This document shows, one piece after another, positions 1-64,000 of a DNA stretch of 64,000 nt. The notes under the pieces are model-generated. The model was not told where the DNA came from. It worked only from the letters and a program-made list of their open reading frames with translations, and did no database searches. Source of the stretch: Amoebophrya sp. A120 (Eukaryota > Protista > Dinoflagellata); assembly GCA_905178155.1 (NCBI GenBank), contig CAJINV010000004.1, positions 6,702,933 through 6,766,932 on the forward strand, in the 5' to 3' direction. Made by a program: the position numbers and the translations under genes. Position 1 is the stretch's first letter. Every line of letters starts with the position of its first letter.

Positions 1-1
1 T

Positions 2-904
2 GACACGGCCAGGGACGACCCCTTTCCCAACGAAGTAGTGACCACGGGTCCAGGCGGCAATTCCAGCAGCTCCACCGGTGGGGAGGGGCGGCCGCCCGTC
101 GCGCCCGGCGGGACGAACAAGCAGAGTACAACTTCTTCTGGTGGTGCCGGTGCCCCCCCAGCCCCACCGATGGAACCCGTCGCAGAAGGGACAGACGAGA
201 AGAGCCAGGGGGAGCCTCCAGCCTCAACATCAGCACCGCCGGAGGAAACAGCGCCGCCGCCACCGGTAGAGGACGGTGTAGTAGTTGCAACGAAAGTAGA
301 AAGTGAAAATCCTCCGGCGGCAACCGCGCCTGCCGGTCCGCCGGCGGACGGCGAAACAATAGCAGCGGAGGGCAAGAAGCCGTCCAAGGAAGAACCGTCA
401 CCCGGGGAAAGCAACGCATCACCAGCAGCAGTTGACGCAAAAGCGCCTGACGGATCCGCGAAAAATACGTCGTCTAGTTGTACTGCAGCCCCGACGGGTG
501 CCGTAAAAGGGAAAGCGGCGGAGGCTGCTCCGGCGGAGGAGCCGAGTGGTGCGAAAACGGAACAGGAACCCAGCAGCAGTACGAGTGCCAAAGTAGACCC
601 AGCACCTGCTAGCGGCTCCAAGGACCACCAGGGCGCAGCTGCTAGTGCAGGAAAAAAAGACGCTACAGCTGGTGCGAGCAAGAAAGACACAACAGATGCG
701 GGTGAGAAAACTTCTCCCTCTCCTGCGCCCCCGGGTTCGAGTCCGCCGGATTCCCCGACCTCGTCTTCCTCGGACAACTCTCCCGCGAGCTCGTCTCCGT
801 CGGGATCGGGGTCCGGATCCTCCGACAGCTCTGAATCAGATTCGTCGCCAGCGTCGAAAAAAACCGGAAGCGAGGAGCCGGCATCCCCGGCGGGGAAGAA
901 GTAA
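2..904 (+). CDS. 3' part of a Pro/Ser/Ala/Glu-rich low-complexity hypothetical protein (5' end outside window)
   Basis: Frame open from position 2 to TAA at 902-904; mucin-like composition; AT-rich sequence follows. Confidence 0.65.
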   Translation, partial: DTARDDPFPNEVVTTGPGGNSSSSTGGEGRPPVAPGGTNKQSTTSSGGAGAPPAPPMEPVAEGTDEKSQGEPPASTSAPPEETAPPPPVEDGVVVATKVESENPPAATAPAGPPADGETIAAEGKKPSKEEPSPGESNASPAAVDAKAPDGSAKNTSSSCTAAPTGAVKGKAAEAAPAEEPSGAKTEQEPSSSTSAKVDPAPASGSKDHQGAAASAGKKDATAGASKKDTTDAGEKTSPSPAPPGSSPPDSPTSSSSDNSPASSSPSGSGSGSSDSSESDSSPASKKTGSEEPASPAGKK

Positions 905-1801
905 GGGCGGTGGTGGAGGTGCTCTGTAGGTGGTGAAACCCTGGGTCAATTAGTAGAACCAGGTTAAAACTAAAGATTGTTGATTCGATAATATGCTTAG
1001 GCACAAATAAACACCGTAAAATAGTACTACAATCCTAATTCATTGCAGTTCTTCCTCGATTGAGGTCGACAAACACACAACGAAAAAGGTTAAACTTGAT
1101 GATGCGTTATTTCTGGTATTTATTTTCACTTCCTGGATTTGGATTCTGCATTTGCTTTACACTCAACGAAACGTAAAAATGGTGAGTCCTGTGATATCAG
1201 ATAGTCCCAATAAGATGAAAAACGGACGCGCAGTCTCAGTCACGTTTTGGGAACAAATTTCACGAAGTCCGAGGTACACAAGACTTGTTATCGCGCTAAG
1301 TTAAAGTTTGCACTGGAACATCTGAAGGTATACGCACTGTTTTTTATGACTTACATCAGATCGAGATCGACGGGGACGTGCTGTTACAGAGGCTTGGTCT
1401 GAAGCGAAATAAACAAGGGACAGCGGATTCGGATTTCTCAGTGCAGATTGCAAGAACTCCTTCGTACAACTATGAAGCCTTGCTGCATACTTACAGGAGA
1501 TAAGTTCAGGCGACACCGCCCTCAGAGTCTACTTATCTGTTCTGCAGCATGGTCTTCTATTGATTGTTGAGATCTCCGCCTGAGACGAGGAGCCATTTGG
1601 AGAGAAAGAGCCACCACAGTCTTGTAAAAGTGCAGTCCAATAAATATAGATAATGTGAGAGACGGGAGGACCCGACCAAAACAAAGAGAAGACGAAGAGG
1701 TGAACGAGAAGAGTATAGAAGAATGACATGATCAATCAACACGACAGCACAAAAATTAATAGATATCAGCACGTACAACTGCGTAGAAGAAGCTAAGCAA
1801 G

Positions 1802-3597
1802 ATGCGTCTGCGCGGCAATTACATTGCTTCGCAGGTCGTCGTTGCTGCGATCCTGCTCAGCTGTACAACTACGGCCAAAGCGCTTTCTCCGGTAGTAGGG
1901 GAAGAAGAGTATGCGGATGAGCCAGTACTATCTGCGGTTCGTGGTGGCGCCCCCGCCAAGAAGCGGGGGGGGGGTCGGGGGACCTCCTCTTCCATGATGG
2001 AAACCGGGATGCAGCCGCTCGGACAAGGCCAGCAACAGCATCACGGGACTGGACACGCACGAGACCACAAACCCAACCAGCACCAGCTGCAGACAGGCGG
2101 TGGCACCTACTTTGATCAGCACCAGCTGCAGAGAGGCGGTGGCACCTACTTTGATCAGCACCAGCTGTAGAGAGGCGGTGGCACCTACTTTGACGATGAG
2201 GCCCAGGATCATCGACAGGATCATGGCGGCCAGCATCAGAATCACGGGGCTGGACACGCACGAGACCACATACCCGGACTCGGACATCAAGGCCGTCACG
2301 GGGCTAGCCACCAGGGTCCAGAACCGGAGCGAGAACCGTCTCCCAAGAGGCGCCCCAATCCACTACTAGCTGGCCCTGACGGAAATCAACGACGACAACC
2401 ACCTACGCATAACCAGGACATCAAGGACCTCTTGCCCGCTGCGCGGCATCAGGAGCGGAAAGAACTCGCGCACGAGCTCTTCAAGGTGGGCCCCACCCCC
2501 ATCGACCCAATCGTAGCAGGGGTGCGTGCGCTGCGCGAAAACTTAGAAGCTGCTGCTGAAGAATTAAGATCAACGGTAGGAGGAGCTATCGTCGAGTTGA
2601 AGAAGCAAAAAGCTGAAGTCACCATCTCTAACTTCGCTTCCGAGCACAGCACGAAGGCGAAGCTACTGATCCATACAATCGAGGAACTTATCTCCCAGAA
2701 GTAAACAGGCAGGTCATATTTGTATACGCAAACCTAAAAAAATATTTATGGAGAAAAAATCTGTGTTGCATTCCCTATCTAGACCTCATAATATGGGCTC
2801 GCCCATGACAGAACTTTTTCCATTTATTTTTGCAGTACAAATTATATGCCTTGCCTGATGTCTTTTTCTATGGGATAACGCTTCACACTGCAATGAACTA
2901 CGTGCACAAATTTGTCGAACCCCTACCCAAATTCGTAATTCCATTGCATGACCACGACAAAGAGTACATCTCCGAGCTACAAAAAGCGGTGGCTGATTTA
3001 CACACGGTGGTCCAGCACAAGCTCAAGCATGAGCCGAAACACGGGACCCATCACCAGAACAATCACGCGGGAGAAGATCATGATGAACCGGACAAGGAAC
3101 AGCACCCGGACGGGTGTCACGTCGACCTCAACGCTGCTGGTGCAACGCACCCACGTCGTTGGCAGCGGCATTCGCAGGGACAGTCATTCGCGCAAGTTGG
3201 CCCAGCTGGTTCCGTCTTGATCTCGAACGACGAACATGCCGGTCAAGCGCAATCCGAGGGCGAAAACGAGGAACAAGAAGCGGCTCTGGACTCGCAGACG
3301 GTCTCGCACATCAACAACGGCTTTTCCTCCCTCCACGACCAGGCGACGACCTTCACAACCGACGAGGAAATGCAGGTCACGGACGCGTATCTAGTGCAAA
3401 GGTATCGCACTCGTCCTAATTGCAGTCATGCATGACAAAACTCGCCTCTTAGGTCAGTCAGTATTACATATTCCATCATTTTTTCTCCACCCACTGATGT
3501 GCGATACTTTTGCGTAATGCATAACGTGGCTTCGAGCACCGATTCGGCCACGTCGAGCTCGTCCTTCGCGGCAACCCCGACTTCGTCCGATCCGTGA
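1802..3597 (+). CDS. Secreted His/Gln-rich hypothetical protein, multi-exon (boundaries partly uncertain)
   Basis: Signal-peptide-like N-terminus (MRLRGNYIASQVVVAAILLSCTTTAKA); frame 1802-2704 is open except one TAG at 2168; AT-rich intron-like segment ~2701-2835; introner 3388-3523; TGA at 3595-3597. Confidence 0.5.
2078..2192 (+). repeat. 3 x 39-bp tandem repeat encoding QHQLQRGGGTYFD
   Basis: cagcaccagctgcagagaggcggtggcacctactttga(t/c) repeated; third copy has CAG>TAG. Confidence 0.85.
3388..3523. mobile_element. Introner, family A (TGCAAAAGTATCGTACT TIR)
   Basis: TAT...ATA; TSD acgcg/acgtg; removal gives D-A-A-S-S-T in frame. Confidence 0.8.
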
Positions 3598-4683
3598 GGT
3601 GGGAGAGCGGACATGGAAGTCTCCTTCAGTGACCGGCTTCATCATCAGTCGCCGGCGACGAGGGGATTCAGATTTTTGTTGCATTCGCTTTCATACTAAA
3701 CTATGTATTACTTTACAAATTCAAATCAAAATCAAATTGAAGATCAGTGGTCGTGTCTCGTTATGATTTTTGTCCGGGCTGTGGCCCAATTTTTGTCGGG
3801 AAAGGTAAACGTCAGAAAAAGAAAATCAAAATTCGAAAATAGAATTCGTAACGAACAGAACCAACTGTGCCAACTTTTTTACATCTCCCCAAGGGAGAAC
3901 CCGCAACATGATTGAAGATTTTTTTATAAAATCATGAAGATGATGAACACGCAACATTTCATATACATATTTCAAAATGCACATCATGTACAGAATAAGA
4001 ATCAAGGGTGGGTGTGGGTGACTGAAGAGTCAATTCCACATCGACGAGAAGATGAGCCGCGGCGCTAAATAAGCAGTTCTCTGCTCTGTTGCGTTCCCGC
4101 GACACCAGCATCACGGTGGAGAAAAAGTGTATAGGGTTGTTTTTCGTTTTGAAGATCTTTTTTCTACGCTTGCTACGAAAATGTTTCCCCTGCGGCGGGG
4201 TCGTGAACTCCGATCGCGTTTGCGCGGTGGATGCTCCCCTCCTGGTACGACATATTGGATCTATTCGCTGATAGTGTATGGCTATGGTACGATTATCCTC
4301 GTCGTCTCACATCGTTTGCTTCAAAGCCGCACCCAGTTTCCTAGCTGGGCGCGTGGAACAAGACTAGATATGAACGTAAACGCAGTGTAATCTTTCCTTT
4401 CGTTCATGGAGATGATGGACGACTTATGCGTTCGGAGAGAATAAAGAGCGCGGAAGTCTTGTGAGCAAACCCCGATTTTTCAAACGAGAGAGGCAGGAGT
4501 TGTATCCGACAACCGAGTAGATGGGCTTTCTAGGTTGACATTGTTCTATGTTTGTGTTGTCGTCTACCGGCTCCTTCTCCTTCTACAGTTGTACTTCTAG
4601 CTCCTACAACTGGCTACAGCGTTTCAGGTACTGCTTATTTTCTCGAGAATTATCGCATTAGCCTTCCAACAGCCACGGAATTA

Positions 4684-7600
4684 ATGGCCACCCGTCCTCC
4701 CGAGGCAAAAGCAAAACCCCGGCACCCGCGCGCGCGCCCCCAGCCGCAGGTCGCCACGCCCCCGGCCGATGTTGAGCTGCGCGACAGCAAAGACAGCCTC
4801 GCTCGTCCCGACGCTCTGGGCGGTGCCTCCGGGCAACTACCGGCCGAACAGCAAGAGGAAAGCCTGCTGGAGGAACTCGAAGATGGCGTCGTCGGGTTTT
4901 TCAACCGGATGTTCGGCGCAGGAGTCGCGTCGCCCAGCGACGCCGCCAACGAAGACGCGTCGAACGCGATACAGAGCCCCACCACGTTCGTGGATGGCAA
5001 AACGGACGCGCGCAGCCCAGTCGGGGACAGGAGTCCAGCCGCGGCGAGTTCGAGGTCGGAGTCTGTTGGAAAAAAAGGACGTCGTAATCGGGGTGTTGCA
5101 GGAGAAGAAGAATTACAAGCAAAGTTTTTCACGGAGCAGGAGGGCCGCGAGCAAAGAACAGACGCTGAACAACAGCTTGTGGATCATAATCGGGAAGATG
5201 GGCCGCTGCTGATGTCCTCTCGACAACCTAGTTACAGCCCGGACAGGGAGCTGCAAGAAAACAATAGTTACGGATTCGTTGCTTCTGGCGGTACTTCTAC
5301 AGCTGTTCAACGAGGACGACGAGCAGGGGGAATAAAGGCCAACGCGCTGGTGCAACAAGGTCTTCTGAACGAGTCGTCCTCTTCTGCTGTGGAGCTAGAG
5401 CAGCACGACAGCGTTTCGGAAGATGTGGTCTCCAAGTCCGGGCAGGCGGGCCGGGGTCGTGCGCGGGACAAGGTGGACCAACCAAGGGGAAAGCTGTGGA
5501 CGCGGTCCAAGCTGCCCCAGCAGCGGGGTTACGACAATACGACGACGTCACAGTCACCGTTGATGTTCCCCGCAGCTCAACAGCGAGGACATCAGCAGGA
5601 GCTGCTCTACTCCGGGAAGCCGAAGCAACCCCAGCAGGTTCTTTTCCAGCGGTCCAAGGCTGCGCAGCTGGAGCGAATGCTGCGAGAGGCCAACAGTCTG
5701 ATCAGCTCCTCCGCGACTGGGGGTTCGGACCGCGAGAACCTGCGAGACTTGGCCTCGGTCCTGATGAGCAGTTACCACGAAGAAGACGAGCAGGAGGCGG
5801 ACCACGACGCAGACGACCGGACCGGCGCACGAGGACATCTTCTTCAACCGCACCAGAAATTTTGGTCTTCCTCCAACGAACGGACGAACGCGAAGACGAA
5901 AGCCAAGTTGGAATTGCTGAAGCTGAATCTCTATGAATCGCAAAAGTATCGTACTAGTGTAAATCGCAATACAAATTCGCTCAGCATGACAACGGGAATT
6001 TGTCATGCCGTTTTGCCTTGGGATGGATATTTGTATATGCATGTTTGCAATGACTGCGAGTGCGATACTTTTGCACAGGATAATCTCGAGGCCCGGGACC
6101 GGGCTTATGACACGCAATTCGAGAGTATGAGAGCGCACATCAACCCGCCGTTATTTGTCATGCAAAATCCGAAGTAGAAATCCAGTACAGTTGCAGCCCT
6201 GTAGCATTGTTGGCATGACAAATGCTGGAAGCCCAAAAAGCACTACAGTCGGCGCATAAGAAATTTGTCATGCACAGGCTCCACATGTGCTAGCGTTTAT
6301 ATTGCTGTTCAAGAGTCATGCACTCCAAAAGCGGGGGAAGTTGTGCACTCTCATAAAGAAGGCGATCGGCAATCTGAAGGAAGTACTGATGACCCAGGGC
6401 CAAATTTTCCAAGAAAGTTTGGACGCAGCCAAGGAGCAGCACAAACTGCGGGAGGAGGGGCTGGCGCAGGAGCTGCAGGTGAAAAGCGAGGAAACGGCGA
6501 AGTTGCAGCTCGAGCTGGAGCAGAAGGGGAGGCAGTTGGCCGATATCAAGAGCAAAAATGTCTGGGTCTGGAAAAATGCAACTTGTGATGCTGCATTTGG
6601 ATTCCAGAAAAATCTGTATTGCATGAGCAGCAAATGCAAAGGGAACGCGATTCTTGCTACCCGGAGAGGGCGTTTGTCATGCGGAATAGGCATCGAGATG
6701 CCCTCAAAACATCTGTGATGCTAGGGCATGCATCACCGACATCATGGCTCATGCAAAACGTGCATGACAAGTCTCAGAATCTTCCAGACCCGGACATATT
6801 TGCACTGCATAGCCGACTCGCAGGCGCAACACAAGGAACTGGAGCTGCGGTACGCCGCTATCAATTGCAAATATGTCTGGGTCTGGAAGGTGGAAACTTG
6901 TCATGGTAAATCTGAAGCATGCAGAAATCTGTGTTGCATGAGTGCCAAAAGCTGTCCACTTTTGAGAAAGTTGGAAGGGAGTTTCTCATGCAGGATAGGC
7001 ATGGCAGAGACCTCGCAGAGTCCGTCGTGCTACGTCCCGCATTCCAGACCTCATGGGTCAGGGAAAATCTGCATGACAAGTTTACACTTTTCCAGACCCA
7101 GACATTTTTGCACTTGATAGCCGCCCTGTGGAAGCAGTTCGAAAGTGCGCAGGATGTGTTGCTGGCGCAGACCGGCGGCCGGGTCGTTTATCAAGGGGAG
7201 AGAAAGACAGCCGATAAAGTTTCTTCGAGCAGGAGTCCGAAGAAAAAGAAGAAAAGTACCAACAAGAAGAGCGGCTACAGTAGTACAAGCAGCTCCAGTG
7301 GCCGCGACGAGTACAAAAAGCAGAAACGGACGAGTCCAGAAACTCAATCTGCCAAGAAGAAAAGCAGAAATAAGCGAAGAACGGCGGAACAGAGCAACGT
7401 GATCCGCGAGTATTTTCAGCGTTGGATTGACATCGTAGCGCACAAAGCAGCTACTTCGCGACGCCGGGGAGTCGGTGATGAAGAGCGGACGTCTACCATT
7501 GTTCCGCCTTCGCTAACCTCCTTCACAACCATCGGCACACCGCAGCAGCTGCGCCACACGACGACCCGCTACGATGAAAGCGATTCCGATTCCTCTTCCC

Positions 7601-9107
7601 TGGCCGCTTATCAATCGCAAATATCGTGTCTGCCTTTGGAAGATTGCAAGATTTGTGATGTAGATTTTCCATGACCCATGAGGTCTGGTATGGAGGACAG
7701 AGCATGACAGATTCTGCGACAGTCCTATCATGCCTATCCTGCATGAGAAACTTTCTCTGACATTCACATTCATCAAAAGTGGACAACTTATGATAATCAT
7801 GCAACACAGCTTTTTTCACAATCCGGACTTAGCATCACAAGTTGCATTCTTCCAGACCCAGACATATTTGCAATGCATACCGCCTTCGCAGGCTCGTTCC
7901 GCAACCCGAAGAACAGTACAACTTTCGAGCGGGACCAGGCGAAAGCTCGAATGCTTGCCGCGGAGGTATCAAATGCAAGTATGTCTGTGTCTGGAAGGAT
8001 GCAGAGGTTTGTGATGCAGCTTTGGCATGACCCAGAAGGGCTACCATGCACGCCCTAGCATCACAGGTTTTGAGAAGGTCAGTCTCTTGATGCGTAATCC
8101 GCATGACAACGCCCTTCTTTCGGTGGCCAGAAATGTGCAACTTTTGGCCTCCATGCATGACAGATTTTTGTGTGATGTGAAATGCGCATCACAAGGTCGC
8201 ATCTTTCCATACCCAGACATATTTGCAATGCATAGGAGGCCGCGCAAAGCAAATTGTTCAAAGGGCCTAGTTCGTCAGTGCGGGCGTCGGACGGAAGCAG
8301 GTACAGGAAGGACAACGGCGGAAGAAGTCGAAGCAGGGACAACTACGAGGGACAACGACTGGAGAAGATGACAGGAGGAGCACAACAAACAGGTTCTACT
8401 CGTCGTGAACAAGTAGAGGCTGCTGCGCGGGTGAGGAGTAGTACTACATCCCGAACTTCGTCTGTGAAGCAAATCGAGCGCGAACTGGAGAACGAGAAGC
8501 TCGGGATCGTCAGTGCGGCCAGTCGCGAACCAAAGTTGATATCAAGTGCAAAAATGTCCGGGTCTGGAAAAGTCGAACTTGTAATGCGTGTCTTGCGTTC
8601 CTGGAAAATCTGTGTTGCACGAGCAGCAAAAGAGAAGCTTTCTTTGTCATGCAAAAACGCAATTTGTAATTCGTCAGAAAGCGTCTCAAAAACTTGTCAT
8701 GCTTGGCTGCCATTGGAAGCGCTTCAATCATCCACATTTTGGCATCACAAGTTTCCAGACCCAGACATTTTTGCATTTCATAGCTGAAAGCCGCGGACAA
8801 AGTTGTGGAGAAAGGAAACTTTGTCTACTCGGCTTCTTCAAGGTTGGAGAATGCAGAGCGGGATCGAAGTAGAACTGACGACAAGGACCAGAATCATCAA
8901 AATTCCACTTCTAGTACCACGCAGCTAGATCGACTACGAGGACCACAGGCTAGTTCGGTACAACGAGATGGTGGCCGCACAATGGTGGTTTCGGTGCCCA
9001 CCCGATCTCCGTCCCCGAACGTGCGTGCGCAGGACCGAGAAAATGCGCGCAGCTTTTTGCAAGCCATGCGGACGACGTCCACGGAGAGGACTAGCGGACC
9101 GAGTTGA
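4684..9107 (+). CDS. Low-complexity/coiled-coil hypothetical protein interrupted by 7 introners
   Basis: One continuous frame to TGA 9105-9107 after removing elements at 5932, 6126, 6544, 6859, 7609, 7967 and 8540 plus one TSD each; coiled-coil stretch LKEVLMTQ...LELEQKGRQL; start codon uncertain. Confidence 0.7.
5932..6082. mobile_element. Introner, family A
   Basis: TAT...ATA; TSD atctc/atctc; in-frame L-N-L-E-A. Confidence 0.9.
6126..6355. mobile_element. Introner, family B (TATGAGAGTGCACAACTCCCCCTCCCCC TIR), degenerate
   Basis: TATGAGAG...CTCTCATA; TSD gagag/aagaa; removal restores frame into AIGNLKEV. Confidence 0.8.
6544..6811. mobile_element. Introner, family D (ATGTCTGGGTCTGGAA TIR)
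   Basis: TSD gccga/gccga; in-frame L-A-D-S-Q. Confidence 0.9.
6859..7119. mobile_element. Introner, family D
   Basis: TSD gccgc/gccgc; in-frame Y-A-A-L-W. Confidence 0.9.
7609..7879. mobile_element. Introner, family D
   Basis: TSD ccgct/ccgcc; in-frame L-A-A-F-A. Confidence 0.85.
7967..8234. mobile_element. Introner, family D
   Basis: TSD ggagg/ggagg; the only copy where sliding within the TSD can give GT...AG. Confidence 0.9.
8540..8782. mobile_element. Introner, family D
   Basis: TSD gttga/gctga; in-frame K-L-K-A-A. Confidence 0.85.
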
Positions 9108-10139
9108 GGAAAATTCCGTTTGTTGGAAGTAGTACTACGAGCCAGTACCCCGGCCTGGTTTTCCGTTTCGGTGCTCTCCTGACCTCGGTTTCGCGTTCTT
9201 AATTTTGCTAAACACCACCGCCAAATTCTGAGCTTTAATGAGAATATAGCTGGTCTTCATTCTGCGCCGGTGCGGGATAGTGCATACTGCAGCGCAATGA
9301 GTTCTTTGGCTCAAGATTAAATAAGGACTGTAGCATTACCGCGTATAATTAGTTTGTCAGAATGAGCGCAGGCATGTGGTCTGATACCCATCCTGTTCTT
9401 GGCCTTGCACTCAGCGAGAGGGCCTGGTCTCTCGCCCTGCTCAAGGAAGTGTTGTTCCTCCTGTTGCAGCGTTCTGGTTTCGTTCTGATGATCATCGCAC
9501 GGTCACCATATCGTACAAGCAATCTAGGATCGTGATGAAAACGAAAATCAAGGGAATGGTTGATGTCATCGTGCAAAAAAAATCGTACAACTCGTCGCTT
9601 TATCATCATGTACAAGCTAGTTAGCAGTAGCTTGTCTGACATCACATGACATCACATACGTACACATGGCATTCACGACTATCGTGCAGCTTTCGTTCAG
9701 ATTTCGTGCAGTGGCGGAATGAAAGTCTTTCTCATGAGTGGTCGTGGTGAAAATGAAATGCGAAGACGCCCACGGCATAGACATTGGTACAGGCAGCTTT
9801 GATGATTCACATTGACTTTCTTTTCATGCCTAAACATGCGACCAGGATCGCTTTCGCTGGATACACTTCGGTTGCATCATCAGATTGCCCATACCCCCCA
9901 GTAGTAGTGCCTCCTGACATCGGTTTCCTCCCCTGTCGTCGTTTTGCTCTTGCTAGTCGTGGTAGCATCTTGGACGAGCTACAATCCGTGAACAAAATCG
10001 AAAAAACTTTTGGTGAAGATGAAAATCGGTACAACTACTTAAGTTCACCTTCGGCGTTGTTCCAGTTTTTTCGTACACTTAAAAACAGGTCCTCTGAAAT
10101 AAAGAGACAACTACCACCGCTCGATACTAGTATAGTACC

Positions 10140-13100
10140 ATGATGTTGATTCGCATTTTCGAAGAAGAGGATGACCTTCACACGGAGAGCCGCGCGCCTT
10201 CCCGCGTCGACGGCACTACTAGAGGTGAGCTGTCGTCGTGGTTCTCCGCTTGGAGCCAGGAAAAGAACCAAGAGGTGGACCTAAACAAGTCCAATAAACG
10301 GAGGCCCGTGGTAGACAACTCCGCCCCCGTGCAGGAACAACTCGTCGCGCCGCAACCGCGCGTCGTAGGGAAAGTCAAGACGTCGCACTCGCACACGTTC
10401 TTCACTGGAACCACAAGGGGCGAGAGTGAGGAAGCGGCGGCTGGCGATGCGAGAACGGATCGTCATGATGATCGTGACCACTTATTTTCCGCACATGTTG
10501 AGACAGCACGGCGGATTTTTTCCGGTAGTTCAACAAGCGACGAAAACAGTACTAGCGCTAAGACAGCGTCTGTTTATCACTATGGGTTGCGTTCCTGTGC
10601 ACGAGTACTACTTTCCCGGCAAGCGGTTCTCGTCGGGCTTTCTTTCGTATTTTTGGTGTTCTATGCGGTCCACGACTTCCGACATAGAATGTTCCCGGGG
10701 TCCTCTTCCCCCTCGACTTCATCCGGTTCTGCGCCTCTGTTGATAGAGCGCTCCGTTGGCGGGAATAAATACGGCCCTGGTCGAGGACCACGTCCTCGTG
10801 GGTCTTCACGTGCTCGCGGCCGGTCACGAACTTCCACGACGTCGAATAAGGTGTCGTTCTTCTCGAAATACGAACGGCTGTGCCAGAAACTGTGTCCGAA
10901 CCACGAGACGCTGGAGGCCGACATAAAAGCCCGCCGGCTGCCGAGGCAGAACGTCTTTCTCACGGGGCCCTGGTATCCAAACCTGCTGGACGGGCCGGTC
11001 CGGCAGTATTTGTTCCCGGAAACAGAATTTATAGCGTTCTTTGACCACGCGGCCGCCGACGAAAGTATCCGGCTGATCTCGGATTTTTTGGAAGAGCAGA
11101 AGGTGTTTCATGATCTTCGTGAGGACGATGATCATTTGTCGAGCGAAGTTCGTCTTCGTGAGAAAAACTCTACACTTAATATCCACCCGAACGAAGCTTC
11201 TACGACACCGGCCCTTAGTACGAGAATGAGCCCGAAGAGGCCGTGGACGCTTTCACGAGCTTACCAGGAGGTGAATCCGCGGGCCTTCCGAGCCGACATT
11301 TGGCGCATCGCGATTGTGTATTTTTGCGGCGGGCTTTACGTAGACGCCAAGGCCACCTGGCCGGAAACGAGCTTCACTGCGAAGGTGAAAGAGCAATCAC
11401 GTCGAGAGGCTTCTAAAGACCAAGGGCGAGGAGGCGCGCGGCCTGGTACTACTAGCCGCCGCCTGGCGGAACGTGACGTAGACGCTGTTGATCTCTGGCG
11501 GCTTGAGGGAGTTCAAAAGAGAAAGGACGCGGCTTCTTCCCCTCCGGCGCGAATCTTTGGCTCCATGGGGGCTCATATTAAGCAGCGGAACAAGAAAGTA
11601 GACGGGGGAGAAAAAGACGATCATGAAAGAACAGACGAGGAACGCGACAAAGACGAGGAAGATGTAGTGAAAATAAATGCCGACCCGTACGAGCAACAGT
11701 TGCGAGATTCAGAGGCGCGTCCAGGTACTAGTTTCTCGACGCCCACGTCTCATTTCTCTGCAAGTAGGGTGAAAAAGAAGCGCAAGCGGTTTAAGAGTGG
11801 GGGGAAGAAAGAGAAAAGCAAAAGCCGGCAGAGGAATGAACCGGTGGTCAAACAGGCGGGTAGTAAAATCGAAGAGCAGCGCGACCGGGGTGGAGTTGAC
11901 GAGGACCAAAGCGGGGAGGGGAACAAAGGTACAGCAGGTTCGACGCGTGCCTCTGAACTAGAAAGCGAATTGTCGAAGGTGAAGATGAACCTCTCGACGA
12001 TAAGTTCGGTCTTTGAGAAGCTGGCAACTCCAACTCCTCCGGGTCGTGGTCGTGCGAACAATACTAAGAACTACACCATGAGCGCAGGCGAGGTGCTTTT
12101 CTGTTTGGATCACGACGCGCTCGCCGGGGGCGGTTTGACTAACCGCCTGCTGGCCAGCTACCCCAGGAACCCGGCGTTACTCTACTTTCTGCGGCAGCAA
12201 ATTCAAAACAGCATGGATATGCGATACGACTTCGGCAGGGACGTCGCAGAGGTACACATTCCGCTTTTGTACCCAACCGGTCCGGGCCTCGTGACGAGTG
12301 TGGCTTTGCAAGAACCTTGTTTACAGAGCACCCTCGTCCCCCGGTGCGCCATGGCAAAGGGCGCCGAGCCGTTTCGGCGCTACCAGCCGGCGGCGGTAGT
12401 CCAAGAGGTATGTGGTGAAAAGTGTCCGGCGGAGTATTACGATGCTGTTTTTTCTCCGGAATATCATGACCGCTTCACGTCTCTCGCAAACGAAGCGCGG
12501 AAGAATCAACCAGACCTGTGCGACGAGGAACGAATGCTGCGAGATTTGAAGAACGCAACTACGTCCTCTTCCTTCTTTCGCGGGCCCTTCCGTTTGGCCA
12601 AGAAGCGTAGAAAAGAGGGAAAACGTAGTGTGGACAATCAAGAGAGCGCTGAGGAAACGACCACCACGCCTCGTGCTCCCCTTCCGCTGCTCCAACGATT
12701 TCTGGATGATTGGCGCGATGACCCGTGGTCCCCCCACAAAGTGGATCTGCGAACCGGCCTGCTGTTCTCGTGGGACAGACACTATGCATTGCAAATGTGT
12801 CTGTGTCGGGAAGGATGCGAATTTGTGATGCGCATTTCACAACACACACAAATCTCTCATGCAGAGGCAGCAAAGGATCAAGATGCGGATGTCCATTTCC
12901 TGTCACCACGGTGAAGGATTTGTCTTGCGGATTAGGCAATGCGGAAGCTTCTCGACATTTGTGATGCTTCTGCGGCTTCCTCGACATACATTCTGCGTAG
13001 TGCAAAAACAGCATGACAAAAATCCGCATTGTTCATGCCGACCCAGACATACTTGCATTTGATAGACACGTGCATGCAGCCATGCACAACAAGCAGAACC

Positions 13101-15113
13101 AAGACTCCGACTGCAGCAATTACGGAGAGATCTTCAGACACCATAGGGTCTATTGCAGCGAGCTGGAGGGACCGCAAGATCACTGCCGGCAAGCCTGCCT
13201 CGAAGCCGCACCCCTCCTCGGGCAGGAGCGAGACGAGAGCAAGTTGGTGCCAAGAACAACGAGGCTGAATAAAACGCTGTATCGACAGAAGTCCGTCAGT
13301 GAAAGGGCAAGGGCCGCGCTCGCAGAAAAAGAAATTCAGCACAGGATGGGAGTTTCGAAAGCGTACGCGACAAAAACTCTCGAACAGTTCGAGTTTGTCA
13401 TCAGCCCTGACGCCCGGGCGGACGACCCCGTAGCGGAGAAGCGGCGCTTGACTTTGGAGATGCCGGTGCTTCCCTACGTTGTGCAGGCGCAGCATTCGTA
13501 TTTCATCTCCGCCCTGAAACTGATTCTCGAGGACGAAGAGAACATCCAAGAGGGCAACGGTGCTACTCTTCTCCGCACGATTACAACGAAAAATGTGGAG
13601 CCTGCTCCACTCACGCCTACTTACCAGGATAATTCCTTTTTCCCTTATGGTGGGACGCATCTCGCTATGAGAGTACACAACCCCCCCTCCCCCTCCTTTG
13701 GTTTTATGCAAAGTTCCAAGTTATCCAGTCTGTTCCTCTTGGTACTGTTTGCATGACAAGTTCTGGTATCCCAAATAGAAGTAGAACTACACGCCAGTGT
13801 AAATTTGTCATGCAGAAGCAGAGCGAACCGAAACCGGAATTCTTGCTGATACTGAACCTGATGCTTGTCTGTTTGCCGTTTATGCTATACAAATGAGGGG
13901 GGGAGTTGTGCACTGTTATACTCGCCGCTGCCAGGTATGGGAGCCTGGTTGGTTACACCGGTAGCCGCTACAATTTTGTGGATTTTGATACGGACTATCT
14001 TGTCTGGGTGAAGAAGGAAGAGGGCGAACCGCAGGGGCGCGCCACGAGAAGGTTTTTCAAAGCTCTCGTGGAGGACTACTTTGGGAACGACCTTGCAAAA
14101 CCCGGGCCAGGCGACCCCGCGCTGGGGCACTGGGCCTGGCGCGCAGGTGAAGTCGGTCGGTCCTGTATTCTCGTAGACCTTGACGGTGCCGCTGGCGTTC
14201 CGGATCTGCCCTATGCCTATTGGCCGTCCGAAAACGTGGCCGCCATCCGGGATTCGGAGCTGCAGCGCGGGGACATCTTGCCCGAACCGGCTGGCTGGAT
14301 CGGTGAAAAATTCAGGAGGCACGACTCACACGGCTTCCGGTTGTACGCAGACGTGTGCGTGATTGAGTATGACGAAAAGGTGGGCAAGGCCTGTCTCGAC
14401 GCGAACCAAGAAAACTTGAGCGTTCGCTTCTGGTTAGATAACGAAACGAACTGCATCCGGGACGAGATCTTGCCCAAGCTTTTGCCGCCGAAGTTCGCGT
14501 CCGCCGCCCGGCGGGCGGACAAATCATCCTGGCAAATGCTGAAAGTCGATGGACACACGTTGCAAACGCCTGGCGAGGTGCTCTGGGCCACGACGACCAA
14601 GTTGGCGAAAAAGGACCGGTACAACAGGTCTCCTCCTCATCCTGGCGCGGGGCGCGAGGCTGCTTCATCAGTGTTTTCCTCCTCACCTACTTCGTCCAAA
14701 ATTACAGCGCAGGACGCTGTAATTAAAAGACCCGATCCAACAAGTCGTTTGGTATCTAACTATTGCATGCCTCCTGCAGGTGTGATCGTGAGTGGCGAAT
14801 GGTGGAACACGACGCGCGAGGCGCCGCTCAGCGACCAAGAGTGCGAAGCGATTCTGAAACACATCGCACAAGTTTCTTCTCCGCTCGCCCCTTTCTGTCG
14901 TTCGGGCATTGATGTTGATTGTAAGTATGTTGCGGAGGAGCGACGGGGGGGCTTCGAGGTGGGCAGGGTCCGTCTACGAAACAGAGAAAAAAAACAGTCC
15001 CAGCTTCCCTACCATCCCACGATACCGCGGGCGCACCACGACCCGAAACTAGCACGAGAACATCTGCAAGGCTTGCACCGAGCCAGCATTGCGGGCGCGA
15101 AAAGGGTGGTCGC
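10140..15113 (+). CDS. Type II membrane GT32/OCH1-like glycosyltransferase fused to a C-terminal LicD/fukutin-like nucleotidyltransferase domain (runs into N gap)
   Basis: TM segment AVLVGLSFVFLVFYAV; GT32 motifs AFRADIWRIAIVYFCGGLYVDAK, LTNRLLASYPRNP and TGPGLVT; after removing introners 12783-13064 and 13666-13920 the frame continues into YGGTHLAAARYG...VDFDTDYLV (LicD-like GTLLGAxR...DxDxD). Confidence 0.7.
12783..13064. mobile_element. Introner, family D
   Basis: TSD gacac/gacac; removal gives WDRHVHAAMH, colinear with FDKGVHQAMH of the intronless paralog. Confidence 0.92.
13666..13920. mobile_element. Introner, family B
   Basis: TSD ctcgc/ctcgc; splits the GGTHL|AAARYG motif. Confidence 0.9.
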
Positions 15114-15245
15114 NNNNNNNNNNNNNNNNNNNNNNNNNNNNNNNNNNNNNNNNNNNNNNNNNNNNNNNNNNNNNNNNNNNNNNNNNNNNNNNNNNNNNNN
15201 NNNNNNNNNNNNNNNNNNNNNNNNNNNNNNNNNNNNNNNNNNNNN
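15114..15245. other. Assembly gap (N run)
   Basis: Run of n. Confidence 0.99.
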
Positions 15246-16947
15246 ACTCTCGAACAGTTCGAGTTTGTCATCAGCCCTGACGCCCGGGCGGACGACCCCG
15301 TAGCGGAGAAGCGGCGCTTGACTTTGGAGATGCCGGTGCTTCCCTACGTTGTGCAGGCGCAGCATTCGTATTTCATCTCCGCCCTGAAACTGATTCTCGA
15401 GGACGAAGAGAACATCCAAGAGGGCAACGATGCTACTCTTCTCCGCACGATTACAACGAAAAATGTGGAGCCTGCTCCACTCACGCCTACTTACCAGGAT
15501 AATTCCTTTTTCCCTTATGGTGGGACGCATCTCGCTATGAGAGTGCACAAGAACTCCCCCTCCCCCTCCTTTGCATGACAAGTTCTGGTAGCCCAAATAG
15601 AACTACATTCCAGTGTTGGTGTAAATTTGTCGTGCAGAACCGGAATTCTTGCTGATCTTGAACCTGATGCTTGTCTTGTTGCCGTTTATGCTATACTTAC
15701 AAATGAGGGGGGGGGAGTTGTGCACTGTTATACTCGCCGCTGCCAGGTATGGGAGCCTGGCTGGTTACACCGGAAGCCGGTACAACTTTGTGAATTTTGA
15801 CACGGACTATCTTGTCTGGGTGAAGAAAGAAAGGGCAGAACCGCAGGGGCGCGCCACGAGAAGGTTTTTCAAAGCTCTCGTGGAGGACTACTTTGGGCAC
15901 GACCTTGCAAAACCCGGGCCAGGCGACCCAGCGCTGGGGCACTGGACCTGGCGCGGGGGTCGGTCGTGTATTCTCGTAGACCTTGATAGCGCCGCTGGCG
16001 TTCCGGATCTGCCCTATGCTTACTGGCCGTCCGAAAACGTGGCCGCCATCCGAGCTTCGGAGCTGAAGCGCGGGGACATCTTGCCCTGGCCGCACGGCTG
16101 GATCGGTGAAAAATTCAGGAGGCACGACTCACACGGCTTCCGGTTGTACGCAGACGTGTGCGTGATTGAGTATGACGAAAAGGTGGGCAAGGCCTGTCTC
16201 GACGCGAACACAAAAGACTTGAGCGTTCGCTTCTGGTTAGATAACAAAACCAACTGCATCCGGGACGAGGTCTTGCCTAAGCTTTTGCCGCCGAAGTTCG
16301 CGTCCGCCGCCCGGCTGGCGGACAAATCAGCCTGGCAAATGCTGAAAGCCGATGGACACACGTTGCAAACGCCTGGCGAGGTGCTCTGGGCCACGACGAC
16401 CAAGTTGGCACGAAAGGACAAGTACAACAGGTCTCCTCCCCATCCTGGCGCGGGGCGCGAGGCTGCTTCGTCAGTGTTTTCCTCTTCTTCACCTTCGTCC
16501 AATATTAACGCGCAGGACGATATTAAAACACCCAATCCAACAAGTCGTTTGGTATCTAACTATTGCATGCCTCCTGCAGGTGTGATCGTGAGTGGCGAAT
16601 GGTGGAACACGACGCGCGAGGCGCCGCTCGGCGACCAAGAGTGCGAAGCGATTCTGGAACACATCGCTCAAGTTTCTTCTCCGCTCGCCCCTTTCTGTCG
16701 TTCGGGCATTGATGTTGATTGTAAGTATGTTGCGGGGGAGCGACGGGGGGGCTTCGAGGTGGGCAGGGTCCGTCTACGAAACAGAGAAAAAAAACAGTCC
16801 CAGCTTCCCTACCATCCCACGATACCGCGGGCGCACCACGACCCGAAACTAGCACGAGAACATCTGCAAGGCTTGCACCGAGCCAGCATTGCGGGCGCGA
16901 AAAGGGTGGTCGCAAAGCGTCCGCTGATGAAACATGAGGGAAACTAG
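15246..16947 (+). CDS. Second copy of the LicD-like C-terminal region (tandem paralog or alternate haplotype), ends at TAG
   Basis: Duplicates 13376-15113 with near-identical ends and a diverged middle; carries the same introner at 15536-15732. Confidence 0.6.
15536..15732. mobile_element. Introner, family B (internally deleted homolog of 13666-13920)
   Basis: TSD ctcgc/ctcgc; 197 bp versus 255 bp. Confidence 0.88.
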
Positions 16948-17812
16948 TGTCAGCGATTTATTTCCATGTTCACGCTTGCTCGCGATGTTTTCGTGCTTTT
17001 ATCTCTTATCGCCCTAATTATGATGGAGATTTATTTTGTCCTGCGATATTAGCATGTGCTCGGAGACAAGAAAACATTGTGTCGGTTTTCATATCCCGAT
17101 CCGCCACGCCCAAGCACACATTACACGTGAAGGCAACGTCTTGACGAGGACTGGCCTCATTCTTTATCAATGTGCTATACGACCTGCACTGTTCTACTAT
17201 TCTCGTTTCTGCTACGTAAGAACGTTGTCGTTTAGGCATGATCGTCCTCGTGCTTTTATTCGCTTTCGTGATGCGCGTGACGTCGTACACCTGTTGAATC
17301 AAGAAAAACACAGTGCCTTTGCCTATGATTTCATGAACAGGATAATCGTTGCAATCGCGTTCGTACACAAGTGCTATATGTCTTGTCGTGCCCTCGTTCA
17401 GCGTGTACATACTAGCTGGGAGATTTGCAGCAGCCGGAGCAGTCCTCTGTGCTTCAAATAACTCGAGCTGTGGTCTTCTTTTCCTAAGTTGTTACTTTCG
17501 CAAGCAAATGTGCAAATAACCTTTCGGCACTGTAATCAAAAACGGGCAGGCCGGCTTTGACACCCGAGATACCTATGCCCAATCGTCGTCCCCGACATGA
17601 CCAAAACGTACTTTTGGGATAGTGCGAAAAGTAGTAAAGTCGATTTTTTTATGCTTTACTTGGATGTCGTGACCCAGCAGCATCTTCACGCACCTACAGG
17701 GAGGTTCGGCCAAGAAGAGTAGAGCAAAAAAAACTTCCTCGTGGAACAAGCAAATGTAGTATACTCTTCTAGCATAGAATTAGAAGCAGATTGACAACTT
17801 GTCGCGATCACG

Positions 17813-20779
17813 ATGTTGGTTCGGATATCAGACGAGGACGATGTCGAAGTTGGCATTGACCATGAGCGGACCACTGGGACTTCGGTGCTAAATGTGATGG
17901 AGCAAATAGTAAGACTCAGGCACGAGGAGATCGAGAGCGCCCGTACTTGTTGCCCCTACGCTTTTATCTCGTCCAGACACTCTACTCCGTGTATGCAGTT
18001 CTGTCGTTACGCCGTTTTTGTCGGGGTGTGTTTTTGCGCTTCGGTCTGGCTTTCCGTCTCTGACTCACGGCACCGCATGGTAGAACGGATTCCTGCGGTC
18101 CTGCAGCGTCGTATAGGTAGTAGTACCATACCGAGCTCAGAAGATCTAGCTTTCAGGAGGGGATCCTCAGGCACTGCGGCCGCGGGTGCAGAAGCGAAAA
18201 ATGAACAAGCAGCATCAGGTGACGGAAGCACAGCTCGTCTCGGCTTCTCTTTATCATCAAGTGCAAGAAACAGCACGACGCAAGATCATGGCGACACAAT
18301 GAAGATGCGCGGCCGGCAGCAAGCAAACTACATTCCTCCCCGGGATGGCCCAAGATACGAGAAACTGTGGCGCAAACTGTGCCCGAACTACGAGACGCTG
18401 AAAGCAGATACTGAAGTGCGGCGATTGCCGTCGCAAAACGTGTTTCTGACGGGTCGCTTTTTCCCCGACTTGATGGACGGCCCAGTGCGGAAGGCATTGT
18501 TTCCGGACGCGAAATTTCTTGCTTTTTTTGATAACCTGGCAACGGACGAAAGCATCCGGCTGATATCAGCCTTTTTGGAGGAGCAGAAGATCTTCCATCC
18601 GCCAGAAGCTCAGGGGCAGCAGCAGTACACTGGTTTGAAGAAAGATCCACAGCAATCAAACAACAACCCCACCAGCGACGCTGAGCATGCCGCGCAGCAA
18701 AGCAGGCCGTGGACGCTGCTGCGCGCCTACCGCGAGGTAAACGCGTGGTCGTTTCGTGCGGATATTTGGCGGATCGCTATTATCTACGCTTGCGGCGGCC
18801 TTTACCTAGACGCCAAGGCAACCTGGCCCGAAAGCAGGCACTACACCGCGGATATGAGACAGGCGAAAAGTGCTTCATCCGGATCCGGTCCAGACGAGGC
18901 TCGCGGCCCGGGCGCGCCGACACAGCGGCGAAACCTGGCACAGCAAAAGTCTTTCGGTGATCACTGGAATCATACGGCGGGGCTTCACGATGACAAGTTC
19001 GGCTCGTCGTCCCCTGGCGTAGTTGACGCGCAGTCGAAGGAGACAACAAGAACTTTGTGGGCAACATCAAGCATCAGGGATCCCTACGAGGGGACAAATC
19101 GTAATCACTCAGAATCACACCCGCATGATGACTCCCGCAGTGCTTCCGGCAGTATAATTTCGTCTCAGGGTCAGTCCAGCACCAGGACCAGCAGAGGAGA
19201 GGGGAGCAACAATGCTTCTCGAACTCCATCAGGATCAGCACCGACGAGAAAACTAGGTCTGGCTTCTGAGCAAGATGAACCTGCTGACAGGACGCTACAA
19301 GAAGAAGAACAGCTTGACGGAGGTGTAGGGCAGGCGGGAACAGAGCCCGGCGAGGCCGAGCAGTTAGCGGTGCTGCGTGCGAAAGCCGAGAAGGCTGAAA
19401 AAGAACGACAGTCTGCTCTGTCTCCCCGCCATAGGACGAAGGGACGCAAGCGAAAAAAGTTTGTGGACGATGAAGAAGATGAGGACGGAGAGCGTGTGCC
19501 GCGGAGCAGGAGGTCGCGTGGGGGTGCACGGGCGGGCCGTGAAGATGTTGATGCTTCGAAAAATAAAAATGCCGAACACACAGCGAAAAAAGCGCCGTGG
19601 GAAAAAGTGAAACTTTTCTCACCAATAGCGATGCTGCGACGGAGTAAAAGAGAGCGTGAAGCAAGATGGTTCACCTCACACTTGAAATATGAGCGCACCT
19701 CCTCGGTTTTTCAGAAACTCGCGCCCGATGGAAGTATGAGTCCAGGGGAGGTGATGTTCTGCCTCGACACCGATATCCTGGCCCCGGGTAGCTGTGGCCT
19801 CACGAACAACCTGATTGCGAGCTACCCCCGCAATCCCGCTCTACTCTACATATTGCGCGCACAAATCCAGAATGTCATGGAGCACCGCTACGATTTCGGA
19901 GACGACGTGACCTCCCGGGGGCACGAGGACCTGTTTCTGACCGGCCCGGGCCTCGTGACGAGCGTGGTACTGCGGGAGCCGTGCTTGCGGCGCACGCTGG
20001 TGCCGCGGTGCGCATATGCCGACGCGGGTCCGCTTTTCCAACACGTTCGACGGGCGCAGCCGGAAGTCGTCAACGCAGTGTGCGGTCGCCCGGGCCACAA
20101 CGACGCATGCACGGGAGAGGGGTATCACGTCGCATTCTCACCCGCGTATTGGGCGGAATTTAAAAAAGTCGGCGCAGAAATCAAGAAACGGTCGGCTCCC
20201 GACATCTGCGACGAAAGCCGGATGTTGCGAGGATTGAAAACCATGCCTCTCGCCGGGAAGCGCCCCTTATTGCTGAGAGCAAGAACCTCCACGCCCGAAG
20301 ATTCGTTCGAAGACACTGGGCCCCTGGGGGACGAGGAAGATACAACAGGTTCTACAACTCGCACAGGCGTGAACAAAGACGAAAACTTTTACGATGATAG
20401 ACAGCCGGCACTGCTGGAGCTGCTTGTAGATGATTGGCGGGAGAACCCTTGGTCGCCGGAAAAGGTCGACGTGCGCAAGGACCTGATGACCTCCTTTGAC
20501 AAGGGCGTGCACCAGGCGATGCACAAGCGGAAGAAACACTCCGATTGCAGTGCATACGGGGACATTTTTAATCACCACAAAGTGTTTTGTCGCGATTTGG
20601 AGGGCCCCGAAGACCATTGCCTGCAGGCGTGCTTCCAGAAAGACTCCTTTTCCACCATTTTTCAGAAACGCATGGCTCCGACAAGATTCCAAAGCCCGAC
20701 ACTCTACCAGATAAAATCCACGACCAAGAGCAACGCGCCACTTTCCGATAGCGCCGCTCTTGGGGGTGCGGGTCGCTGA
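17813..20779 (+). CDS. GT32/OCH1-like glycosyltransferase paralog, intronless, no LicD-like domain
   Basis: 988-aa ORF; N-terminal TM; SFRADIWRIAIIYACGGLYLDAK, LTNNLIASYPRNP, LTGPGLVT; colinear with the 10140 gene. Confidence 0.75.
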   Translation: MLVRISDEDDVEVGIDHERTTGTSVLNVMEQIVRLRHEEIESARTCCPYAFISSRHSTPCMQFCRYAVFVGVCFCASVWLSVSDSRHRMVERIPAVLQRRIGSSTIPSSEDLAFRRGSSGTAAAGAEAKNEQAASGDGSTARLGFSLSSSARNSTTQDHGDTMKMRGRQQANYIPPRDGPRYEKLWRKLCPNYETLKADTEVRRLPSQNVFLTGRFFPDLMDGPVRKALFPDAKFLAFFDNLATDESIRLISAFLEEQKIFHPPEAQGQQQYTGLKKDPQQSNNNPTSDAEHAAQQSRPWTLLRAYREVNAWSFRADIWRIAIIYACGGLYLDAKATWPESRHYTADMRQAKSASSGSGPDEARGPGAPTQRRNLAQQKSFGDHWNHTAGLHDDKFGSSSPGVVDAQSKETTRTLWATSSIRDPYEGTNRNHSESHPHDDSRSASGSIISSQGQSSTRTSRGEGSNNASRTPSGSAPTRKLGLASEQDEPADRTLQEEEQLDGGVGQAGTEPGEAEQLAVLRAKAEKAEKERQSALSPRHRTKGRKRKKFVDDEEDEDGERVPRSRRSRGGARAGREDVDASKNKNAEHTAKKAPWEKVKLFSPIAMLRRSKREREARWFTSHLKYERTSSVFQKLAPDGSMSPGEVMFCLDTDILAPGSCGLTNNLIASYPRNPALLYILRAQIQNVMEHRYDFGDDVTSRGHEDLFLTGPGLVTSVVLREPCLRRTLVPRCAYADAGPLFQHVRRAQPEVVNAVCGRPGHNDACTGEGYHVAFSPAYWAEFKKVGAEIKKRSAPDICDESRMLRGLKTMPLAGKRPLLLRARTSTPEDSFEDTGPLGDEEDTTGSTTRTGVNKDENFYDDRQPALLELLVDDWRENPWSPEKVDVRKDLMTSFDKGVHQAMHKRKKHSDCSAYGDIFNHHKVFCRDLEGPEDHCLQACFQKDSFSTIFQKRMAPTRFQSPTLYQIKSTTKSNAPLSDSAALGGAGR

Positions 20780-21482
20780 TGTTGTAGAAAAAGTTGTTTC
20801 TAGTATAGTACCTGCCCGACGACCTGATCAACGCCTGCGTCATAACTGTTACTCAGCTCGGACTCGGTCGAGATAGCAAAAGGAGACCAGCACACTGCGA
20901 CAGTGATGTTGCAACAACAACCATCTACATCTACGATTAAGATTCTAGCCCCTGCTGTCATGATCATGATGGTGCTCTTGCTCAGGCATGCATAGAAAAA
21001 TTGAATGTCGAATGTGCAGCTCAGGACACAAGAGCATCATCTATGAATACCACGAGATATGAGAAAGAACAAATAGTTGCAGTTGGCAGGACAACAGAAG
21101 TTCTGCTCCTTCGATAATTTTCAATTTTGTCTTTGTTCGTTTTTCCTGGCCCTGGAGCTTTCTTTGTTTTTGCTCGGCTAGACATTCTGTTCTGCTGAGT
21201 ACTTATGACGTGGAGATGTCTGTGTTAGCTTTCTTCGGCCCGCGAATTTTCCTTGCACAAAAATGTACTTACTTAGATAGTCCCGGCCACGGACTGAAGA
21301 GAGCAATCCGTCGAGCGCTTGTTGCAAAGAAGGGGGGTGAGTGCTCGAGGTCCATCGAGGTTCTGTGGTCGACATGCGCGCACGACTCACAGTACTTGTG
21401 GAAAATTGATGAGAGTTGTCGTGTACACCACCTGAGCGGACAAGGATCGTATAATAATGCGGTCACTTGAGACTGAGAGTCA

Positions 21483-22215
21483 TATGTAGTGAGGTCACCG
21501 AACGGTTCTAACCAGGGAGTTTTCTTGCCATATACCCTGAAAAACGACCGGCAGTTTTGAAGCCTGTAGAGAGTTTTTTTGCATGAAAAAGATCCCAGCG
21601 TGCAAGCCTGTTTGGCTTTGCTGGCACCGAATCGCCAGCGGATTCTATCGATCCACGCTGGGTAAAACGACGCAGGGGAGCCGGCAAAAGGGGCGCCCTT
21701 CTGAGGCGCCCACCGCCTTGGTTTCTGGCGGTTTGGGGTGCCCAAAAGGACGCCCGAAAAAAACGCATCCAAAATCAGATCAGCGAAACAGCATGGAACG
21801 GCCGCGATTTTGGAGCATTTTGGGCGGCCGCGAAAGCGGCCGTATTTTCGCCGGTTTCAGAGCCTGGGGAGCTTTGCAAAAAGCGCCGGCTAGAAAAATA
21901 AAAACGCAAAAAAGCAAAAGCGCGCCAGACCTGCAAAGCCAATCCGCATGCTATGGGCCCGATTTTTCTTCGCTTTTTGGGCGCCCCCCATGGCACCCGG
22001 ATCGGCCCCATAGCATGGGGGCTGGCTTTCGGAAAGGAATATCGGGAATTTGCCAAAATTTGCGACGTTTATCACGCGGCCGCCATACCGCCCGGCCTAA
22101 CGTTACTCGCGGCGGTATGGCGAGCCCAGAAAAAGCAAAGCCGCGGCCAAGGCGACGGCCGGCAAGAAAACGCCCACGACCTCACTACCTCCGCCCCGGC
22201 GGCTATATTTGGTAG
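21483..22215. mobile_element. ~730-bp non-autonomous element, copy 1 (Helentron/Helitron-like architecture)
   Basis: Homologous to 44059-44791; starts TATGTAGTGAGGTC, subterminal inverted GACCTCACTAC, then CCGCC-CC-GGCGG hairpin and TATATTTGGTAG. Confidence 0.75.
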
Positions 22216-22486
22216 TCATACGCACACCAAGGAAGTGAGCAGTAAGGCTTGCTTTCGAGAATTCACGCAGAACAATTCTTGCTTTCACTTGCGTGTGGCA
22301 TGCAAGCTGCCTTCGAAGAAGTGCGATTGGTAAAGTAAGTACATTCCGGCTGGCTCTGCCGAAGGTAAACGATATGTATGAGCGAAGATCTTTTCAACTG
22401 TCGAGGTCGTCAAAAATATCGAATTGCAGGCTACTTGAGTATTGTCAAAGTTTCAAAACTTTTACGCGTTGTACACGTATTAAACC

Positions 22487-25400
22487 ATGCCGCCGAAAGG
22501 TGGCGGCGCCGCCGAGCTGGAGGCGAATTCCACCTTTGAGGCCCGCGCGCCGGACGAGGTCCCCGCCCCCGAGGAAGTTGCCGCCTTCGAGCCGGCGACC
22601 AGGAGCCTGGCGCCGCGGCTGTACCCGGAATTTGATGCGGAAGCGATCGATCAAGTCAACTGGGGCTTCAATTTTGTCGAGTCGTACTACCCCGACGTGA
22701 ATGTGGTGGACAAAATCAACGTGAAGCAGAGCCCGGGTTCTTTCTTCGATGCCGACTTTCCGGTGTGGTCAAATGGAGTATGAGAGTGCACAAGTCCCCC
22801 TCCTCCTCTTTTGTATGGCATGAACGGCAATACAAGCATCAGCAAGAGTGCCGGTTTTGCATGACAAATTTGCGCTGGAGTGTAGTGCTATTTGGGCTGC
22901 CCGAACTTGTCATGCAAACAGTGCCAAGAGCCAAGGCGCAAATTAGGCATTTTGCATGACAAATGAGGGGGAGGGGGGGTTGTGCACTGTCAAATGGTGG
23001 CGCGGAGAAAATCGACAAGGGGGTAGCCGTATCCTGTGCAAAAGTATCGTACTCGTCTTGCAATCATGCATTACAAATCTTTCTCTTAAGGTAAATCAGC
23101 ATTACAAATTTTATCTCTCATGCTGAGGAAATTTGTAATGCATTTATACGATTACCTTTTGCAATGCATAAGCCGAGCGAACCACGGCCTGGCGCCGGGT
23201 CACGCACGTGAAGACTGCGGGACATACCTTGGAGCCACCTGGTATGGCGTTCTCAAACGTTACATTCTCAACTGTTACATGAATTTGTCATGCAAAAGAA
23301 CCTTGTTAAGCCGGCAGATCCAGATGATCGAGCTGCTTCGCATGACAAATTTCGGGAGGGCTAGACAGCATCTAAATCTGCGCCAAACTTGTAATGCAAA
23401 AGGCGCAATCTTCTTCCTTCCAATTTTGCCAGTCTTGCATTACAAATTCATGTTGTAAGAGTTGACGTTGAGAATGTAACATTTGAGAATGCCATACCTG
23501 GAGGTGCTGGAGGCGAGGAGGAAGGTGCGGGCGGAGATGCAGCCCCGGCCCCGCTGGTGCGATCTAGTTATTCATACATCTTCGTGATTTTCATTTTTAT
23601 TGTCATGCAAGGTTCTAGTTCATTTTCATATTCTTTCATCCTCATACATAGTCATGTTCAAGAACGCGCACCAGCAATAGCAAAGAAAAGGACGCAGGAA
23701 CAGGAAGTGGTCCTCACTACTACTCATTGCGTTCAATAAGATTCATGTGCTCCTTATTTGGATGAAATAAAAATGCAGGCCAGCGAGGGGAAAAGCACGC
23801 AAGATCAGTATGACGAGTGGCTGGCCCCGCGAGGCGAGTCTTACTCGAAGTCCTGCATGGTTGCGTTTCTGGAGAACTGCAAACAGTCCGATATGTACAA
23901 GGAGCTGGGCGTCCCTGTGCCAAAGCCGCCGGCAGACGGTATTCATTGTACTCCGTTTATTGCGGTTTCGTGCTCTGTTCGCTGGAGAAAGAGTTGTAGA
24001 AAATGCAGTTGTACGGAGAAGTCGTCCGTTGCGACGTGCTGAATTTCAATTTTTTTCTGATGCAATTATTCGCTCCGAAACCAAAATCTCGCGACGCAAA
24101 ATAAACAATCGCTCCGTCAAAAAATATCCAGGCGACGAAGCGGAGCCGCAGCCAAAATACCTGCGCATGCCCGCCTGCATGTACGTGCAGCCCACGCAAG
24201 ACGTGGGTTGCGCCCAGGCTATGGCGTCCGCTTTCGGGGTAATAGAGGAGAACTGCGCGGATAAGCTGCCGAACGGATCCTACCTCTGGGAACTGATCTA
24301 CCCCCAGGCCGAGGTCAGTTTCAAGACGTTAGACCCACCAGCGCCACCCGCTGGGGAGGAGGAAGCGGCGGAGGTATGATTGAATCTTTAATCTTTTGTT
24401 TTGGTGCTGATTGATGTGGTCCTCACGACCTAGTACCAGTACGCATCTGATTTCGGGTTGTTCGCTATTTGCATGCAGCAGCTGCACAAACGAAGAGGAA
24501 GATGATGCGGTAGTTAATACATCGAATTATGGTGTTGAAGTCCACAAGCACAACTGAGTTCATCTTCAACTTACTATCCAAATCAATTCTAAATTTCCGT
24601 CTCTCGAGGTTCCTCCCCCGCCGCCCCCTGGGAAATTGAAGCTCCCCATCATCAACCCCAGCGGGAAATACGTGGTGAAGCTCTTCATCATGGGTAAATG
24701 GCGGGCCGTCGTGGTGGACGACACCGTGCCCTGCGAGAGCCTCGACGACGGACAGACCTTCACTTCGCTGCTGCCAAACGCGTGCACGAACTCCATCCTG
24801 GCGCGCATCCAGCAGAACATGAGCAAAAAGCGCCGGCCGGCGAAGGTGGACCCCACTAAGGACTTGGACAAAAACGCCAGTCTTTGGTGCCAGATTCTGG
24901 GGAAGGCGATCTTGAAGGTAAGTACGAATTCAGCTGTTCACGAATGAGGTTGAGGATTAGCTTCTGATGTGCAACTACAAGAAGAAAGCTCGTCAGCAGT
25001 TGCTTGTGATTAACAGTGTTGATAGTTGTTCGCTGAATTCTTGCAAAAGGAGCATTGAATGCCAAGTGCAGGAGGGAGCATTCGGTAAACAAAGGACCTT
25101 GCTCTGCAAGGAGCGTACTCTCGCACGGCACGAGCTTCCTTTCACCACAGGTTTCCCGAGACTTCGACTTCGTACCCTTGCTCCACCTTTTAACCGGGTA
25201 CATTCCGGTCGTGGAGCCCCTTACCTGGGCCTATGGATTGCAAAAGTGTCTGGGTCTGGAAGAATGCAACTTGTGATGCTGCATTTGGATTCCAAAAAAA
25301 TCTGTATTGCATGAGCAGCAAAAGGAGTATAATTTCTGCTTCTACAAGGATAGGGCATTCGCATTTGTCATGCGGAATAGGCATCAAGATGCCTTCAAAA

Positions 25401-28400
25401 AATCTGTGATGCTAGGGCGTGCATCACAGACATCATGGCTCATGCAAAACGTGCTTCACAACTCTCATAGTCTTCCAGACCCAGACATATTTGCAGTGCA
25501 TAGGGCCCGGCTTTCCACGAAGATCGAGGACAAGAGCGAAATGCTGCACTTCATGCTGAAGCCGGAAAATAGTGAGCCCATGCAGCCAAGGAGCAGCTTC
25601 GTGGGCACAGGAGCAAATAATGCCGCGCAAACAGATAATTGTGAAGAGCCGAAGGAGAAGATTATTCCGCATTTGTTCGGCACGATTTGCGAAATCAACG
25701 AGAACAAGGACGAGAAGGGGACATTGCTGCACAGGCAAGTGCGCGTGAAAATCGCGGGTGGGCTGAAGCTATGCATTGCAAAAGTACAACCGTATAACTA
25801 GCAGGCATCGCTCAACAATTATTTTCAAGAAGAAGAGAGTGTGACGTGTATTGCTTTTTGGGTTTGGCAACGATGTTTGTCAGGCCCAGGCGACGTGATG
25901 TGCAATTTATACGAGCACTTTTGCAGGGGATAGAAGCCGGACTGGGCCATGGAGAGCAAAATGTTAAGGCACGTGAAATATCAAATGCAAATGTGTCTTG
26001 GTCTGGAAAGTTGTGATGCTAATGTCCGAATACTTATACGCAACCTGTGTTAGCAGGGGGGCGCGCATGAGAAGTTTCTGAGCGGCTTTAATGTCTAGCG
26101 TGCGCCGGCGCATGACAAAGAAATCGCCTTCTTGGATGACCACAAACAAGTGGCGCTGTAGCGCAACAAGCATGACAGACTTTTCTGTCTGGTTGGCCAT
26201 CAAGGAGCATGACAAACTTGCAACATTCTTCCAGGCCCGGAGATGATATTTGCAATGCATATGAAAATGGAGATGCCAGAATCGAGCGACAGTGAGGAGG
26301 ACGCGGACGATGACGATGGGAAAGATTCCGCGAGGCTGTCAGCGTCCGACCCGGGTGGCTTAACCGTAACGGCGGAGGAAATCGCGGAAAGAGAAAAGAA
26401 GAGGGAAGCGTATTATAATAGTTTTGGTGGTGGTGGGTTTTGTACTTAAATAACGTTATTAAGCAATACTCAATTTCTATTTCGTATTCGTCTTTGTCTT
26501 GCATGGAGTACAACTCGTCGACTTCGATTTAGCATGACATGATCTCTGTGAAAGAATCTACGCGTCTTCCAACTACAGAGCGCGCAAGGCCCGCGAGGAG
26601 GCACGCATCGAACTTCGGCGCAAGTTGGAAGAGGGTGACAGTTTGACGCGGAATATCCTGAGTGAAAACGTCCCCACACCATAGTCAAGATGGGGAATCG
26701 GCTAGACAAATCCACAAGCTTTGGCTCTTTTGCATGACAAATTTGGATTCGTAGTGTAGTGCTGTTTGAGCTAGCTCAGCAGCATCACAGATCTAGCATA
26801 CCATGCTGATTGGAGCATGACAAATTGCAAAGCACGATTATAAAATGCTTCTCATGGGGCTCCGCATGAGAAACATTTTCAGCATGCAGATTTGCATTAC
26901 AACTATGGGGTGAGGACGTTTTTAAATAGGATACGGAATATCGACGGCGGCTACTGGATATGAAGTGCAAATATGTCTGGGTCTCCTTGAAGTAGAGTTT
27001 GGGCTTGTCATGCACATTTTGCATGACCCGTCAGGTTTGTGATTCTGGTGCTAGCGTCACAGATTCTTTCAGAACGTCTTGATGCTAATTACGCATGACA
27101 AATGCCCTCTCCGCGACGTGCCAAGAGCTGACTCCTCTTGCTGCTCATACAGCACAGATATTTTTAGACTCCGCAGACAGCATTACAAGTCTCACACATT
27201 TGCAGTTGATACTGGATCAACTGGACGGACGTGGTGGACCTGGCCACCCACTTCTCCTTTTACGAGTCCGCGGACAAATTCACCTGTGTGGAGCACTATG
27301 GATTGCAAGAGTGATCGTACTTGTACTAAAGATTGCAGTCATGCATTACAAATGTTCGCATTAAGGGAAATCCGCATTACAAATTCGATTTATCATGCAG
27401 AAGAAATTGAAATTTGTCATGCGCTAGCGATTTCTACTAGTTTAAGTTATTTTACTAGTACGAGTCTCTTGCAATGCATAAGCACGACTCGGTCCCGGTG
27501 GAAGACGCGGAGAGTTCGAAAGTCATGCTGTATCAAAAGGAAAAGACCCCCCTTCCCATATCAGAACGAAATTTCTGATGCTGGATTTGCGTACATAAAT
27601 CAGCCTCGTCTTGCAGTAGAAGAGGACTGCAGGCCCATATCGAGCCTGACTGGAGAGGTTTTGTGACATAGGCGCCCAGCATGACAAAAGTCCATGCTGT
27701 AGGCCTAACAGCATCACAAACCGCTGGCACAATGCGGGGGGCCTTCTCGGATTGCCTTCTTGCAAGACAGAAACGATTTGTGAGTACAAATCAGCATCAC
27801 AAAAGATATCTTTTCAGTAAGGGGAGGTGGGATTATTTTTCCTCGCGATATGCTGCCCACAAAGCCCATGCTCCTCACCGTCCGCGTCCGGCCGAGCAAA
27901 GGTGGACCAGGACAAACAGCGAGTGCAACAACTTCGCCCACTATCATTTGTAAAAACGTCCCCACCCCAGAGTCAAGATGGGGATTTTGCAACACATTTC
28001 TCGAGGTTTTGGGAGCCACGCATGACAAGTTGCAGGCTGTAGTGTATTGCAGTTTAGTAAGGGAAGCCGCATAACAAATCCATCTCCTCATCCTGTTTAC
28101 AGCATTACAAGTTCCAAAATACAATGGGAAATGCCTCTTGTGAGGATGCGCATTACAAATGCTCTTGTGCTTGCAGATCTGCATGATAACTCTGGGGTGG
28201 GGATGCCTTTACACAGGAGACCCACCGATACTTCCTCATCCTCGGAAAAAATCACCGACTCCACGCTGCTGCTCTGGTCTGCCACGCAGCCCGACGGCAC
28301 GCCTGAGGAGGGGGAAGAAGGACTACCCGACGAAGGAGCTAGTCCGGCGGACCCCGCGGAAACGGCGGCGCCAACCAAGGCGTCGTCGAAATCGTCGGGA

Positions 28401-31400
28401 AAAAAAGAAAAAGACGCAGCCGCGGGGTCTGGTACAACAACTTCCCAACAGGAACAACAGGGCGGGTCGACAAGTAGCACGGCCATTCCGACCTGCCAAG
28501 TCGTGCTCGCGGTGGAGCCGATGGACCCATCAGTACATGCGGGGAGCTACTTTTTCCGCGCGAACAACTGGAAGTTCAACAGCTACCCGAACACTACGAG
28601 CACAGGGTCCTCGGGTGGAAAAATATCAAACCCGTTCACGACCGGTTTCCAGAAGCTCGCAAATCACCTTTGTTACGCGAAGAAGGCCGCGGCTGGGAGT
28701 GCTGGTGCAGCAGAGAGCGATCCGGACGCGCCGGACCCGTTCTGCTACTTCGACTACAACCCGCTGGCGCTGTCTGCCACCTGCACACACGTGACGGGTC
28801 CGAACGCGCCAAGGGTGCAGGGGTGTTTCGACGTGCCGGTGGTCGCAAACGGGTCGGAGCTATGCTTCGCAAATATGTCTGGGTCTGCAAGAATGCAGGT
28901 TTCGTTTGTCATGCTTGTCTGGCATGACTCTTAGATCTGTGATGCATGAGCAGGACAAGGCCCTCTTGCCTGTCATGCAAAAACGCAGTTTGCCATGCAG
29001 TAAACGAAACACATAAAAAACCGCTCAAAAAATTGTCATGCTTGGCGGCATATCGCAGTGCGCCCACCATTCACAGATTTGCATCACAACTTTCCGGACC
29101 CAGAACGACTTGCATTTGATATGAGCACTGCTTCTTGCTGATCGAGGATCCGACAAAATCGGGAGCGAAACACCAGGTGTTGCTGAAAAAGTGCAGCGTG
29201 CCTAGTTCTGTATCAGGAGCCGAAACTACGACGCTGATGAACTACGAAGCCAGGGCGACATTCGTCGAGCCCGCGGACTACCTGGAGCAACGAGCACACA
29301 TCCCGGTTCTGAAGATCGGAAGAGCACCGGACTGCGAAGACCCCCCGGTCACCTACCCAGCCGGGTACAGCCTGTGGGCGAAGTGCGAATTTAAATCCCG
29401 CCTCCCCGACACGTATCCTGTGCAAAAGTATCGTACTCGTATAAATGCAGGTCGTTCATGACAGATCTGCTTTTTTAGCTTGTTCTGCATGACAAATTTC
29501 ATTTTTCCTCTAGAAAAAATTTGTCATGCGTTTTGTACTAGTGCGATGCTTTTGTGATGCATAACACGGCGAAACGCACCGTGACCGCCTACACGCACTT
29601 CGCCGGCGACCCGGAGTGCCGCCAGCACCTCCGGCTGCGGCTGTTGGTGCGGCGAAGAGCAGTTTCCGGAGAGCAACTTGTTTTCCCGGTTTGGTCAGAA
29701 ATCGTGTTTGAAACGCCGTTCCTGCCCTTGTTTCAGTTCGACTTACCGGAGGGGGAGGACACGTTTTTGCTTTTGTTGGAGGGAAACATGTCGAAACCCG
29801 TTATCGAACCGGTGTACTACGTGCACTTGTTTGAGCAACTCACCGAACCAACACCCGCGATCGCGCTGGAACCCTTCAGCGAGAGTTACGACGCGAAAAA
29901 AATCGGGTTTTCCAACAGAAAGTTGTACGAAGTGGCTTTGTCGGACCTGAAAACCTTCGATCCGTTGATTCTCCGGGAACGAATCACGGTGGCAGCCGAG
30001 CCGGTTTCGGAAGAGGAGCCAGCGGTGGTCTCCGCGTCCATGCGGGTAACCTGCAACTTTCCCGACGTTTTTTTTATCGCGAAATTGGTGTTGCAGCACC
30101 CGCCAAAGGAGGAGTTTCGGCCGGCGATGAAGGACAGATGGCAGTCGGGGGAGGAAGTTACGGAGGAAGAGGAATTGCCGGCGCTGGAATCGAATGTTAA
30201 CGTAGATCCGGAGGAATTCGGCGGGAGGAAAAATTGGCTGTCCAGTCTGGAAACCATGTGCACGATGGAGGGCAAGGACGCGGTTTCTTTTATCCTGATT
30301 GAAAACGTCCCCACACCAGAGTCAAGACGGGAAATCTGCTAGACAAATCACACAGCTTTGGTTGTTTGGCATGATAAGTTTGTCCTCGTAGTGTGGTCCT
30401 GTTTAGCTCGCTCAGAATCATCACAGATCTAGCATAGCATGCCGATCCTCGCATCACAAATCCCAAAACACGCAAAACGAAATGCTTCTCATAGGGCTCC
30501 GCATGAGAAACTTTTTTGGCATGCAGAATTGCACGACAACTCTGGGGTGGGAACGTTTTTACTCAGGATATCCTTCCCGCACCTGGAGCTCCAGGGCAAC
30601 GCGACCTACATCCTGCAGATCGAACTAGACAGCAGCCGGTGCGTGGAGAGAACGGAGGTGCCGGTGAACAATGCGGAAATAGTCGCCTCTGAGGCGAATG
30701 GAGAGGAGCCAGCGGAAGAGGAGGAAGGAGCAGCTGAGAAGCCAGAGCCGTACAAATGGCGGTTAGAAATATTCGCCGACGGAGATCTGCAGGTCGGAAA
30801 CGACACCACTGAGTTTGACTTGGAAGCGATTGTCATGAAGAAATGGGCGAAACTGGCGGGCGTCCCCGCGGCGGAAAGGGAAGAAAAGGCGGAGGTAGCG
30901 AGGAAAGAATGGCTCGAAGGAGGGGATCAAGGGTATATTATGAAAACCGTATAACGTTTCTTGTAGGTGTGGCTCCTGAATTATCATCGGTTGTAACAGA
31001 CGGCAAGCATCTTCCTGTATCGTGATGGTGCTTTTTGCAAAGTCTAAATCAAGATCAACTTTTTGAGTTGGCCGGGTCCACCTGAAGCTCATGCTCAATG
31101 TGTGAAACAAAAAGATGTGAAAATAGAGTAGGCGTGAGCCTGCGGGCCTAAATTCCGGTGGGTTGGTCGGTTGGTTGGTTGGTTTTGGACAGACGACATT
31201 TGAGCGAATTTCCGATGTATGGAAACACGGCTTCGGGGTTCGGGCGCAGGATGGGCCTGCAGCTGCAGGCAGTTGTCCGTAACTTCCTCCGGTGGGTTGG
31301 TCGGTTATGTACAACGCAGAACCAAGTTAATCTCCGCTGCGCGCAGCACAAATCTGTGCTGCGCACAAATCTGTGCTGCGTGTTGCGCGCAAATCTGTGT

Positions 31401-34400
31401 TGCGCGCAGCTCGCCGGAGACACAAATCTGTGCTGCGTGGACGCAAATCTGTGTTGCGCGCAGCGCAAATCAGTGTTGCGCGCAGCTCGCCGCAGACACA
31501 AATCTGTGCTGCGTCGACGCAATCGGAGCTCCGGGGGGCCTCGTGAGGATTTGCGCGAGATAGAAAGAGGTCGGGGCTCCAGTGCTGCACTTTTCTCCAG
31601 CCAAGACCTGCGCTTCCTCAACCCAAGCAAAACACACTTGGGAAATAGAGACAAACTCGCGCAAAATTTGGATCAGCCCCCGCTTGGTCATGCCGGGCGG
31701 GCGGGGGCTTTTTGCGCAACCCCTTGGCTGCGCGAGCCCCTTGCTTGCAAACCCCTCGATAATAAATTGGGCCCCTGAGCATGCAGCTGCTCTCCCGCCC
31801 GGCTTCTCTTGAAGGCAGCCAAAGAATGAAAGTTCCACTTCTTGCCTGCCTTCAACATGTTTTCCCGAATCGGTTGTATGATTTCGGGGCTCCAGGCAGA
31901 AATCCGGGCCGCTGGCTAACAAATATTGGGTCGGGCGATTAATCTGCGCTGAATGATCAAGAAACCCAAACAAAGCCCACACACCTGCAAAGCCTAATCA
32001 GGAAGCCAGCCTCGCGCCGGTTGGGGCTTTTTAGAAGGGTCAAAAATATCTATCGCCCCACCCGCCCACCAGGCTGGTGGGTGGGTAGGTCGGTAGGCGT
32101 GGCCAAGGGGCAGCGCACGCTCGTGCCACCCACCCACCAGCGAGGTGGGTGGGTAGGTCGGTGGGCGTGGCCAATAGGCAGCGCGCGCTCCCTCGCCGCA
32201 CCCACCCACCAGGCTGGTGGGTGGGTAGGTCGGTAAGCGTGGCCAAGAGGCAGCGCGCGCTCCCTCGCCCCACCCGCCCACCAGGCTGGTGGGTGGAAAG
32301 GTCGGTAGGCGTGGCCAATAGGCGGCGCGCGCTCGTCTCAGACCCCCACCTGCCTGGTGGGTGGGCCGGTCGCTCGGCAGGCGTGGCCAATAGGCAGCGG
32401 AGGCTTGCTCCACCCACCCACCAGGCAGGTGGGCGGGTAGGTCGGTAGGCGTGGCCAAGAGGCAACGCACGCTCACCCCACCCACCCACCAGCGAGGTGG
32501 GTGGGTAGGTCGGTAGGCGTGGTCAATAGGCAGCGCACGCTCGCCCCACCCGCCCACTAGGCCCGTGGGTGGGTAGGTCGGTAGGCGTGGCCAAGGGACA
32601 GCGCACGCTCGCCCCGCCCACCCACCAGCGAGGTGGGTGGGTAGGTCGGTGGGCGTGGCCAATAGGCAGCGCACGCTCGCCGCACCCACCCACCAGGCTG
32701 GTGGGTGGGTAGGTCGGTGGGCGTGGCCAATAGGCAGCGCGCGCTCCCTCGCCCCACCCATCCACCAGGCTGGTGGGCCGGTAGGTCGGTAGGCGTGGCC
32801 AATAAGCAGCGCGCGCTCCCTCGCCCCACCTACCCACCAGGTGGGTGGGTAGGTCGGTAGGCGTGACCAGTAGGCAGCCGGCTCTGGGTGGAAAGGCACG
32901 CATAGGTAGGTAGGTGGGCCGGTGCGATCATGGTATTGCAATGAATCGAAAAGACGCCTGGTAGGTGGGTAGGTAGGCAGCTGCGGCAGTAATAGTGGAT
33001 GAATCTCAGAAAAACACAAAACACAATGTAGCGGGTTCGGTGGGTCAAATGTCGTCTGTCCAAAACCAACCAACCAACCGACCAACCCACCGGAATTTAG
33101 GCCCGCAGGCCCACGCCTATTGTGAAAATATGACAAACAGGGAATACGAAGCCGTGTTTATGTGCAACATCGACACGGCCGAATCTACGGAAGCAGAAGA
33201 TCCGCCAAAAACCAACGCGCAGAAAATCGAGGAAAAATACACACACTCCCTATCCAAGGATGGGCACATGAACCCGCACATGTTGATATCAAATGTAAAA
33301 ATGTCTGGGTCTGGAAGGTTGGAGCTTGTGATGCTAATTCTGGATGATGCAAAAATCTGTGTTGCATGAATGCCAAAAGTTGCCCACTAAGTTGAGAGGA
33401 AGTTTCTCATGCAGGATAGGCATGATAGCGATAGGGATCCCGCAGAATCTGTCATGCTAGGTCCTGCACTCCAGATGACATGGATCATGGAAAATCTGCA
33501 TGACAAGTGTCAGAATCTTCCAGACCCAGATATTTTTACAATCCATAGCTGAAATTTCTCTACGACACGCTAGAGAAAGAGCCCCTGATATCCTGAGTAA
33601 AAACGTACCCACACCATAGTCAAGATGGGAAATCGGCTAGACAAATCCACAAGTTTTGGCTGTTTTGCATGACAAATTTGGATTCGTAGTGTAGTGCTGT
33701 TTGAGCTAGCTTAGCAGCATCACAGATCTAGCATACCATGCTGATTGGAGCATGACAAATTGCAAAACACGACTAGAAAATGCTTCTCATGGGGCTCCGC
33801 ATGAGAAACATTTTCAGCATGCAGATTTGCATTACAACTCTGGTGTGGGTACGTTTTTACTCAGGATACCTGATCGAGGTGGACACGGGCATGGGGCCGA
33901 AATTTGTGGATTTATCCAAGGAGGAAGTGGGCACGTCCGAGGCAACCACCCAGAAATGGGAAGGCTATAAGGAGGAGTGTTCGAAGTCCATTGAAATGAA
34001 CAAGGAAAACTTTACGAAGGTCGTGGAATGGTATAAAGTTTTTGAAGATGTTCATGTGGATGCTTCATCGATTTGGGCTTGGTTGGCGCAGCAGTACCCG
34101 TAGCGGATGCAGAATCAGTTGAATATTATCAGTTGTTACTTTCGCATATGAGAATGAGGGTGCTAAATGTTGTTTCACGAAAACAGAACGGCTGCTCGTC
34201 TTTTGCAGCGCAATGGCAATTATAAAGAACCAAGTATTATAAAGAACCAAGTAAAAGAAAAAGAAAATAAATGCCTCCTGTGTCTAGGTATGCCGCGTTA
34301 CCATACGGCGAGACGGCACTGACAGAGACGCGCGAAGCGCTAGTCGCCTACACGAACACGCGATGGGAGAAGCGGGATGCGTTGAGTGAAACTTTATTGA

Positions 34401-35124
34401 AGGAGGAGTTCGACCTCGAAGCACTGAAAACCGCAGTCAGTGAAGCGATTGAGGCGGATGTCAAGGTAGTACAATATCGTGTGTACTAGTACGAGGACCC
34501 TGGGGAAGACGAAGAGTTTAGTACTTGGGTTTGTCATGCGAGCTGAACATCCATGCATGTTGCAAAAATGCATACCAAAACGCTTGATACTAATCCAAAA
34601 AAACACAGATCATCAGCCCGGACCTGGTATCCTCGGCCGAGGCCCGTGTGGACCTTGATGCGAGGATGGCGACTCTGGAAGAAAAAGTGACCGCGTACGA
34701 GGAACTAAAGACTGCCCTTGAGGAGCCAGTGGAGGAAGTAACGGAAGAGAGAACGAAGCAGGAAGAGCAGGCGGTGACATTGGTATTGATAAAGATTTTT
34801 TTGTCATGCATAACCTGCAGCAGGAGTTCAGATTCCAGTATTATCAATGCATAGTCGTGCTGGCCACAACTAACTGCTGGCCTATTTTTACTCTTAAGTA
34901 CGCTCCTTGTTACGTTGGTCCCTTCGAAAGAAAGAGCCAGCAAAACAAGAACCTACTTTACTTAGGTCGACGAGCTTCGCGTCGAGCTGGAGGCGGCGCA
35001 GGCCACAGTCACCAAAATCCTCCCGGTGGGGGAGACCGCGGTGCCGCTGGGCGAGCGCTGGGCAGGCCTGTCCGAGAAGGTCGGTGCGATCACTGCACCA
35101 CCAGAGGCGGGAGAGGACGAGTAG
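22487..35124 (+). CDS. ADGB: Androglobin-like (calpain-like domain) protein; 16 introners plus several GT-AG introns
   Basis: PIINPSGKYVVKLFIMGKWRAVVVDDTVP, LWCQILGKAILK, LHLLTGYIP and C-terminal WRLEIF..NDT..IVMKKWA..EREEKAEVARKEWL resemble androglobin N- and C-terminal regions (recognised from memory, no search run); exons join in frame to TAG 35122-35124. Confidence 0.65.
22779..22994. mobile_element. Introner, family B (right end mutated to AAA)
   Basis: TSD tggag/tggtg; in-frame W-S-N-G-G-A-E. Confidence 0.82.
23030..23170. mobile_element. Introner, family A
   Basis: TSD agccg/agccg. Confidence 0.9.
23243..23496. mobile_element. Introner, family H (TATGGCGTTCTCAAACGTTACATTCTCAAC TIR)
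   Basis: ~30-bp TIR; TSD cctgg/cctgg. Confidence 0.9.
25232..25502. mobile_element. Introner, family D
   Basis: TSD gggcc/gggcc. Confidence 0.9.
25770..25932. mobile_element. Introner, diverged family A-like
   Basis: TATGCATTGCAAAAGT...ACTTTTGCAGGGGATA; TSD gaagc/gaagc. Confidence 0.85.
25979..26261. mobile_element. Introner, family D
   Basis: TSD tgaaa/tgaaa. Confidence 0.88.
26654..26933. mobile_element. Introner, family C (TATCCTGAGTAAAAACGTCCCCACACC TIR)
   Basis: TSD cggaa/cggaa. Confidence 0.9.
26959..27211. mobile_element. Introner, family D (degenerate)
   Basis: TSD ctgga/ctgga; in-frame Y-W-I-N-W. Confidence 0.85.
27297..27480. mobile_element. Introner, family A variant
   Basis: TSD agcac/agcac. 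Confidence 0.87.
27531..27850. mobile_element. Introner, family E (AAAA(A/G)(A/T)CCCCCTTCCC TIR)
   Basis: TSD tgctg/tgctg; homologous to 59147 and, inverted, to 56890. Confidence 0.9.
27942..28220. mobile_element. Introner, family C (right end AGA)
   Basis: TSD cccac/cccac. Confidence 0.87.
28861..29121. mobile_element. Introner, family D
   Basis: TSD ggagc/tgagc. Confidence 0.85.
29414..29563. mobile_element. Introner, family A
   Basis: TSD acacg/acacg. Confidence 0.9.
30291..30570. mobile_element. Introner, family C
   Basis: TSD tcttt/tcctt. Confidence 0.88.
31336..31515. repeat. Short tandem array of CAAATCTGTG(C/T)TGCG units
   Basis: About 7 degenerate copies inside the TIR element. 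Confidence 0.8.
32053..32880. repeat. ~60-62-bp GC-rich minisatellite (~13 copies), each with a CCCACCCACC/GGTGGGTGGG hairpin
   Basis: ccacccaccaggctggtgggtgggtaggtcggtaggcgtggccaataggcagcgcgcgctc repeated. Confidence 0.9.
33287..33547. mobile_element. Introner, family D
   Basis: TSD gttga/gctga. Confidence 0.88.
33589..33868. mobile_element. Introner, family C
   Basis: TSD cctga/cctga; very similar to 26654-26933. Confidence 0.92.
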
Positions 35125-36181
35125 GTGGGTATTTATTTGCTTCGATTATGAATAATGTGAGGCACCAGGATCTTCATATAGAAGTACACATCGAGATCGA
35201 GGAACAGATACAACAAGAACCCAAGTTAGTAGACTATTGTGTCAAGGTAAAAAACTCAAGCCAGAAAAAAAGAGTAGTACTACCCATTTGTACGAACCTT
35301 CTCCGATGAACAAGTGTGACACCGTCCTGATTCGACTCATATTATTCACCTGTATCATTTGTATCGATGAAATGTCACCTGTACAAAGGATGATTATCTT
35401 GTCGCGGAAGCACAGTCGATTCGATTTTTGCACCAGGTCACATTAGAGGACAACATCCTTTTTATTCTGAATTAGATTCGATGACACCGACGAAAAAGGA
35501 CCAAAACCAGACGATCGGCACGCTGTTGAGAATAGTATCAGAAGCTGAAACAGTAACTGCGAGTAGGTTGAGCATTTCTGGTTCTTGATGAAAGCGAGAT
35601 TTGTAAATCTGTGGGTTCTGAAAGAGCTCTTCCGCTGAAGAAGGTGCTGCATAGTAGAAAGCAGTCCTCGTAATTGGAATGGCCCTTATTTCCAGGTTCT
35701 GGATCAATGTATGAGTATGAAAATGAAATGCAGCTAGTCCTCGATCCTTGCTAGAAGTAGCTGCACTCAGATCACCCCGAAAACCAAGATCTCTGAACAA
35801 GCGGGATCCAGCAGGAGCATGATTTGACACTTCCTTCGGAACAGTTCAAGAGAAAATATAAAATTGTGTCGTGGTTCTGGTTGCGAAATCATAATCCACA
35901 AGCAAAGGCTCTTCACGGTCACAGAGACGATGATCCAGTAAAAGGTGAGAAGCAAGCTTGAAAAGAAACTCGCCTTCACCTCTGCACAAGATCTCGGAAG
36001 TGTTGTTCAGGCATTATTTTGTGCAAAGTAAACATCTTTTCAACCAATACATGACCTCGCAGCACGACGCATTCAAGTAGATTTCATTATCGATCGTTTG
36101 TTCTACTGCACCGCTGTTGAATATAACAAAGTAAGAAAAGAAAAACAACCCTCTAGCTGCAGTCAAATTTTTTCCAAAAAA

Positions 36182-38992
36182 ATGGCGGAGAAGATTTCAA
36201 AGCGATCGGCCGACAGCGCCGCTGGCGCCGAGGGCGTCACGAAGAAAAAGAAGAAGCAGAAGACGGAAGCGAAGGAGGCAGTCGCGGTTGAGGAGCCAAA
36301 GGTTGCTGAAAGTGAACAAACCGCACCTGCCTCTACTACCGAGAAGAAGAAAAAGAAAAAGAAGAATAAAGACAGCAGCCCAGCTGGTACCGAGGAAACT
36401 AGCACCACCGCAACAGCCGCTGGCTCCCCAACTACGGAGGAGGAAGTAGTCGCTGCTGTTGAAGAGCCGGTCGTTGCAGAGAAAAAAAAGAAGAAAAAGA
36501 AGAGCAAAGACACGACAGGAGATGTTGATGTTGTTGAAACGGCGGAAAATAAGAAAACTGCAACAGCAGAAGTTGTAGTTCCAGCAGCAGCTTCAAAAAG
36601 TAGCCAAGCAGACCACTCTTCCCACCCCTTTTACGCGGAGCACAACATTACCGTGACTGGTTGCCCCGCCCCGAAGCCCGCCGTGAAATTTTGCGAGTCC
36701 GGTCTTCCGAAAGAGGTTGCGAATCTCTGCGAGCAGAAATTCGGGAAGGACGGCAAGCCCAGCCCGATTCAGGCGGTGGCGTGGCCGCTGATCATGGAGA
36801 AGAAGGACGTTTTCGGAATCGCGAAGACCGGTTCGGGAAAGTCCCTCGCGTTTGTGTTGCCGTATCTTGCGAAGCGGCTGCAGGAACACAAACTAGCGGT
36901 CCAGAACGGGGAAGAGAAGAAGAAGCAGAAGAAGCACCACTACCCCTCCATGGTCTGTCTCGCGCCGACCAAGGAATTGGTCCAGCAAATCGCCGAAGTG
37001 GCGGAGGAATTCACGAAGCAACTGGATTTACAGCTCACCGTCCACTGCATTATCGGTGGCGTGCCGAAATACGAACAGGTGAATAAAATTAAGAAATCCG
37101 CGTGCGATTTGGTCATCGCCACCCCCGGGAGACTCCTCGATTTGGTCGAGAACGACCAGGTTTTGAACCTATCCAAATGCGAATACTTGGTGTTGGACGA
37201 GGCCGACCGCATGTTGGACGTATCCTGAGGAAAAACGTCCCCACACCAGAGTTGTCATACAAATGTGCAATGACAGGAACATTTGTAATGCGCAGCTCCA
37301 TGAGAGGAATTTCCAATCTTGTTTTGCAATTTGTAATGCTTTAAACAGGATGTGAAAATGGCTTTCTCATGCGGCTTCTCTTGCCAATCAGCACTACACG
37401 GCAGAGGGAAATTTGTGATGCACAGCTCCCAAAACCTGGAGACTTGTGTTGCTAGATTCCCAACGCCATCTTGACTATGGGGTGGGGACGTTTTTGCTTA
37501 GGATAGGACGACGGGTTTATCCTATCCATCCGAAAAATCGCGGACTACTGCACAAACGAAGACAAACAAAAGCACCGGCAAACGGTGCTCTTCTCCGCCA
37601 CCTGGCCGATGGAGGTGAACAAGCTCGCGCGGGGCTTACTCCCCAGCAGCGAGAAGCGCGACGAAGCGGTCACGATCACGATTTTGCGGAAGGGGCAAAC
37701 GATCGACGACCCGGATAACATCAACACGGAGGATAAATTATGCATTGCAAAAGTATCGTACTAGTATGAATCGCATCACAAATTTTGCCAAGAACAAATC
37801 TGCAATTTGTCATGCTCGGCAAGGTAGCAAGTTAGATTTGTAATGCATGACAGCAATTACTACGAGTGCGATACTTTTGCACAGGATACAAATTGCAGCT
37901 AAACGACGCGATCAAGCAAAAGTTCCACATACTACCGGACGGACGGCAGAAATACGGGTTGTTGACGAAGACACTGAAGGAGAACAAGGACAAAAAAATT
38001 TTGATCTTTGGCTTGTACAAGAAGGAAGTCGCGAATTTGGAAAACTGGTTGAGGCAAGAGGGCCACAAAATCGTCGCATTGCAGGGCGACATGCTGCAGG
38101 ACAAGCGGACGAAAGCGATTGAGGATTTCAAAAAGAGTACTAGAATTGGGTTTTCTTGGTGGTTTTTGTCATGTACTGCGGATGTAGGTGGACCTACTTT
38201 GTTAAGATCCAAAGTTTTCGTGATGTACACAACAGCATGAGAAATTCTATTCATTTTTATCTATAAACACAAAAACCGTTATCTATGACAAGACTGTCAC
38301 ATAAATTGTGCTCGAGTGTACGTCCACTCACAACAGGATGAGATAACGACAGAGACTAATGTCAAGGACAAACACACAGATGATGATGATGATGATGATG
38401 ATGATGACACAAAAACCGAATTATGAAACCAAACAGACGTCTGCCGCCTTCTCGTCGCCACGGACGTCGCGGCGCGCGGCTTGGACATTAAGGACATTGA
38501 CATGGTAATCAACTACACTTTCCCCCTCACCTGCGAAGACTTCGTGCACCGCTGCGGGCGAACCGGACGGGCGGGCAGGACCGGACAGGCAATTACGTTT
38601 TTCAACACAACGGGGGAGCACAAAGAACGGGAGCACTGTATTGCTATTGATTTTGGCGTTTTTTTTGGCTGAAAAATTTACGAAATCCAAATCGGCTTGC
38701 CACAAGCGTGTTCTGATGCGGCGCAAACATCAATAATGATGAAATGCAATAGGAGGTTAGTAAGTATTCTCATTTTGAATAATTGCAAAACACAGGCTTC
38801 GACATCATCCGCCTGTTGGAAGGCGCGAAGCAGCCGGTGCCGGATGAATTGAAGAAACTGAACGCCAACACTTTCACAGCGACGAAGAAAAAATCGCACG
38901 GTATGTACGGAGATTTTTTCAAATCAGCCGAGGAAATGGAAAAGTTGAGCAAGAAAAAGGTCCAGATGAGCTTTGACTCCGACTCGGACTAG
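36182..38992 (+). CDS. DBP3: DEAD-box RNA helicase, DBP3-like (ribosome biogenesis)
   Basis: Lys-rich N-terminus; [69 protein letters not shown] and DBP3-type tail [13 protein letters not shown]...FD; two introners, GT-AG introns 38137-38436 and 38638-38795. Confidence 0.85.
37221..37505. mobile_element. Introner, family C
   Basis: TSD ggacg/ggacg; removal gives [18 protein letters not shown]. Confidence 0.93.
37739..37888. mobile_element. Introner, family A
   Basis: TSD taaat/caaat. Confidence 0.88.
38379..38407. repeat. (GAT)n microsatellite in a DBP3 intron
   Basis: gatgatgat run. Confidence 0.9.
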
Positions 38993-39586
38993 AATAAAAG
39001 CGCAGTTGGAGGTTCTTCTTAATCCGAAGACGATAAAGCTTCACTACAAGTGGTTCGACATTATTTTGTAATGGAACGATGTATGAAGTAACTGGCACAT
39101 GAGCAAGTGATTCCACCGTGAATTATCGCAGCACATCAAGATGAACCAAGAAGCGAAAGTCACAGGAACGCTAGCGCACGCAGTTTTTCGATCATAGCAG
39201 TACGTGCATAGAAAATTTACTGAACGGAGAGCGTTCGCGCTCCTGCTTCCAGGAGCTAAGGCTGCATGCACGACACAGAATTTTTGTCGTGTTGCGCCGA
39301 ACTTTGAATAGAAGGCAGTCGTGTTCTGTTCTTGATGCTGAACTGCGATGAAATCGAGGGGCATGAGAACAACGACGAGAACGGCCGGTTTGATGCGTGA
39401 GCGCTTCAACATCTGAGAGATGATCTTTCCCGTTTTTTTCTTTTCGTATCTTTCTGCGTGATAGATTTTGTGCTTCATTGCTGCAGATAGAGGATCTCTC
39501 AAAATGGATTCGGATGTGACCTGAACGATGAAGCCGCGGTGAGTTCCTGTTCCAGCGTGGTTGTCCACCGCAGCGAAGGGGCAACC

Positions 39587-42500
39587 ATGCTGCGAGGAGG
39601 TTGGCGGGCGCTGGTCCTGGTGTGGGTCGCGGGCTTCAGTAGAGATATTGGACAAGAAGCCTCAGCGCTTTCATTGCAGAGGAGGCTGCAGCATTTTCGC
39701 GATCAGAAAGTAGAGCTAGGCGTGGTCCAGGGCCGGTCTAGTGTGCGCTTGCAGACGAGTAGAAGAACTTTTCGACGGCGCCAGAACACCCTGCTCACAG
39801 ACAACGCTACCGCAAGTTCGACCGCAGCAAGTTCTACCCCGGATCCGACCGTCTGCGAGAACATCCACGCCCCGGCAAACGCGGCGACCTTTACCTGTGG
39901 CTCGACTTTGAAAGCGGGAACCTCTTGCTCCGACTTCACGTGCGCAGCCGGGTTTGAAAAAGTAAGCGCCTTCACCTGCGGATCATCTGGAGCCAACGGA
40001 GAGGCCACGGGGTTGTCCACACGGGGGCAGTGCAAGAGAAAGTTTTGCCCGGCCGCGGCAATCGTCAGTGCGCTCGGGAAAATCGAGAATGCGAACAGCA
40101 CGATCGTGGAAATAAATAAATCTTCTTCCAGCATCAAAGGGTCCTTCTCGTCTTGTGACACGAAAAACCCGCTAGCCGCTGGCCAGACTTGCGACCCGGT
40201 GTGCAACACGGGCTTCGTCGCGACGGGCAGCTTGACGTGCAATCCCGCTTCTCTGCAACTTGAAGGGCCGGCGGGCTTGAAATGCGTGACTGCGATGAAG
40301 CAGGATGTTGAACAAGGGAGCAAGCAGAACTGCAGCAGTCTCGTTCTCCCCCTGCATATGAGAGTGCACAACTCCCCCTCCCCTCATTTGAAGGGCATAA
40401 GCAGCAACACAAGTGCTGGCATAAAGCAGCTTTTGCATGAGAAATTTGCGCCCGATTCTAGTGGTGTTTTGGCTTCCATAACCTGTCATGCAAGCAGTGC
40501 CAAAGGGAAAAGGCTCGAACTCGATTTGGTATTTCGCATGACAAATGAGGGAGAGAGGGGGTTGTGCACTCTCATGCTGCATGCGAAGAGCTCGGAGTGT
40601 GGGTCGTTGAAACCCGGGGAGTCCTGCGACAAATTTTCCTGCAACACCGGGTTTACGAAGAGCGGAAAATTCGTTTGCTCAGCGGTCGATGCCAACAACG
40701 TGACCAGCCTGCTGGAAGTCGGCAGATGCGAAAAAACTACCTGCAGAGTATTGTCGGAGGGAGGCGCAGCTGATGAAACCACTGACCTGATCAAATCCTT
40801 ATCAACCGCCATCCCGCAAATATCCCTCCCCTTTCTAAACACCTCCTTCTCCAACAACGCCGTCCGCCTCTTTGCCAACGAATCACTCGAGCTGGAATGC
40901 AACCCGGGGTACAAATCCACCGGCAGTCTGAAGTATCCTGTGCAAAAGTATCGCACTGATACGAATTGCAGTTATGCATGACAAATGTTCTTTCCAAGGT
41001 AAAACAGCATGACAAATTCAATTTTTCAGGCTGAGAAAATTTGTAATGCAATTGATACTAGTACGATACTTCTGCAATGCATATGAAGTGCGGGGCTGAT
41101 GGGAAAATCTTTGAAAAGCCAAGTTGCGTTCGGCTCAACTGCAGTTCTTTTACCACTCTTAATGCGACAAAATCCTGCGGTGTTCTCTCCTCAAACCAAA
41201 CCTGCAGCGATTTCACGTGCTCCACCGGCTTCACCCCTTCTGGTCAGTACCAGTGTGCCAGTGATGCGACGCACTTGATCACGCTTGGCTCCTGCAGTCG
41301 GAATTTCTGTCCGATGATCCCGAAGCCGAACAACAGCGTCAGTTGGAACACCACTGGTAAAAAGCTCGCCGCGGGAATGACGAAACGGCTGCAGTGCGCG
41401 GTCGGTTACAAAGCCAAAGGGAAATTCGTTTGCAACAGTGAGGGCAACAACATCACGGAAATGGCCTCCTGCGAACGGCAGTACTGCCAGGGGATTGTCC
41501 CGCCCGCGAACGCACTGAATTTCTGGTGTCAGATATTGCAATGAAAAATGCCCCCACCCCCGAACTTGTAAGCATTTGTATTGCAAACCTTTCGAAATGA
41601 AACACTCGCCCTCTTGCATGTATCAGCATCACAGATTTCCAATCGTGAATAGCAAAAATTTGTATTGCAAAAGATCCCAGCAAAAGCGGCGCTTGTCATG
41701 CAAGCGCTGCGACACACGCCTAGACTCTGCATCACAAAGATTCATACTCCTTTTATGCATGACAAAAACCTTTCATTTGGAAACTTTGCATCACAAATTA
41801 TTGCAATTTCAGGGGTGGGGGGCACTTTTCACTGTAATATCAGACCATACCCAGCGGGGAGAATTGTACCCTGACCTGTGCGGAGGGATACATGCCATCT
41901 AGTACAGGAGCAAATGTCGCGAATGGAACTACATCTTCGAGCAATCTTTTCGTCTGTAACAAAGACGCGACCAACGTCACTACCGTTCCGACCTGCGTTA
42001 TCGCAAGAAAAAAGTGTTACAGGAGTTGCATTGTGTTGCAGGCCAAGCAAGACAGACCAGCTCTTTGATGCCGGATATGCATAGGAGCTTCGTTTCATAG
42101 GCGTTTTCCCTTAGGATTTCTGCATTGCAATTTTTCTCTCTCATGCAGAGAAATTTGTGTTGGTGAATTGACAACAAATGTTTAACTGTAAAACTTTTTT
42201 CGTGGGATATGCGTGAGGAAGCAATTATCCGCCATCCCGCCAGAAAACGCCGCGCTCCCCTTCCCCTGCGCGTCTGTTTCTTCGAACGCAACGTGTCAAC
42301 ACCAGTGCAATCTCGGGTACGCCGTGGTTGGGAAATTCACGGTAAATTCCGACGGGTCGAATTTCACGGAACAGGGGTCCTGCTTGCGGAAAACCTGCGC
42401 GAACTTGACATCCCCCGCCAACGCGACGAATTTTAACTGCCAGCAAATCAACAGCGGCGAGGCGTGCAACATCACCTGCATCACAGGTTTCGACGCGATC

Positions 42501-44840
42501 GGCGAATTTCGCTGCAGCGCCAGCGGTATGAACTGCAAAAGCATCGTACTAGTATAAATCGCATGGCAAATTTTCTCAGCATGAGAAAGGAAATTTGTAA
42601 TGCGGACTCGCCTTAACATAAAAAAATTGTCTTGCATACATGCGATTAGTACGAGTACGATACTTTTGCACAGGATAAGCGGTGACGAAGTGGTGTCGAA
42701 AGCGAGATGCAATCCGTCGAAGTTATACCTGTCGATCGTCAGACGGGAAAAATCATTGGAGAAAAATTATGGAAGACTAGTCGCAAACGTGGAGACTTTG
42801 CAATCCAGGTTGAATTTGTTTCGGAGAAAAGTGGCAACGCCCCTGGACGTCAGTTCGACCTCTTTTGGTGGATCCTCGGGCTCAGCTATTGGGCAGCAGG
42901 CAGCAACGATGAAAACAGCTGTTTCGAACAATTTCAACGTTTTGCAGGCTAAGGCGACCGAGACCGAGCAGGAATTGGCGAAGGTGCAGACAAGTGTCGC
43001 GTCGAATGCGAACCTCCTCGCCTCCGCGCTCTTCGCGCGGACGTTTGCGAGTGCGCGGGCGGATCAAAACACGACAGCTACTGCTCCAGGCACAAATAAT
43101 GCCAGCGTTGTAGTTGTCGCGACCCCTCTTGATGTTCCCGTTTCTGGTGGCGGCGGAAGCACTGTTAAAAATGCGCCGTTTTGGCAGGAGTTGGACCGCC
43201 GCAGCCCGCGACTCGATCAAATGATCAACCAAACCCAGGGTTTACAGGAGAAAGTGGCGCCGACAAGTACAACTTCTACTTCTAGAGAGAATAATAGCTC
43301 TACAACTTCTACTTCTTCCAATGGAACCGCAACCACAGCATCAGCAGAAACGGGCCAAGCCAATAACACCGCCACCGGGTCGTCGCTCTCTGTGCGGGAG
43401 CGGGTGCGCAAACTCGAGACGGATTGGGAGGAAGCGAAGCCACTGATCGAGAAAAAAATGGTATCCTGAGTAAAAATGTCCCCACCCCAGAGTTGTCATG
43501 CAGATTTGCGATTACATACAGGAAGATTTGTAATGCGCATCTCCTTCAGGGGCGTTTCCAATCGTGTTTTGGAATTTGTAATGCTGTAAACAGGATAAGC
43601 AGATGGATTTGTGATGCGGTTGTCGTTGCTAACTTGCACTACACTACGGACTGCAACTTGTCATGCGTGACTTCCAAAACTTCTGGATTTGTGTTGCTAA
43701 GTTCCCACCTTGACTCTGGTGTGGGGACGTTTTTACATATGATAAATGGCGAAATTCTCGGAAAACGAACACAAGACTTTGAGTAATCCGGTGGAATACT
43801 TCGTGAATTTGACCGCTTCGGATGTTTTATGCTGTGCAAAACTATCGTACTCGTAGTAATTGCAATCATGCATTACAAATTCCTTTTTCAAGGTAAAACC
43901 GCATTAGAAATATCATTTCTCACACAGGCAGAGGAAATTTGTAATGCATTTATACGAGTACGATACTTCTTGTGCATTGAATATGTTTTGTCGAACGAGA
44001 TGAAGGCGATCATCCTCGGGGTCGCGAAAAACTGGGGAATGGCGGTGAAATTGGGTAGTATGTAGTGAGGTCACCGAACGGTTCTAACCAGGGAGTTTTT
44101 TTGACAGCTACCCTGAAAAACGACCGGCAGTTTTCAAGCGGCCGGAGGCGTTTTTTGACATAAAAATTTTTTAATTATCAAGCGGACGGGGCTTTGCCGT
44201 CAAACAAGCCCGGTCGAAAACTATCGACTCGCACTTGATAAAACGACGCAGGGGAGCCGGCAAAAGGGGCGCCCTTCTGAGGCGCCCGCCGCCTTGGTTT
44301 CTGGCGATTTGGGGCGCCCAAAAAGGGGCGCGCAAAAAACGCGCCCAAAATCAGAACAGCGAAACAGCACGGCACGGCCGCGATTTCGGAGCATTTTGGG
44401 CGGCCGCGAAAGCGGCTGCCTTTTCGCCGGTTTCAGAGCCTGGGAAGCTTTGCAAAAGGCGCCGGCGTGAAAAATAAAAACGCGAAAAAGAAAAAGCGCC
44501 CCAGGCGCGCAAAGCCAATCCGCATGCTATGGGCCCGATTTTCCTTCGCTTTTTGGGCGCCCCCCGTGGCACCCGGATCGGCCCCATAGCATGGGGGCTG
44601 TCCTTCGGAAAGGAATTTCGGTAATTTGCCAAAATTTGCGATGTTTATCAAGCGGCCGCCATACCGTGCGGCCTAACGTTACTCCCGGCGGTATGGCGAG
44701 CCCAGAAAAAGCAAAGCCGCGGCCAAGGCGATGGCCGGCAAGAAAACGCCCACGACCTCACTACCTCCGCCCCGGCGGCTATATTTGGTAGCTCCTCTGC
44801 GGGGGGTGGCAGTGGTGGTGTTGGGTCAGGATCTGTTTGA
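39587..44840 (+). CDS. Secreted Cys-rich repeat protein (sushi/CCP-like modules) with coiled-coil and Ser/Thr-rich C-terminus
   Basis: Signal peptide; repeated Cx2-3(F/L)xCxxG(F/Y)xxxGx(F/L)xC modules; continuous frame after removing 7 introners and the 44059-44791 insertion; last exon uncertain. Confidence 0.7.
40357..40576. mobile_element. Introner, family B (right end ATG)
   Basis: TSD ctgca/ctgca. Confidence 0.88.
40934..41083. mobile_element. Introner, family A
   Basis: TSD tgaag/tgaag. Confidence 0.9.
41534..41839. mobile_element. Introner, family F (TATTGCAATGAAAAATGCCCCCACCCC TIR)
   Basis: TSD tcaga/tcaga; in-frame WCQTIPSGENC. Confidence 0.9.
41999..42209. mobile_element. Introner, family G-like (TATCGCAAGAAAAAAGTGTTACAG TIR)
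   Basis: TSD tgcgt/tgcgt. Confidence 0.85.
42527..42677. mobile_element. Introner, family A
   Basis: TSD agcgg/agcgg. Confidence 0.9.
43462..43744. mobile_element. Introner, family C
   Basis: TSD aatgg/aatgg. Confidence 0.9.
43828..43983. mobile_element. Introner, family A
   Basis: TSD tgttt/tgttt. Confidence 0.88.
44059..44791. mobile_element. ~730-bp non-autonomous element, copy 2, inserted near the 3' end of the Cys-rich gene
   Basis: Homologous to 21483-22215; ggtag on both sides. Confidence 0.78.
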
Positions 44841-47800
44841 CGAGTAACAATTTGTCCTCACATCAAGCTGAATATCAATATTCGTATTGTGCTTTTCTTT
44901 TCCACAAAATGAAAAAAGAGCTTTGGTAGCGCAGCTCCCGATGTACGTTTTCTTTTCTCTTGAGGTTGAAATAACGTTCCGTAAGAGGTGTGGAAGATAG
45001 ATCGCCTATTTTCACCAGCACCGGAGCCCATCGCCCGACCTAGAGTTGCGGAACCCGCGTGCATGTCTGATATGTTCGCCAGTGCTGGGAAGGCGGAGTC
45101 GGAGACGAGGGTAGGGGAAAGTATGCCAGCGTAGAACTGAAGTAAGTTTTTTTATCTTCCGAAGAGGGGGCTGCGCAGCGGCTGCGGCGTTTGTTGAGAG
45201 AGAGAGAGAGAGAGAGCGTGCGCGTGTGTTAGAAAGGAGTGACTCGCGCAGCGTTTCGAGTTAGCCGAGTTTTTTTTTCATGAAGACCAGGACGTCCTAT
45301 TTTTGCTTTTATTTTTTAGCAGTGGGCGGCGGTGTTGATGTTGAAGACGCTCAAGCTCCTCCACCGGGACATAAAACCAGGAAGCTTGGTGCTCGCCGAG
45401 GACTTCTGCGGGGCGGGAATCGGTGCCGGATCTCCACACGGCGGCGCGTGCGGGCTTTCCGGTGGAGCGGTTCAGTGTGCAGGACATAATCGAAGAGGGC
45501 GCGGCTCGATTCCTGTGCGCTAACAAGGACACGCAGAAAACCGGCTTTCGCGTTACCCAGCTGGGCGCGGAACTCTTCCCGGGAGCCCAGTCGGGCGGCG
45601 TTCGCCTGGCACGCAAAAGCCCCGAGCACCTGGAAGCCCCCAGCGCGGCGCCGTTCCGCCGCGCGCCCGCGCCGGGGGGGGCACTTCGCAGGCCCTGCGA
45701 ACCATCCAACGCGATACGCCGGGCCGGTTTTGCCCGCCGCCTCCTGCCGTGTTGCTTGAAATTGCCGCGCACGCGTACGCGGCGCGCCCCAGCCAGTGGC
45801 GGCCTGATCCGCTGGCCCGCTTGCTAATTGCCTGGGGTTGACTGTCTGTCCGCGCTGCTGTGTCGCCGCACTGGCGCTGGATGCATGCGGCGCGGCCAGA
45901 ACCGCGGGCGGGCGCTTGAACATCGATCCAGGCCGCCCCGCATTTGGGGGTCGCAGGTTCATCCCCCGCTCACATGACGCACCCGGCCGTATCGAAGTAT
46001 TTCCCTCTGCATCTGAGTACACTGCATGTGCTTAAACGTCTCACCAGCTACGGGCGCATCAGTCCCCACGTCTAGTTGTAGGGCCCATGTCTGATATGTT
46101 CGCCACTGGGAAGCCGGAGTCCATCGGAGTCGAGGGCGCAACAACGTATGCCAGCGCAGTATTGAAATACTTAGTTGTTGGAGGAGGTTTGTTTCTTCCG
46201 CGCCGGAGGGGGCTGTTCCGTGGGTGCGGTGTACATTGAGAGGGAGAACGAGTGGTGCGTGATAGTGCAGTGACTGGAGTGTCGTGTGGAGTTGACCGGG
46301 ATTATTTTCATGAAACGCGAAAGCAGAGAGGACCAGGATATTTTTGCATTACTCCGATCACAAATCCAATCTTCCTCGTCTAGGTTGTGGCTTGAAAATC
46401 ATGGACAATCCGCTGCGGGCGCCGGCCGGTGCGGTCAAACCGCTAAAAGGGGGCGTAATGTCTAGCGAGATCGTGACGAGACAGGGGGCGCGGGCGACCA
46501 TCCAAGGCCGGCGCCCTCCCGGCTCGGGACGCGGTCGATCCGCAATGGACCGGGCAGCCCCTGCGCGAGACCCGATCGCCCGAAAAGGCCAAGAAACCGC
46601 GCTTCGCCGGCTTCGGGCGCTTTCGGAGACGCGCAGGCGCTCCGCTGGTGAAAGCAAGACGCCCCCCGGAGGCGCCCGGGCCTTTCGTCCGACCACAGGG
46701 GATTTTTTCGGGAGGGGCCCGCAGCCGGACAATTCGACCGCGGCAGCTTCCTCGCGCAGGGACTGATGAAGGCCGGGATGAAATTTCACGGCGCAGGTAC
46801 CTCCGCCCGTTCGACGCAGTGCGCGGGGGCAGCGGCAGCCCGCGAGGGAAAAACAGCGGCGGCCATGTGGATTGTCCCGCGGGGCCACCCAGCAGGGCGG
46901 CCGAAGCCCTGCAAACGCGGGCCCGCGACGAGCCGCGCTCGCTGTGTGCGCCGCCTGTTAGTTAAGCAGCTGCTGCCTGGGGTCTGTGGCCATGGGGCGC
47001 GCCCACGTGGTGGCGCGGTTGCCTGTTCCGCTGGGGCTGGCAGGGCGATTCCCTGTTCGCGTTTTTAGTTTTGTTGCATGCCTGCGCCGGCGTTGTCGCG
47101 TGGCCAGTGCATCATCTAGCGGGCGCTTGGACATGCAAGCCGCCCCTTAGCTGCGGGGGGGGAGTCGTGCCCCCCGGTTTCGGCGGCGCGCCGGAAGTGT
47201 ATGTCCGTCTGTGCCGCGGGGTTCTGACGGCCAAGCCGCGCGTCGTTTTATCAAAAATTTTAATGTGGTGAGCAGAGAGAGACCGGGACGACCGGCAGGA
47301 CATGTTCCAGTCGGCTCAGCAGTCAGAGTGCCGGAGGCAGGTGCTGCGTGTTCATGTCGACAAGAAAATCAGCGTCCCAAGGATGCCCCTATTTTAGTCG
47401 CGCCTGTTTTGCAATTGTGACGTGTTGATATTCAATCCACCTGGCTGCAATTATTCGCTCCTTGCCGGTTATTTCTTTTCCACCCTCCCTAAACGAGGGT
47501 ACAACGAAAGCTCGGTTGCTTGCCAGTACTACGCTGCGTTCCTTTCGTATCTTTCTAGAGAGCACGAAGTTAATTATCGGTCCTCGGAATTCAGCAGGCT
47601 CCCTAACGGCGTCCTCTTGGTAGTCTTTGATTGTCGTTCGTGATTTTCGTTGTTCGTGCATGTGAGTATTTCTTTATGAAAGGCAAGCGCTGAGTGATGT
47701 AGGTGTAGCTCTCGTCGGTGATGTTGCAGTTGCTTTTCTGTCGTGCGTGACCATCATTATGTGTACGCTCGTACTTCCACTCGTACCGTGACCGTTTCCA

Positions 47801-48104
47801 CAAGGCTTTTCTTCGTCGGCGCAACTCGTACAATGACAATCTAGGTGGCCTACTGCTCAACTATACCGTACAGCAATTCGTCAATTTGGTTTCGCTTTGT
47901 CGTCGCCCTGATCCCACTGGCCATCTCCTCAAACCAAGGATATTTCTCTTTTCTTGTTCTTCACACACAGGTGGGCGCGAAGTTTGCGGAACCCGTTAAA
48001 GAGATAGCGTCGTAATAAGTAATTGTGTTTCCGTGCAACAAATTTGACTTTATTTTTAGATCGAGTCGCTGCATCTCGCGAGCATATCTTGCTAAAGACC
48101 GACA

Positions 48105-49960
48105 TTAGACAAGGAAAATCGCAGAAGTTCATCAAAAATCGAACACCTCCCTGCCCGGGGCTCCCGGGGAATATAGTTCATTTGCGCGGGCCCCAACCAT
48201 TTCGCATTTCCCCCCTTCGGAGCCCGCCCCGCCATGCGCTGCCGCTGGCATGTGTGTCGTTTTTAGTTCTCACGCCTGCGCATGTACGAGCCGAAGCGAT
48301 CCCAGCACTTGCTCTACAGTCTTGCTCCGATTCAAAGGCGCGCGTCCATGAGAAAACAGCTCCAAGGGGTTCGAAGGTGGTGCGCGTTTACAATGAGTCG
48401 CATTGTTTCGAAAACGTTTCCGGCCCCCATTTCTTGTCCTGTCGCAGCGCGGAGCCCTTCCAGTTTGCCACCTGAATCGCTCGCGCAACCCGAATAATGT
48501 AGAGCAGCACCGCCACATTCACCAGCAGAACCACCCAAAGCGCCAGAAACAAACCAGCAGCCGCCCAGCCCGTTTCCCCGCCCCGGCCCGGCTGTCGGAA
48601 GCGCCGGGCAAAGGCGTCACCGAAAGCGCCGCGGCCCTGTCGGAAATCGCCGGCCGGGGCGGCCGCGATACCAGTGGCGTGGCCCGATGCGGTGCGTTTT
48701 GCATGTGCGGCCACCGTCCGATGGCCGGAGGCCCCCCGAACGTCTCGCCCCAGTTCTGGAAAGCTTCTGGCAGATTCAAAAGCGCGCGGCCCTGAGCCCG
48801 CCTTCGCTGCGACCGGAAGCGTTGCCTGGCGGCCGGGGCGGCGGCCGGTCCGAAGGGAGCAGCCTGGCGCGCCCCGGCGTGGCCCCGGGGCCGCCGGCGT
48901 TCTCTTTGGCCAAAAGCGAAAAGAGCTGCTTCCGCGGCCGCCGGGGGCCCCGGCCGGGCAGCCAAAGGGGCCCCCTTTTTCACAAAAAAAAACACCCCCA
49001 AAAAGCACCCCCCTTGGCAAGCCTTTCCTCCACCTGAAACTGGGGAATTCCGCGCCCAAAAAAGTACCCCCCCAAAGCACCCCCCTGAGGGGCCCCCCGG
49101 CTTCGCCTTCGGACAGGAGTTCCTCCCGGTTTTCCCTTCTCGCCTTTTTTGTTTTGCTGCCCCCATGCCCGCTATATTCCCAGGGCAAGCATGTCCCAAG
49201 ACACCCACGGCCGCACGCTTTTGGAAAAAAGAACGGCGGGCCGCCTCGTCTTCGCAGCCAATGCGGGCACAAGGCCGCGCGCTTTTGCATCTCCCAAAAA
49301 CTTTCCAGAACAGGGGCGAGGCGTTCGGGGTGTCTTCGGCTACCGGACGGAGGCCGCATGCGCAAAACGCATCGCGCCGGCCCGCGCCACTGGTATCGCG
49401 GCCGGCCTTGCCGGCGAATTCCGACAGGGGTGCGCGGACTTCGGGAGCGCATGTGGCCCGGCGCTTCCGGCAACCGGGCCGGGGCGGGGACACGGGCTGG
49501 GGGGCTGCCCGTTTGCTCCTGCGGCTCTGGGTGGTTCTGCTGGTGGATGTAATGTCGCTGCTCTACATTCTTCGGGCTGCTCAAAAGATTCAGGTGGCAA
49601 AGTGGAAGCGTTCTGCGCTGCGACAGGACAAAAAATGGGGCCCCGGAACGTTTTCGGAACAATGGCACCGATTTTAAACGCGCGCCACCTTCGAACGCCT
49701 TCGGGCTGTTCTTTCCTAAGCGCCTACTTTTGAACCGGAGCAGGGCTGCAGAGCAAATGTCGGAGGCGCTTCGGCTCGTACATGCGCAGGCGTGAGAACT
49801 AAAAACGACACACATGCCAGCGGCAGCGCATGGCGGGGCGGGCTCCGCAGGGGGGAAATGCGAAATGGTTGGGGCCCGCGCAAATCAACTACATTCCCCG
49901 GGAGCCCCGGGCAGGGGGGTGTTCGATTTTTGATGAACTTCTGCGATTTTCCTTGTCTAA
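48105..49960. mobile_element. Foldback element with ~720-bp inverted arms
   Basis: TTAGACAAGGAAAATCGCAGAAG...CTTCTGCGATTTTCCTTGTCTAA; arms ~48105-48830 and ~49235-49960; 5-bp TSD cgaca. Confidence 0.9.
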
Positions 49961-50086
49961 CGACAATTCGTTTTCATATTAGTCCTCCCCAGGACACAAG
50001 GAAGCTGTCTCTCTTAATCCTTGCTTTTTTAGTTCATTTCTCCATCCTTTTCCATATCCTTTTAGCAAAAAGCCTGGCAGCTGCAT

Positions 50087-52918
50087 ATGATGATGGCAGG
50101 TGTCGCGGACGAGCGGGAAGATAATAGTCTCCATGCAAACCAGCAACAGGAGATCACCGAGAAGACGAAGCTACTCCCTTCTCCGACGGGCGAAACCACG
50201 CGAAAGCCTGCGTGGATTGACAAGGAGAAATACGTTACCGCTTCGCAGGGTGTAGTCCTGCAGGCAGCACAGAAGATCGCAACACGGAATCATGTTGCAC
50301 CTACAACAAATTACAACGACGCAGATGGAGATGGAGATTTGGGCGACCACGATACGGCTTTTCAGCAGAAGCTGTACGCACCCTACCTCATCACGTCGAA
50401 ATTCAAAATCTGGTGCGTTTGCGCAGTCTGGATGTATTACGGGATGGTGCTGTCGACTTACGTTGCGTTCACCATTCCACTAGAGGCAATGCGGATGGCA
50501 CCGGCGTGGCAGAGCTCCTTTGTTGTGCTGGAGCGGGTGATCTACGGACTGATGCACTTAACCGCGCCGTTTTTCGGAAAGTATTGATTTCGATTTTTTT
50601 TTGTTTAATATTCCGATGCGATATTATTTCAATTTCATGCCATGTGCCTCGTCTCTGCAAGACGCGAAACACATCCAATTTGCACAACAACGAACGATCT
50701 GTCTCAACACCAGGCTTTCAGACGAGACCCGGCACCCGTGGGGCAAGCGCCGACCTCTGCTCGTCGCGGGTGCGTTTCTGCTCCTGGCCTCGCACACGAT
50801 GCTGTTTTTTGCCTCCGACAGGTTACAGATGTACACGTATCTCTTCGCCCTCGCCGGCGCCATGGTGGCCAAGAACCTTATCATTGCCTGCACCTCGGGG
50901 TATTTGGCCGATGTGGTGCCGAAGGAGCTGTCTTCCACCGTGTCTGGGATTACCACACTGCAGTGCGCCACGGGGTGTCTGATTGGTATCCTGTGCAAAA
51001 GTATCGTATTCGTACTACTTGCAAATATGCATGACAAATTTTTTTCCTAAGGAAAACAGCATTACAAATTCCACTTTCCTTCTTGCCAAAATTTGTATAT
51101 GCAATTTATACTAGTACGACTACGACACTTTTGCAATGCATAATTGGGTTCGGGCTGCAATATCTCCTCGCCTCCACCGCGGTCAAGTTTACATACGTCT
51201 ACGTAACCGGGTTCTACATGCTTGGCGCCCTGCTTTTCTTCTTCGTGGCGTCGGAGCCGCCGAGCGACGTGCAGAGCCTGCAGCGGTTGCGACAGGAATT
51301 TGAGAAGGAAAACACCCACACTGGTGCTAGAAGTACGACTACCCAGGAGATCGGGATTCCTGCACCATCAACCCCTATTACTCCCTCGACCACGGCGCAA
51401 CATTCGGCGACCGATACGGAGTCCGTTGCGAGCAGCCACTTAGTACAGAATGAAGCGGCGGACGACTACTACACGAACCGGCAGCCAAGATACAACAGCA
51501 CCAACCTCCACGCCAGTCTGGCGGACCGCTCAACGCGGGCACCGTCTTTATTATCCTCGCGCGGGCCGACGTTGCAGCGCAGCGGGTACAGCAGCGACGG
51601 GCAAACCAGCGGCATGACAGACGATACGGAAGATTCTGATGCTTATATGAACAACCGCGCGGAAGACATCATTGACACACACATGCGGTACACGCACTAC
51701 AACAGTGTCGCGGTGGTTGCAAATTCGACGAATGGGGCCAGTGGCGACAACTATGATAACCCTCGCGACCACCCAGCAGTAGACCAACGGAGAGCACAAC
51801 AGGAACAGACCCGTATAGCACGAGAGCATCACTCGGTTGGAGAAGGGCAGCCACTCGATGAACACTATCAGAAGTTGATGACGCAGCACCAGGATCAGCA
51901 CAACAATTTGGATTCGAACGTCGACAAAACAAAGGGGGAGCACGGCGAAAATAAAAATGCTTCTTGGTCTTCCAATACCACCACCTGCTGCACCAGTCTC
52001 GCCGCTGCTTCGCAGTATATGTCGTCCTTTTGGAGCACTTTCTGGCACGCGCTTACCATTTCACCGGACTACCAGTATCTGGTGCTGGTTCGGATTTTCT
52101 TTTACGCCGGCTGCAGTTCCATGAGCATGTTTCTGTTCTACCTGCGGGACGCACTCCATGTCCCTACTAAGGCAGAGGGGATTCAAAAACTCTCGTCCCT
52201 CGCCATGATTAGCCAGTGTGCGATCATTGTTGTCGCGGTGGGTGCCACGCTGTTGACAAGTCGGGTGTACGCACAGAAGATGCTAATTTTCCTCGGACTG
52301 GGGGCCATGATGCTGACATTTCTGACGTTGTCTTTCTTACCCATGTTGACTCCGGAATACGCGAACTTGCACAACAAGAACGTCTATGTGGAACAGGACA
52401 GCAGTCCTACATCAAGTTCGCTGCTAACGGAATCCACTTTGTCTATGATCGTACACGTGGGCGGCTTCGGGTACGGCCTGGGCACGGGGTGCATGGCGGT
52501 GGGGGACATGGGGCTCGCTCTGAAGCTTGTTCCGGCCGGGGTAGGAAACGGAGCGGCCATGAGCATTTTCGGCCCGAGCATCACCTACGGGTTTGTCCTC
52601 GGCAGCATAATGATCGGGACGGTCTTGCAGTATTTTAAAATACCTGGTGGCGCGGAGGACAAGGAACACTCCGCCGTGGAGCTGGCTACGGCGGCAAGCC
52701 GGAAGCAACAACCGCTCGACCACATGGCCTCGACCACAGCGCCGCCGACTTCCAAGGCAGATTTCAATGGAGTTTTGTGGGAGCCGGGCTACACCGAGGG
52801 CGGGCACCAAGTGATAGCGATGTGCTCCCTGGTTCTGTGTGGGATTTCCGCCGCGCTGCTGTACACCGTGGACACGCGTCGGGCGCTCGCGAAGACCGCG
52901 AATGGGGAGCAGGAATAG
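50087..52918 (+). CDS. MFS transporter, SLC45/sucrose-transporter(GPH)-like, paralog A
   Basis: GKLSDETRHPWGKRRPL motif, multiple TM helices, long central loop; GT-AG intron 50581-50713; one introner. Confidence 0.8.
50987..51142. mobile_element. Introner, family A
   Basis: TSD attgg/attgg; site empty in paralog B. Confidence 0.92.
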
Positions 52919-54220
52919 AAGATGTGGCGAAGTGCTTTTTTTTTAATACACAGAGAACTCATATGCAAATACGTTTTCTTTGTACAAATACGAACGAGTT
53001 TTGCTTTTGTTTCGTCGAGTCAGGCAACGAAAGTTCGATTCGATTGCCAAGGATCGTTATGGAAGTCTTGAGCGGAGTCGCGCTCGCACAGTTTCAGTTG
53101 ACTTCCACCATATTTTTGCAAAGGCGAATCGGCCCTTTACCGCCGCCCTTATTTTCATTTTTCGGGTCGTTGGTTTACATGATACGCATACTTTAGTACA
53201 TAGCTCCACGCATTCCATAAAACGGTAACGGCTGTGGTTTGCGGGTAATAAAGTCCATTCCGAGTTTTTTTTGTTTTTCGCGTTGTATGCGCCTGCTTGC
53301 GCTCTCCCTTAGTAGTTCCGACGGTAAGTAAGTAAGGAGTTACTTCTTTCGATAATTAGAGAAGAGCATCCTGCTTGCGCTGCATTAACTTTTTGCAGTC
53401 AGTTGTAAACACGACTACACCCGAAGCCGAACCTCAACGCTGTATGGTAGACGATTGTTATCGTGCTGTTTGTCTTATACTTATTCGCGGATTTGTCACG
53501 TACATTACAACAAAATCGAATCTCCGCTCCTGCTTGCAGGAGGGCTGTTCTTGATTTACACGAAAGGGAGGAATTCAACTACTACTTTGTTAGGACTCGA
53601 AAAGAAAAGCAAGCAATCATCGGTTCGTTGGTTTTATTCATGCAGCCTACGGCTGGATAGTTAAATCAATCTATTGGCAGCTCTTGAAAAAATTCGGTTG
53701 TCTTTGCGGTTTCGGAAATTTTCGGTTTGATGGCTACATGACTACAGGTATTGGCATTAGGTTCAGATTCGGTACGCGTGCGACCTCTTGTTTAAAAAGA
53801 TATCGTCTTGTGGTTTGTCGATGTCGGTTTTTCAGCGCCTTAGTATAGGTAGCGTAGTCATGTCGGTTTGAGGTGCTTGACAAGGATTGAGTCGGTCTGT
53901 CCGTCGTGCCGGAAATGAGACTCTGTCGGAACGTATATATTCGTATTTGATACAACCTGGAAAATGATATTTTCCTGTATCTGTGCATTGCATTTTCAAC
54001 CCAACCTTTTCGATCCAAACAGACAGGAGCAGGACACCACATTGTGTTTGTCCTTGTCTTGCATTTTCTCTACCACATTTTGCTTTTGCAACTTTGACGA
54101 TGAGGGTTATGAGCAAGGTAACTTGAATTCTCCGTCTCCCCCCCACGACGCGCTTTTTTAATACACCACTAAGTTTTACGTTCGTTTTCCTTCTAGCCAT
54201 CTCGCCAGTAGCTGTACCCT

Positions 54221-57200
54221 ATGATGACAGACGTTGTGGCGGATGACGTTGACGACCGGCAAAACAAAAACATGATGAACAATATGAACCGAGACAACCA
54301 CGAAGAAGCCACCGAGAAAACACGGCTCCTCTCTAGTGCAGGAGTTCATCCCGGGGCAGTAGAAGAGACGAGAAAACCGGTTTGGCTTGACAAAGACAAG
54401 TACATCACGAATAACTCCACACCCCGGATGGAAGTAGATTCACATGAACAACTGTTACCAGCGAGTAAACAGCACTTGTCAACAAAGCAAGGCCTGGACC
54501 TGGACGGAGGTGCAGGAGCAGCAGGCGCATTATACGATGATGCCGACGCTTGGGGAGACCACATATGAGAGTGCACAGCTCCCCCTCCCCCTCATTTGTA
54601 TTGCATCAACAGCAATACAAGCGTCAGCAAGAATACAGGTTTTGCATGACAAGTTTGGTGTTGGACAGGATTGTAGTGCTACTTGGGCTGCCAGAACTTG
54701 TCATGCTAAAAGGGCCAAGAGGCAAGGCGTAAATTAGGTATTTTGCATGACAAATGAGGGGGAGGGGGAGTTGTGCACTCTCATACCACAACACTGCCTT
54801 TCAGAAGAAGCTGTTCGCGCCCTACCTTGTCACCTCTAAATGGAAAATATGCAATGCAAAAGCATCGTACTAGTATAAATTGCATGACAAATTAGCCCAG
54901 CATTACAAATTTAATTTGTAATGCTGATTTACCTTGAAAAAGAGATTTGTAATGCAGAAATGCAATTACTACGAGAGAGTACGATACTTTTGCACAGGAT
55001 AGAAAATCTGGTGCCTCAGTTCCTGCTGGGTGTACTACGGGATGGTGTTATCGACCTATGTTGCGTTTACCATCCCGTTAGAAGCGATGCGGATGGCGCC
55101 GGGGTGGCAAAGCTCCTTTGTCGTGCTCGAGCGCATGATCTACGGACTGACGCACTTGACCGCGCCTTTTTTCGGAAAGTACTATTTCGATGCTTTTTTA
55201 TATCGTTTGCGTTTCACAACGATCACGATGAGACATAAATGTCAATCTGTTTTCATTGCAGATTTTTGCCAGACCGCTTTTAATATTCGTTTTCGTTACT
55301 TACGAACATGAGGAGTTTTAGATTTACTCGCAACAGGACTTCATGGCTGGCCAGCATGACTCCAGGTGTAAATTTGTGTTGCATGCTTTACATCATTAAA
55401 TCAACAGGATTTCCGACGAAACCCGGCACCCGTGGGGCAAGCGTCGACCGCTGCTGGCCGGAGGTGTGTTTCTGCTTCTATCCTCCCACACGATGCTATT
55501 CTTTGCCTCCGATCAGCTCGCGATGTACCTCTACCTGATCGCCCTCAGCGGCGCCATGGTGGCGAAAAACCTTGTCATTGCCTGCACGTCCGGGTATTTA
55601 GCCGATGTCGTGCCGAAGGAGCTGTCTTCCACCGTGTCTGGCATTACCACCATCCAGTGCGCCACAGGGTGTCTGATCGGGTTCGGGACGCAATATATGC
55701 AATGCAAAAGTATCTTACTAGTATAAATCGCATGACAAATTCCCTCAGCATGAAAAATTTATTTTGTGATGCGGATTTACTTAGCTTCAGAAAAAAATTT
55801 GTAATGCATGAGTGCAATTACTACGAATACGATACTTTTGCACAGGATACAATATCTACTCGCCTCCAGCGCGGTGAAGTTCACGTACGTCTATGTGACG
55901 GGCGTCTACGTTATGACAGTGCACAACTCGACGTCTCCCTCCCCCTCATTTGTGATGCAAAGTCCCCAAATGATTTGTTGCCTTGTGGCACTGTTTGCAT
56001 GACAAATTTCGGAAGCCTAAACAGTACCACAGTCGGCCTGTGAACTTGTCATGCACAGGCTCCAAGTGTGTTGGTGTTTGTATTGCTGCTCATGCCATGC
56101 AAATGGGGGGGGGGTTGTGCACTCTCATATACGTGCTCGCGACGCTACTTTTCTTCCTCGTCGCCTCGGAGCCCCCGAGCGACGCGGAGAGTCTGCAGCG
56201 GTTTCGACAAGAGTTCGAGCGGGAGGAGCGAGCACGGGCGGGGAATCAGCAGGGTATGTCGGCTATGCGTTGCAAAAGTACTGCACTTCTACCATAAATT
56301 GCATTACAAACTAGCTCAGCATGACAAATGCGATTTGTGATGCTGTTTTGGCTTAGGAAGAAGATTTGTCATGCGTACCTGCAAGCAGTACGAGTGCGAT
56401 CCAACTTTTGCAATGTATATCGGCCGCTTCACTCACACCCCCGACCACCGCTCAGCAATCATCCGCGACCGATGCCGCGACTGACACGGAGTCCGTCGCG
56501 ACCAGCCAGCTGTACTCCGCCCGGGTATCGAAGAAAAATAAAGTGTGTAAGTGTAATTTCGTAGGAAGAACAGCAGCACAAATTGTGCAATGCAGGGAAA
56601 ACCTGTCATGCGCAGCTAGTACGTGGAAACACGTATGAAAGTTGCCGATGACGCAAATCCAGCATGACAAGCGTATACAGTTTTGCATTTCCTGCATCAC
56701 AGACTTACACTTACGCAGTGTTTTTCTTGCATACCGGGACAGCGCGGATTATTACACGCACCGGCAGCCGAGGTATCTGCAGAACGCGAGTCTCGCGGAT
56801 CGCTCCACGCGGGCGCCCTCCTCGCGCGGTGGAGGTCGGGGGCCCAGTGGGGCGACGCAGCAGGGGTACAGCAGCGACGGGCAAACCAGTATCGTAAGAA
56901 AAAATCCCCCCTCCCCATGTCGAAAAGGTCCGTCTAAGGAAATTTGTAATGCTCATTTGTGACCACAAATCGTCTCTGTCTTGCAGCAGGAACGAAACTA
57001 CACGACAGGCTCCGCCGCATTCTGCAGGCGGTCGGTGATGCTGTTGGCCCTACGGACTAGACGTTTGCCATGCTTAGCGCCTAGCAGAAAACCTCTCTAC
57101 TCGGGCTTAGTATAGGCCCGCAGTTCTCTCCAGCAAGACGAATCTGATTTGTGTACACAAATCCAGCATCAGAAACTTCGTTTTGATATGGGGAGAGGGC

Positions 57201-59510
57201 ACTTTTCCTTTTGATAACCAGCGTGACCACGGACACGGATTCGGATTTTTACAACAACGCGGAGGACATCATCGACACGCACATGCGGTATACGCATTAC
57301 AACAGTGTCGCAGTAGGAACAGCCGGTAGTGGAACGACGTCGACGCCACGGCCAACAACCTCAGGAGCTTCGCCGAACAACTATGTGTCGAACACGATCT
57401 CTACTTCCAACAACGAGCGCAACCTGGAGCTGCACTCAGCCGAGGTAGAAAATGATGATTCCTCTTTTTTCGCCTCCTGCTCCGCAGGCCTTGCCGCCGC
57501 GTCAGGCGCCATGTCGTCCTTCTTTGGTACTTTCTGGCACGCGCTTACCATCTCACCGGACTACCAGTATTTGGTTTTCGTGCGAATTTTCTTCTATGCC
57601 GGATGCAGTTCCATGAGCATGTTCCTTTTTTACCTCCGAGATGCGCTTCATGTACCTACCAAGGCGGAGGGGATTCAACAACTTTCGTCTCTTGCCATGA
57701 TCAGCCAGTGTGCGATCATTGTCGTCGCACTGGGTGCGACGTTGCTGACCAGTAGGGTGTACGCGCAGAAGGTGCTGGTGGGCGTCGGGCTGGGGGCCAT
57801 GTATCCTGAGTAAAAACGTACCCACACCAGAGTCAGGATGGGGATTTTGCAACACAAACCTAGGAGTTTTGTGAGTCACGCATGACAAGTTGCACTATTC
57901 AGTGTAGTGCAGGTTGGCAAGTGCAGCCGCGTCACAGATTCATCTGCTCATCCTGTTCACAGCATCACAAATCCCAAAACACGAGTGGAAATGGCTTTCA
58001 TGGGGATGCGCATTACAAATGTTCCTGTCATTGCAAATCTGCATGACAACTCTGGTGTGGGGACGTTTTTACTCAGGATACCATGGTCCTCGTGTTTTCG
58101 ACTCTGTGTCTTTTGCCCATGCTGACCCCAGAGTACGCGAGCTTCCACTACGGGGAAAACAACCCCGCGAAGAGCTTGATCCTGACGGAGTATCCTAAGC
58201 AAAAACGTCCTCACCCCATAGTCAAGTTGGTAAATCTGCAACACAATATATCTCCAAGTTTTGGGAGATGTGCATGACAAGTCTCCATCTACAGTTTAGT
58301 GGGGGTTAGCAAGGGAAGCCGCATGAAAAGACCATTTGCTCATCCTGTTCACAGCATTACAAATGCCAAAACACGATTGGAAATGCCTCTGATGTAGATG
58401 CGCATTACAAATGTTCCTGTCATTGCGCATTTGCATGACAACGCTGGGGTGGGGACGTTTTTGCACAGGATTCGGAGACCGGCGTGTCCATTCTGGTACA
58501 CATTGGCGGATTCGGTTACGGCCTGGGCGTCGGGTTCATGGGAGTCGGTGACATGGTATGACAGTGCACAACTCCCCCTCCCCCTCATTTGTCCTGCACA
58601 ATACCCAACTCACCCTTTGCCCCTTGGCACTGTTTGCATGACAAGTTCTGGTAGCTCAAAGAGCACCATACTCCCGTGCAAATTTGTCATGCAAAACCGG
58701 CACGCTTGTTGATGCTTGTATTGCGGTTCATGCAATACAAATGAGGGGGAGGGGGAGTTGTGCACTCTCATACATGGGACTCGCTTTCAAGCTGGTTCCG
58801 GCCGGGGTGGGGAACGGTGCCGCCATGAGCATTTTCGGCCCCAGCATCACCTACGGCTTTGTCCTCGGCAGCATCGTCATCGGGACGGCCCTGCAGCACT
58901 TCAAGGTGCCGGGGGGGTCGGAAGACAAGCACTCCGAAGCGGAGATGGCGGAGGCGGCAAGCCGGCAGCAAGCGCTCGACCAGGCGCAGGCGGCGTCAGG
59001 AGCTACAGCGGGGGCCGCGCCCAAGGCGGATTTTAACGGGGTTTTGTGGGAGCCGGGCTACACGGAAGGCGGGCACCAACTGATAGCGCTGTGCTCGGTG
59101 ATTATGTGTGGGATTGCCGCCGCGCTCCTGTACAAAGTGGACACGCTATCAAAAGAAAAAATCCCCCTTCCCCATATCAAAACGAGGTTTCTGATGCAGG
59201 ATTTGCGTACACAAATCAGATTTGTCTTGCTGGAGAGGAATGCAGGCCCATACTAAGCCTAAGTAGAGAGGTTTTGGCCTAGGCGTCTAGCATGAGAAAC
59301 GTCCTTGCTGCAGGGGCTCACCAGCATCACAAACCGCCTGCAAAACACTGTGGAGCTCGTGGAGTTGCCTTCTTGCAAAACAGACGCGATTTGTGGTCAC
59401 AAATCAGCAACACAAATTTAAACGTACCTTGTCAATATGGGAAGGGGGGTTTTTCCTCGCGATACACGCGCCGGGCGCTGGCCAGGACCGCGAATGGAGA
59501 ACAGGAGTAG
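54221..59510 (+). CDS. MFS transporter, SLC45/sucrose-transporter-like, paralog B (11 introners)
   Basis: Colinear with paralog A after removing 11 elements and GT-AG intron 55179-55407; identical C-terminus TANGEQE*. Confidence 0.82.
54564..54785. mobile_element. Introner, family B
   Basis: TSD ccaca/ccaca; ~36-bp near-perfect TIR. Confidence 0.93.
54848..55001. mobile_element. Introner, family A
   Basis: TSD gaaaa/gaaaa. Confidence 0.92.
55696..55849. mobile_element. Introner, family A
   Basis: TSD caata/caata. Confidence 0.92.
55912..56129. mobile_element. Introner, family B
   Basis: TSD tacgt/tacgt. Confidence 0.92.
56264..56419. mobile_element. Introner, family A variant
   Basis: TSD tcggc/tcggc. 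Confidence 0.88.
56526..56733. mobile_element. Introner, family G (AAGAAAAA...GTAAGTGTAA TIR)
   Basis: TSD ccggg/ccggg. Confidence 0.88.
56890..57216. mobile_element. Introner, family E (opposite orientation to 27531 and 59147)
   Basis: TSD accag/accag. Confidence 0.92.
57802..58080. mobile_element. Introner, family C
   Basis: TSD ccatg/ccatg. Confidence 0.93.
58191..58472. mobile_element. Introner, family C (right end ATT)
   Basis: TSD cggag/cggag. Confidence 0.9.
58557..58772. mobile_element. Introner, family B
   Basis: TSD catgg/catgg. Confidence 0.93.
59147..59464. mobile_element. Introner, family E
   Basis: TSD cacgc/cacgc; removal gives VDTRRALARTANGEQE. Confidence 0.93.
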
Positions 59511-61158
59511 TACGCTATGCGATTGCGAACTATGGTTCCAGGAGGGAGGCCGTATTAAATTTTGTTTGCATGGTGGCGCTCATCCTTCTCCCCGAGAGAT
59601 TGAGCGAAGTAGTGGCGCTCGCACAGTCCTATCATGATCATGTATGTTTGCGCCATTCTGCTCTAGTAGTAGCTCGCCACCCGAAATACTAAAGGCCGGC
59701 GCCGGAGTCGGAGTGGCAGGTTTTCGCTTTCTCATGCTATTTCTTATTTTTTTTCTTTACAGTTTTGTACATCATTCCCATAATTAAGCGTAACACACTG
59801 ACGTAGTACGCTTGCTTTCTTGTCGTCATCTTTTTTACTTACAGAACACATTCTTGACATACATTCAGTATGAGTATCGTTTTTTAAAGAACTACGGCTC
59901 GGCTCCTGCGGCTATGTCGAAGGACATTTCTGATTTTAATTTGCGCATAAACGTTTCCCTCGCTCTCATCTGTTGCGACGCAATTTTTGAGGCTCAACAT
60001 CGACCCATTGAGTACTTCCAGTCTATGAATTTTTCAATTTTGTCATGATCTTGTCGTTTCATCCCTTAAATACTCTCGCTGCAGAACGATTCTGTGCTCG
60101 GTAGGATTATCCTTATTGGTAGAAGCGCTCTGCACCCCGAGTGTTATGAATGTGGCACCGGATTAGTATGTGGGAGTGGTATGGTGCCAGCTGCTGGACC
60201 AGCAAGTAGGGCATGGGATTGGTACAAAAAAACTTTTCCTTTTGGTGTGACGCAGCTTATTTTCCAAGAACAAGTGGGCCACCAGTACTTCTCCTATCGG
60301 ACGGCTGCACGTTTGAAAAAGTCTCTGCGCAAGGACAACCGCACAGCTCGGTGAAGGTGCGCTTTCTAAATGTGTTTGTGCGAAGTTTCCGCTGCCCTGC
60401 ACAAGAAATACGTTTACCAGAAGGTGCTGCATGTGACCGCTCCGCGGTATTGTCAATAAAAGGCGGATGAAATAAAAAGTAGATCTGTCTAGTTGATTTG
60501 TCGGCCTGTCACTTTTTCTGGTGAGTATGATTCTCAGCGGCCACCTTTTCACAGTCGGTCTTTCATGTTGAAAGAGCCCACAGCTTCAGTGGAAACTACA
60601 AAAGTGATATCGGTTTGTTTTTGTCAGCTTGATGTGATCCGGAGATTTTTACTCCTCGAAAGAATTCATTCTTCATCTGTGTGGTCTTCCTCCATCGGTT
60701 AGTACTCAGATGACGGAAGCGGCTTCTACTTCGGTTTGATGCAGGTGCCGCCGAGCGGATTGAAGATGTGAGTCTGTGCTATGTGAAAAGACACGGAACC
60801 TCTGTGCAGGATGAAATCAATTCGGATTTTTGCACGCATTAGCTTAGCTAGCCCTAGGTCGCGGGCTCACTGAGCATTCTTTTTTTTCCTCCAAAACCAA
60901 ACAGACGCGACTGGCTGTGAAGATTTGGTGCCTATTATATGATTCTTGTTTCGATTCACGCACACGTACTCATACACGCAGTAAATCATTGAGGTTTGCA
61001 TTTACACGTGTTTTAAAACATCATTTTGACTCAATTTTCTGTTTGATAGTTGTCCTGAAAAGACAAGCTCAATCTGGCTACACGGTATCTTTATACACGT
61101 TATTTTTATTTACATCGACCTGTGAGGAAGAGGACCTTCGAGCAAGAACTTCACCAGG

Positions 61159-64000
61159 ATGAGAACTAGTTCGGTTATTCCAGTAGCATGCCTATATTCC
61201 CAGGGCCCGCTCCTCGTCCCGGTGGGGATCTTGTCGTTTTCACAGGAGGTCGGGGGAGTGACTGGGCTCCTGACGCGGCCAGTGACGATAAGTACCACGA
61301 GCGAGGAGGAAGCGGACGGCCCGGATGAATCTTCGAAGTTTCTGGAAAAACGGCGTCTTCAGAAGAAACTGAGTCGGAGTTTGCCTACTTTGCCACCAAT
61401 TCAGATCTTCCCGCAGGGTAAAGATGAATCGATCAAGCTCGAAGTCGAAACAAACGGATTAGACTCGTCGAGGAGCGGGAGCCCCGTGCTGCTGGGGCAC
61501 CACCTGTCCAGCCCCGCTGCCGGGCAGGGTGCCGGTAAAGTCGGGGACCCGGCTCCTGGTTTTACCACACCAACCGGCCCCAGTGCGAAGTCGAAGTCTT
61601 TGTTGAGTCCAGCACCGGGGCACCAGCCCGCATCGGCGAAAAGTTCGCCGTCGCCCGGCGGCAAAGGGAGCCGCTTTCAGCTTTCCGAAGGCGACGTCGA
61701 GGGCATCATGCGCGGGGTCAAGAGCCCTGAAATCCGAGATGCCTACGCCGACGCATTGGGTGAGGGTGAGGGCAAGGATGACCCACCGCCTTCTGTGTAT
61801 AATTAATTGATTCTTTCTTGCGCGCATAATAATAATTGGAAAGTTTTTTTAAAACAGACTGTTCTTGGGGCGATTTTTGACCAATTCTAAGTTACTTATA
61901 TCAGGGGAATTTTCAACAGCAAGAAAATCATGAATACGACAGTTCTCCCGCGAAGTGGGACCGGAAGACGATGCAAGACCTGGGCACGGTGAAGTTCGGG
62001 AAAGATTTGCAAAAAAGCCTAGACGGAGAGGCAATCCAGAACGGTTTGACGGACACGCACTGGGCCAAAATTGTAGATGAAGATCTTTCTCGGGATTTTT
62101 TTGACACCGTGGAAGAAGCCATTTACGGTGAGTGGTTTAAAGAAAATTTCGGAACCGAGGGCCCGACCATGCAGCAAACTTTCTTCCTGAAATACCTGCC
62201 GCTTCACTATCCGATGGCGCAAATATTCAAGGACAACTTTGTGCCTCAATTTATTGCATTCTTCGGGCCCCCGGCTTGGGAAGCGTTAAAGAGAGCCAAG
62301 CGACAGGACGTCAAGGCTTTTGAATACGGCATGACGCCAAACGCGAACAGTCTCCTCGGTGCGCCGGCACATACGGAACCGCCACACGCGTCGAACATTT
62401 ACATGACCATCAACGCGCAAAGGGCCGCACTGGATTTCTACAAAAGCGTTTACACGACTGTAAACACGGGATACGAAGAACACCTGTCAGGAACCGAAGG
62501 TGCAGCTTCCCGTTACGTGCAATTTGTGCGGTGCGGCTCCTATCCGGACTACAAGACGCCGGTGTGGACAAAAGACTCCGACGGGAACCAGCCGTGGAAC
62601 CGACAGGTCATCGAGTCAAAATCGGCTGTATGAGATGGGAAAACCCAGGAGCCGTGGTGACCGGCAGGGCCGCGACGACGTGCGTCGTGAATCGATAAAA
62701 AAAGACATCAATGCGGTCATGTTGTTCATACAACTACTCTCGCATGCATGCTCTTGTAGATGGATGTCCTTGCCCTATTCAGAGTAGAACTCAAAAAATA
62801 GCTGTAAAACAAGAACTATCAGGAACAAGAACAAGAACAAGAACATGAACTCCTTTTTGTGTACGGTGATGATGATGATGCACAACAAACAGACATTATA
62901 GCGTTAGGACCACCTGCCCCAGGTTTCCCTTGCACAGTTCGACCTAGTGCACCAGCAGGACCTCATGGATGGACTGGTCGCAGTGGTTGCCGCTCGCCTT
63001 ACCGTACTGAAAACCCGCTCCACCAGCACAGCACCTCAGCGGTAAGTACCCGAAGGAAGTGAGTTTGCAGAGTGCGGCTGCTTGTGTTGGCCAGTTTGTA
63101 CATGAAAAGTGTCAACACAAAAAGACAGACGCCGAAGGGATTTGGCGTTAGGTCTCCTGTGTAGAGTCTCCAGTCGGAACCAATCCCACCCCTGCTGCGC
63201 CGCGTCTTTCAGTACTCATTATGAAGTAGAAGACATAAACGTATAGTACGCACATCATCGTATTTCCAGAAGCGCAACTTACTACTAGCTTCCTTCGAGT
63301 ACAAGTACTAGACCGGTGGTGTATTTTTGATTTCCATACTTGTCAAAGTCTCCTTCGCTTATTTCATCGAGAACTACGGCCGCGCGGACTTACGCGTGAC
63401 GGGGAAAAACCGAGTCGGCTATAACATGATGTCCCACAAGTGGCGGGCGGCGGAGGAGAGCAACATCCTCCTGCAAGAGCAGCTACAACAGGACGCACAG
63501 AACTGGAAATACGACAACACCTTTGTCTGTTTGTACTGCAACGACCAGTCGGGCATGTTTTTCGATTTGATGGACCGTTGCGGACTGCAGCCGGCGGCTC
63601 TGCAGCTTGAGTACAAGTCCCAGCCCGCCGACCTATTCTGGATGTTCGACACTTTGAGCCACTTAGCCACGAACTACTACGTCGCGGGCTACTACGATTT
63701 CCAAACACCGTTGTACCAGCAGCAGGATCATGGGAAGAACGTTCTGAAAATGGAAAGCGTGTTTGTGAACGCCTTGTCCAGCCTATCATGGTGCAGAATT
63801 GTTCAAGACCCCTTGGTTCCTCAGTTATTTCGCATGTGCAGCCACGAATCCAACCTCTCTAGCTGCTGCTGCCTCTCTCTCAGACTCATAAGCAGTGGGG
63901 CGGAGAGAAAAAAAAATAAAAGTGAAACAGAATCGATGCAGCAGCGTCTTTGCGGAATTTGGTATATTTGCTATTGTTCGTTGTAGAAGTTTCCACCATT
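61159..64000 (+). CDS. Multi-exon hypothetical protein (may continue past the window; later exon limits uncertain)
   Basis: ORF 61159-61794 joins 61905-62627 in phase via GT-AG intron 61795-61904; further coding-like ORF ~63350-63790. Confidence 0.5.

Follow-up and report, generated by a model that had tools for sequence, protein, structure and literature searches.

The 64-kb window (the whole stretch of Amoebophrya sp. A120 DNA analysed here) contains nine host genes whose coding exons are interrupted by 49 short elements of 136-327 nt, all 49 of them in coding exons (Table 1). The initial annotation had described 48 of these in the same size range; we recovered all 48 and found one more, at 2689-2877, that it had overlooked. 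As it stated, each of the 48 begins with TAT and 44 end with ATA. The 5-bp repeat that it placed around every element is present throughout the 48 but less uniform than claimed, being exact in 39, with one mismatch in 8 and two in 1, and the 49th element keeps only 2 of 5 letters. When we required a TAT start, an exact 5-nt repeat, and complementarity at 12 or more of the 20 terminal bases, the window gave 38 matches; 17 of 20 shuffles gave none and the remaining three gave 1-3, confirming that the signal is real and far above chance. Clustering by blastn gave six multi-copy clusters (13, 8, 8, 8, 3 and 2 members) and six singletons, so that the earlier count of at least eight families was fair; the terminal inverted repeats (TIRs) had been called unrelated, whereas they have a common pattern, TAT-N7-A(A/C)A, and 46 of 49 elements carry an internal GCATBACA core motif. 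TIR positions 11-13 are A in 88, 88, and 98% of non-seed ends.

Table 1. Host genes and elements in the window, with the evidence for each
Feature	Position	Strand	Evidence
DEAD-box helicase (DBP3-like), 635 aa; 2 elements, 2 GT-AG introns	36182..38992	+	Pfam, homologues
Gene with weak calpain-domain match; 16 elements, 6 GT-AG introns; open for 1466 codons	22487..34103	+	Frame test, Pfam
MFS2 (label of the initial annotation); 11 elements, 1 GT-AG intron	54221..59510	+	Frame test, paralogue comparison
MFS1, paralogue of MFS2; 1 element	50090-52918		Paralogue comparison
Element missed earlier; repeat decayed to 2/5 letters; RNA keeps left letters 1-3	2689..2877	.	RNA loose end at 2881, frame test
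Family 1; repeat mismatch at letter 4, left letter kept in RNA	3388..3523	.	RNA joint 3386/3528, 4/4 runs
Family 1, reverse orientation	5932..6082	.	RNA joint, skip 156
Family 2; repeat differs at letters 1, 5; RNA keeps left 1 and right 5	6126..6355	.	RNA joint 6121/6357, 3/4 runs
Family 3	6544..6811	.	RNA joint, skip 273
Family 3	6859..7119	.	RNA joint, skip 266
Family 3, reverse; repeat mismatch at letter 5, right letter kept in RNA	7609..7879	.	RNA joint 7603/7880
Family 3, reverse; sole element reading GT..AG, at inferred register	7967..8234	.	RNA contigs, slide test
Family 3-like; repeat mismatch at letter 2, left letter kept in RNA	8540..8782	.	RNA joint 8536/8785, 4/4 runs
Family 3; outside RNA coverage	12783..13064	.	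Curated list, frame test
Family 2; outside RNA coverage	13666..13920	.	Curated list, frame test
Family 2; insertion shared with 13666, in duplicated gene	15536..15732	.	Curated list
Family 2; ends AAA; repeat differs at letter 4	22779..22994	.	Curated list, frame test
Family 1	23030..23170	.	Curated list, frame test
Singleton; TIR is that of 815-nt element in locus L016	23243..23496	.	Curated list, TIR comparison
Family 3	25232..25502	.	Curated list, frame test
Family 1-like ends	25770..25932	.	Curated list, frame test
Family 3-like ends	25979..26261	.	Curated list, frame test
Family 4	26654..26933	.	Curated list, frame test
Family 3, reverse	26959..27211	.	Curated list, frame test
Family 1	27297..27480	.	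Curated list, frame test
Family 5	27531..27850	.	Curated list, frame test
Family 4; ends AGA	27942..28220	.	Curated list, frame test
Family 3-like; repeat differs at letter 1	28861..29121	.	Curated list, frame test
Family 1	29414..29563	.	Curated list, frame test
Family 4; repeat differs at letter 3	30291..30570	.	Curated list, frame test
Family 3; repeat differs at letter 2; not among RNA joints listed	33287..33547	.	Curated list, frame test
Family 4; 20/20 terminal bases complementary; not among RNA joints listed	33589..33868	.	Curated list, frame test
Family 4, reverse; directly 3' of DEADRMLD in DBP3	37221..37505	.	RNA record length, orthologues
Family 1 in DBP3, reverse; repeat mismatch at letter 1	37739..37888	.	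RNA record length, orthologues
Family 2, reverse; ends ATG, removal still exact	40357..40576	.	RNA contig joint
Family 1	40934..41083	.	RNA contig joint
Singleton	41534..41839	.	RNA record length
Singleton	41999..42209	.	RNA record length
Family 1, reverse	42527..42677	.	RNA contig joint
Family 4, reverse; RNA piece ends at left edge; not among RNA joints listed	43462..43744	.	Curated list, frame test
Family 1; not among RNA joints listed	43828..43983	.	Curated list, frame test
Family 1 in MFS1; site empty in MFS2	50987..51142	.	MFS paralogue comparison
Family 2 in MFS2	54564..54785	.	Curated list, MFS paralogue comparison
Family 1 in MFS2	54848..55001	.	Curated list, MFS paralogue comparison
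Family 1 in MFS2	55696..55849	.	Curated list, MFS paralogue comparison
Family 2 in MFS2	55912..56129	.	Curated list, MFS paralogue comparison
Family 1 in MFS2	56264..56419	.	Curated list, MFS paralogue comparison
Singleton in MFS2	56526..56733	.	Curated list, MFS paralogue comparison
Family 5 in MFS2	56890..57216	.	Curated list, MFS paralogue comparison
Family 4 in MFS2	57802..58080	.	Curated list, MFS paralogue comparison
Family 4 in MFS2; ends ATT	58191..58472	.	Curated list, MFS paralogue comparison
Family 2 in MFS2	58557..58772	.	Curated list, MFS paralogue comparison
Family 5 in MFS2	59147..59464	.	Curated list, MFS paralogue comparison

Removal of each element together with one repeat copy opened the reading frames of all nine host genes (49 of 49 elements), as had been reported, although this test fixes the removed length only modulo 3, and lengths of +2 and +8 also opened 47 of 49. 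The spliced DBP3 model was identical to the annotated Amoebophrya sp. A120 protein, and the 11-residue junction peptide cited earlier at its DEAD motif is present in orthologues. The paralogue check of the MFS insertions also held, with gap-free empty sites at 9 of 12; a LicD-like motif named in the same annotation was not supported, since no Pfam family matched the three exons tried at E<=0.01. The 12 other introns in the window are all strict GT-AG, showing that the ordinary GT-AG route is still required, and just one of the 49 elements (7967) can be slid to GT...AG, the same one singled out before.

RNA contigs lacked the element plus 5 nt at 16 of the 22 elements in the stretches compared (11 from joints listed, 4 judged from the length of the record, and 1 from a loose end), and none contradicted removal. 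All 11 joints listed correspond to exactly the element plus 5 nt, and the nearby in-frame GT..AG pairs that exist for 45 of the 49 elements were unused there. Three families were removed in both orientations. The contigs represent one RNA sample and hide minor isoforms, which limits the claim of precision to the dominant RNA form; the reads from the two raw-read runs, 4 and 21 in number, were all partial. For that dominant form, the contigs show exact removal without GT-AG, which is what the initial annotation had proposed that the host does.

The position of the cuts could be read from the five sites with unequal repeats in this RNA sample (2689, 3388, 6126, 7609, and 8540), which fit only a cut between repeat letters 4 and 5. 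The kept letters follow gene direction, 1-4 coming from the left copy and 5 from the right, such that 6126 is a left-right mosaic, and the letter chosen at each site was identical in every RNA run. These sites lend modest support to a single register, N-UAU...AUA-N4; if registers were independent and random, they would agree with some single register 26% of the time and with this one 6% of the time. Elsewhere, 3 of 3 confidently framed stop-codon cases allow the 4/5 register, and one weakly oriented locus, L001, disallows it. The element at 40357 is removed even though its last three letters depart from ATA, a point against a code read from the end signals.

The elements carry the features expected of MITEs (TIRs, a constant target site duplication [TSD], many short noncoding copies, and empty sites). 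The flanking repeat is 5 nt and exact in 288 of 440 cases, of length 4 in 3, and of length 6-9 in none. End pairing of at least 8 pairs was predicted for 48 of 49 elements in the sense and 46 of 49 in the antisense orientation but for 0 of 11 canonical introns; one folded example gave only z = -1.9 against shuffles, a point against the pairing account. In the window and 496 kb of loci, we found no autonomous partner with matching ends, and the long copies there, of 815 and 1104 nt, had no Pfam match below E 0.36 and, in 12 frames, no integrase-type DDE open reading frame such as a Ginger-like or LTR-integrase-derived transposon would carry. The elements are non-autonomous inverted-repeat transposon copies lying between 5-nt repeats in coding exons, that is, the A120 introners of Farhat et al. 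(2021), as the initial annotation had suggested.

The system itself was therefore already known. In its sections 10 and 11 and the legend of Fig. S19, that paper (PMC7789003) describes, from the same strain, RNA-supported non-canonical introners of ~240 nt with 5-bp repeats and TAT starts, and its account includes inverted repeats with TAT, seven free letters, and then AAA, direct repeats of 3-5 nt over the exon-intron border, removal without GT-AG, and no cognate transposase. It mentions four letters of the repeat lying upstream from the 5' end and describes the splice sites as variable, or unknown, with respect to the hairpin (Fig. 3 legend). Against that account, we measured a fixed 5-nt repeat, one register, a symmetric TAT constraint, no G or AG bias, an exon-only location, and the common core motif, of which we did not find the last five in print. 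The dataset row for A120 family 38 of Gozashti et al. (2025; PMC12130899) gives a 5-bp TSD, TA/TA termini, and TIRs, in agreement with our elements. Compared by length, family 38 (808-810 nt) is similar to the 815-nt copy, which has the TIR of element 23243; the Copia/Gypsy likeness published in that dataset was not reproduced, since six frames of the 815-nt copy gave no Pfam match.

We put at roughly even odds (~0.5) the reading that machinery recognizing the paired ends, not GT-AG, takes the element and one repeat out of the RNA. The data showed neither excised RNA nor an intermediate nor an enzyme, a point against this reading. An integrase-type transposase binding the TAT-N7-AAA ends and GCATBACA would probably have inserted the element with duplication of a 5-nt target. 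In the transcript, pairing of the two ends is predicted for either orientation, with UAU/AUA as the closing letters, and the cuts would probably lie 1 nt ahead of UAU and 4 nt beyond AUA, regardless of the flanking letters, with exon joining restoring the preinsertion sequence, as seen in the dominant RNA form. Our preferred reading is a cut-and-ligate route separate from GT-AG recognition, like that of Euglena nonconventional introns (Nomura et al. 2025, PMC12501133; PMC11282704), which are also described as MITE-like, with paired ends and a paired triplet that lies at set but unequal distances from the cuts, and as coexisting with GT-AG introns. The Euglena code, N3-CDG...CH'G-N5-6, differs in its triplet (CDG/CH'G) and spacers (3 and 5-6) from UAU/AUA, 1 and 4, and a constant 5-nt repeat in A120; its purine after the second cut has no counterpart here (in further copies, the next exon does not begin preferentially with a purine), and the lineage is unrelated, so the likeness would be one of working, not of membership. 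On present resemblance, the A120 elements appear closer to this paired-triplet code than to a spliceosomal intron or to imprecise SOS splicing. Fritillaria and diplonemid introns (PMC11282704, PMC13326754, PMC12621601) are likewise described as transposon derived or end paired, non-GT-AG, and genome scale, but those of Fritillaria have their own consensus (AG-AC, AG-AT) and use the spliceosome, whereas the terminal letters in A120 are free. A broader proposal, which we advance tentatively and at somewhat less than even odds, is that A120 has a second mRNA splicing system that works exactly and without the spliceosome, uses N1-UAU...AUA-N4 as its code, and arose by convergence with that of Euglena. 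Such a system would have let an exon-targeting transposon family of the integrase type settle in exons at no cost and would have given rise to tens of thousands of introns.

A close rival, which we consider a serious but rather doubtful candidate, is that the U2 spliceosome removes the elements, the hairpin joining the ends, U6/U5 reading N-UAU as a donor minus its +1 G, and the acceptor being set by distance, not AG. N-UAU indeed matches the canonical donor GUAU, the host's commonest (7 of 12 window introns), at +2 to +4, a point that favors the spliceosome over cut-and-ligate removal. Farhat et al. (PMC7789003) report most spliceosome proteins together with U2, U4, U5, and U6, whereas U1 and snRNP27 were not found, and 15% of the canonical A120 introns in their data have IR/DR ends; SNRNP27K loss is described as accompanying +4U donors (PMC10581693), and a UU donor as usable by worm spliceosomes (PMC11098459). 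In Table S4, all nine A120 pairs have an NT donor and all nine A25 pairs a TT donor, but this is weak evidence, as 8 of 9 A120 acceptors begin with A, as the mirror register gives, so that the table likely mirrors aligner choice. Against the U2 explanation, about 320 (287-344) oriented copies from metagenome loci were not enriched for G at either the first or the last letter of the intron (ratios 1.02-1.08) and showed no AG enrichment at the acceptor (27 of 322 versus 25 expected), and no TATG preference at the 5' end (75 versus 84), and only 9 of 322 read GT..AG at the inferred register; the elements thus have neither U2 GT/GC..AG ends nor enrichment for them. TAT letters were changed in 18 of 1605 cases (1.1%), whereas repeat letters were mismatched in 105 of 1610 (6.5%). 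This TAT decay is ~3-fold slower than the neutral estimate and alike at both ends (sense 5' end, 8 changes; 3' end, 13), and element orientation showed no preference (62 versus 47). YTRAY occurred in 76 of 322 element ends, which is uninformative, since 1 of 12 canonical introns has it.

It is improbable that SOS-type splicing (AKAP17A, CAAP1, RTCB) cuts loosely near the paired ends, the 5-nt repeat and decay of bad products mimicking exactness. In SOS splicing, exonic DNA transposons leave mRNA through ITR pairing with GT-AG ignored (Zhao et al. 2025, PMC12779559), and some cut wobble would fit the rarity of nonsynonymous mismatches at repeat letter 4 (1 of 8) and the 7 of 8 single mismatches in the window that are synonymous. 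However, that process is reported to be imprecise and sequence independent, leaving indels and tolerating scrambled ITRs, whereas the A120 elements, with short, imperfect TIRs and a conserved triplet, are removed exactly in the dominant form and fixed in essential genes, and genes with 7 to 16 elements need all of them restored; the constancy of the letter chosen at unequal sites also speaks against it. Of 67 single repeat mismatches, 31 were synonymous (39-43% expected), which fits one freely mutating repeat copy, and in the larger set, coding by both copies was rejected at omega <= 0.2 (p <= 0.002). The supplement text of Farhat et al. mentions neither RTCB nor AKAP17.

DNA excision in some life stage, as for ciliate internal eliminated sequences, with RNA copying the cleaned DNA, would fit the symmetric ends, orientation independence, and loss of one repeat copy, but is very improbable: DNA contigs at ~40x run from exon straight into element at single-copy depth with no intervening letters, skips of element plus 5 nt were seen at 0 of 15 joints listed of 340 (one DNA run), and the kept letters follow gene direction, 6126 included. 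Least probable of all is that the genes are dead or the elements retained and the joints are reverse-transcriptase jumps, for which a hairpin between direct repeats is a known setting and the cDNA origin of all RNA contigs leaves room, since joints are exact where just 2 or 3 repeat letters match (2689, 6126), retention brings a premature stop in 47 of 49 cases, and the DBP3 protein is intact across both element sites in up to 19 homologues.

A strict scan of the window for stretches that start with TAT, have complementary ends and are flanked by an exact 5-nt repeat returned 38 matches, compared with 0 to 3 in each of 20 shuffles. Curation yielded the same set that the initial annotation had described, namely, 48 elements of 136-327 nt with a TAT start in 48/48 and an ATA end in 44/48. 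The accompanying claim that a 5-nt direct repeat flanks all 48 held exactly for 39, the two copies differing by one mismatch in eight elements and by two in one. A scan requiring neither TAT nor the repeat regained 40 of the 48 and added another, at 2689-2877. All 49 lie inside coding exons of nine plus-strand genes (every modelled gene of the window is on this strand), and none lies within the 17.8 kb of intergenic or UTR sequence or the 4.4 kb of canonical intron sequence, a placement with a chance probability of ~3e-12 at a coding share of 58%. As had been proposed, precise removal restores the frame: without each element plus 5 nt and without 12 GT-AG introns, no model contains an internal stop, and retention of a single element introduces a stop in 47 of 49 cases. 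The core motif GCATBACA occurs 137 times in the 11.5 kb of elements, 3 times in 30.3 kb of coding sequence, 4 times in the 4.4 kb of canonical introns and not once in 17.8 kb of intergenic sequence.

Micro-exons of ~20-45 nt separate adjoining elements of the 16-element gene (26938-26957 and nearby). A tandem duplicate spans an N gap at 13376-16947; the upstream 250 nt differ at one place, and the element common to both copies shows 10 mismatches and 88 gap columns, which may be partly an assembly effect. The 10140 gene has a paralogue without elements at 17813-20779, which gives a weak match to glycosyltransferase DXD (E 1.5e-4, just under the cut-off). The MFS gene keeps the label of the initial annotation, its exons lying outside the Pfam search.

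An Amoebophrya origin was confirmed by the spliced DBP3-like protein (635 aa), which is identical to an annotated protein (P0001) named Amoebophrya sp. A120. Both element junctions of this protein are gap-free in homologues, and end-to-end alignments with PDB helicases span the first. According to Farhat et al. (PMC7789003), 65% of A120 introns are non-canonical, inverted-repeat motifs begin with TAT plus 7 nt plus AAA, direct repeats are 3-5 nt long, and neither U1 nor a cognate transposase was found. The work of Gozashti et al. (PMC12130899) gives heterogeneous annotated splice sites for A120 TIR introner families and notes "5-bp TSD, TA/TA termini" for one family. Because A120 introners are already in both papers, the system is a known one. 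The elements are A120 introners, which confirms the original observation, and the interpretation placed on it is supported with respect to this identity and, at the level of RNA contigs, to loss without GT-AG. We did not find the cut register, the symmetric constraint or the exon-only pattern described in the open-access texts searched, and the register or the core motif may already be visible in the figures of Farhat et al. (Fig. 3 and the S19-S25 logos).

We compared DNA-like contigs with four contig sets from one sample, which we took to be RNA because of a poly-A loose end at 9363, the lack of cover over 9586-9962 and records lacking the length of canonical introns. The comparison covered 2800-14100 and 33100-44100 (22 of the 49 elements, with 27 outside), and the evidence for joints comes from contigs, the raw RNA runs giving 4 and 21 partial reads. 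Over 33100-44100, exon sequence continues into the elements in DNA contigs (~40x). In 2800-14100, joints omitting the element plus 5 nt were found at 8 of 10 elements, in three or four runs each, and RNA cover was absent at elements 12783 and 13666. A ninth joint, over 2689, was placed by a loose end; taking its 30 letters as those adjoining the joint gives loss of the element plus 5 nt and an open frame. In 33100-44100, RNA record 11 has exact joints over 40357, 40934 and 42527, with those over 41534 and 41999 deduced from length (154 letters), as were those over 37221 and 37739 in RNA record 10 (677 letters); among the joints listed, there was none for four elements. RNA contigs lost the element plus 5 nt, as had been claimed, at 16 of the 22 elements compared, with none against, and removal was seen in both orientations for multi-copy families 1, 2 and 3.

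Where the two repeat copies are unequal, the letters retained in RNA (numbered 1 to 5) bear on the register, that is, the cut position within the repeat. They are left 1-3 at 2689, left 4 at 3388, left 2 at 8540, left 1 and right 5 at 6126 and right 5 at 7609. A single cut between letters 4 and 5 fits all five sites, so that the removed RNA reads N-UAU...AUA-NNNN; confidence in this register is modest, the chance of five sites fitting some single register being 0.26 and of fitting this one 0.06. Element 7967 reads GT..AG in this register. Stop-codon cases at other loci allowed it in 3/3 with a firm strand call, and two weak calls were split; a case against it at locus L054 was rejected as a wrong-strand call. 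An excess of G at repeat letter 4 (window 21/48, p 0.026) was also rejected, as it was not replicated in 287-344 copies.

The family 1 end pattern matched at least 149 metagenome stretches. Our larger sample comprised 148 loci (496 kb) with 440 distinct elements, in which the repeat was 5 nt long and no other length. Copies were oriented by a codon model that was right for 33 of 35 window elements. In oriented copies neither G nor AG was favored at the cut, and TAT was conserved equally at both ends; conservation at the 5' end only, as the window had hinted (48 vs 44), was rejected for want of replication (8 vs 13 changes). TAT changes amounted to 1.1% versus 6.5% for repeat mismatches (p 3e-8 against a neutral rate of 3.3%), with some bias remaining from a detector that accepts, at each end, one altered letter among the six of the signature. 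Between the ends, positions 1-3 paired in 98-99%, positions 4-7 in 29-57% (dominated by family 1) and positions 8-20 in 79-97%. Flanks counted as coding-like in 335/410 under a cut-off that 94% of window elements and 24% of intergenic controls also clear. Single repeat mismatches were synonymous in 31/67, which fits one free copy and does not replicate the synonymous excess of the window (7/8). Insertion phase was uneven in these loci (142:82:98, p 1e-4; window, 17:17:15) and C was in excess at the two positions that follow the repeat (p 6e-4 and 2e-3), neither being clearly seen in the window.

The elements sit in exons beside a 5-nt duplication, and the dominant RNA form loses them exactly, in both orientations and whatever the flanking letters. 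Their ends are predicted to pair, UAU and AUA appear to have been under selection after insertion, and the cut is probably ruler-like. We put at about one in two the probability of a separate cut-and-join catalytic route, like the paired-triplet code of Euglena nonconventional introns (PMC12501133), to which UAU/AUA is likened here. We favor this route because of the symmetry of the ends and the indifference to flanks, beside ordinary introns that are strictly GT-AG (12/12). Removal by a relaxed spliceosome is a somewhat less probable explanation, to which these same features run counter; in its favor, N-UAU matches the GUAU donors of the host, and U1 and snRNP27 are missing from A120 according to the published text. 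Canonical donors of the window are mostly GTAT/GTAC, and the acceptors are A/C-rich and lack a pyrimidine tract. Farhat Table S4 (PMC7789003) is ambiguous on the route, with donors NT in 9/9 and acceptors AN in 8/9. Of such pathways, SOS splicing (PMC12779559) alone has known factors; it is imprecise, whereas A120 elements are lost exactly from the dominant RNA form. The proposed cis code consists of paired UAU/AUA with cuts at 1 and 4 nt and free flanking letters. Such a cis code makes the mechanism directly testable: it would say where lariat or circle junctions map and which mutations block removal, and it would bear on the need for RTCB-type ligation as opposed to the spliceosome. If separate from the spliceosome, the Amoebophrya system would join Euglena and animal SOS splicing as the third case in which a host removes DNA transposons from its mRNA, and would be the first exact one with a fixed target duplication.

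The bipartite ends, the 5-nt duplication and the GCATBACA core suggest one transposase family; LTR-type integrases make 5-nt duplications. No enzyme gene for element mobility was found in the window or in the 496 kb of metagenome loci. Pfam searches revealed no transposase in the ORFs of two long intergenic repeats or in 12 read-through frames of the loci with long copies (L016 and L003) and no match in the long ORF of the foldback element, and viral contigs gave 0 matches to the family 1 end.

Long copies, repeats and element-like introns in the window and in metagenome loci (L numbers)
Feature	Position	Traits
Long TAT...ATA copy	L016 5523-6337	815 nt; exact 5-nt repeats
Long TAT...ATA copy	L003 505-1608	1104 nt; exact 5-nt repeats
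Intergenic foldback element	window 48105-49960	arms >500 nt; TTA...TAA ends; exact 5-nt flanking repeat
~730-nt repeat	window 21484-22214, 44059-44791; L071 4503-5225	83-86% alike
~2-kb inverted-repeat element	window 31129-33119	68-72 nt tandem array; inside canonical intron 30933-33140
GT-AG introns with element-like traits	window 23557-23778, 26410-26578, 34466-34608, 34783-34965, 38638-38795	core motif or TAT...ATA

The L016 copy matches window element 23243 in its TIR and published family 38 in length. TTA followed by two purines, with which the foldback element starts, is the signature that Farhat et al. (PMC7789003) give for strain A25 introners. The ~730-nt repeat starts with TAT, carries a short inverted repeat in subterminal position and may be flanked by 5-nt repeats; its 44059 copy may be a long intron, since it overlaps the stop codon of gene 39590-44065. 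The core motif is present in 4 of the 12 GT-AG introns, and the intron at 38638 contains TAT...ATA sequence together with a 5-nt repeat; old elements may have been converted into some of the canonical introns.

What the first reader, a model, noticed from the sequence alone, without database searches (positions are those of the whole stretch)
5932..59464. Unrelated introner families all carry the same internal motif GCATNACA(A) / (T)TGTNATGC, several times and on both strands
Families A-H have different TIRs, lengths and internal sequences. Every family nevertheless contains several copies of GCAT(G/T/C)ACAA or its reverse complement, spaced a few tens of bp apart (e.g. 23281-23450, 41620-41800, 54640-54755, 57880-58050); a few degenerate copies such as 25770 and 41999 have only imperfect matches. 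The motif is rare in flanking exons. Most ends also share TAT[CG]N4G-N-AAAA. Convergence on one motif suggests a common trans-acting factor (transposase subterminal site, host DNA-binding protein, or splicing marker) that licenses a sequence for removal.
Basis: partly seen in the sequence, partly recalled or inferred. Interest (0 to 1): 0.8.

Follow-up and report, generated by a model that had tools for sequence, protein, structure and literature searches.

The report
Shared DNA code in jumping introns
The many families of jumping introns in this marine parasite genome carry the same 11-letter word at set spacings and in either direction, and ordinary introns keep it too, so it is likely the landing site of one DNA-binding protein that helps these introns spread and may help mark them for removal.

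Summary
Confirmed and extended. The window holds 48 introners (TAT…AAAA inverted ends, 5-bp target duplication) matching the published Amoebophrya A120 type. GCATNACAA occurs 121 times in 11.0 kb of elements versus 4 in 52.8 kb outside. The full word is GCATBACAART. It is far more conserved than its neighbours (0.89–0.98 vs 0.54–0.77). In 428 elements from the window and a second public assembly, 416 have an exact 8-mer. Same-direction pairs 30–34 bp apart recur in 13 of 16 groups. RNA-like contigs remove elements precisely whichever strand carries the word, so it is not a strand-specific RNA signal. The families are not fully unrelated: they share end signature and TSD length, and two share internal sequence. 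Young copies lose single sites almost neutrally, yet the word is the top enriched word in predicted ordinary GT-AG introns lacking inverted ends (21 vs 0.8 for permutations) and is absent from window intergenic DNA. Two elements with similar ends but no word lie outside exons. Best reading: one double-stranded-DNA-binding host or domesticated factor, used in mobilisation and kept in introns (0.5). Rival: a plain transposase site (0.3). I found no report of the motif.

The parts
3388..3523 (.).
5932..6082 (.). Family B introner; 1 forward, 1 reverse
6126..6355 (.). Family C introner; 1 forward, 2 reverse; TSD 3/5
6544..6811 (.). Family A introner; 1 forward, 3 reverse
6859..7119 (.). Family A introner; 1 forward
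7609..7879 (.). Family A introner; 2 forward
7967..8234 (.). Family A introner; 4 forward, 1 reverse
8540..8782 (.). Family A introner; 1 forward, 3 reverse
12783..13064 (.). Family A introner; 1 forward, 2 reverse
13666..13920 (.). Family C introner; 1 forward, 1 reverse
15536..15732 (.). Family C introner, same insertion site as 13666 in a duplicated gene segment; 1 forward
22779..22994 (.). Family C introner; 2 forward, 1 reverse
23030..23170 (.). Family B introner; 2 forward, 1 reverse
23243..23496 (.). Family s1 introner; 2 forward, 2 reverse
23557..23778 (+). Predicted GT-AG intron with one exact 8-mer (23601-23608, minus strand), no inverted ends
25232..25502 (.). Family A introner; 1 forward, 3 reverse
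25770..25932 (.). Singleton introner; no exact copy, degenerate sites only
25979..26261 (.). Family A-like introner; 3 forward, 1 reverse
26532..26539 (+). Exact 8-mer in a predicted GT-AG intron (boundaries uncertain)
26654..26933 (.). Family D introner; 4 forward
26959..27211 (.). Family A introner; 2 forward, 1 reverse
27297..27480 (.). Family B introner; 2 forward, 1 reverse
27531..27850 (.). Family E introner; 3 forward
27942..28220 (.). Family D introner; 4 forward
28861..29121 (.). Family A introner; 1 forward, 4 reverse
29414..29563 (.). Family B introner; 1 forward, 2 reverse
30291..30570 (.). Family D introner; 1 forward
33287..33547 (.). Family A introner; 1 forward, 2 reverse; skipped in RNA-like contigs (266 = 261+5)
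33589..33868 (.). Family D introner; 4 forward only; skipped in RNA-like contigs (285)
34466..34608 (+). GT-AG intron skipped in RNA-like contigs; one exact motif (minus strand, 34531-34539); family-B-like remains by eye
34783..34965 (+). GT-AG intron skipped in RNA-like contigs; one exact motif (minus strand, 34801-34809)
37221..37505 (.). Family D introner in reverse orientation; 3 reverse only; skipped in RNA-like contigs (290)
37739..37888 (.). Family B introner; 2 forward, 2 reverse; skipped (155)
40357..40576 (.). Family C introner; 1 forward, 1 reverse; last base altered; skipped (225)
40934..41083 (.). Family B introner; 2 forward, 1 reverse; removal inferred from contig arithmetic
41534..41839 (.). 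Family s3 introner; 4 forward, 1 reverse; removal inferred from contig arithmetic
41999..42209 (.). Family s4/s5 introner; no exact copy, three degenerate sites; removal inferred from contig arithmetic
42527..42677 (.). Family B introner; 1 reverse; removal inferred from contig arithmetic
43462..43744 (.). Family D introner in reverse orientation; 5 reverse
43828..43983 (.). Family B introner; 1 forward, 1 reverse
50987..51142 (.). Family B introner; 2 forward; site empty in the paralogue
54564..54785 (.). Family C introner; 2 forward, 1 reverse
54848..55001 (.). Family B introner; 2 forward, 2 reverse
55696..55849 (.). Family B introner; 1 forward, 2 reverse; skipped (159)
55912..56129 (.). 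Family C introner; 1 forward, 2 reverse; skipped (223)
56264..56419 (.). Family B introner; 2 forward, 2 reverse; skipped (161)
56526..56733 (.). Family s4/s5 introner; 2 forward, 1 reverse; bridged by an RNA-like contig
56890..57216 (.). Family E introner; 1 reverse; skipped (332)
57802..58080 (.). Family D introner; 4 forward only; skipped (284)
58191..58472 (.). Family D introner; 4 forward only; last base altered; skipped (287)
58557..58772 (.). Family C introner; 1 forward, 1 reverse; skipped (221)
59147..59464 (.). Family E introner; 1 forward; skipped (323)
48105..49960 (.). Contrast case: 1856-bp foldback element, exact 5-bp TSD, TTAG-N4-G-N-AAAA ends, no motif, apparently non-coding location

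Best explanation
GCATBACAART is likely the binding site of one sequence-specific double-stranded-DNA-binding protein, probably host-encoded or domesticated, that all these introner families carry as a spaced array and that ordinary introns of the same genome also keep. Shown: the elements are short TIR elements with 5-bp target duplications, removed precisely from RNA-like contigs; the word is conserved, works in either orientation and recurs at 30-34 bp spacing; it is enriched in predicted GT-AG introns that lack inverted ends. Inferred: the full array is selected mainly when an element is copied (a cofactor that positions or bends the ends for an integrase-like transposase), because single sites decay almost neutrally after insertion. 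Also inferred: one or two sites are then kept for a host, intron-related role. That role may be marking the stretch for splicing, but this step is untested; the pairing of the inverted ends in RNA is the likelier guide for the cut position.
For: (1) Profile of a protein site: 0.87-0.96 identity at the fixed positions, 0.50 at the middle base, 0.47-0.74 in the flanks. (2) Geometry: 26 of 39 adjacent gaps in 10 window groups are 30-34 or 47-50 bp (best two windows in 3000 nulls: mean 15.4, max 23); 30-34 bp same-direction pairs recur in 5 of 6 families absent from the window (p=0.0002). First outward-facing sites sit about 35, 45 or 55 bp from the end (R=0.73 at period 10, n=14; R=0.86, n=8). 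(3) Strand symmetry: family D is removed with only forward copies on the RNA (33589, 57802, 58191) or only reverse copies (37221); orientation to the gene is 10:10 for D and unbiased in the five largest families. (4) Selection between copies: as neighbours get more distant, interior private changes rise from 3.3% to 14.5% but motif changes only from 2.5% to 4.4%; TSD mismatch is 6.2% per site over two copies. (5) Host retention: top de novo gapped word in 56 predicted GT-AG introns, 21 hits vs mean 0.82 for 420 permutations, 0 in 9,678 bp of window intergenic DNA; 13 of 55 introns have an exact copy with no detectable element homology vs at most 12% in simulated neutral decay (p=0.012), and 6 of 55 have two or more vs at most 2% (p=0.0008); middle base G in 17 of 20 vs 53% in non-B elements (p=0.003). 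(6) The single element of 428 with no site (L140:568-1088) carries a sister word CGATAACAR and lies in a predicted GT-AG intron.
Against: No binding protein or transposase was found. The canonical introns are mostly predictions from my own gene model (4 of 5 RNA-shown window introns exact, many false calls in repeats). Two of them show element remains by eye, so they may be relics whose ends were deleted; the decay simulation overstates detection power (test elements were in the profiles; extinct families absent) and had only 60 sequences per level; against 7% (all decayed copies at 20% divergence) 6 of 55 is not significant (p=0.19). Long predicted intergenic segments of the second assembly are also enriched (31 vs 6.1), though several of those hits lie in missed introns by eye. 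Elements with no exact copy are not depleted (9 observed vs 5.0 expected). The 47-50 bp spacing did not replicate in held-out families (2 gaps, p=0.16). The offset classes were drawn after I had seen the held-out values, and the two ends of a family are not independent. Shared ancestry can explain part of the geometry.
Confidence: 0.5

Rival explanations
1. The word is an ordinary subterminal binding site of one element-encoded transposase (or a small clade) that moves all these MITE-like families; copies in GT-AG introns are neutral relics of older insertions.
For: Common end signature and 5-bp TSD; C-D homology beyond the motif; near-neutral decay after insertion, higher in copies with a mismatched TSD (5.4% vs 3.3%, p=0.007); three long elements (622-815 bp) keep exact copies only within about 200 bp of an end; L140 has a sister word that repeats its own inner TIR, as in Emigrant/Lemi1; 28 of 56 predicted introns start GTAT, as G plus an old TAT end would.
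Against: Motif-bearing GT-AG introns lack the end signature (mean 1.1 of 6 in 10 introns vs 5.35 in elements), lack inverted repeats and hold more intact, G-biased copies than neutral decay gives. The word does not resemble the TIR ends. Inner TIRs differ between families while the word does not. Farhat et al. found no transposase in A120 (PMC7789003, section 16).
Confidence: 0.3
2. The word is read in the pre-mRNA as a splicing signal (by an RNA-binding protein or a small RNA).
For: It marks nearly every spliced element and is enriched in introns; U1 snRNA was not detected in these genomes (PMC7789003 passages). One small family leans to one orientation (8:0; at least 2 of the 4 uncalled copies look opposite).
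Against: Elements with only forward or only reverse copies are both removed precisely; among 252 oriented elements 35 have only forward, 47 only reverse; intron copies 12 forward, 20 reverse; 41999 has no exact copy and is removed.
Confidence: 0.08
3. The word has no function; it is an ancestral internal repeat inherited by all families.
For: Some families are homologous beyond the motif.
Against: It is conserved far above neighbouring positions in the large families, flips orientation at equivalent slots (C vs D), and most family pairs share nothing else detectable.
Confidence: 0.03

Closest known systems
Amoebophrya A120 introner elements (Farhat et al. 2021, PMC7789003)
   Same: Repeated non-canonical introns with inverted ends starting TAT, seven variable bases, then AAA; short direct repeats at the borders; many families; hairpin potential.
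   Different: The passages, section 16 and supplement text I searched mention no internal motif; they give 3-5 nt repeats and rule out general transposase mobilisation. Here the TSD is uniformly 5 bp and a shared spaced internal word is present. Figures were not visible to me.
A120 introner family 38 (Gozashti et al. 2025, PMC12130899)
   Same: Annotated '5-bp TSD, TA/TA termini', TIR DNA element, the same end type as here.
   Different: About 808 bp with LTR-integrase-like homology; my 622-815 bp elements gave no Pfam hit.
Emigrant MITE / Lemi1 transposase subterminal repeats (PMC1636448); similar sites in CACTA, hAT, Sleeping Beauty as cited there
   Same: Repeated internal binding motifs in both orientations whose arrangement matters.
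   Different: Those motifs repeat part of the element's own TIR and are family-specific; this word is unlike the TIR ends, is shared by families with different inner TIRs, and is kept in host introns.
Ginger1/Ginger2 DNA transposons (PMC2836005)
   Same: TIRs of tens of bp; the Tdd members make 5-bp TSDs; integrase-like enzyme is the proposed mover for family 38.
   Different: Ginger ends are TGTNR and TSDs mostly 4 bp and sequence-specific; ends here are TAT[CG] with unspecific 5-bp TSDs.
Host cofactor sites in transposition, e.g. IHF for Mu/Tn10, HMGB1 for Sleeping Beauty and RAG (recalled, no call)
   Same: A host DNA-bending protein acting at a helically phased distance from the cut end.
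   Different: Not known to be kept in host introns; the likeness of ACAAAT to HMG-box sites is recalled and untested.

Membership tests
Amoebophrya A120-type introner | Inverted ends TAT + 7 nt + AAA | tested here: met
   66 of 96 ends match exactly; positions 1-3 are TAT in 94, 94, 96 of 96
Amoebophrya A120-type introner | Direct repeat at the exon/intron border | tested here: met
   39 of 48 exact 5-bp TSD; empty sites align without gaps in the paralogue at most of 12 sites
Amoebophrya A120-type introner | Removed from RNA at non-GT-AG borders | tested here: met
   18 of the 23 elements in the two stretches laid are skipped (13 listed joints, 1 contig bridge, 4 by arithmetic; 5 not displayed) in runs guessed to be RNA; the DNA-like run shows none of the 8 joints; GT-AG can be placed for 1 of 48
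Amoebophrya A120-type introner | Repeated in the genome | tested here: met
   Families of 3-13 in the window; summed depth over elements far above the 40x single-copy level in run X1
MITE (non-autonomous TIR DNA transposon) | Short, TIRs, TSD, no coding capacity | tested here: met
   136-327 bp in the window
MITE (non-autonomous TIR DNA transposon) | Cognate autonomous element or transposase | tested here: inconclusive
   No Pfam hit in 6 ORFs from long elements; no whole genome was available
Ginger transposons | TGTNR termini | tested here: not met
   Ends are TAT[CG]
Ginger transposons | Gypsy-integrase-like transposase | not testable with these tools
   No autonomous copy in hand
Transposase subterminal binding site (Emigrant type) | Motif repeats part of the TIR | tested here: not met
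   Motif score of 28 consensus ends not above column-shuffled null; met only for the sister word of L140
Transposase subterminal binding site (Emigrant type) | Bound by the transposase | not testable with these tools
   Needs binding assay
Strand-specific RNA splicing element | One orientation on the transcript | tested here: not met

The most novel reading that the evidence does not exclude
This parasite defines introns on DNA: a protein bound to GCATBACAART arrays marks a stretch for co-transcriptional removal in place of U1-type splice-site reading, and transposons become harmless introns only if they carry the mark. That would explain why exon-resident elements all carry it, why elements with similar ends but no mark sit outside exons, and why old GT-AG introns keep it.
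Probability: 0.2. Interest if true: 0.95.

Novelty: new variant of a known kind. Interest (0 to 1): 0.72.

Why it matters
How Amoebophrya removes tens of thousands of introns without fixed splice sites or a detected U1 snRNA, and what moves its introners when no transposase was found, are both stated as open in the genome paper. A short, sharply defined word with spacing rules gives a direct handle: one pull-down can name the protein and separate a transposase from a host factor. If the site also serves host introns, it links the spread of introners to the machinery that tolerates them.

Tried and rejected
No whole genome was held. Triple-motif scan of viral contigs: 63 stretches, nearly all tandem or coding repeats, none an element of this type on inspection. 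Three non-JACKZZ metagenome hits (L063, L084, L088) were left out of all counts. Raw RNA run X10 laid 0 reads: no test. No overlap between window unique DNA and the second assembly's loci, so no orthologous insertions. TIR end as a degenerate motif: rejected. A 16.5-bp lattice fitted used a null that breaks relatedness; I rely on the family-level test instead. Orientation bias of the 110-bp family: 8:0, one of 13 tests, weakened by the uncalled copies. First gene model was poor and replaced. Rfam: no match in the window. Pfam: no hit in long-element ORFs; only the DEAD-box gene at 36182 matched. ORF-based coding fraction of the window is inflated by GC-rich repeats, so exon preference rests. 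Literature searches gave no report of the motif; one search listed 20 of 304 unrelated papers. Earlier-findings look-ups gave nothing relevant.


Full report
Setting. The window is gene-dense eukaryotic DNA with genes on the + strand. Two motif-blind searches for inverted ends and flanking repeats gave 48 elements of 136-327 bp. Of repeat lengths 2-9 only 5 bp fits: 39 of 48 exact, 8 with one mismatch, 1 with two. The ends read TAT[CG]N4GNAAAA, matching the signature given for Amoebophrya A120 introners (PMC7789003, passages), so the organism is inferred to be that or a close strain. In runs guessed to be RNA, 18 of the 23 elements in the two stretches laid are skipped by exactly their length plus 5 (13 listed joints, 1 bridge, 4 by contig arithmetic; the tables were cut and 5 were not displayed); the flat 40x run shows none of the 8 joints. 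A GT-AG placement is possible for 1 of 48. The elements themselves are therefore known.

The observation. GCATNACAA occurs 121 times inside and 4 times outside the elements, 145-fold per base; shuffles give 3.6 for the 8-mer against 139. Within families the fixed positions are 0.89-0.98 identical against 0.54-0.77 for other interior positions; the middle base is free but almost never A. A metagenome scan with an end-plus-motif pattern returned 147 loci, 144 of them used; the 76 or so listed by name are contigs JACKZZ01 of one public assembly, and the rest were not listed by name. They gave 380 more elements, 326 with a match to a window family at 70-97% identity, so they replicate loci, not necessarily species. 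Over 428 elements the word is GCATBACAART; 416 have an exact 8-mer and 427 a profile site. 140 of the 380 were selected by the motif pattern and were left out of the decay and zero-class tests.

Are the families unrelated? Partly. With sites masked, only C-D survives correction over 936 pairs (p about 0.03); s4 and s5 join one family with more data. Other pairs give small or no excess. All share end signature and TSD length, so they are best seen as one superfamily with different inner ends and interiors.

Geometry. Using one slot list per group, 26 of 39 adjacent gaps are 30-34 or 47-50 bp, beyond all 3000 nulls even when the null picks its best two windows; 8 of 10 groups have a same-direction pair 30-34 bp apart. 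In 6 families absent from the window the 30-34 bp pair recurs in 5 (p=0.0002) but the 47-50 bp gap does not (p=0.16). First outward-facing sites lie near 35, 45 or 55 bp from the end in both sets; ends of one family are not independent and the classes were set after seeing the data. About three helical turns between sites and one-turn steps from the end point to protein on double-stranded DNA (inference).

Strand. Family D has all exact copies in one direction and is removed in both orientations. Orientation to the gene is unbiased in the large families; 35 of 252 oriented elements put only the forward word on the RNA and 47 only the reverse. The inverted ends pair in predicted RNA folds (z -8.1 and -7.3) without needing the word in family D.

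When is it selected? In 190 elements with close neighbours, private changes hit 3.7% of motif positions and 8.5% of interior positions. In the tightest bin the figures are 2.5% and 3.3% (p=0.10), in the loosest 4.4% and 14.5%. TSD mismatch, which accrues only after insertion, is 6.2% per site over two copies. Copies with a mismatched TSD have more motif changes (5.4% vs 3.3%). So single sites decay at about the neutral rate once inserted, and the array is held on the lineages that get copied. Elements with no exact copy are not depleted (9 vs 5.0). Redundancy of 3-6 sites could hide a need for at least one.

Outside the elements. Residual hits fall mostly in apparent GT-AG introns. A gene model recovered 4 of 5 RNA-shown window introns exactly. 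In 56 filtered introns the word is the top de novo gapped 8-mer, 21 hits vs 0.82 for permutations; predicted exons show no excess (9 vs 12.4) and window intergenic DNA none in 9,678 bp. One intron was a duplicate mis-call and one hit is the acceptor itself; after removing them 15 of 55 introns have an internal exact copy, 13 without detectable element homology, 6 with two or more. They lack end signature and inverted repeats; 7 of 16 site pairs keep 16, 32 or 48 bp spacing (p=0.026); the middle base is mostly G. Simulated neutral decay gives at most 12% and 2%, though it overstates detection. Two introns show element remains by eye, so descent from old introners with selective retention of the word is the simplest reading. 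Long predicted intergenic segments in the second assembly are also enriched fivefold, partly through missed introns.

Contrast cases. Of 413 elements with readable flanks, all have an open frame across the empty site and only L140:568-1088 has AT-rich flanks, against 9% of random positions. It has TAT ends and a 5-bp TSD but eight spaced copies of CGATAACAR instead, and lies in a predicted GT-AG intron. Window 48105-49960 has a 5-bp TSD, TTAG-type ends, no motif and no Pfam-matching ORF. Two cases are a lead, not proof; a different transposase with different targeting explains them too.

Verdict. The word is real and functional, read on DNA, selected during copying, and probably kept by the host in introns. 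I put 0.5 on a shared host or domesticated binder, 0.3 on a plain transposase site, 0.08 on an RNA signal. The licence-to-splice version is a subset of the first, at about 0.2. Papers seen: PMC7789003 (abstract, passages, section 16, text search of its one supplement), PMC12130899 (passages, supplement search of 12 of 14 files, 40 of 58 A120 rows), PMC1636448 (abstract, section 14), PMC11282704, PMC12005148 and PMC2836005 (passages). None of what I saw, nor searches, reports the motif; closed journals and figures were not searchable.

Noticed in passing
L140:568-1088: 521-bp foldback element with introner-type ends and 5-bp TSD carrying a sister word CGATAACAR eight times in both directions (gaps 36-37 and 55-58 bp), inside a predicted GT-AG intron.
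   Followed up: partly
window 48105-49960: 1856-bp element with about 600-bp inverted arms, exact 5-bp TSD and TTA start, which resembles the A25-type end described in PMC7789003; no motif.
   Followed up: partly
window 31129-33119: About 2-kb element with 75-bp inverted ends inside a long apparent GT-AG intron; holds a GC-rich tandem array and seven motif-like GCA(G/A)CACA(A/G)AT sites at 31343-31512.
   Followed up: partly
window 21483-22213 and 44058-44790: Two copies of a 730-bp repeat without the motif; possibly an LTR-like or other element, ends not resolved.
   Followed up: no
L075:1170-1791, L076:4081-4895, L136:2631-3369: Long elements with s1-type ends that have captured unrelated interior DNA; exact motif copies only near the ends, in L075 and L136 at one end only; no Pfam hit.
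   Followed up: partly
window 50090-52918 and 54220-59510: Paralogous membrane-protein genes with 1 and 11 introners at different sites, giving empty-site controls.
   Followed up: yes
window 13370-16945: Tandem duplication around an N gap with the same introner insertion in both copies; the second copy has a deletion and a changed motif. May be an assembly artefact.
   Followed up: no
window and L063-L209: Exon pieces between neighbouring introners peak at 40-80 bp and are almost never under 20 bp.
   Followed up: no
predicted GT-AG introns: Donors are mostly GTAT (28 of 56) or GTAC (14 of 56) rather than GTAA/GTGA.
   Followed up: no
L014, L028, L043, L052, L053: Viral-collection contigs with non-tandem repeats of a TTTGTGATGC-type word, perhaps iterons; no introner ends found.
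   Followed up: no
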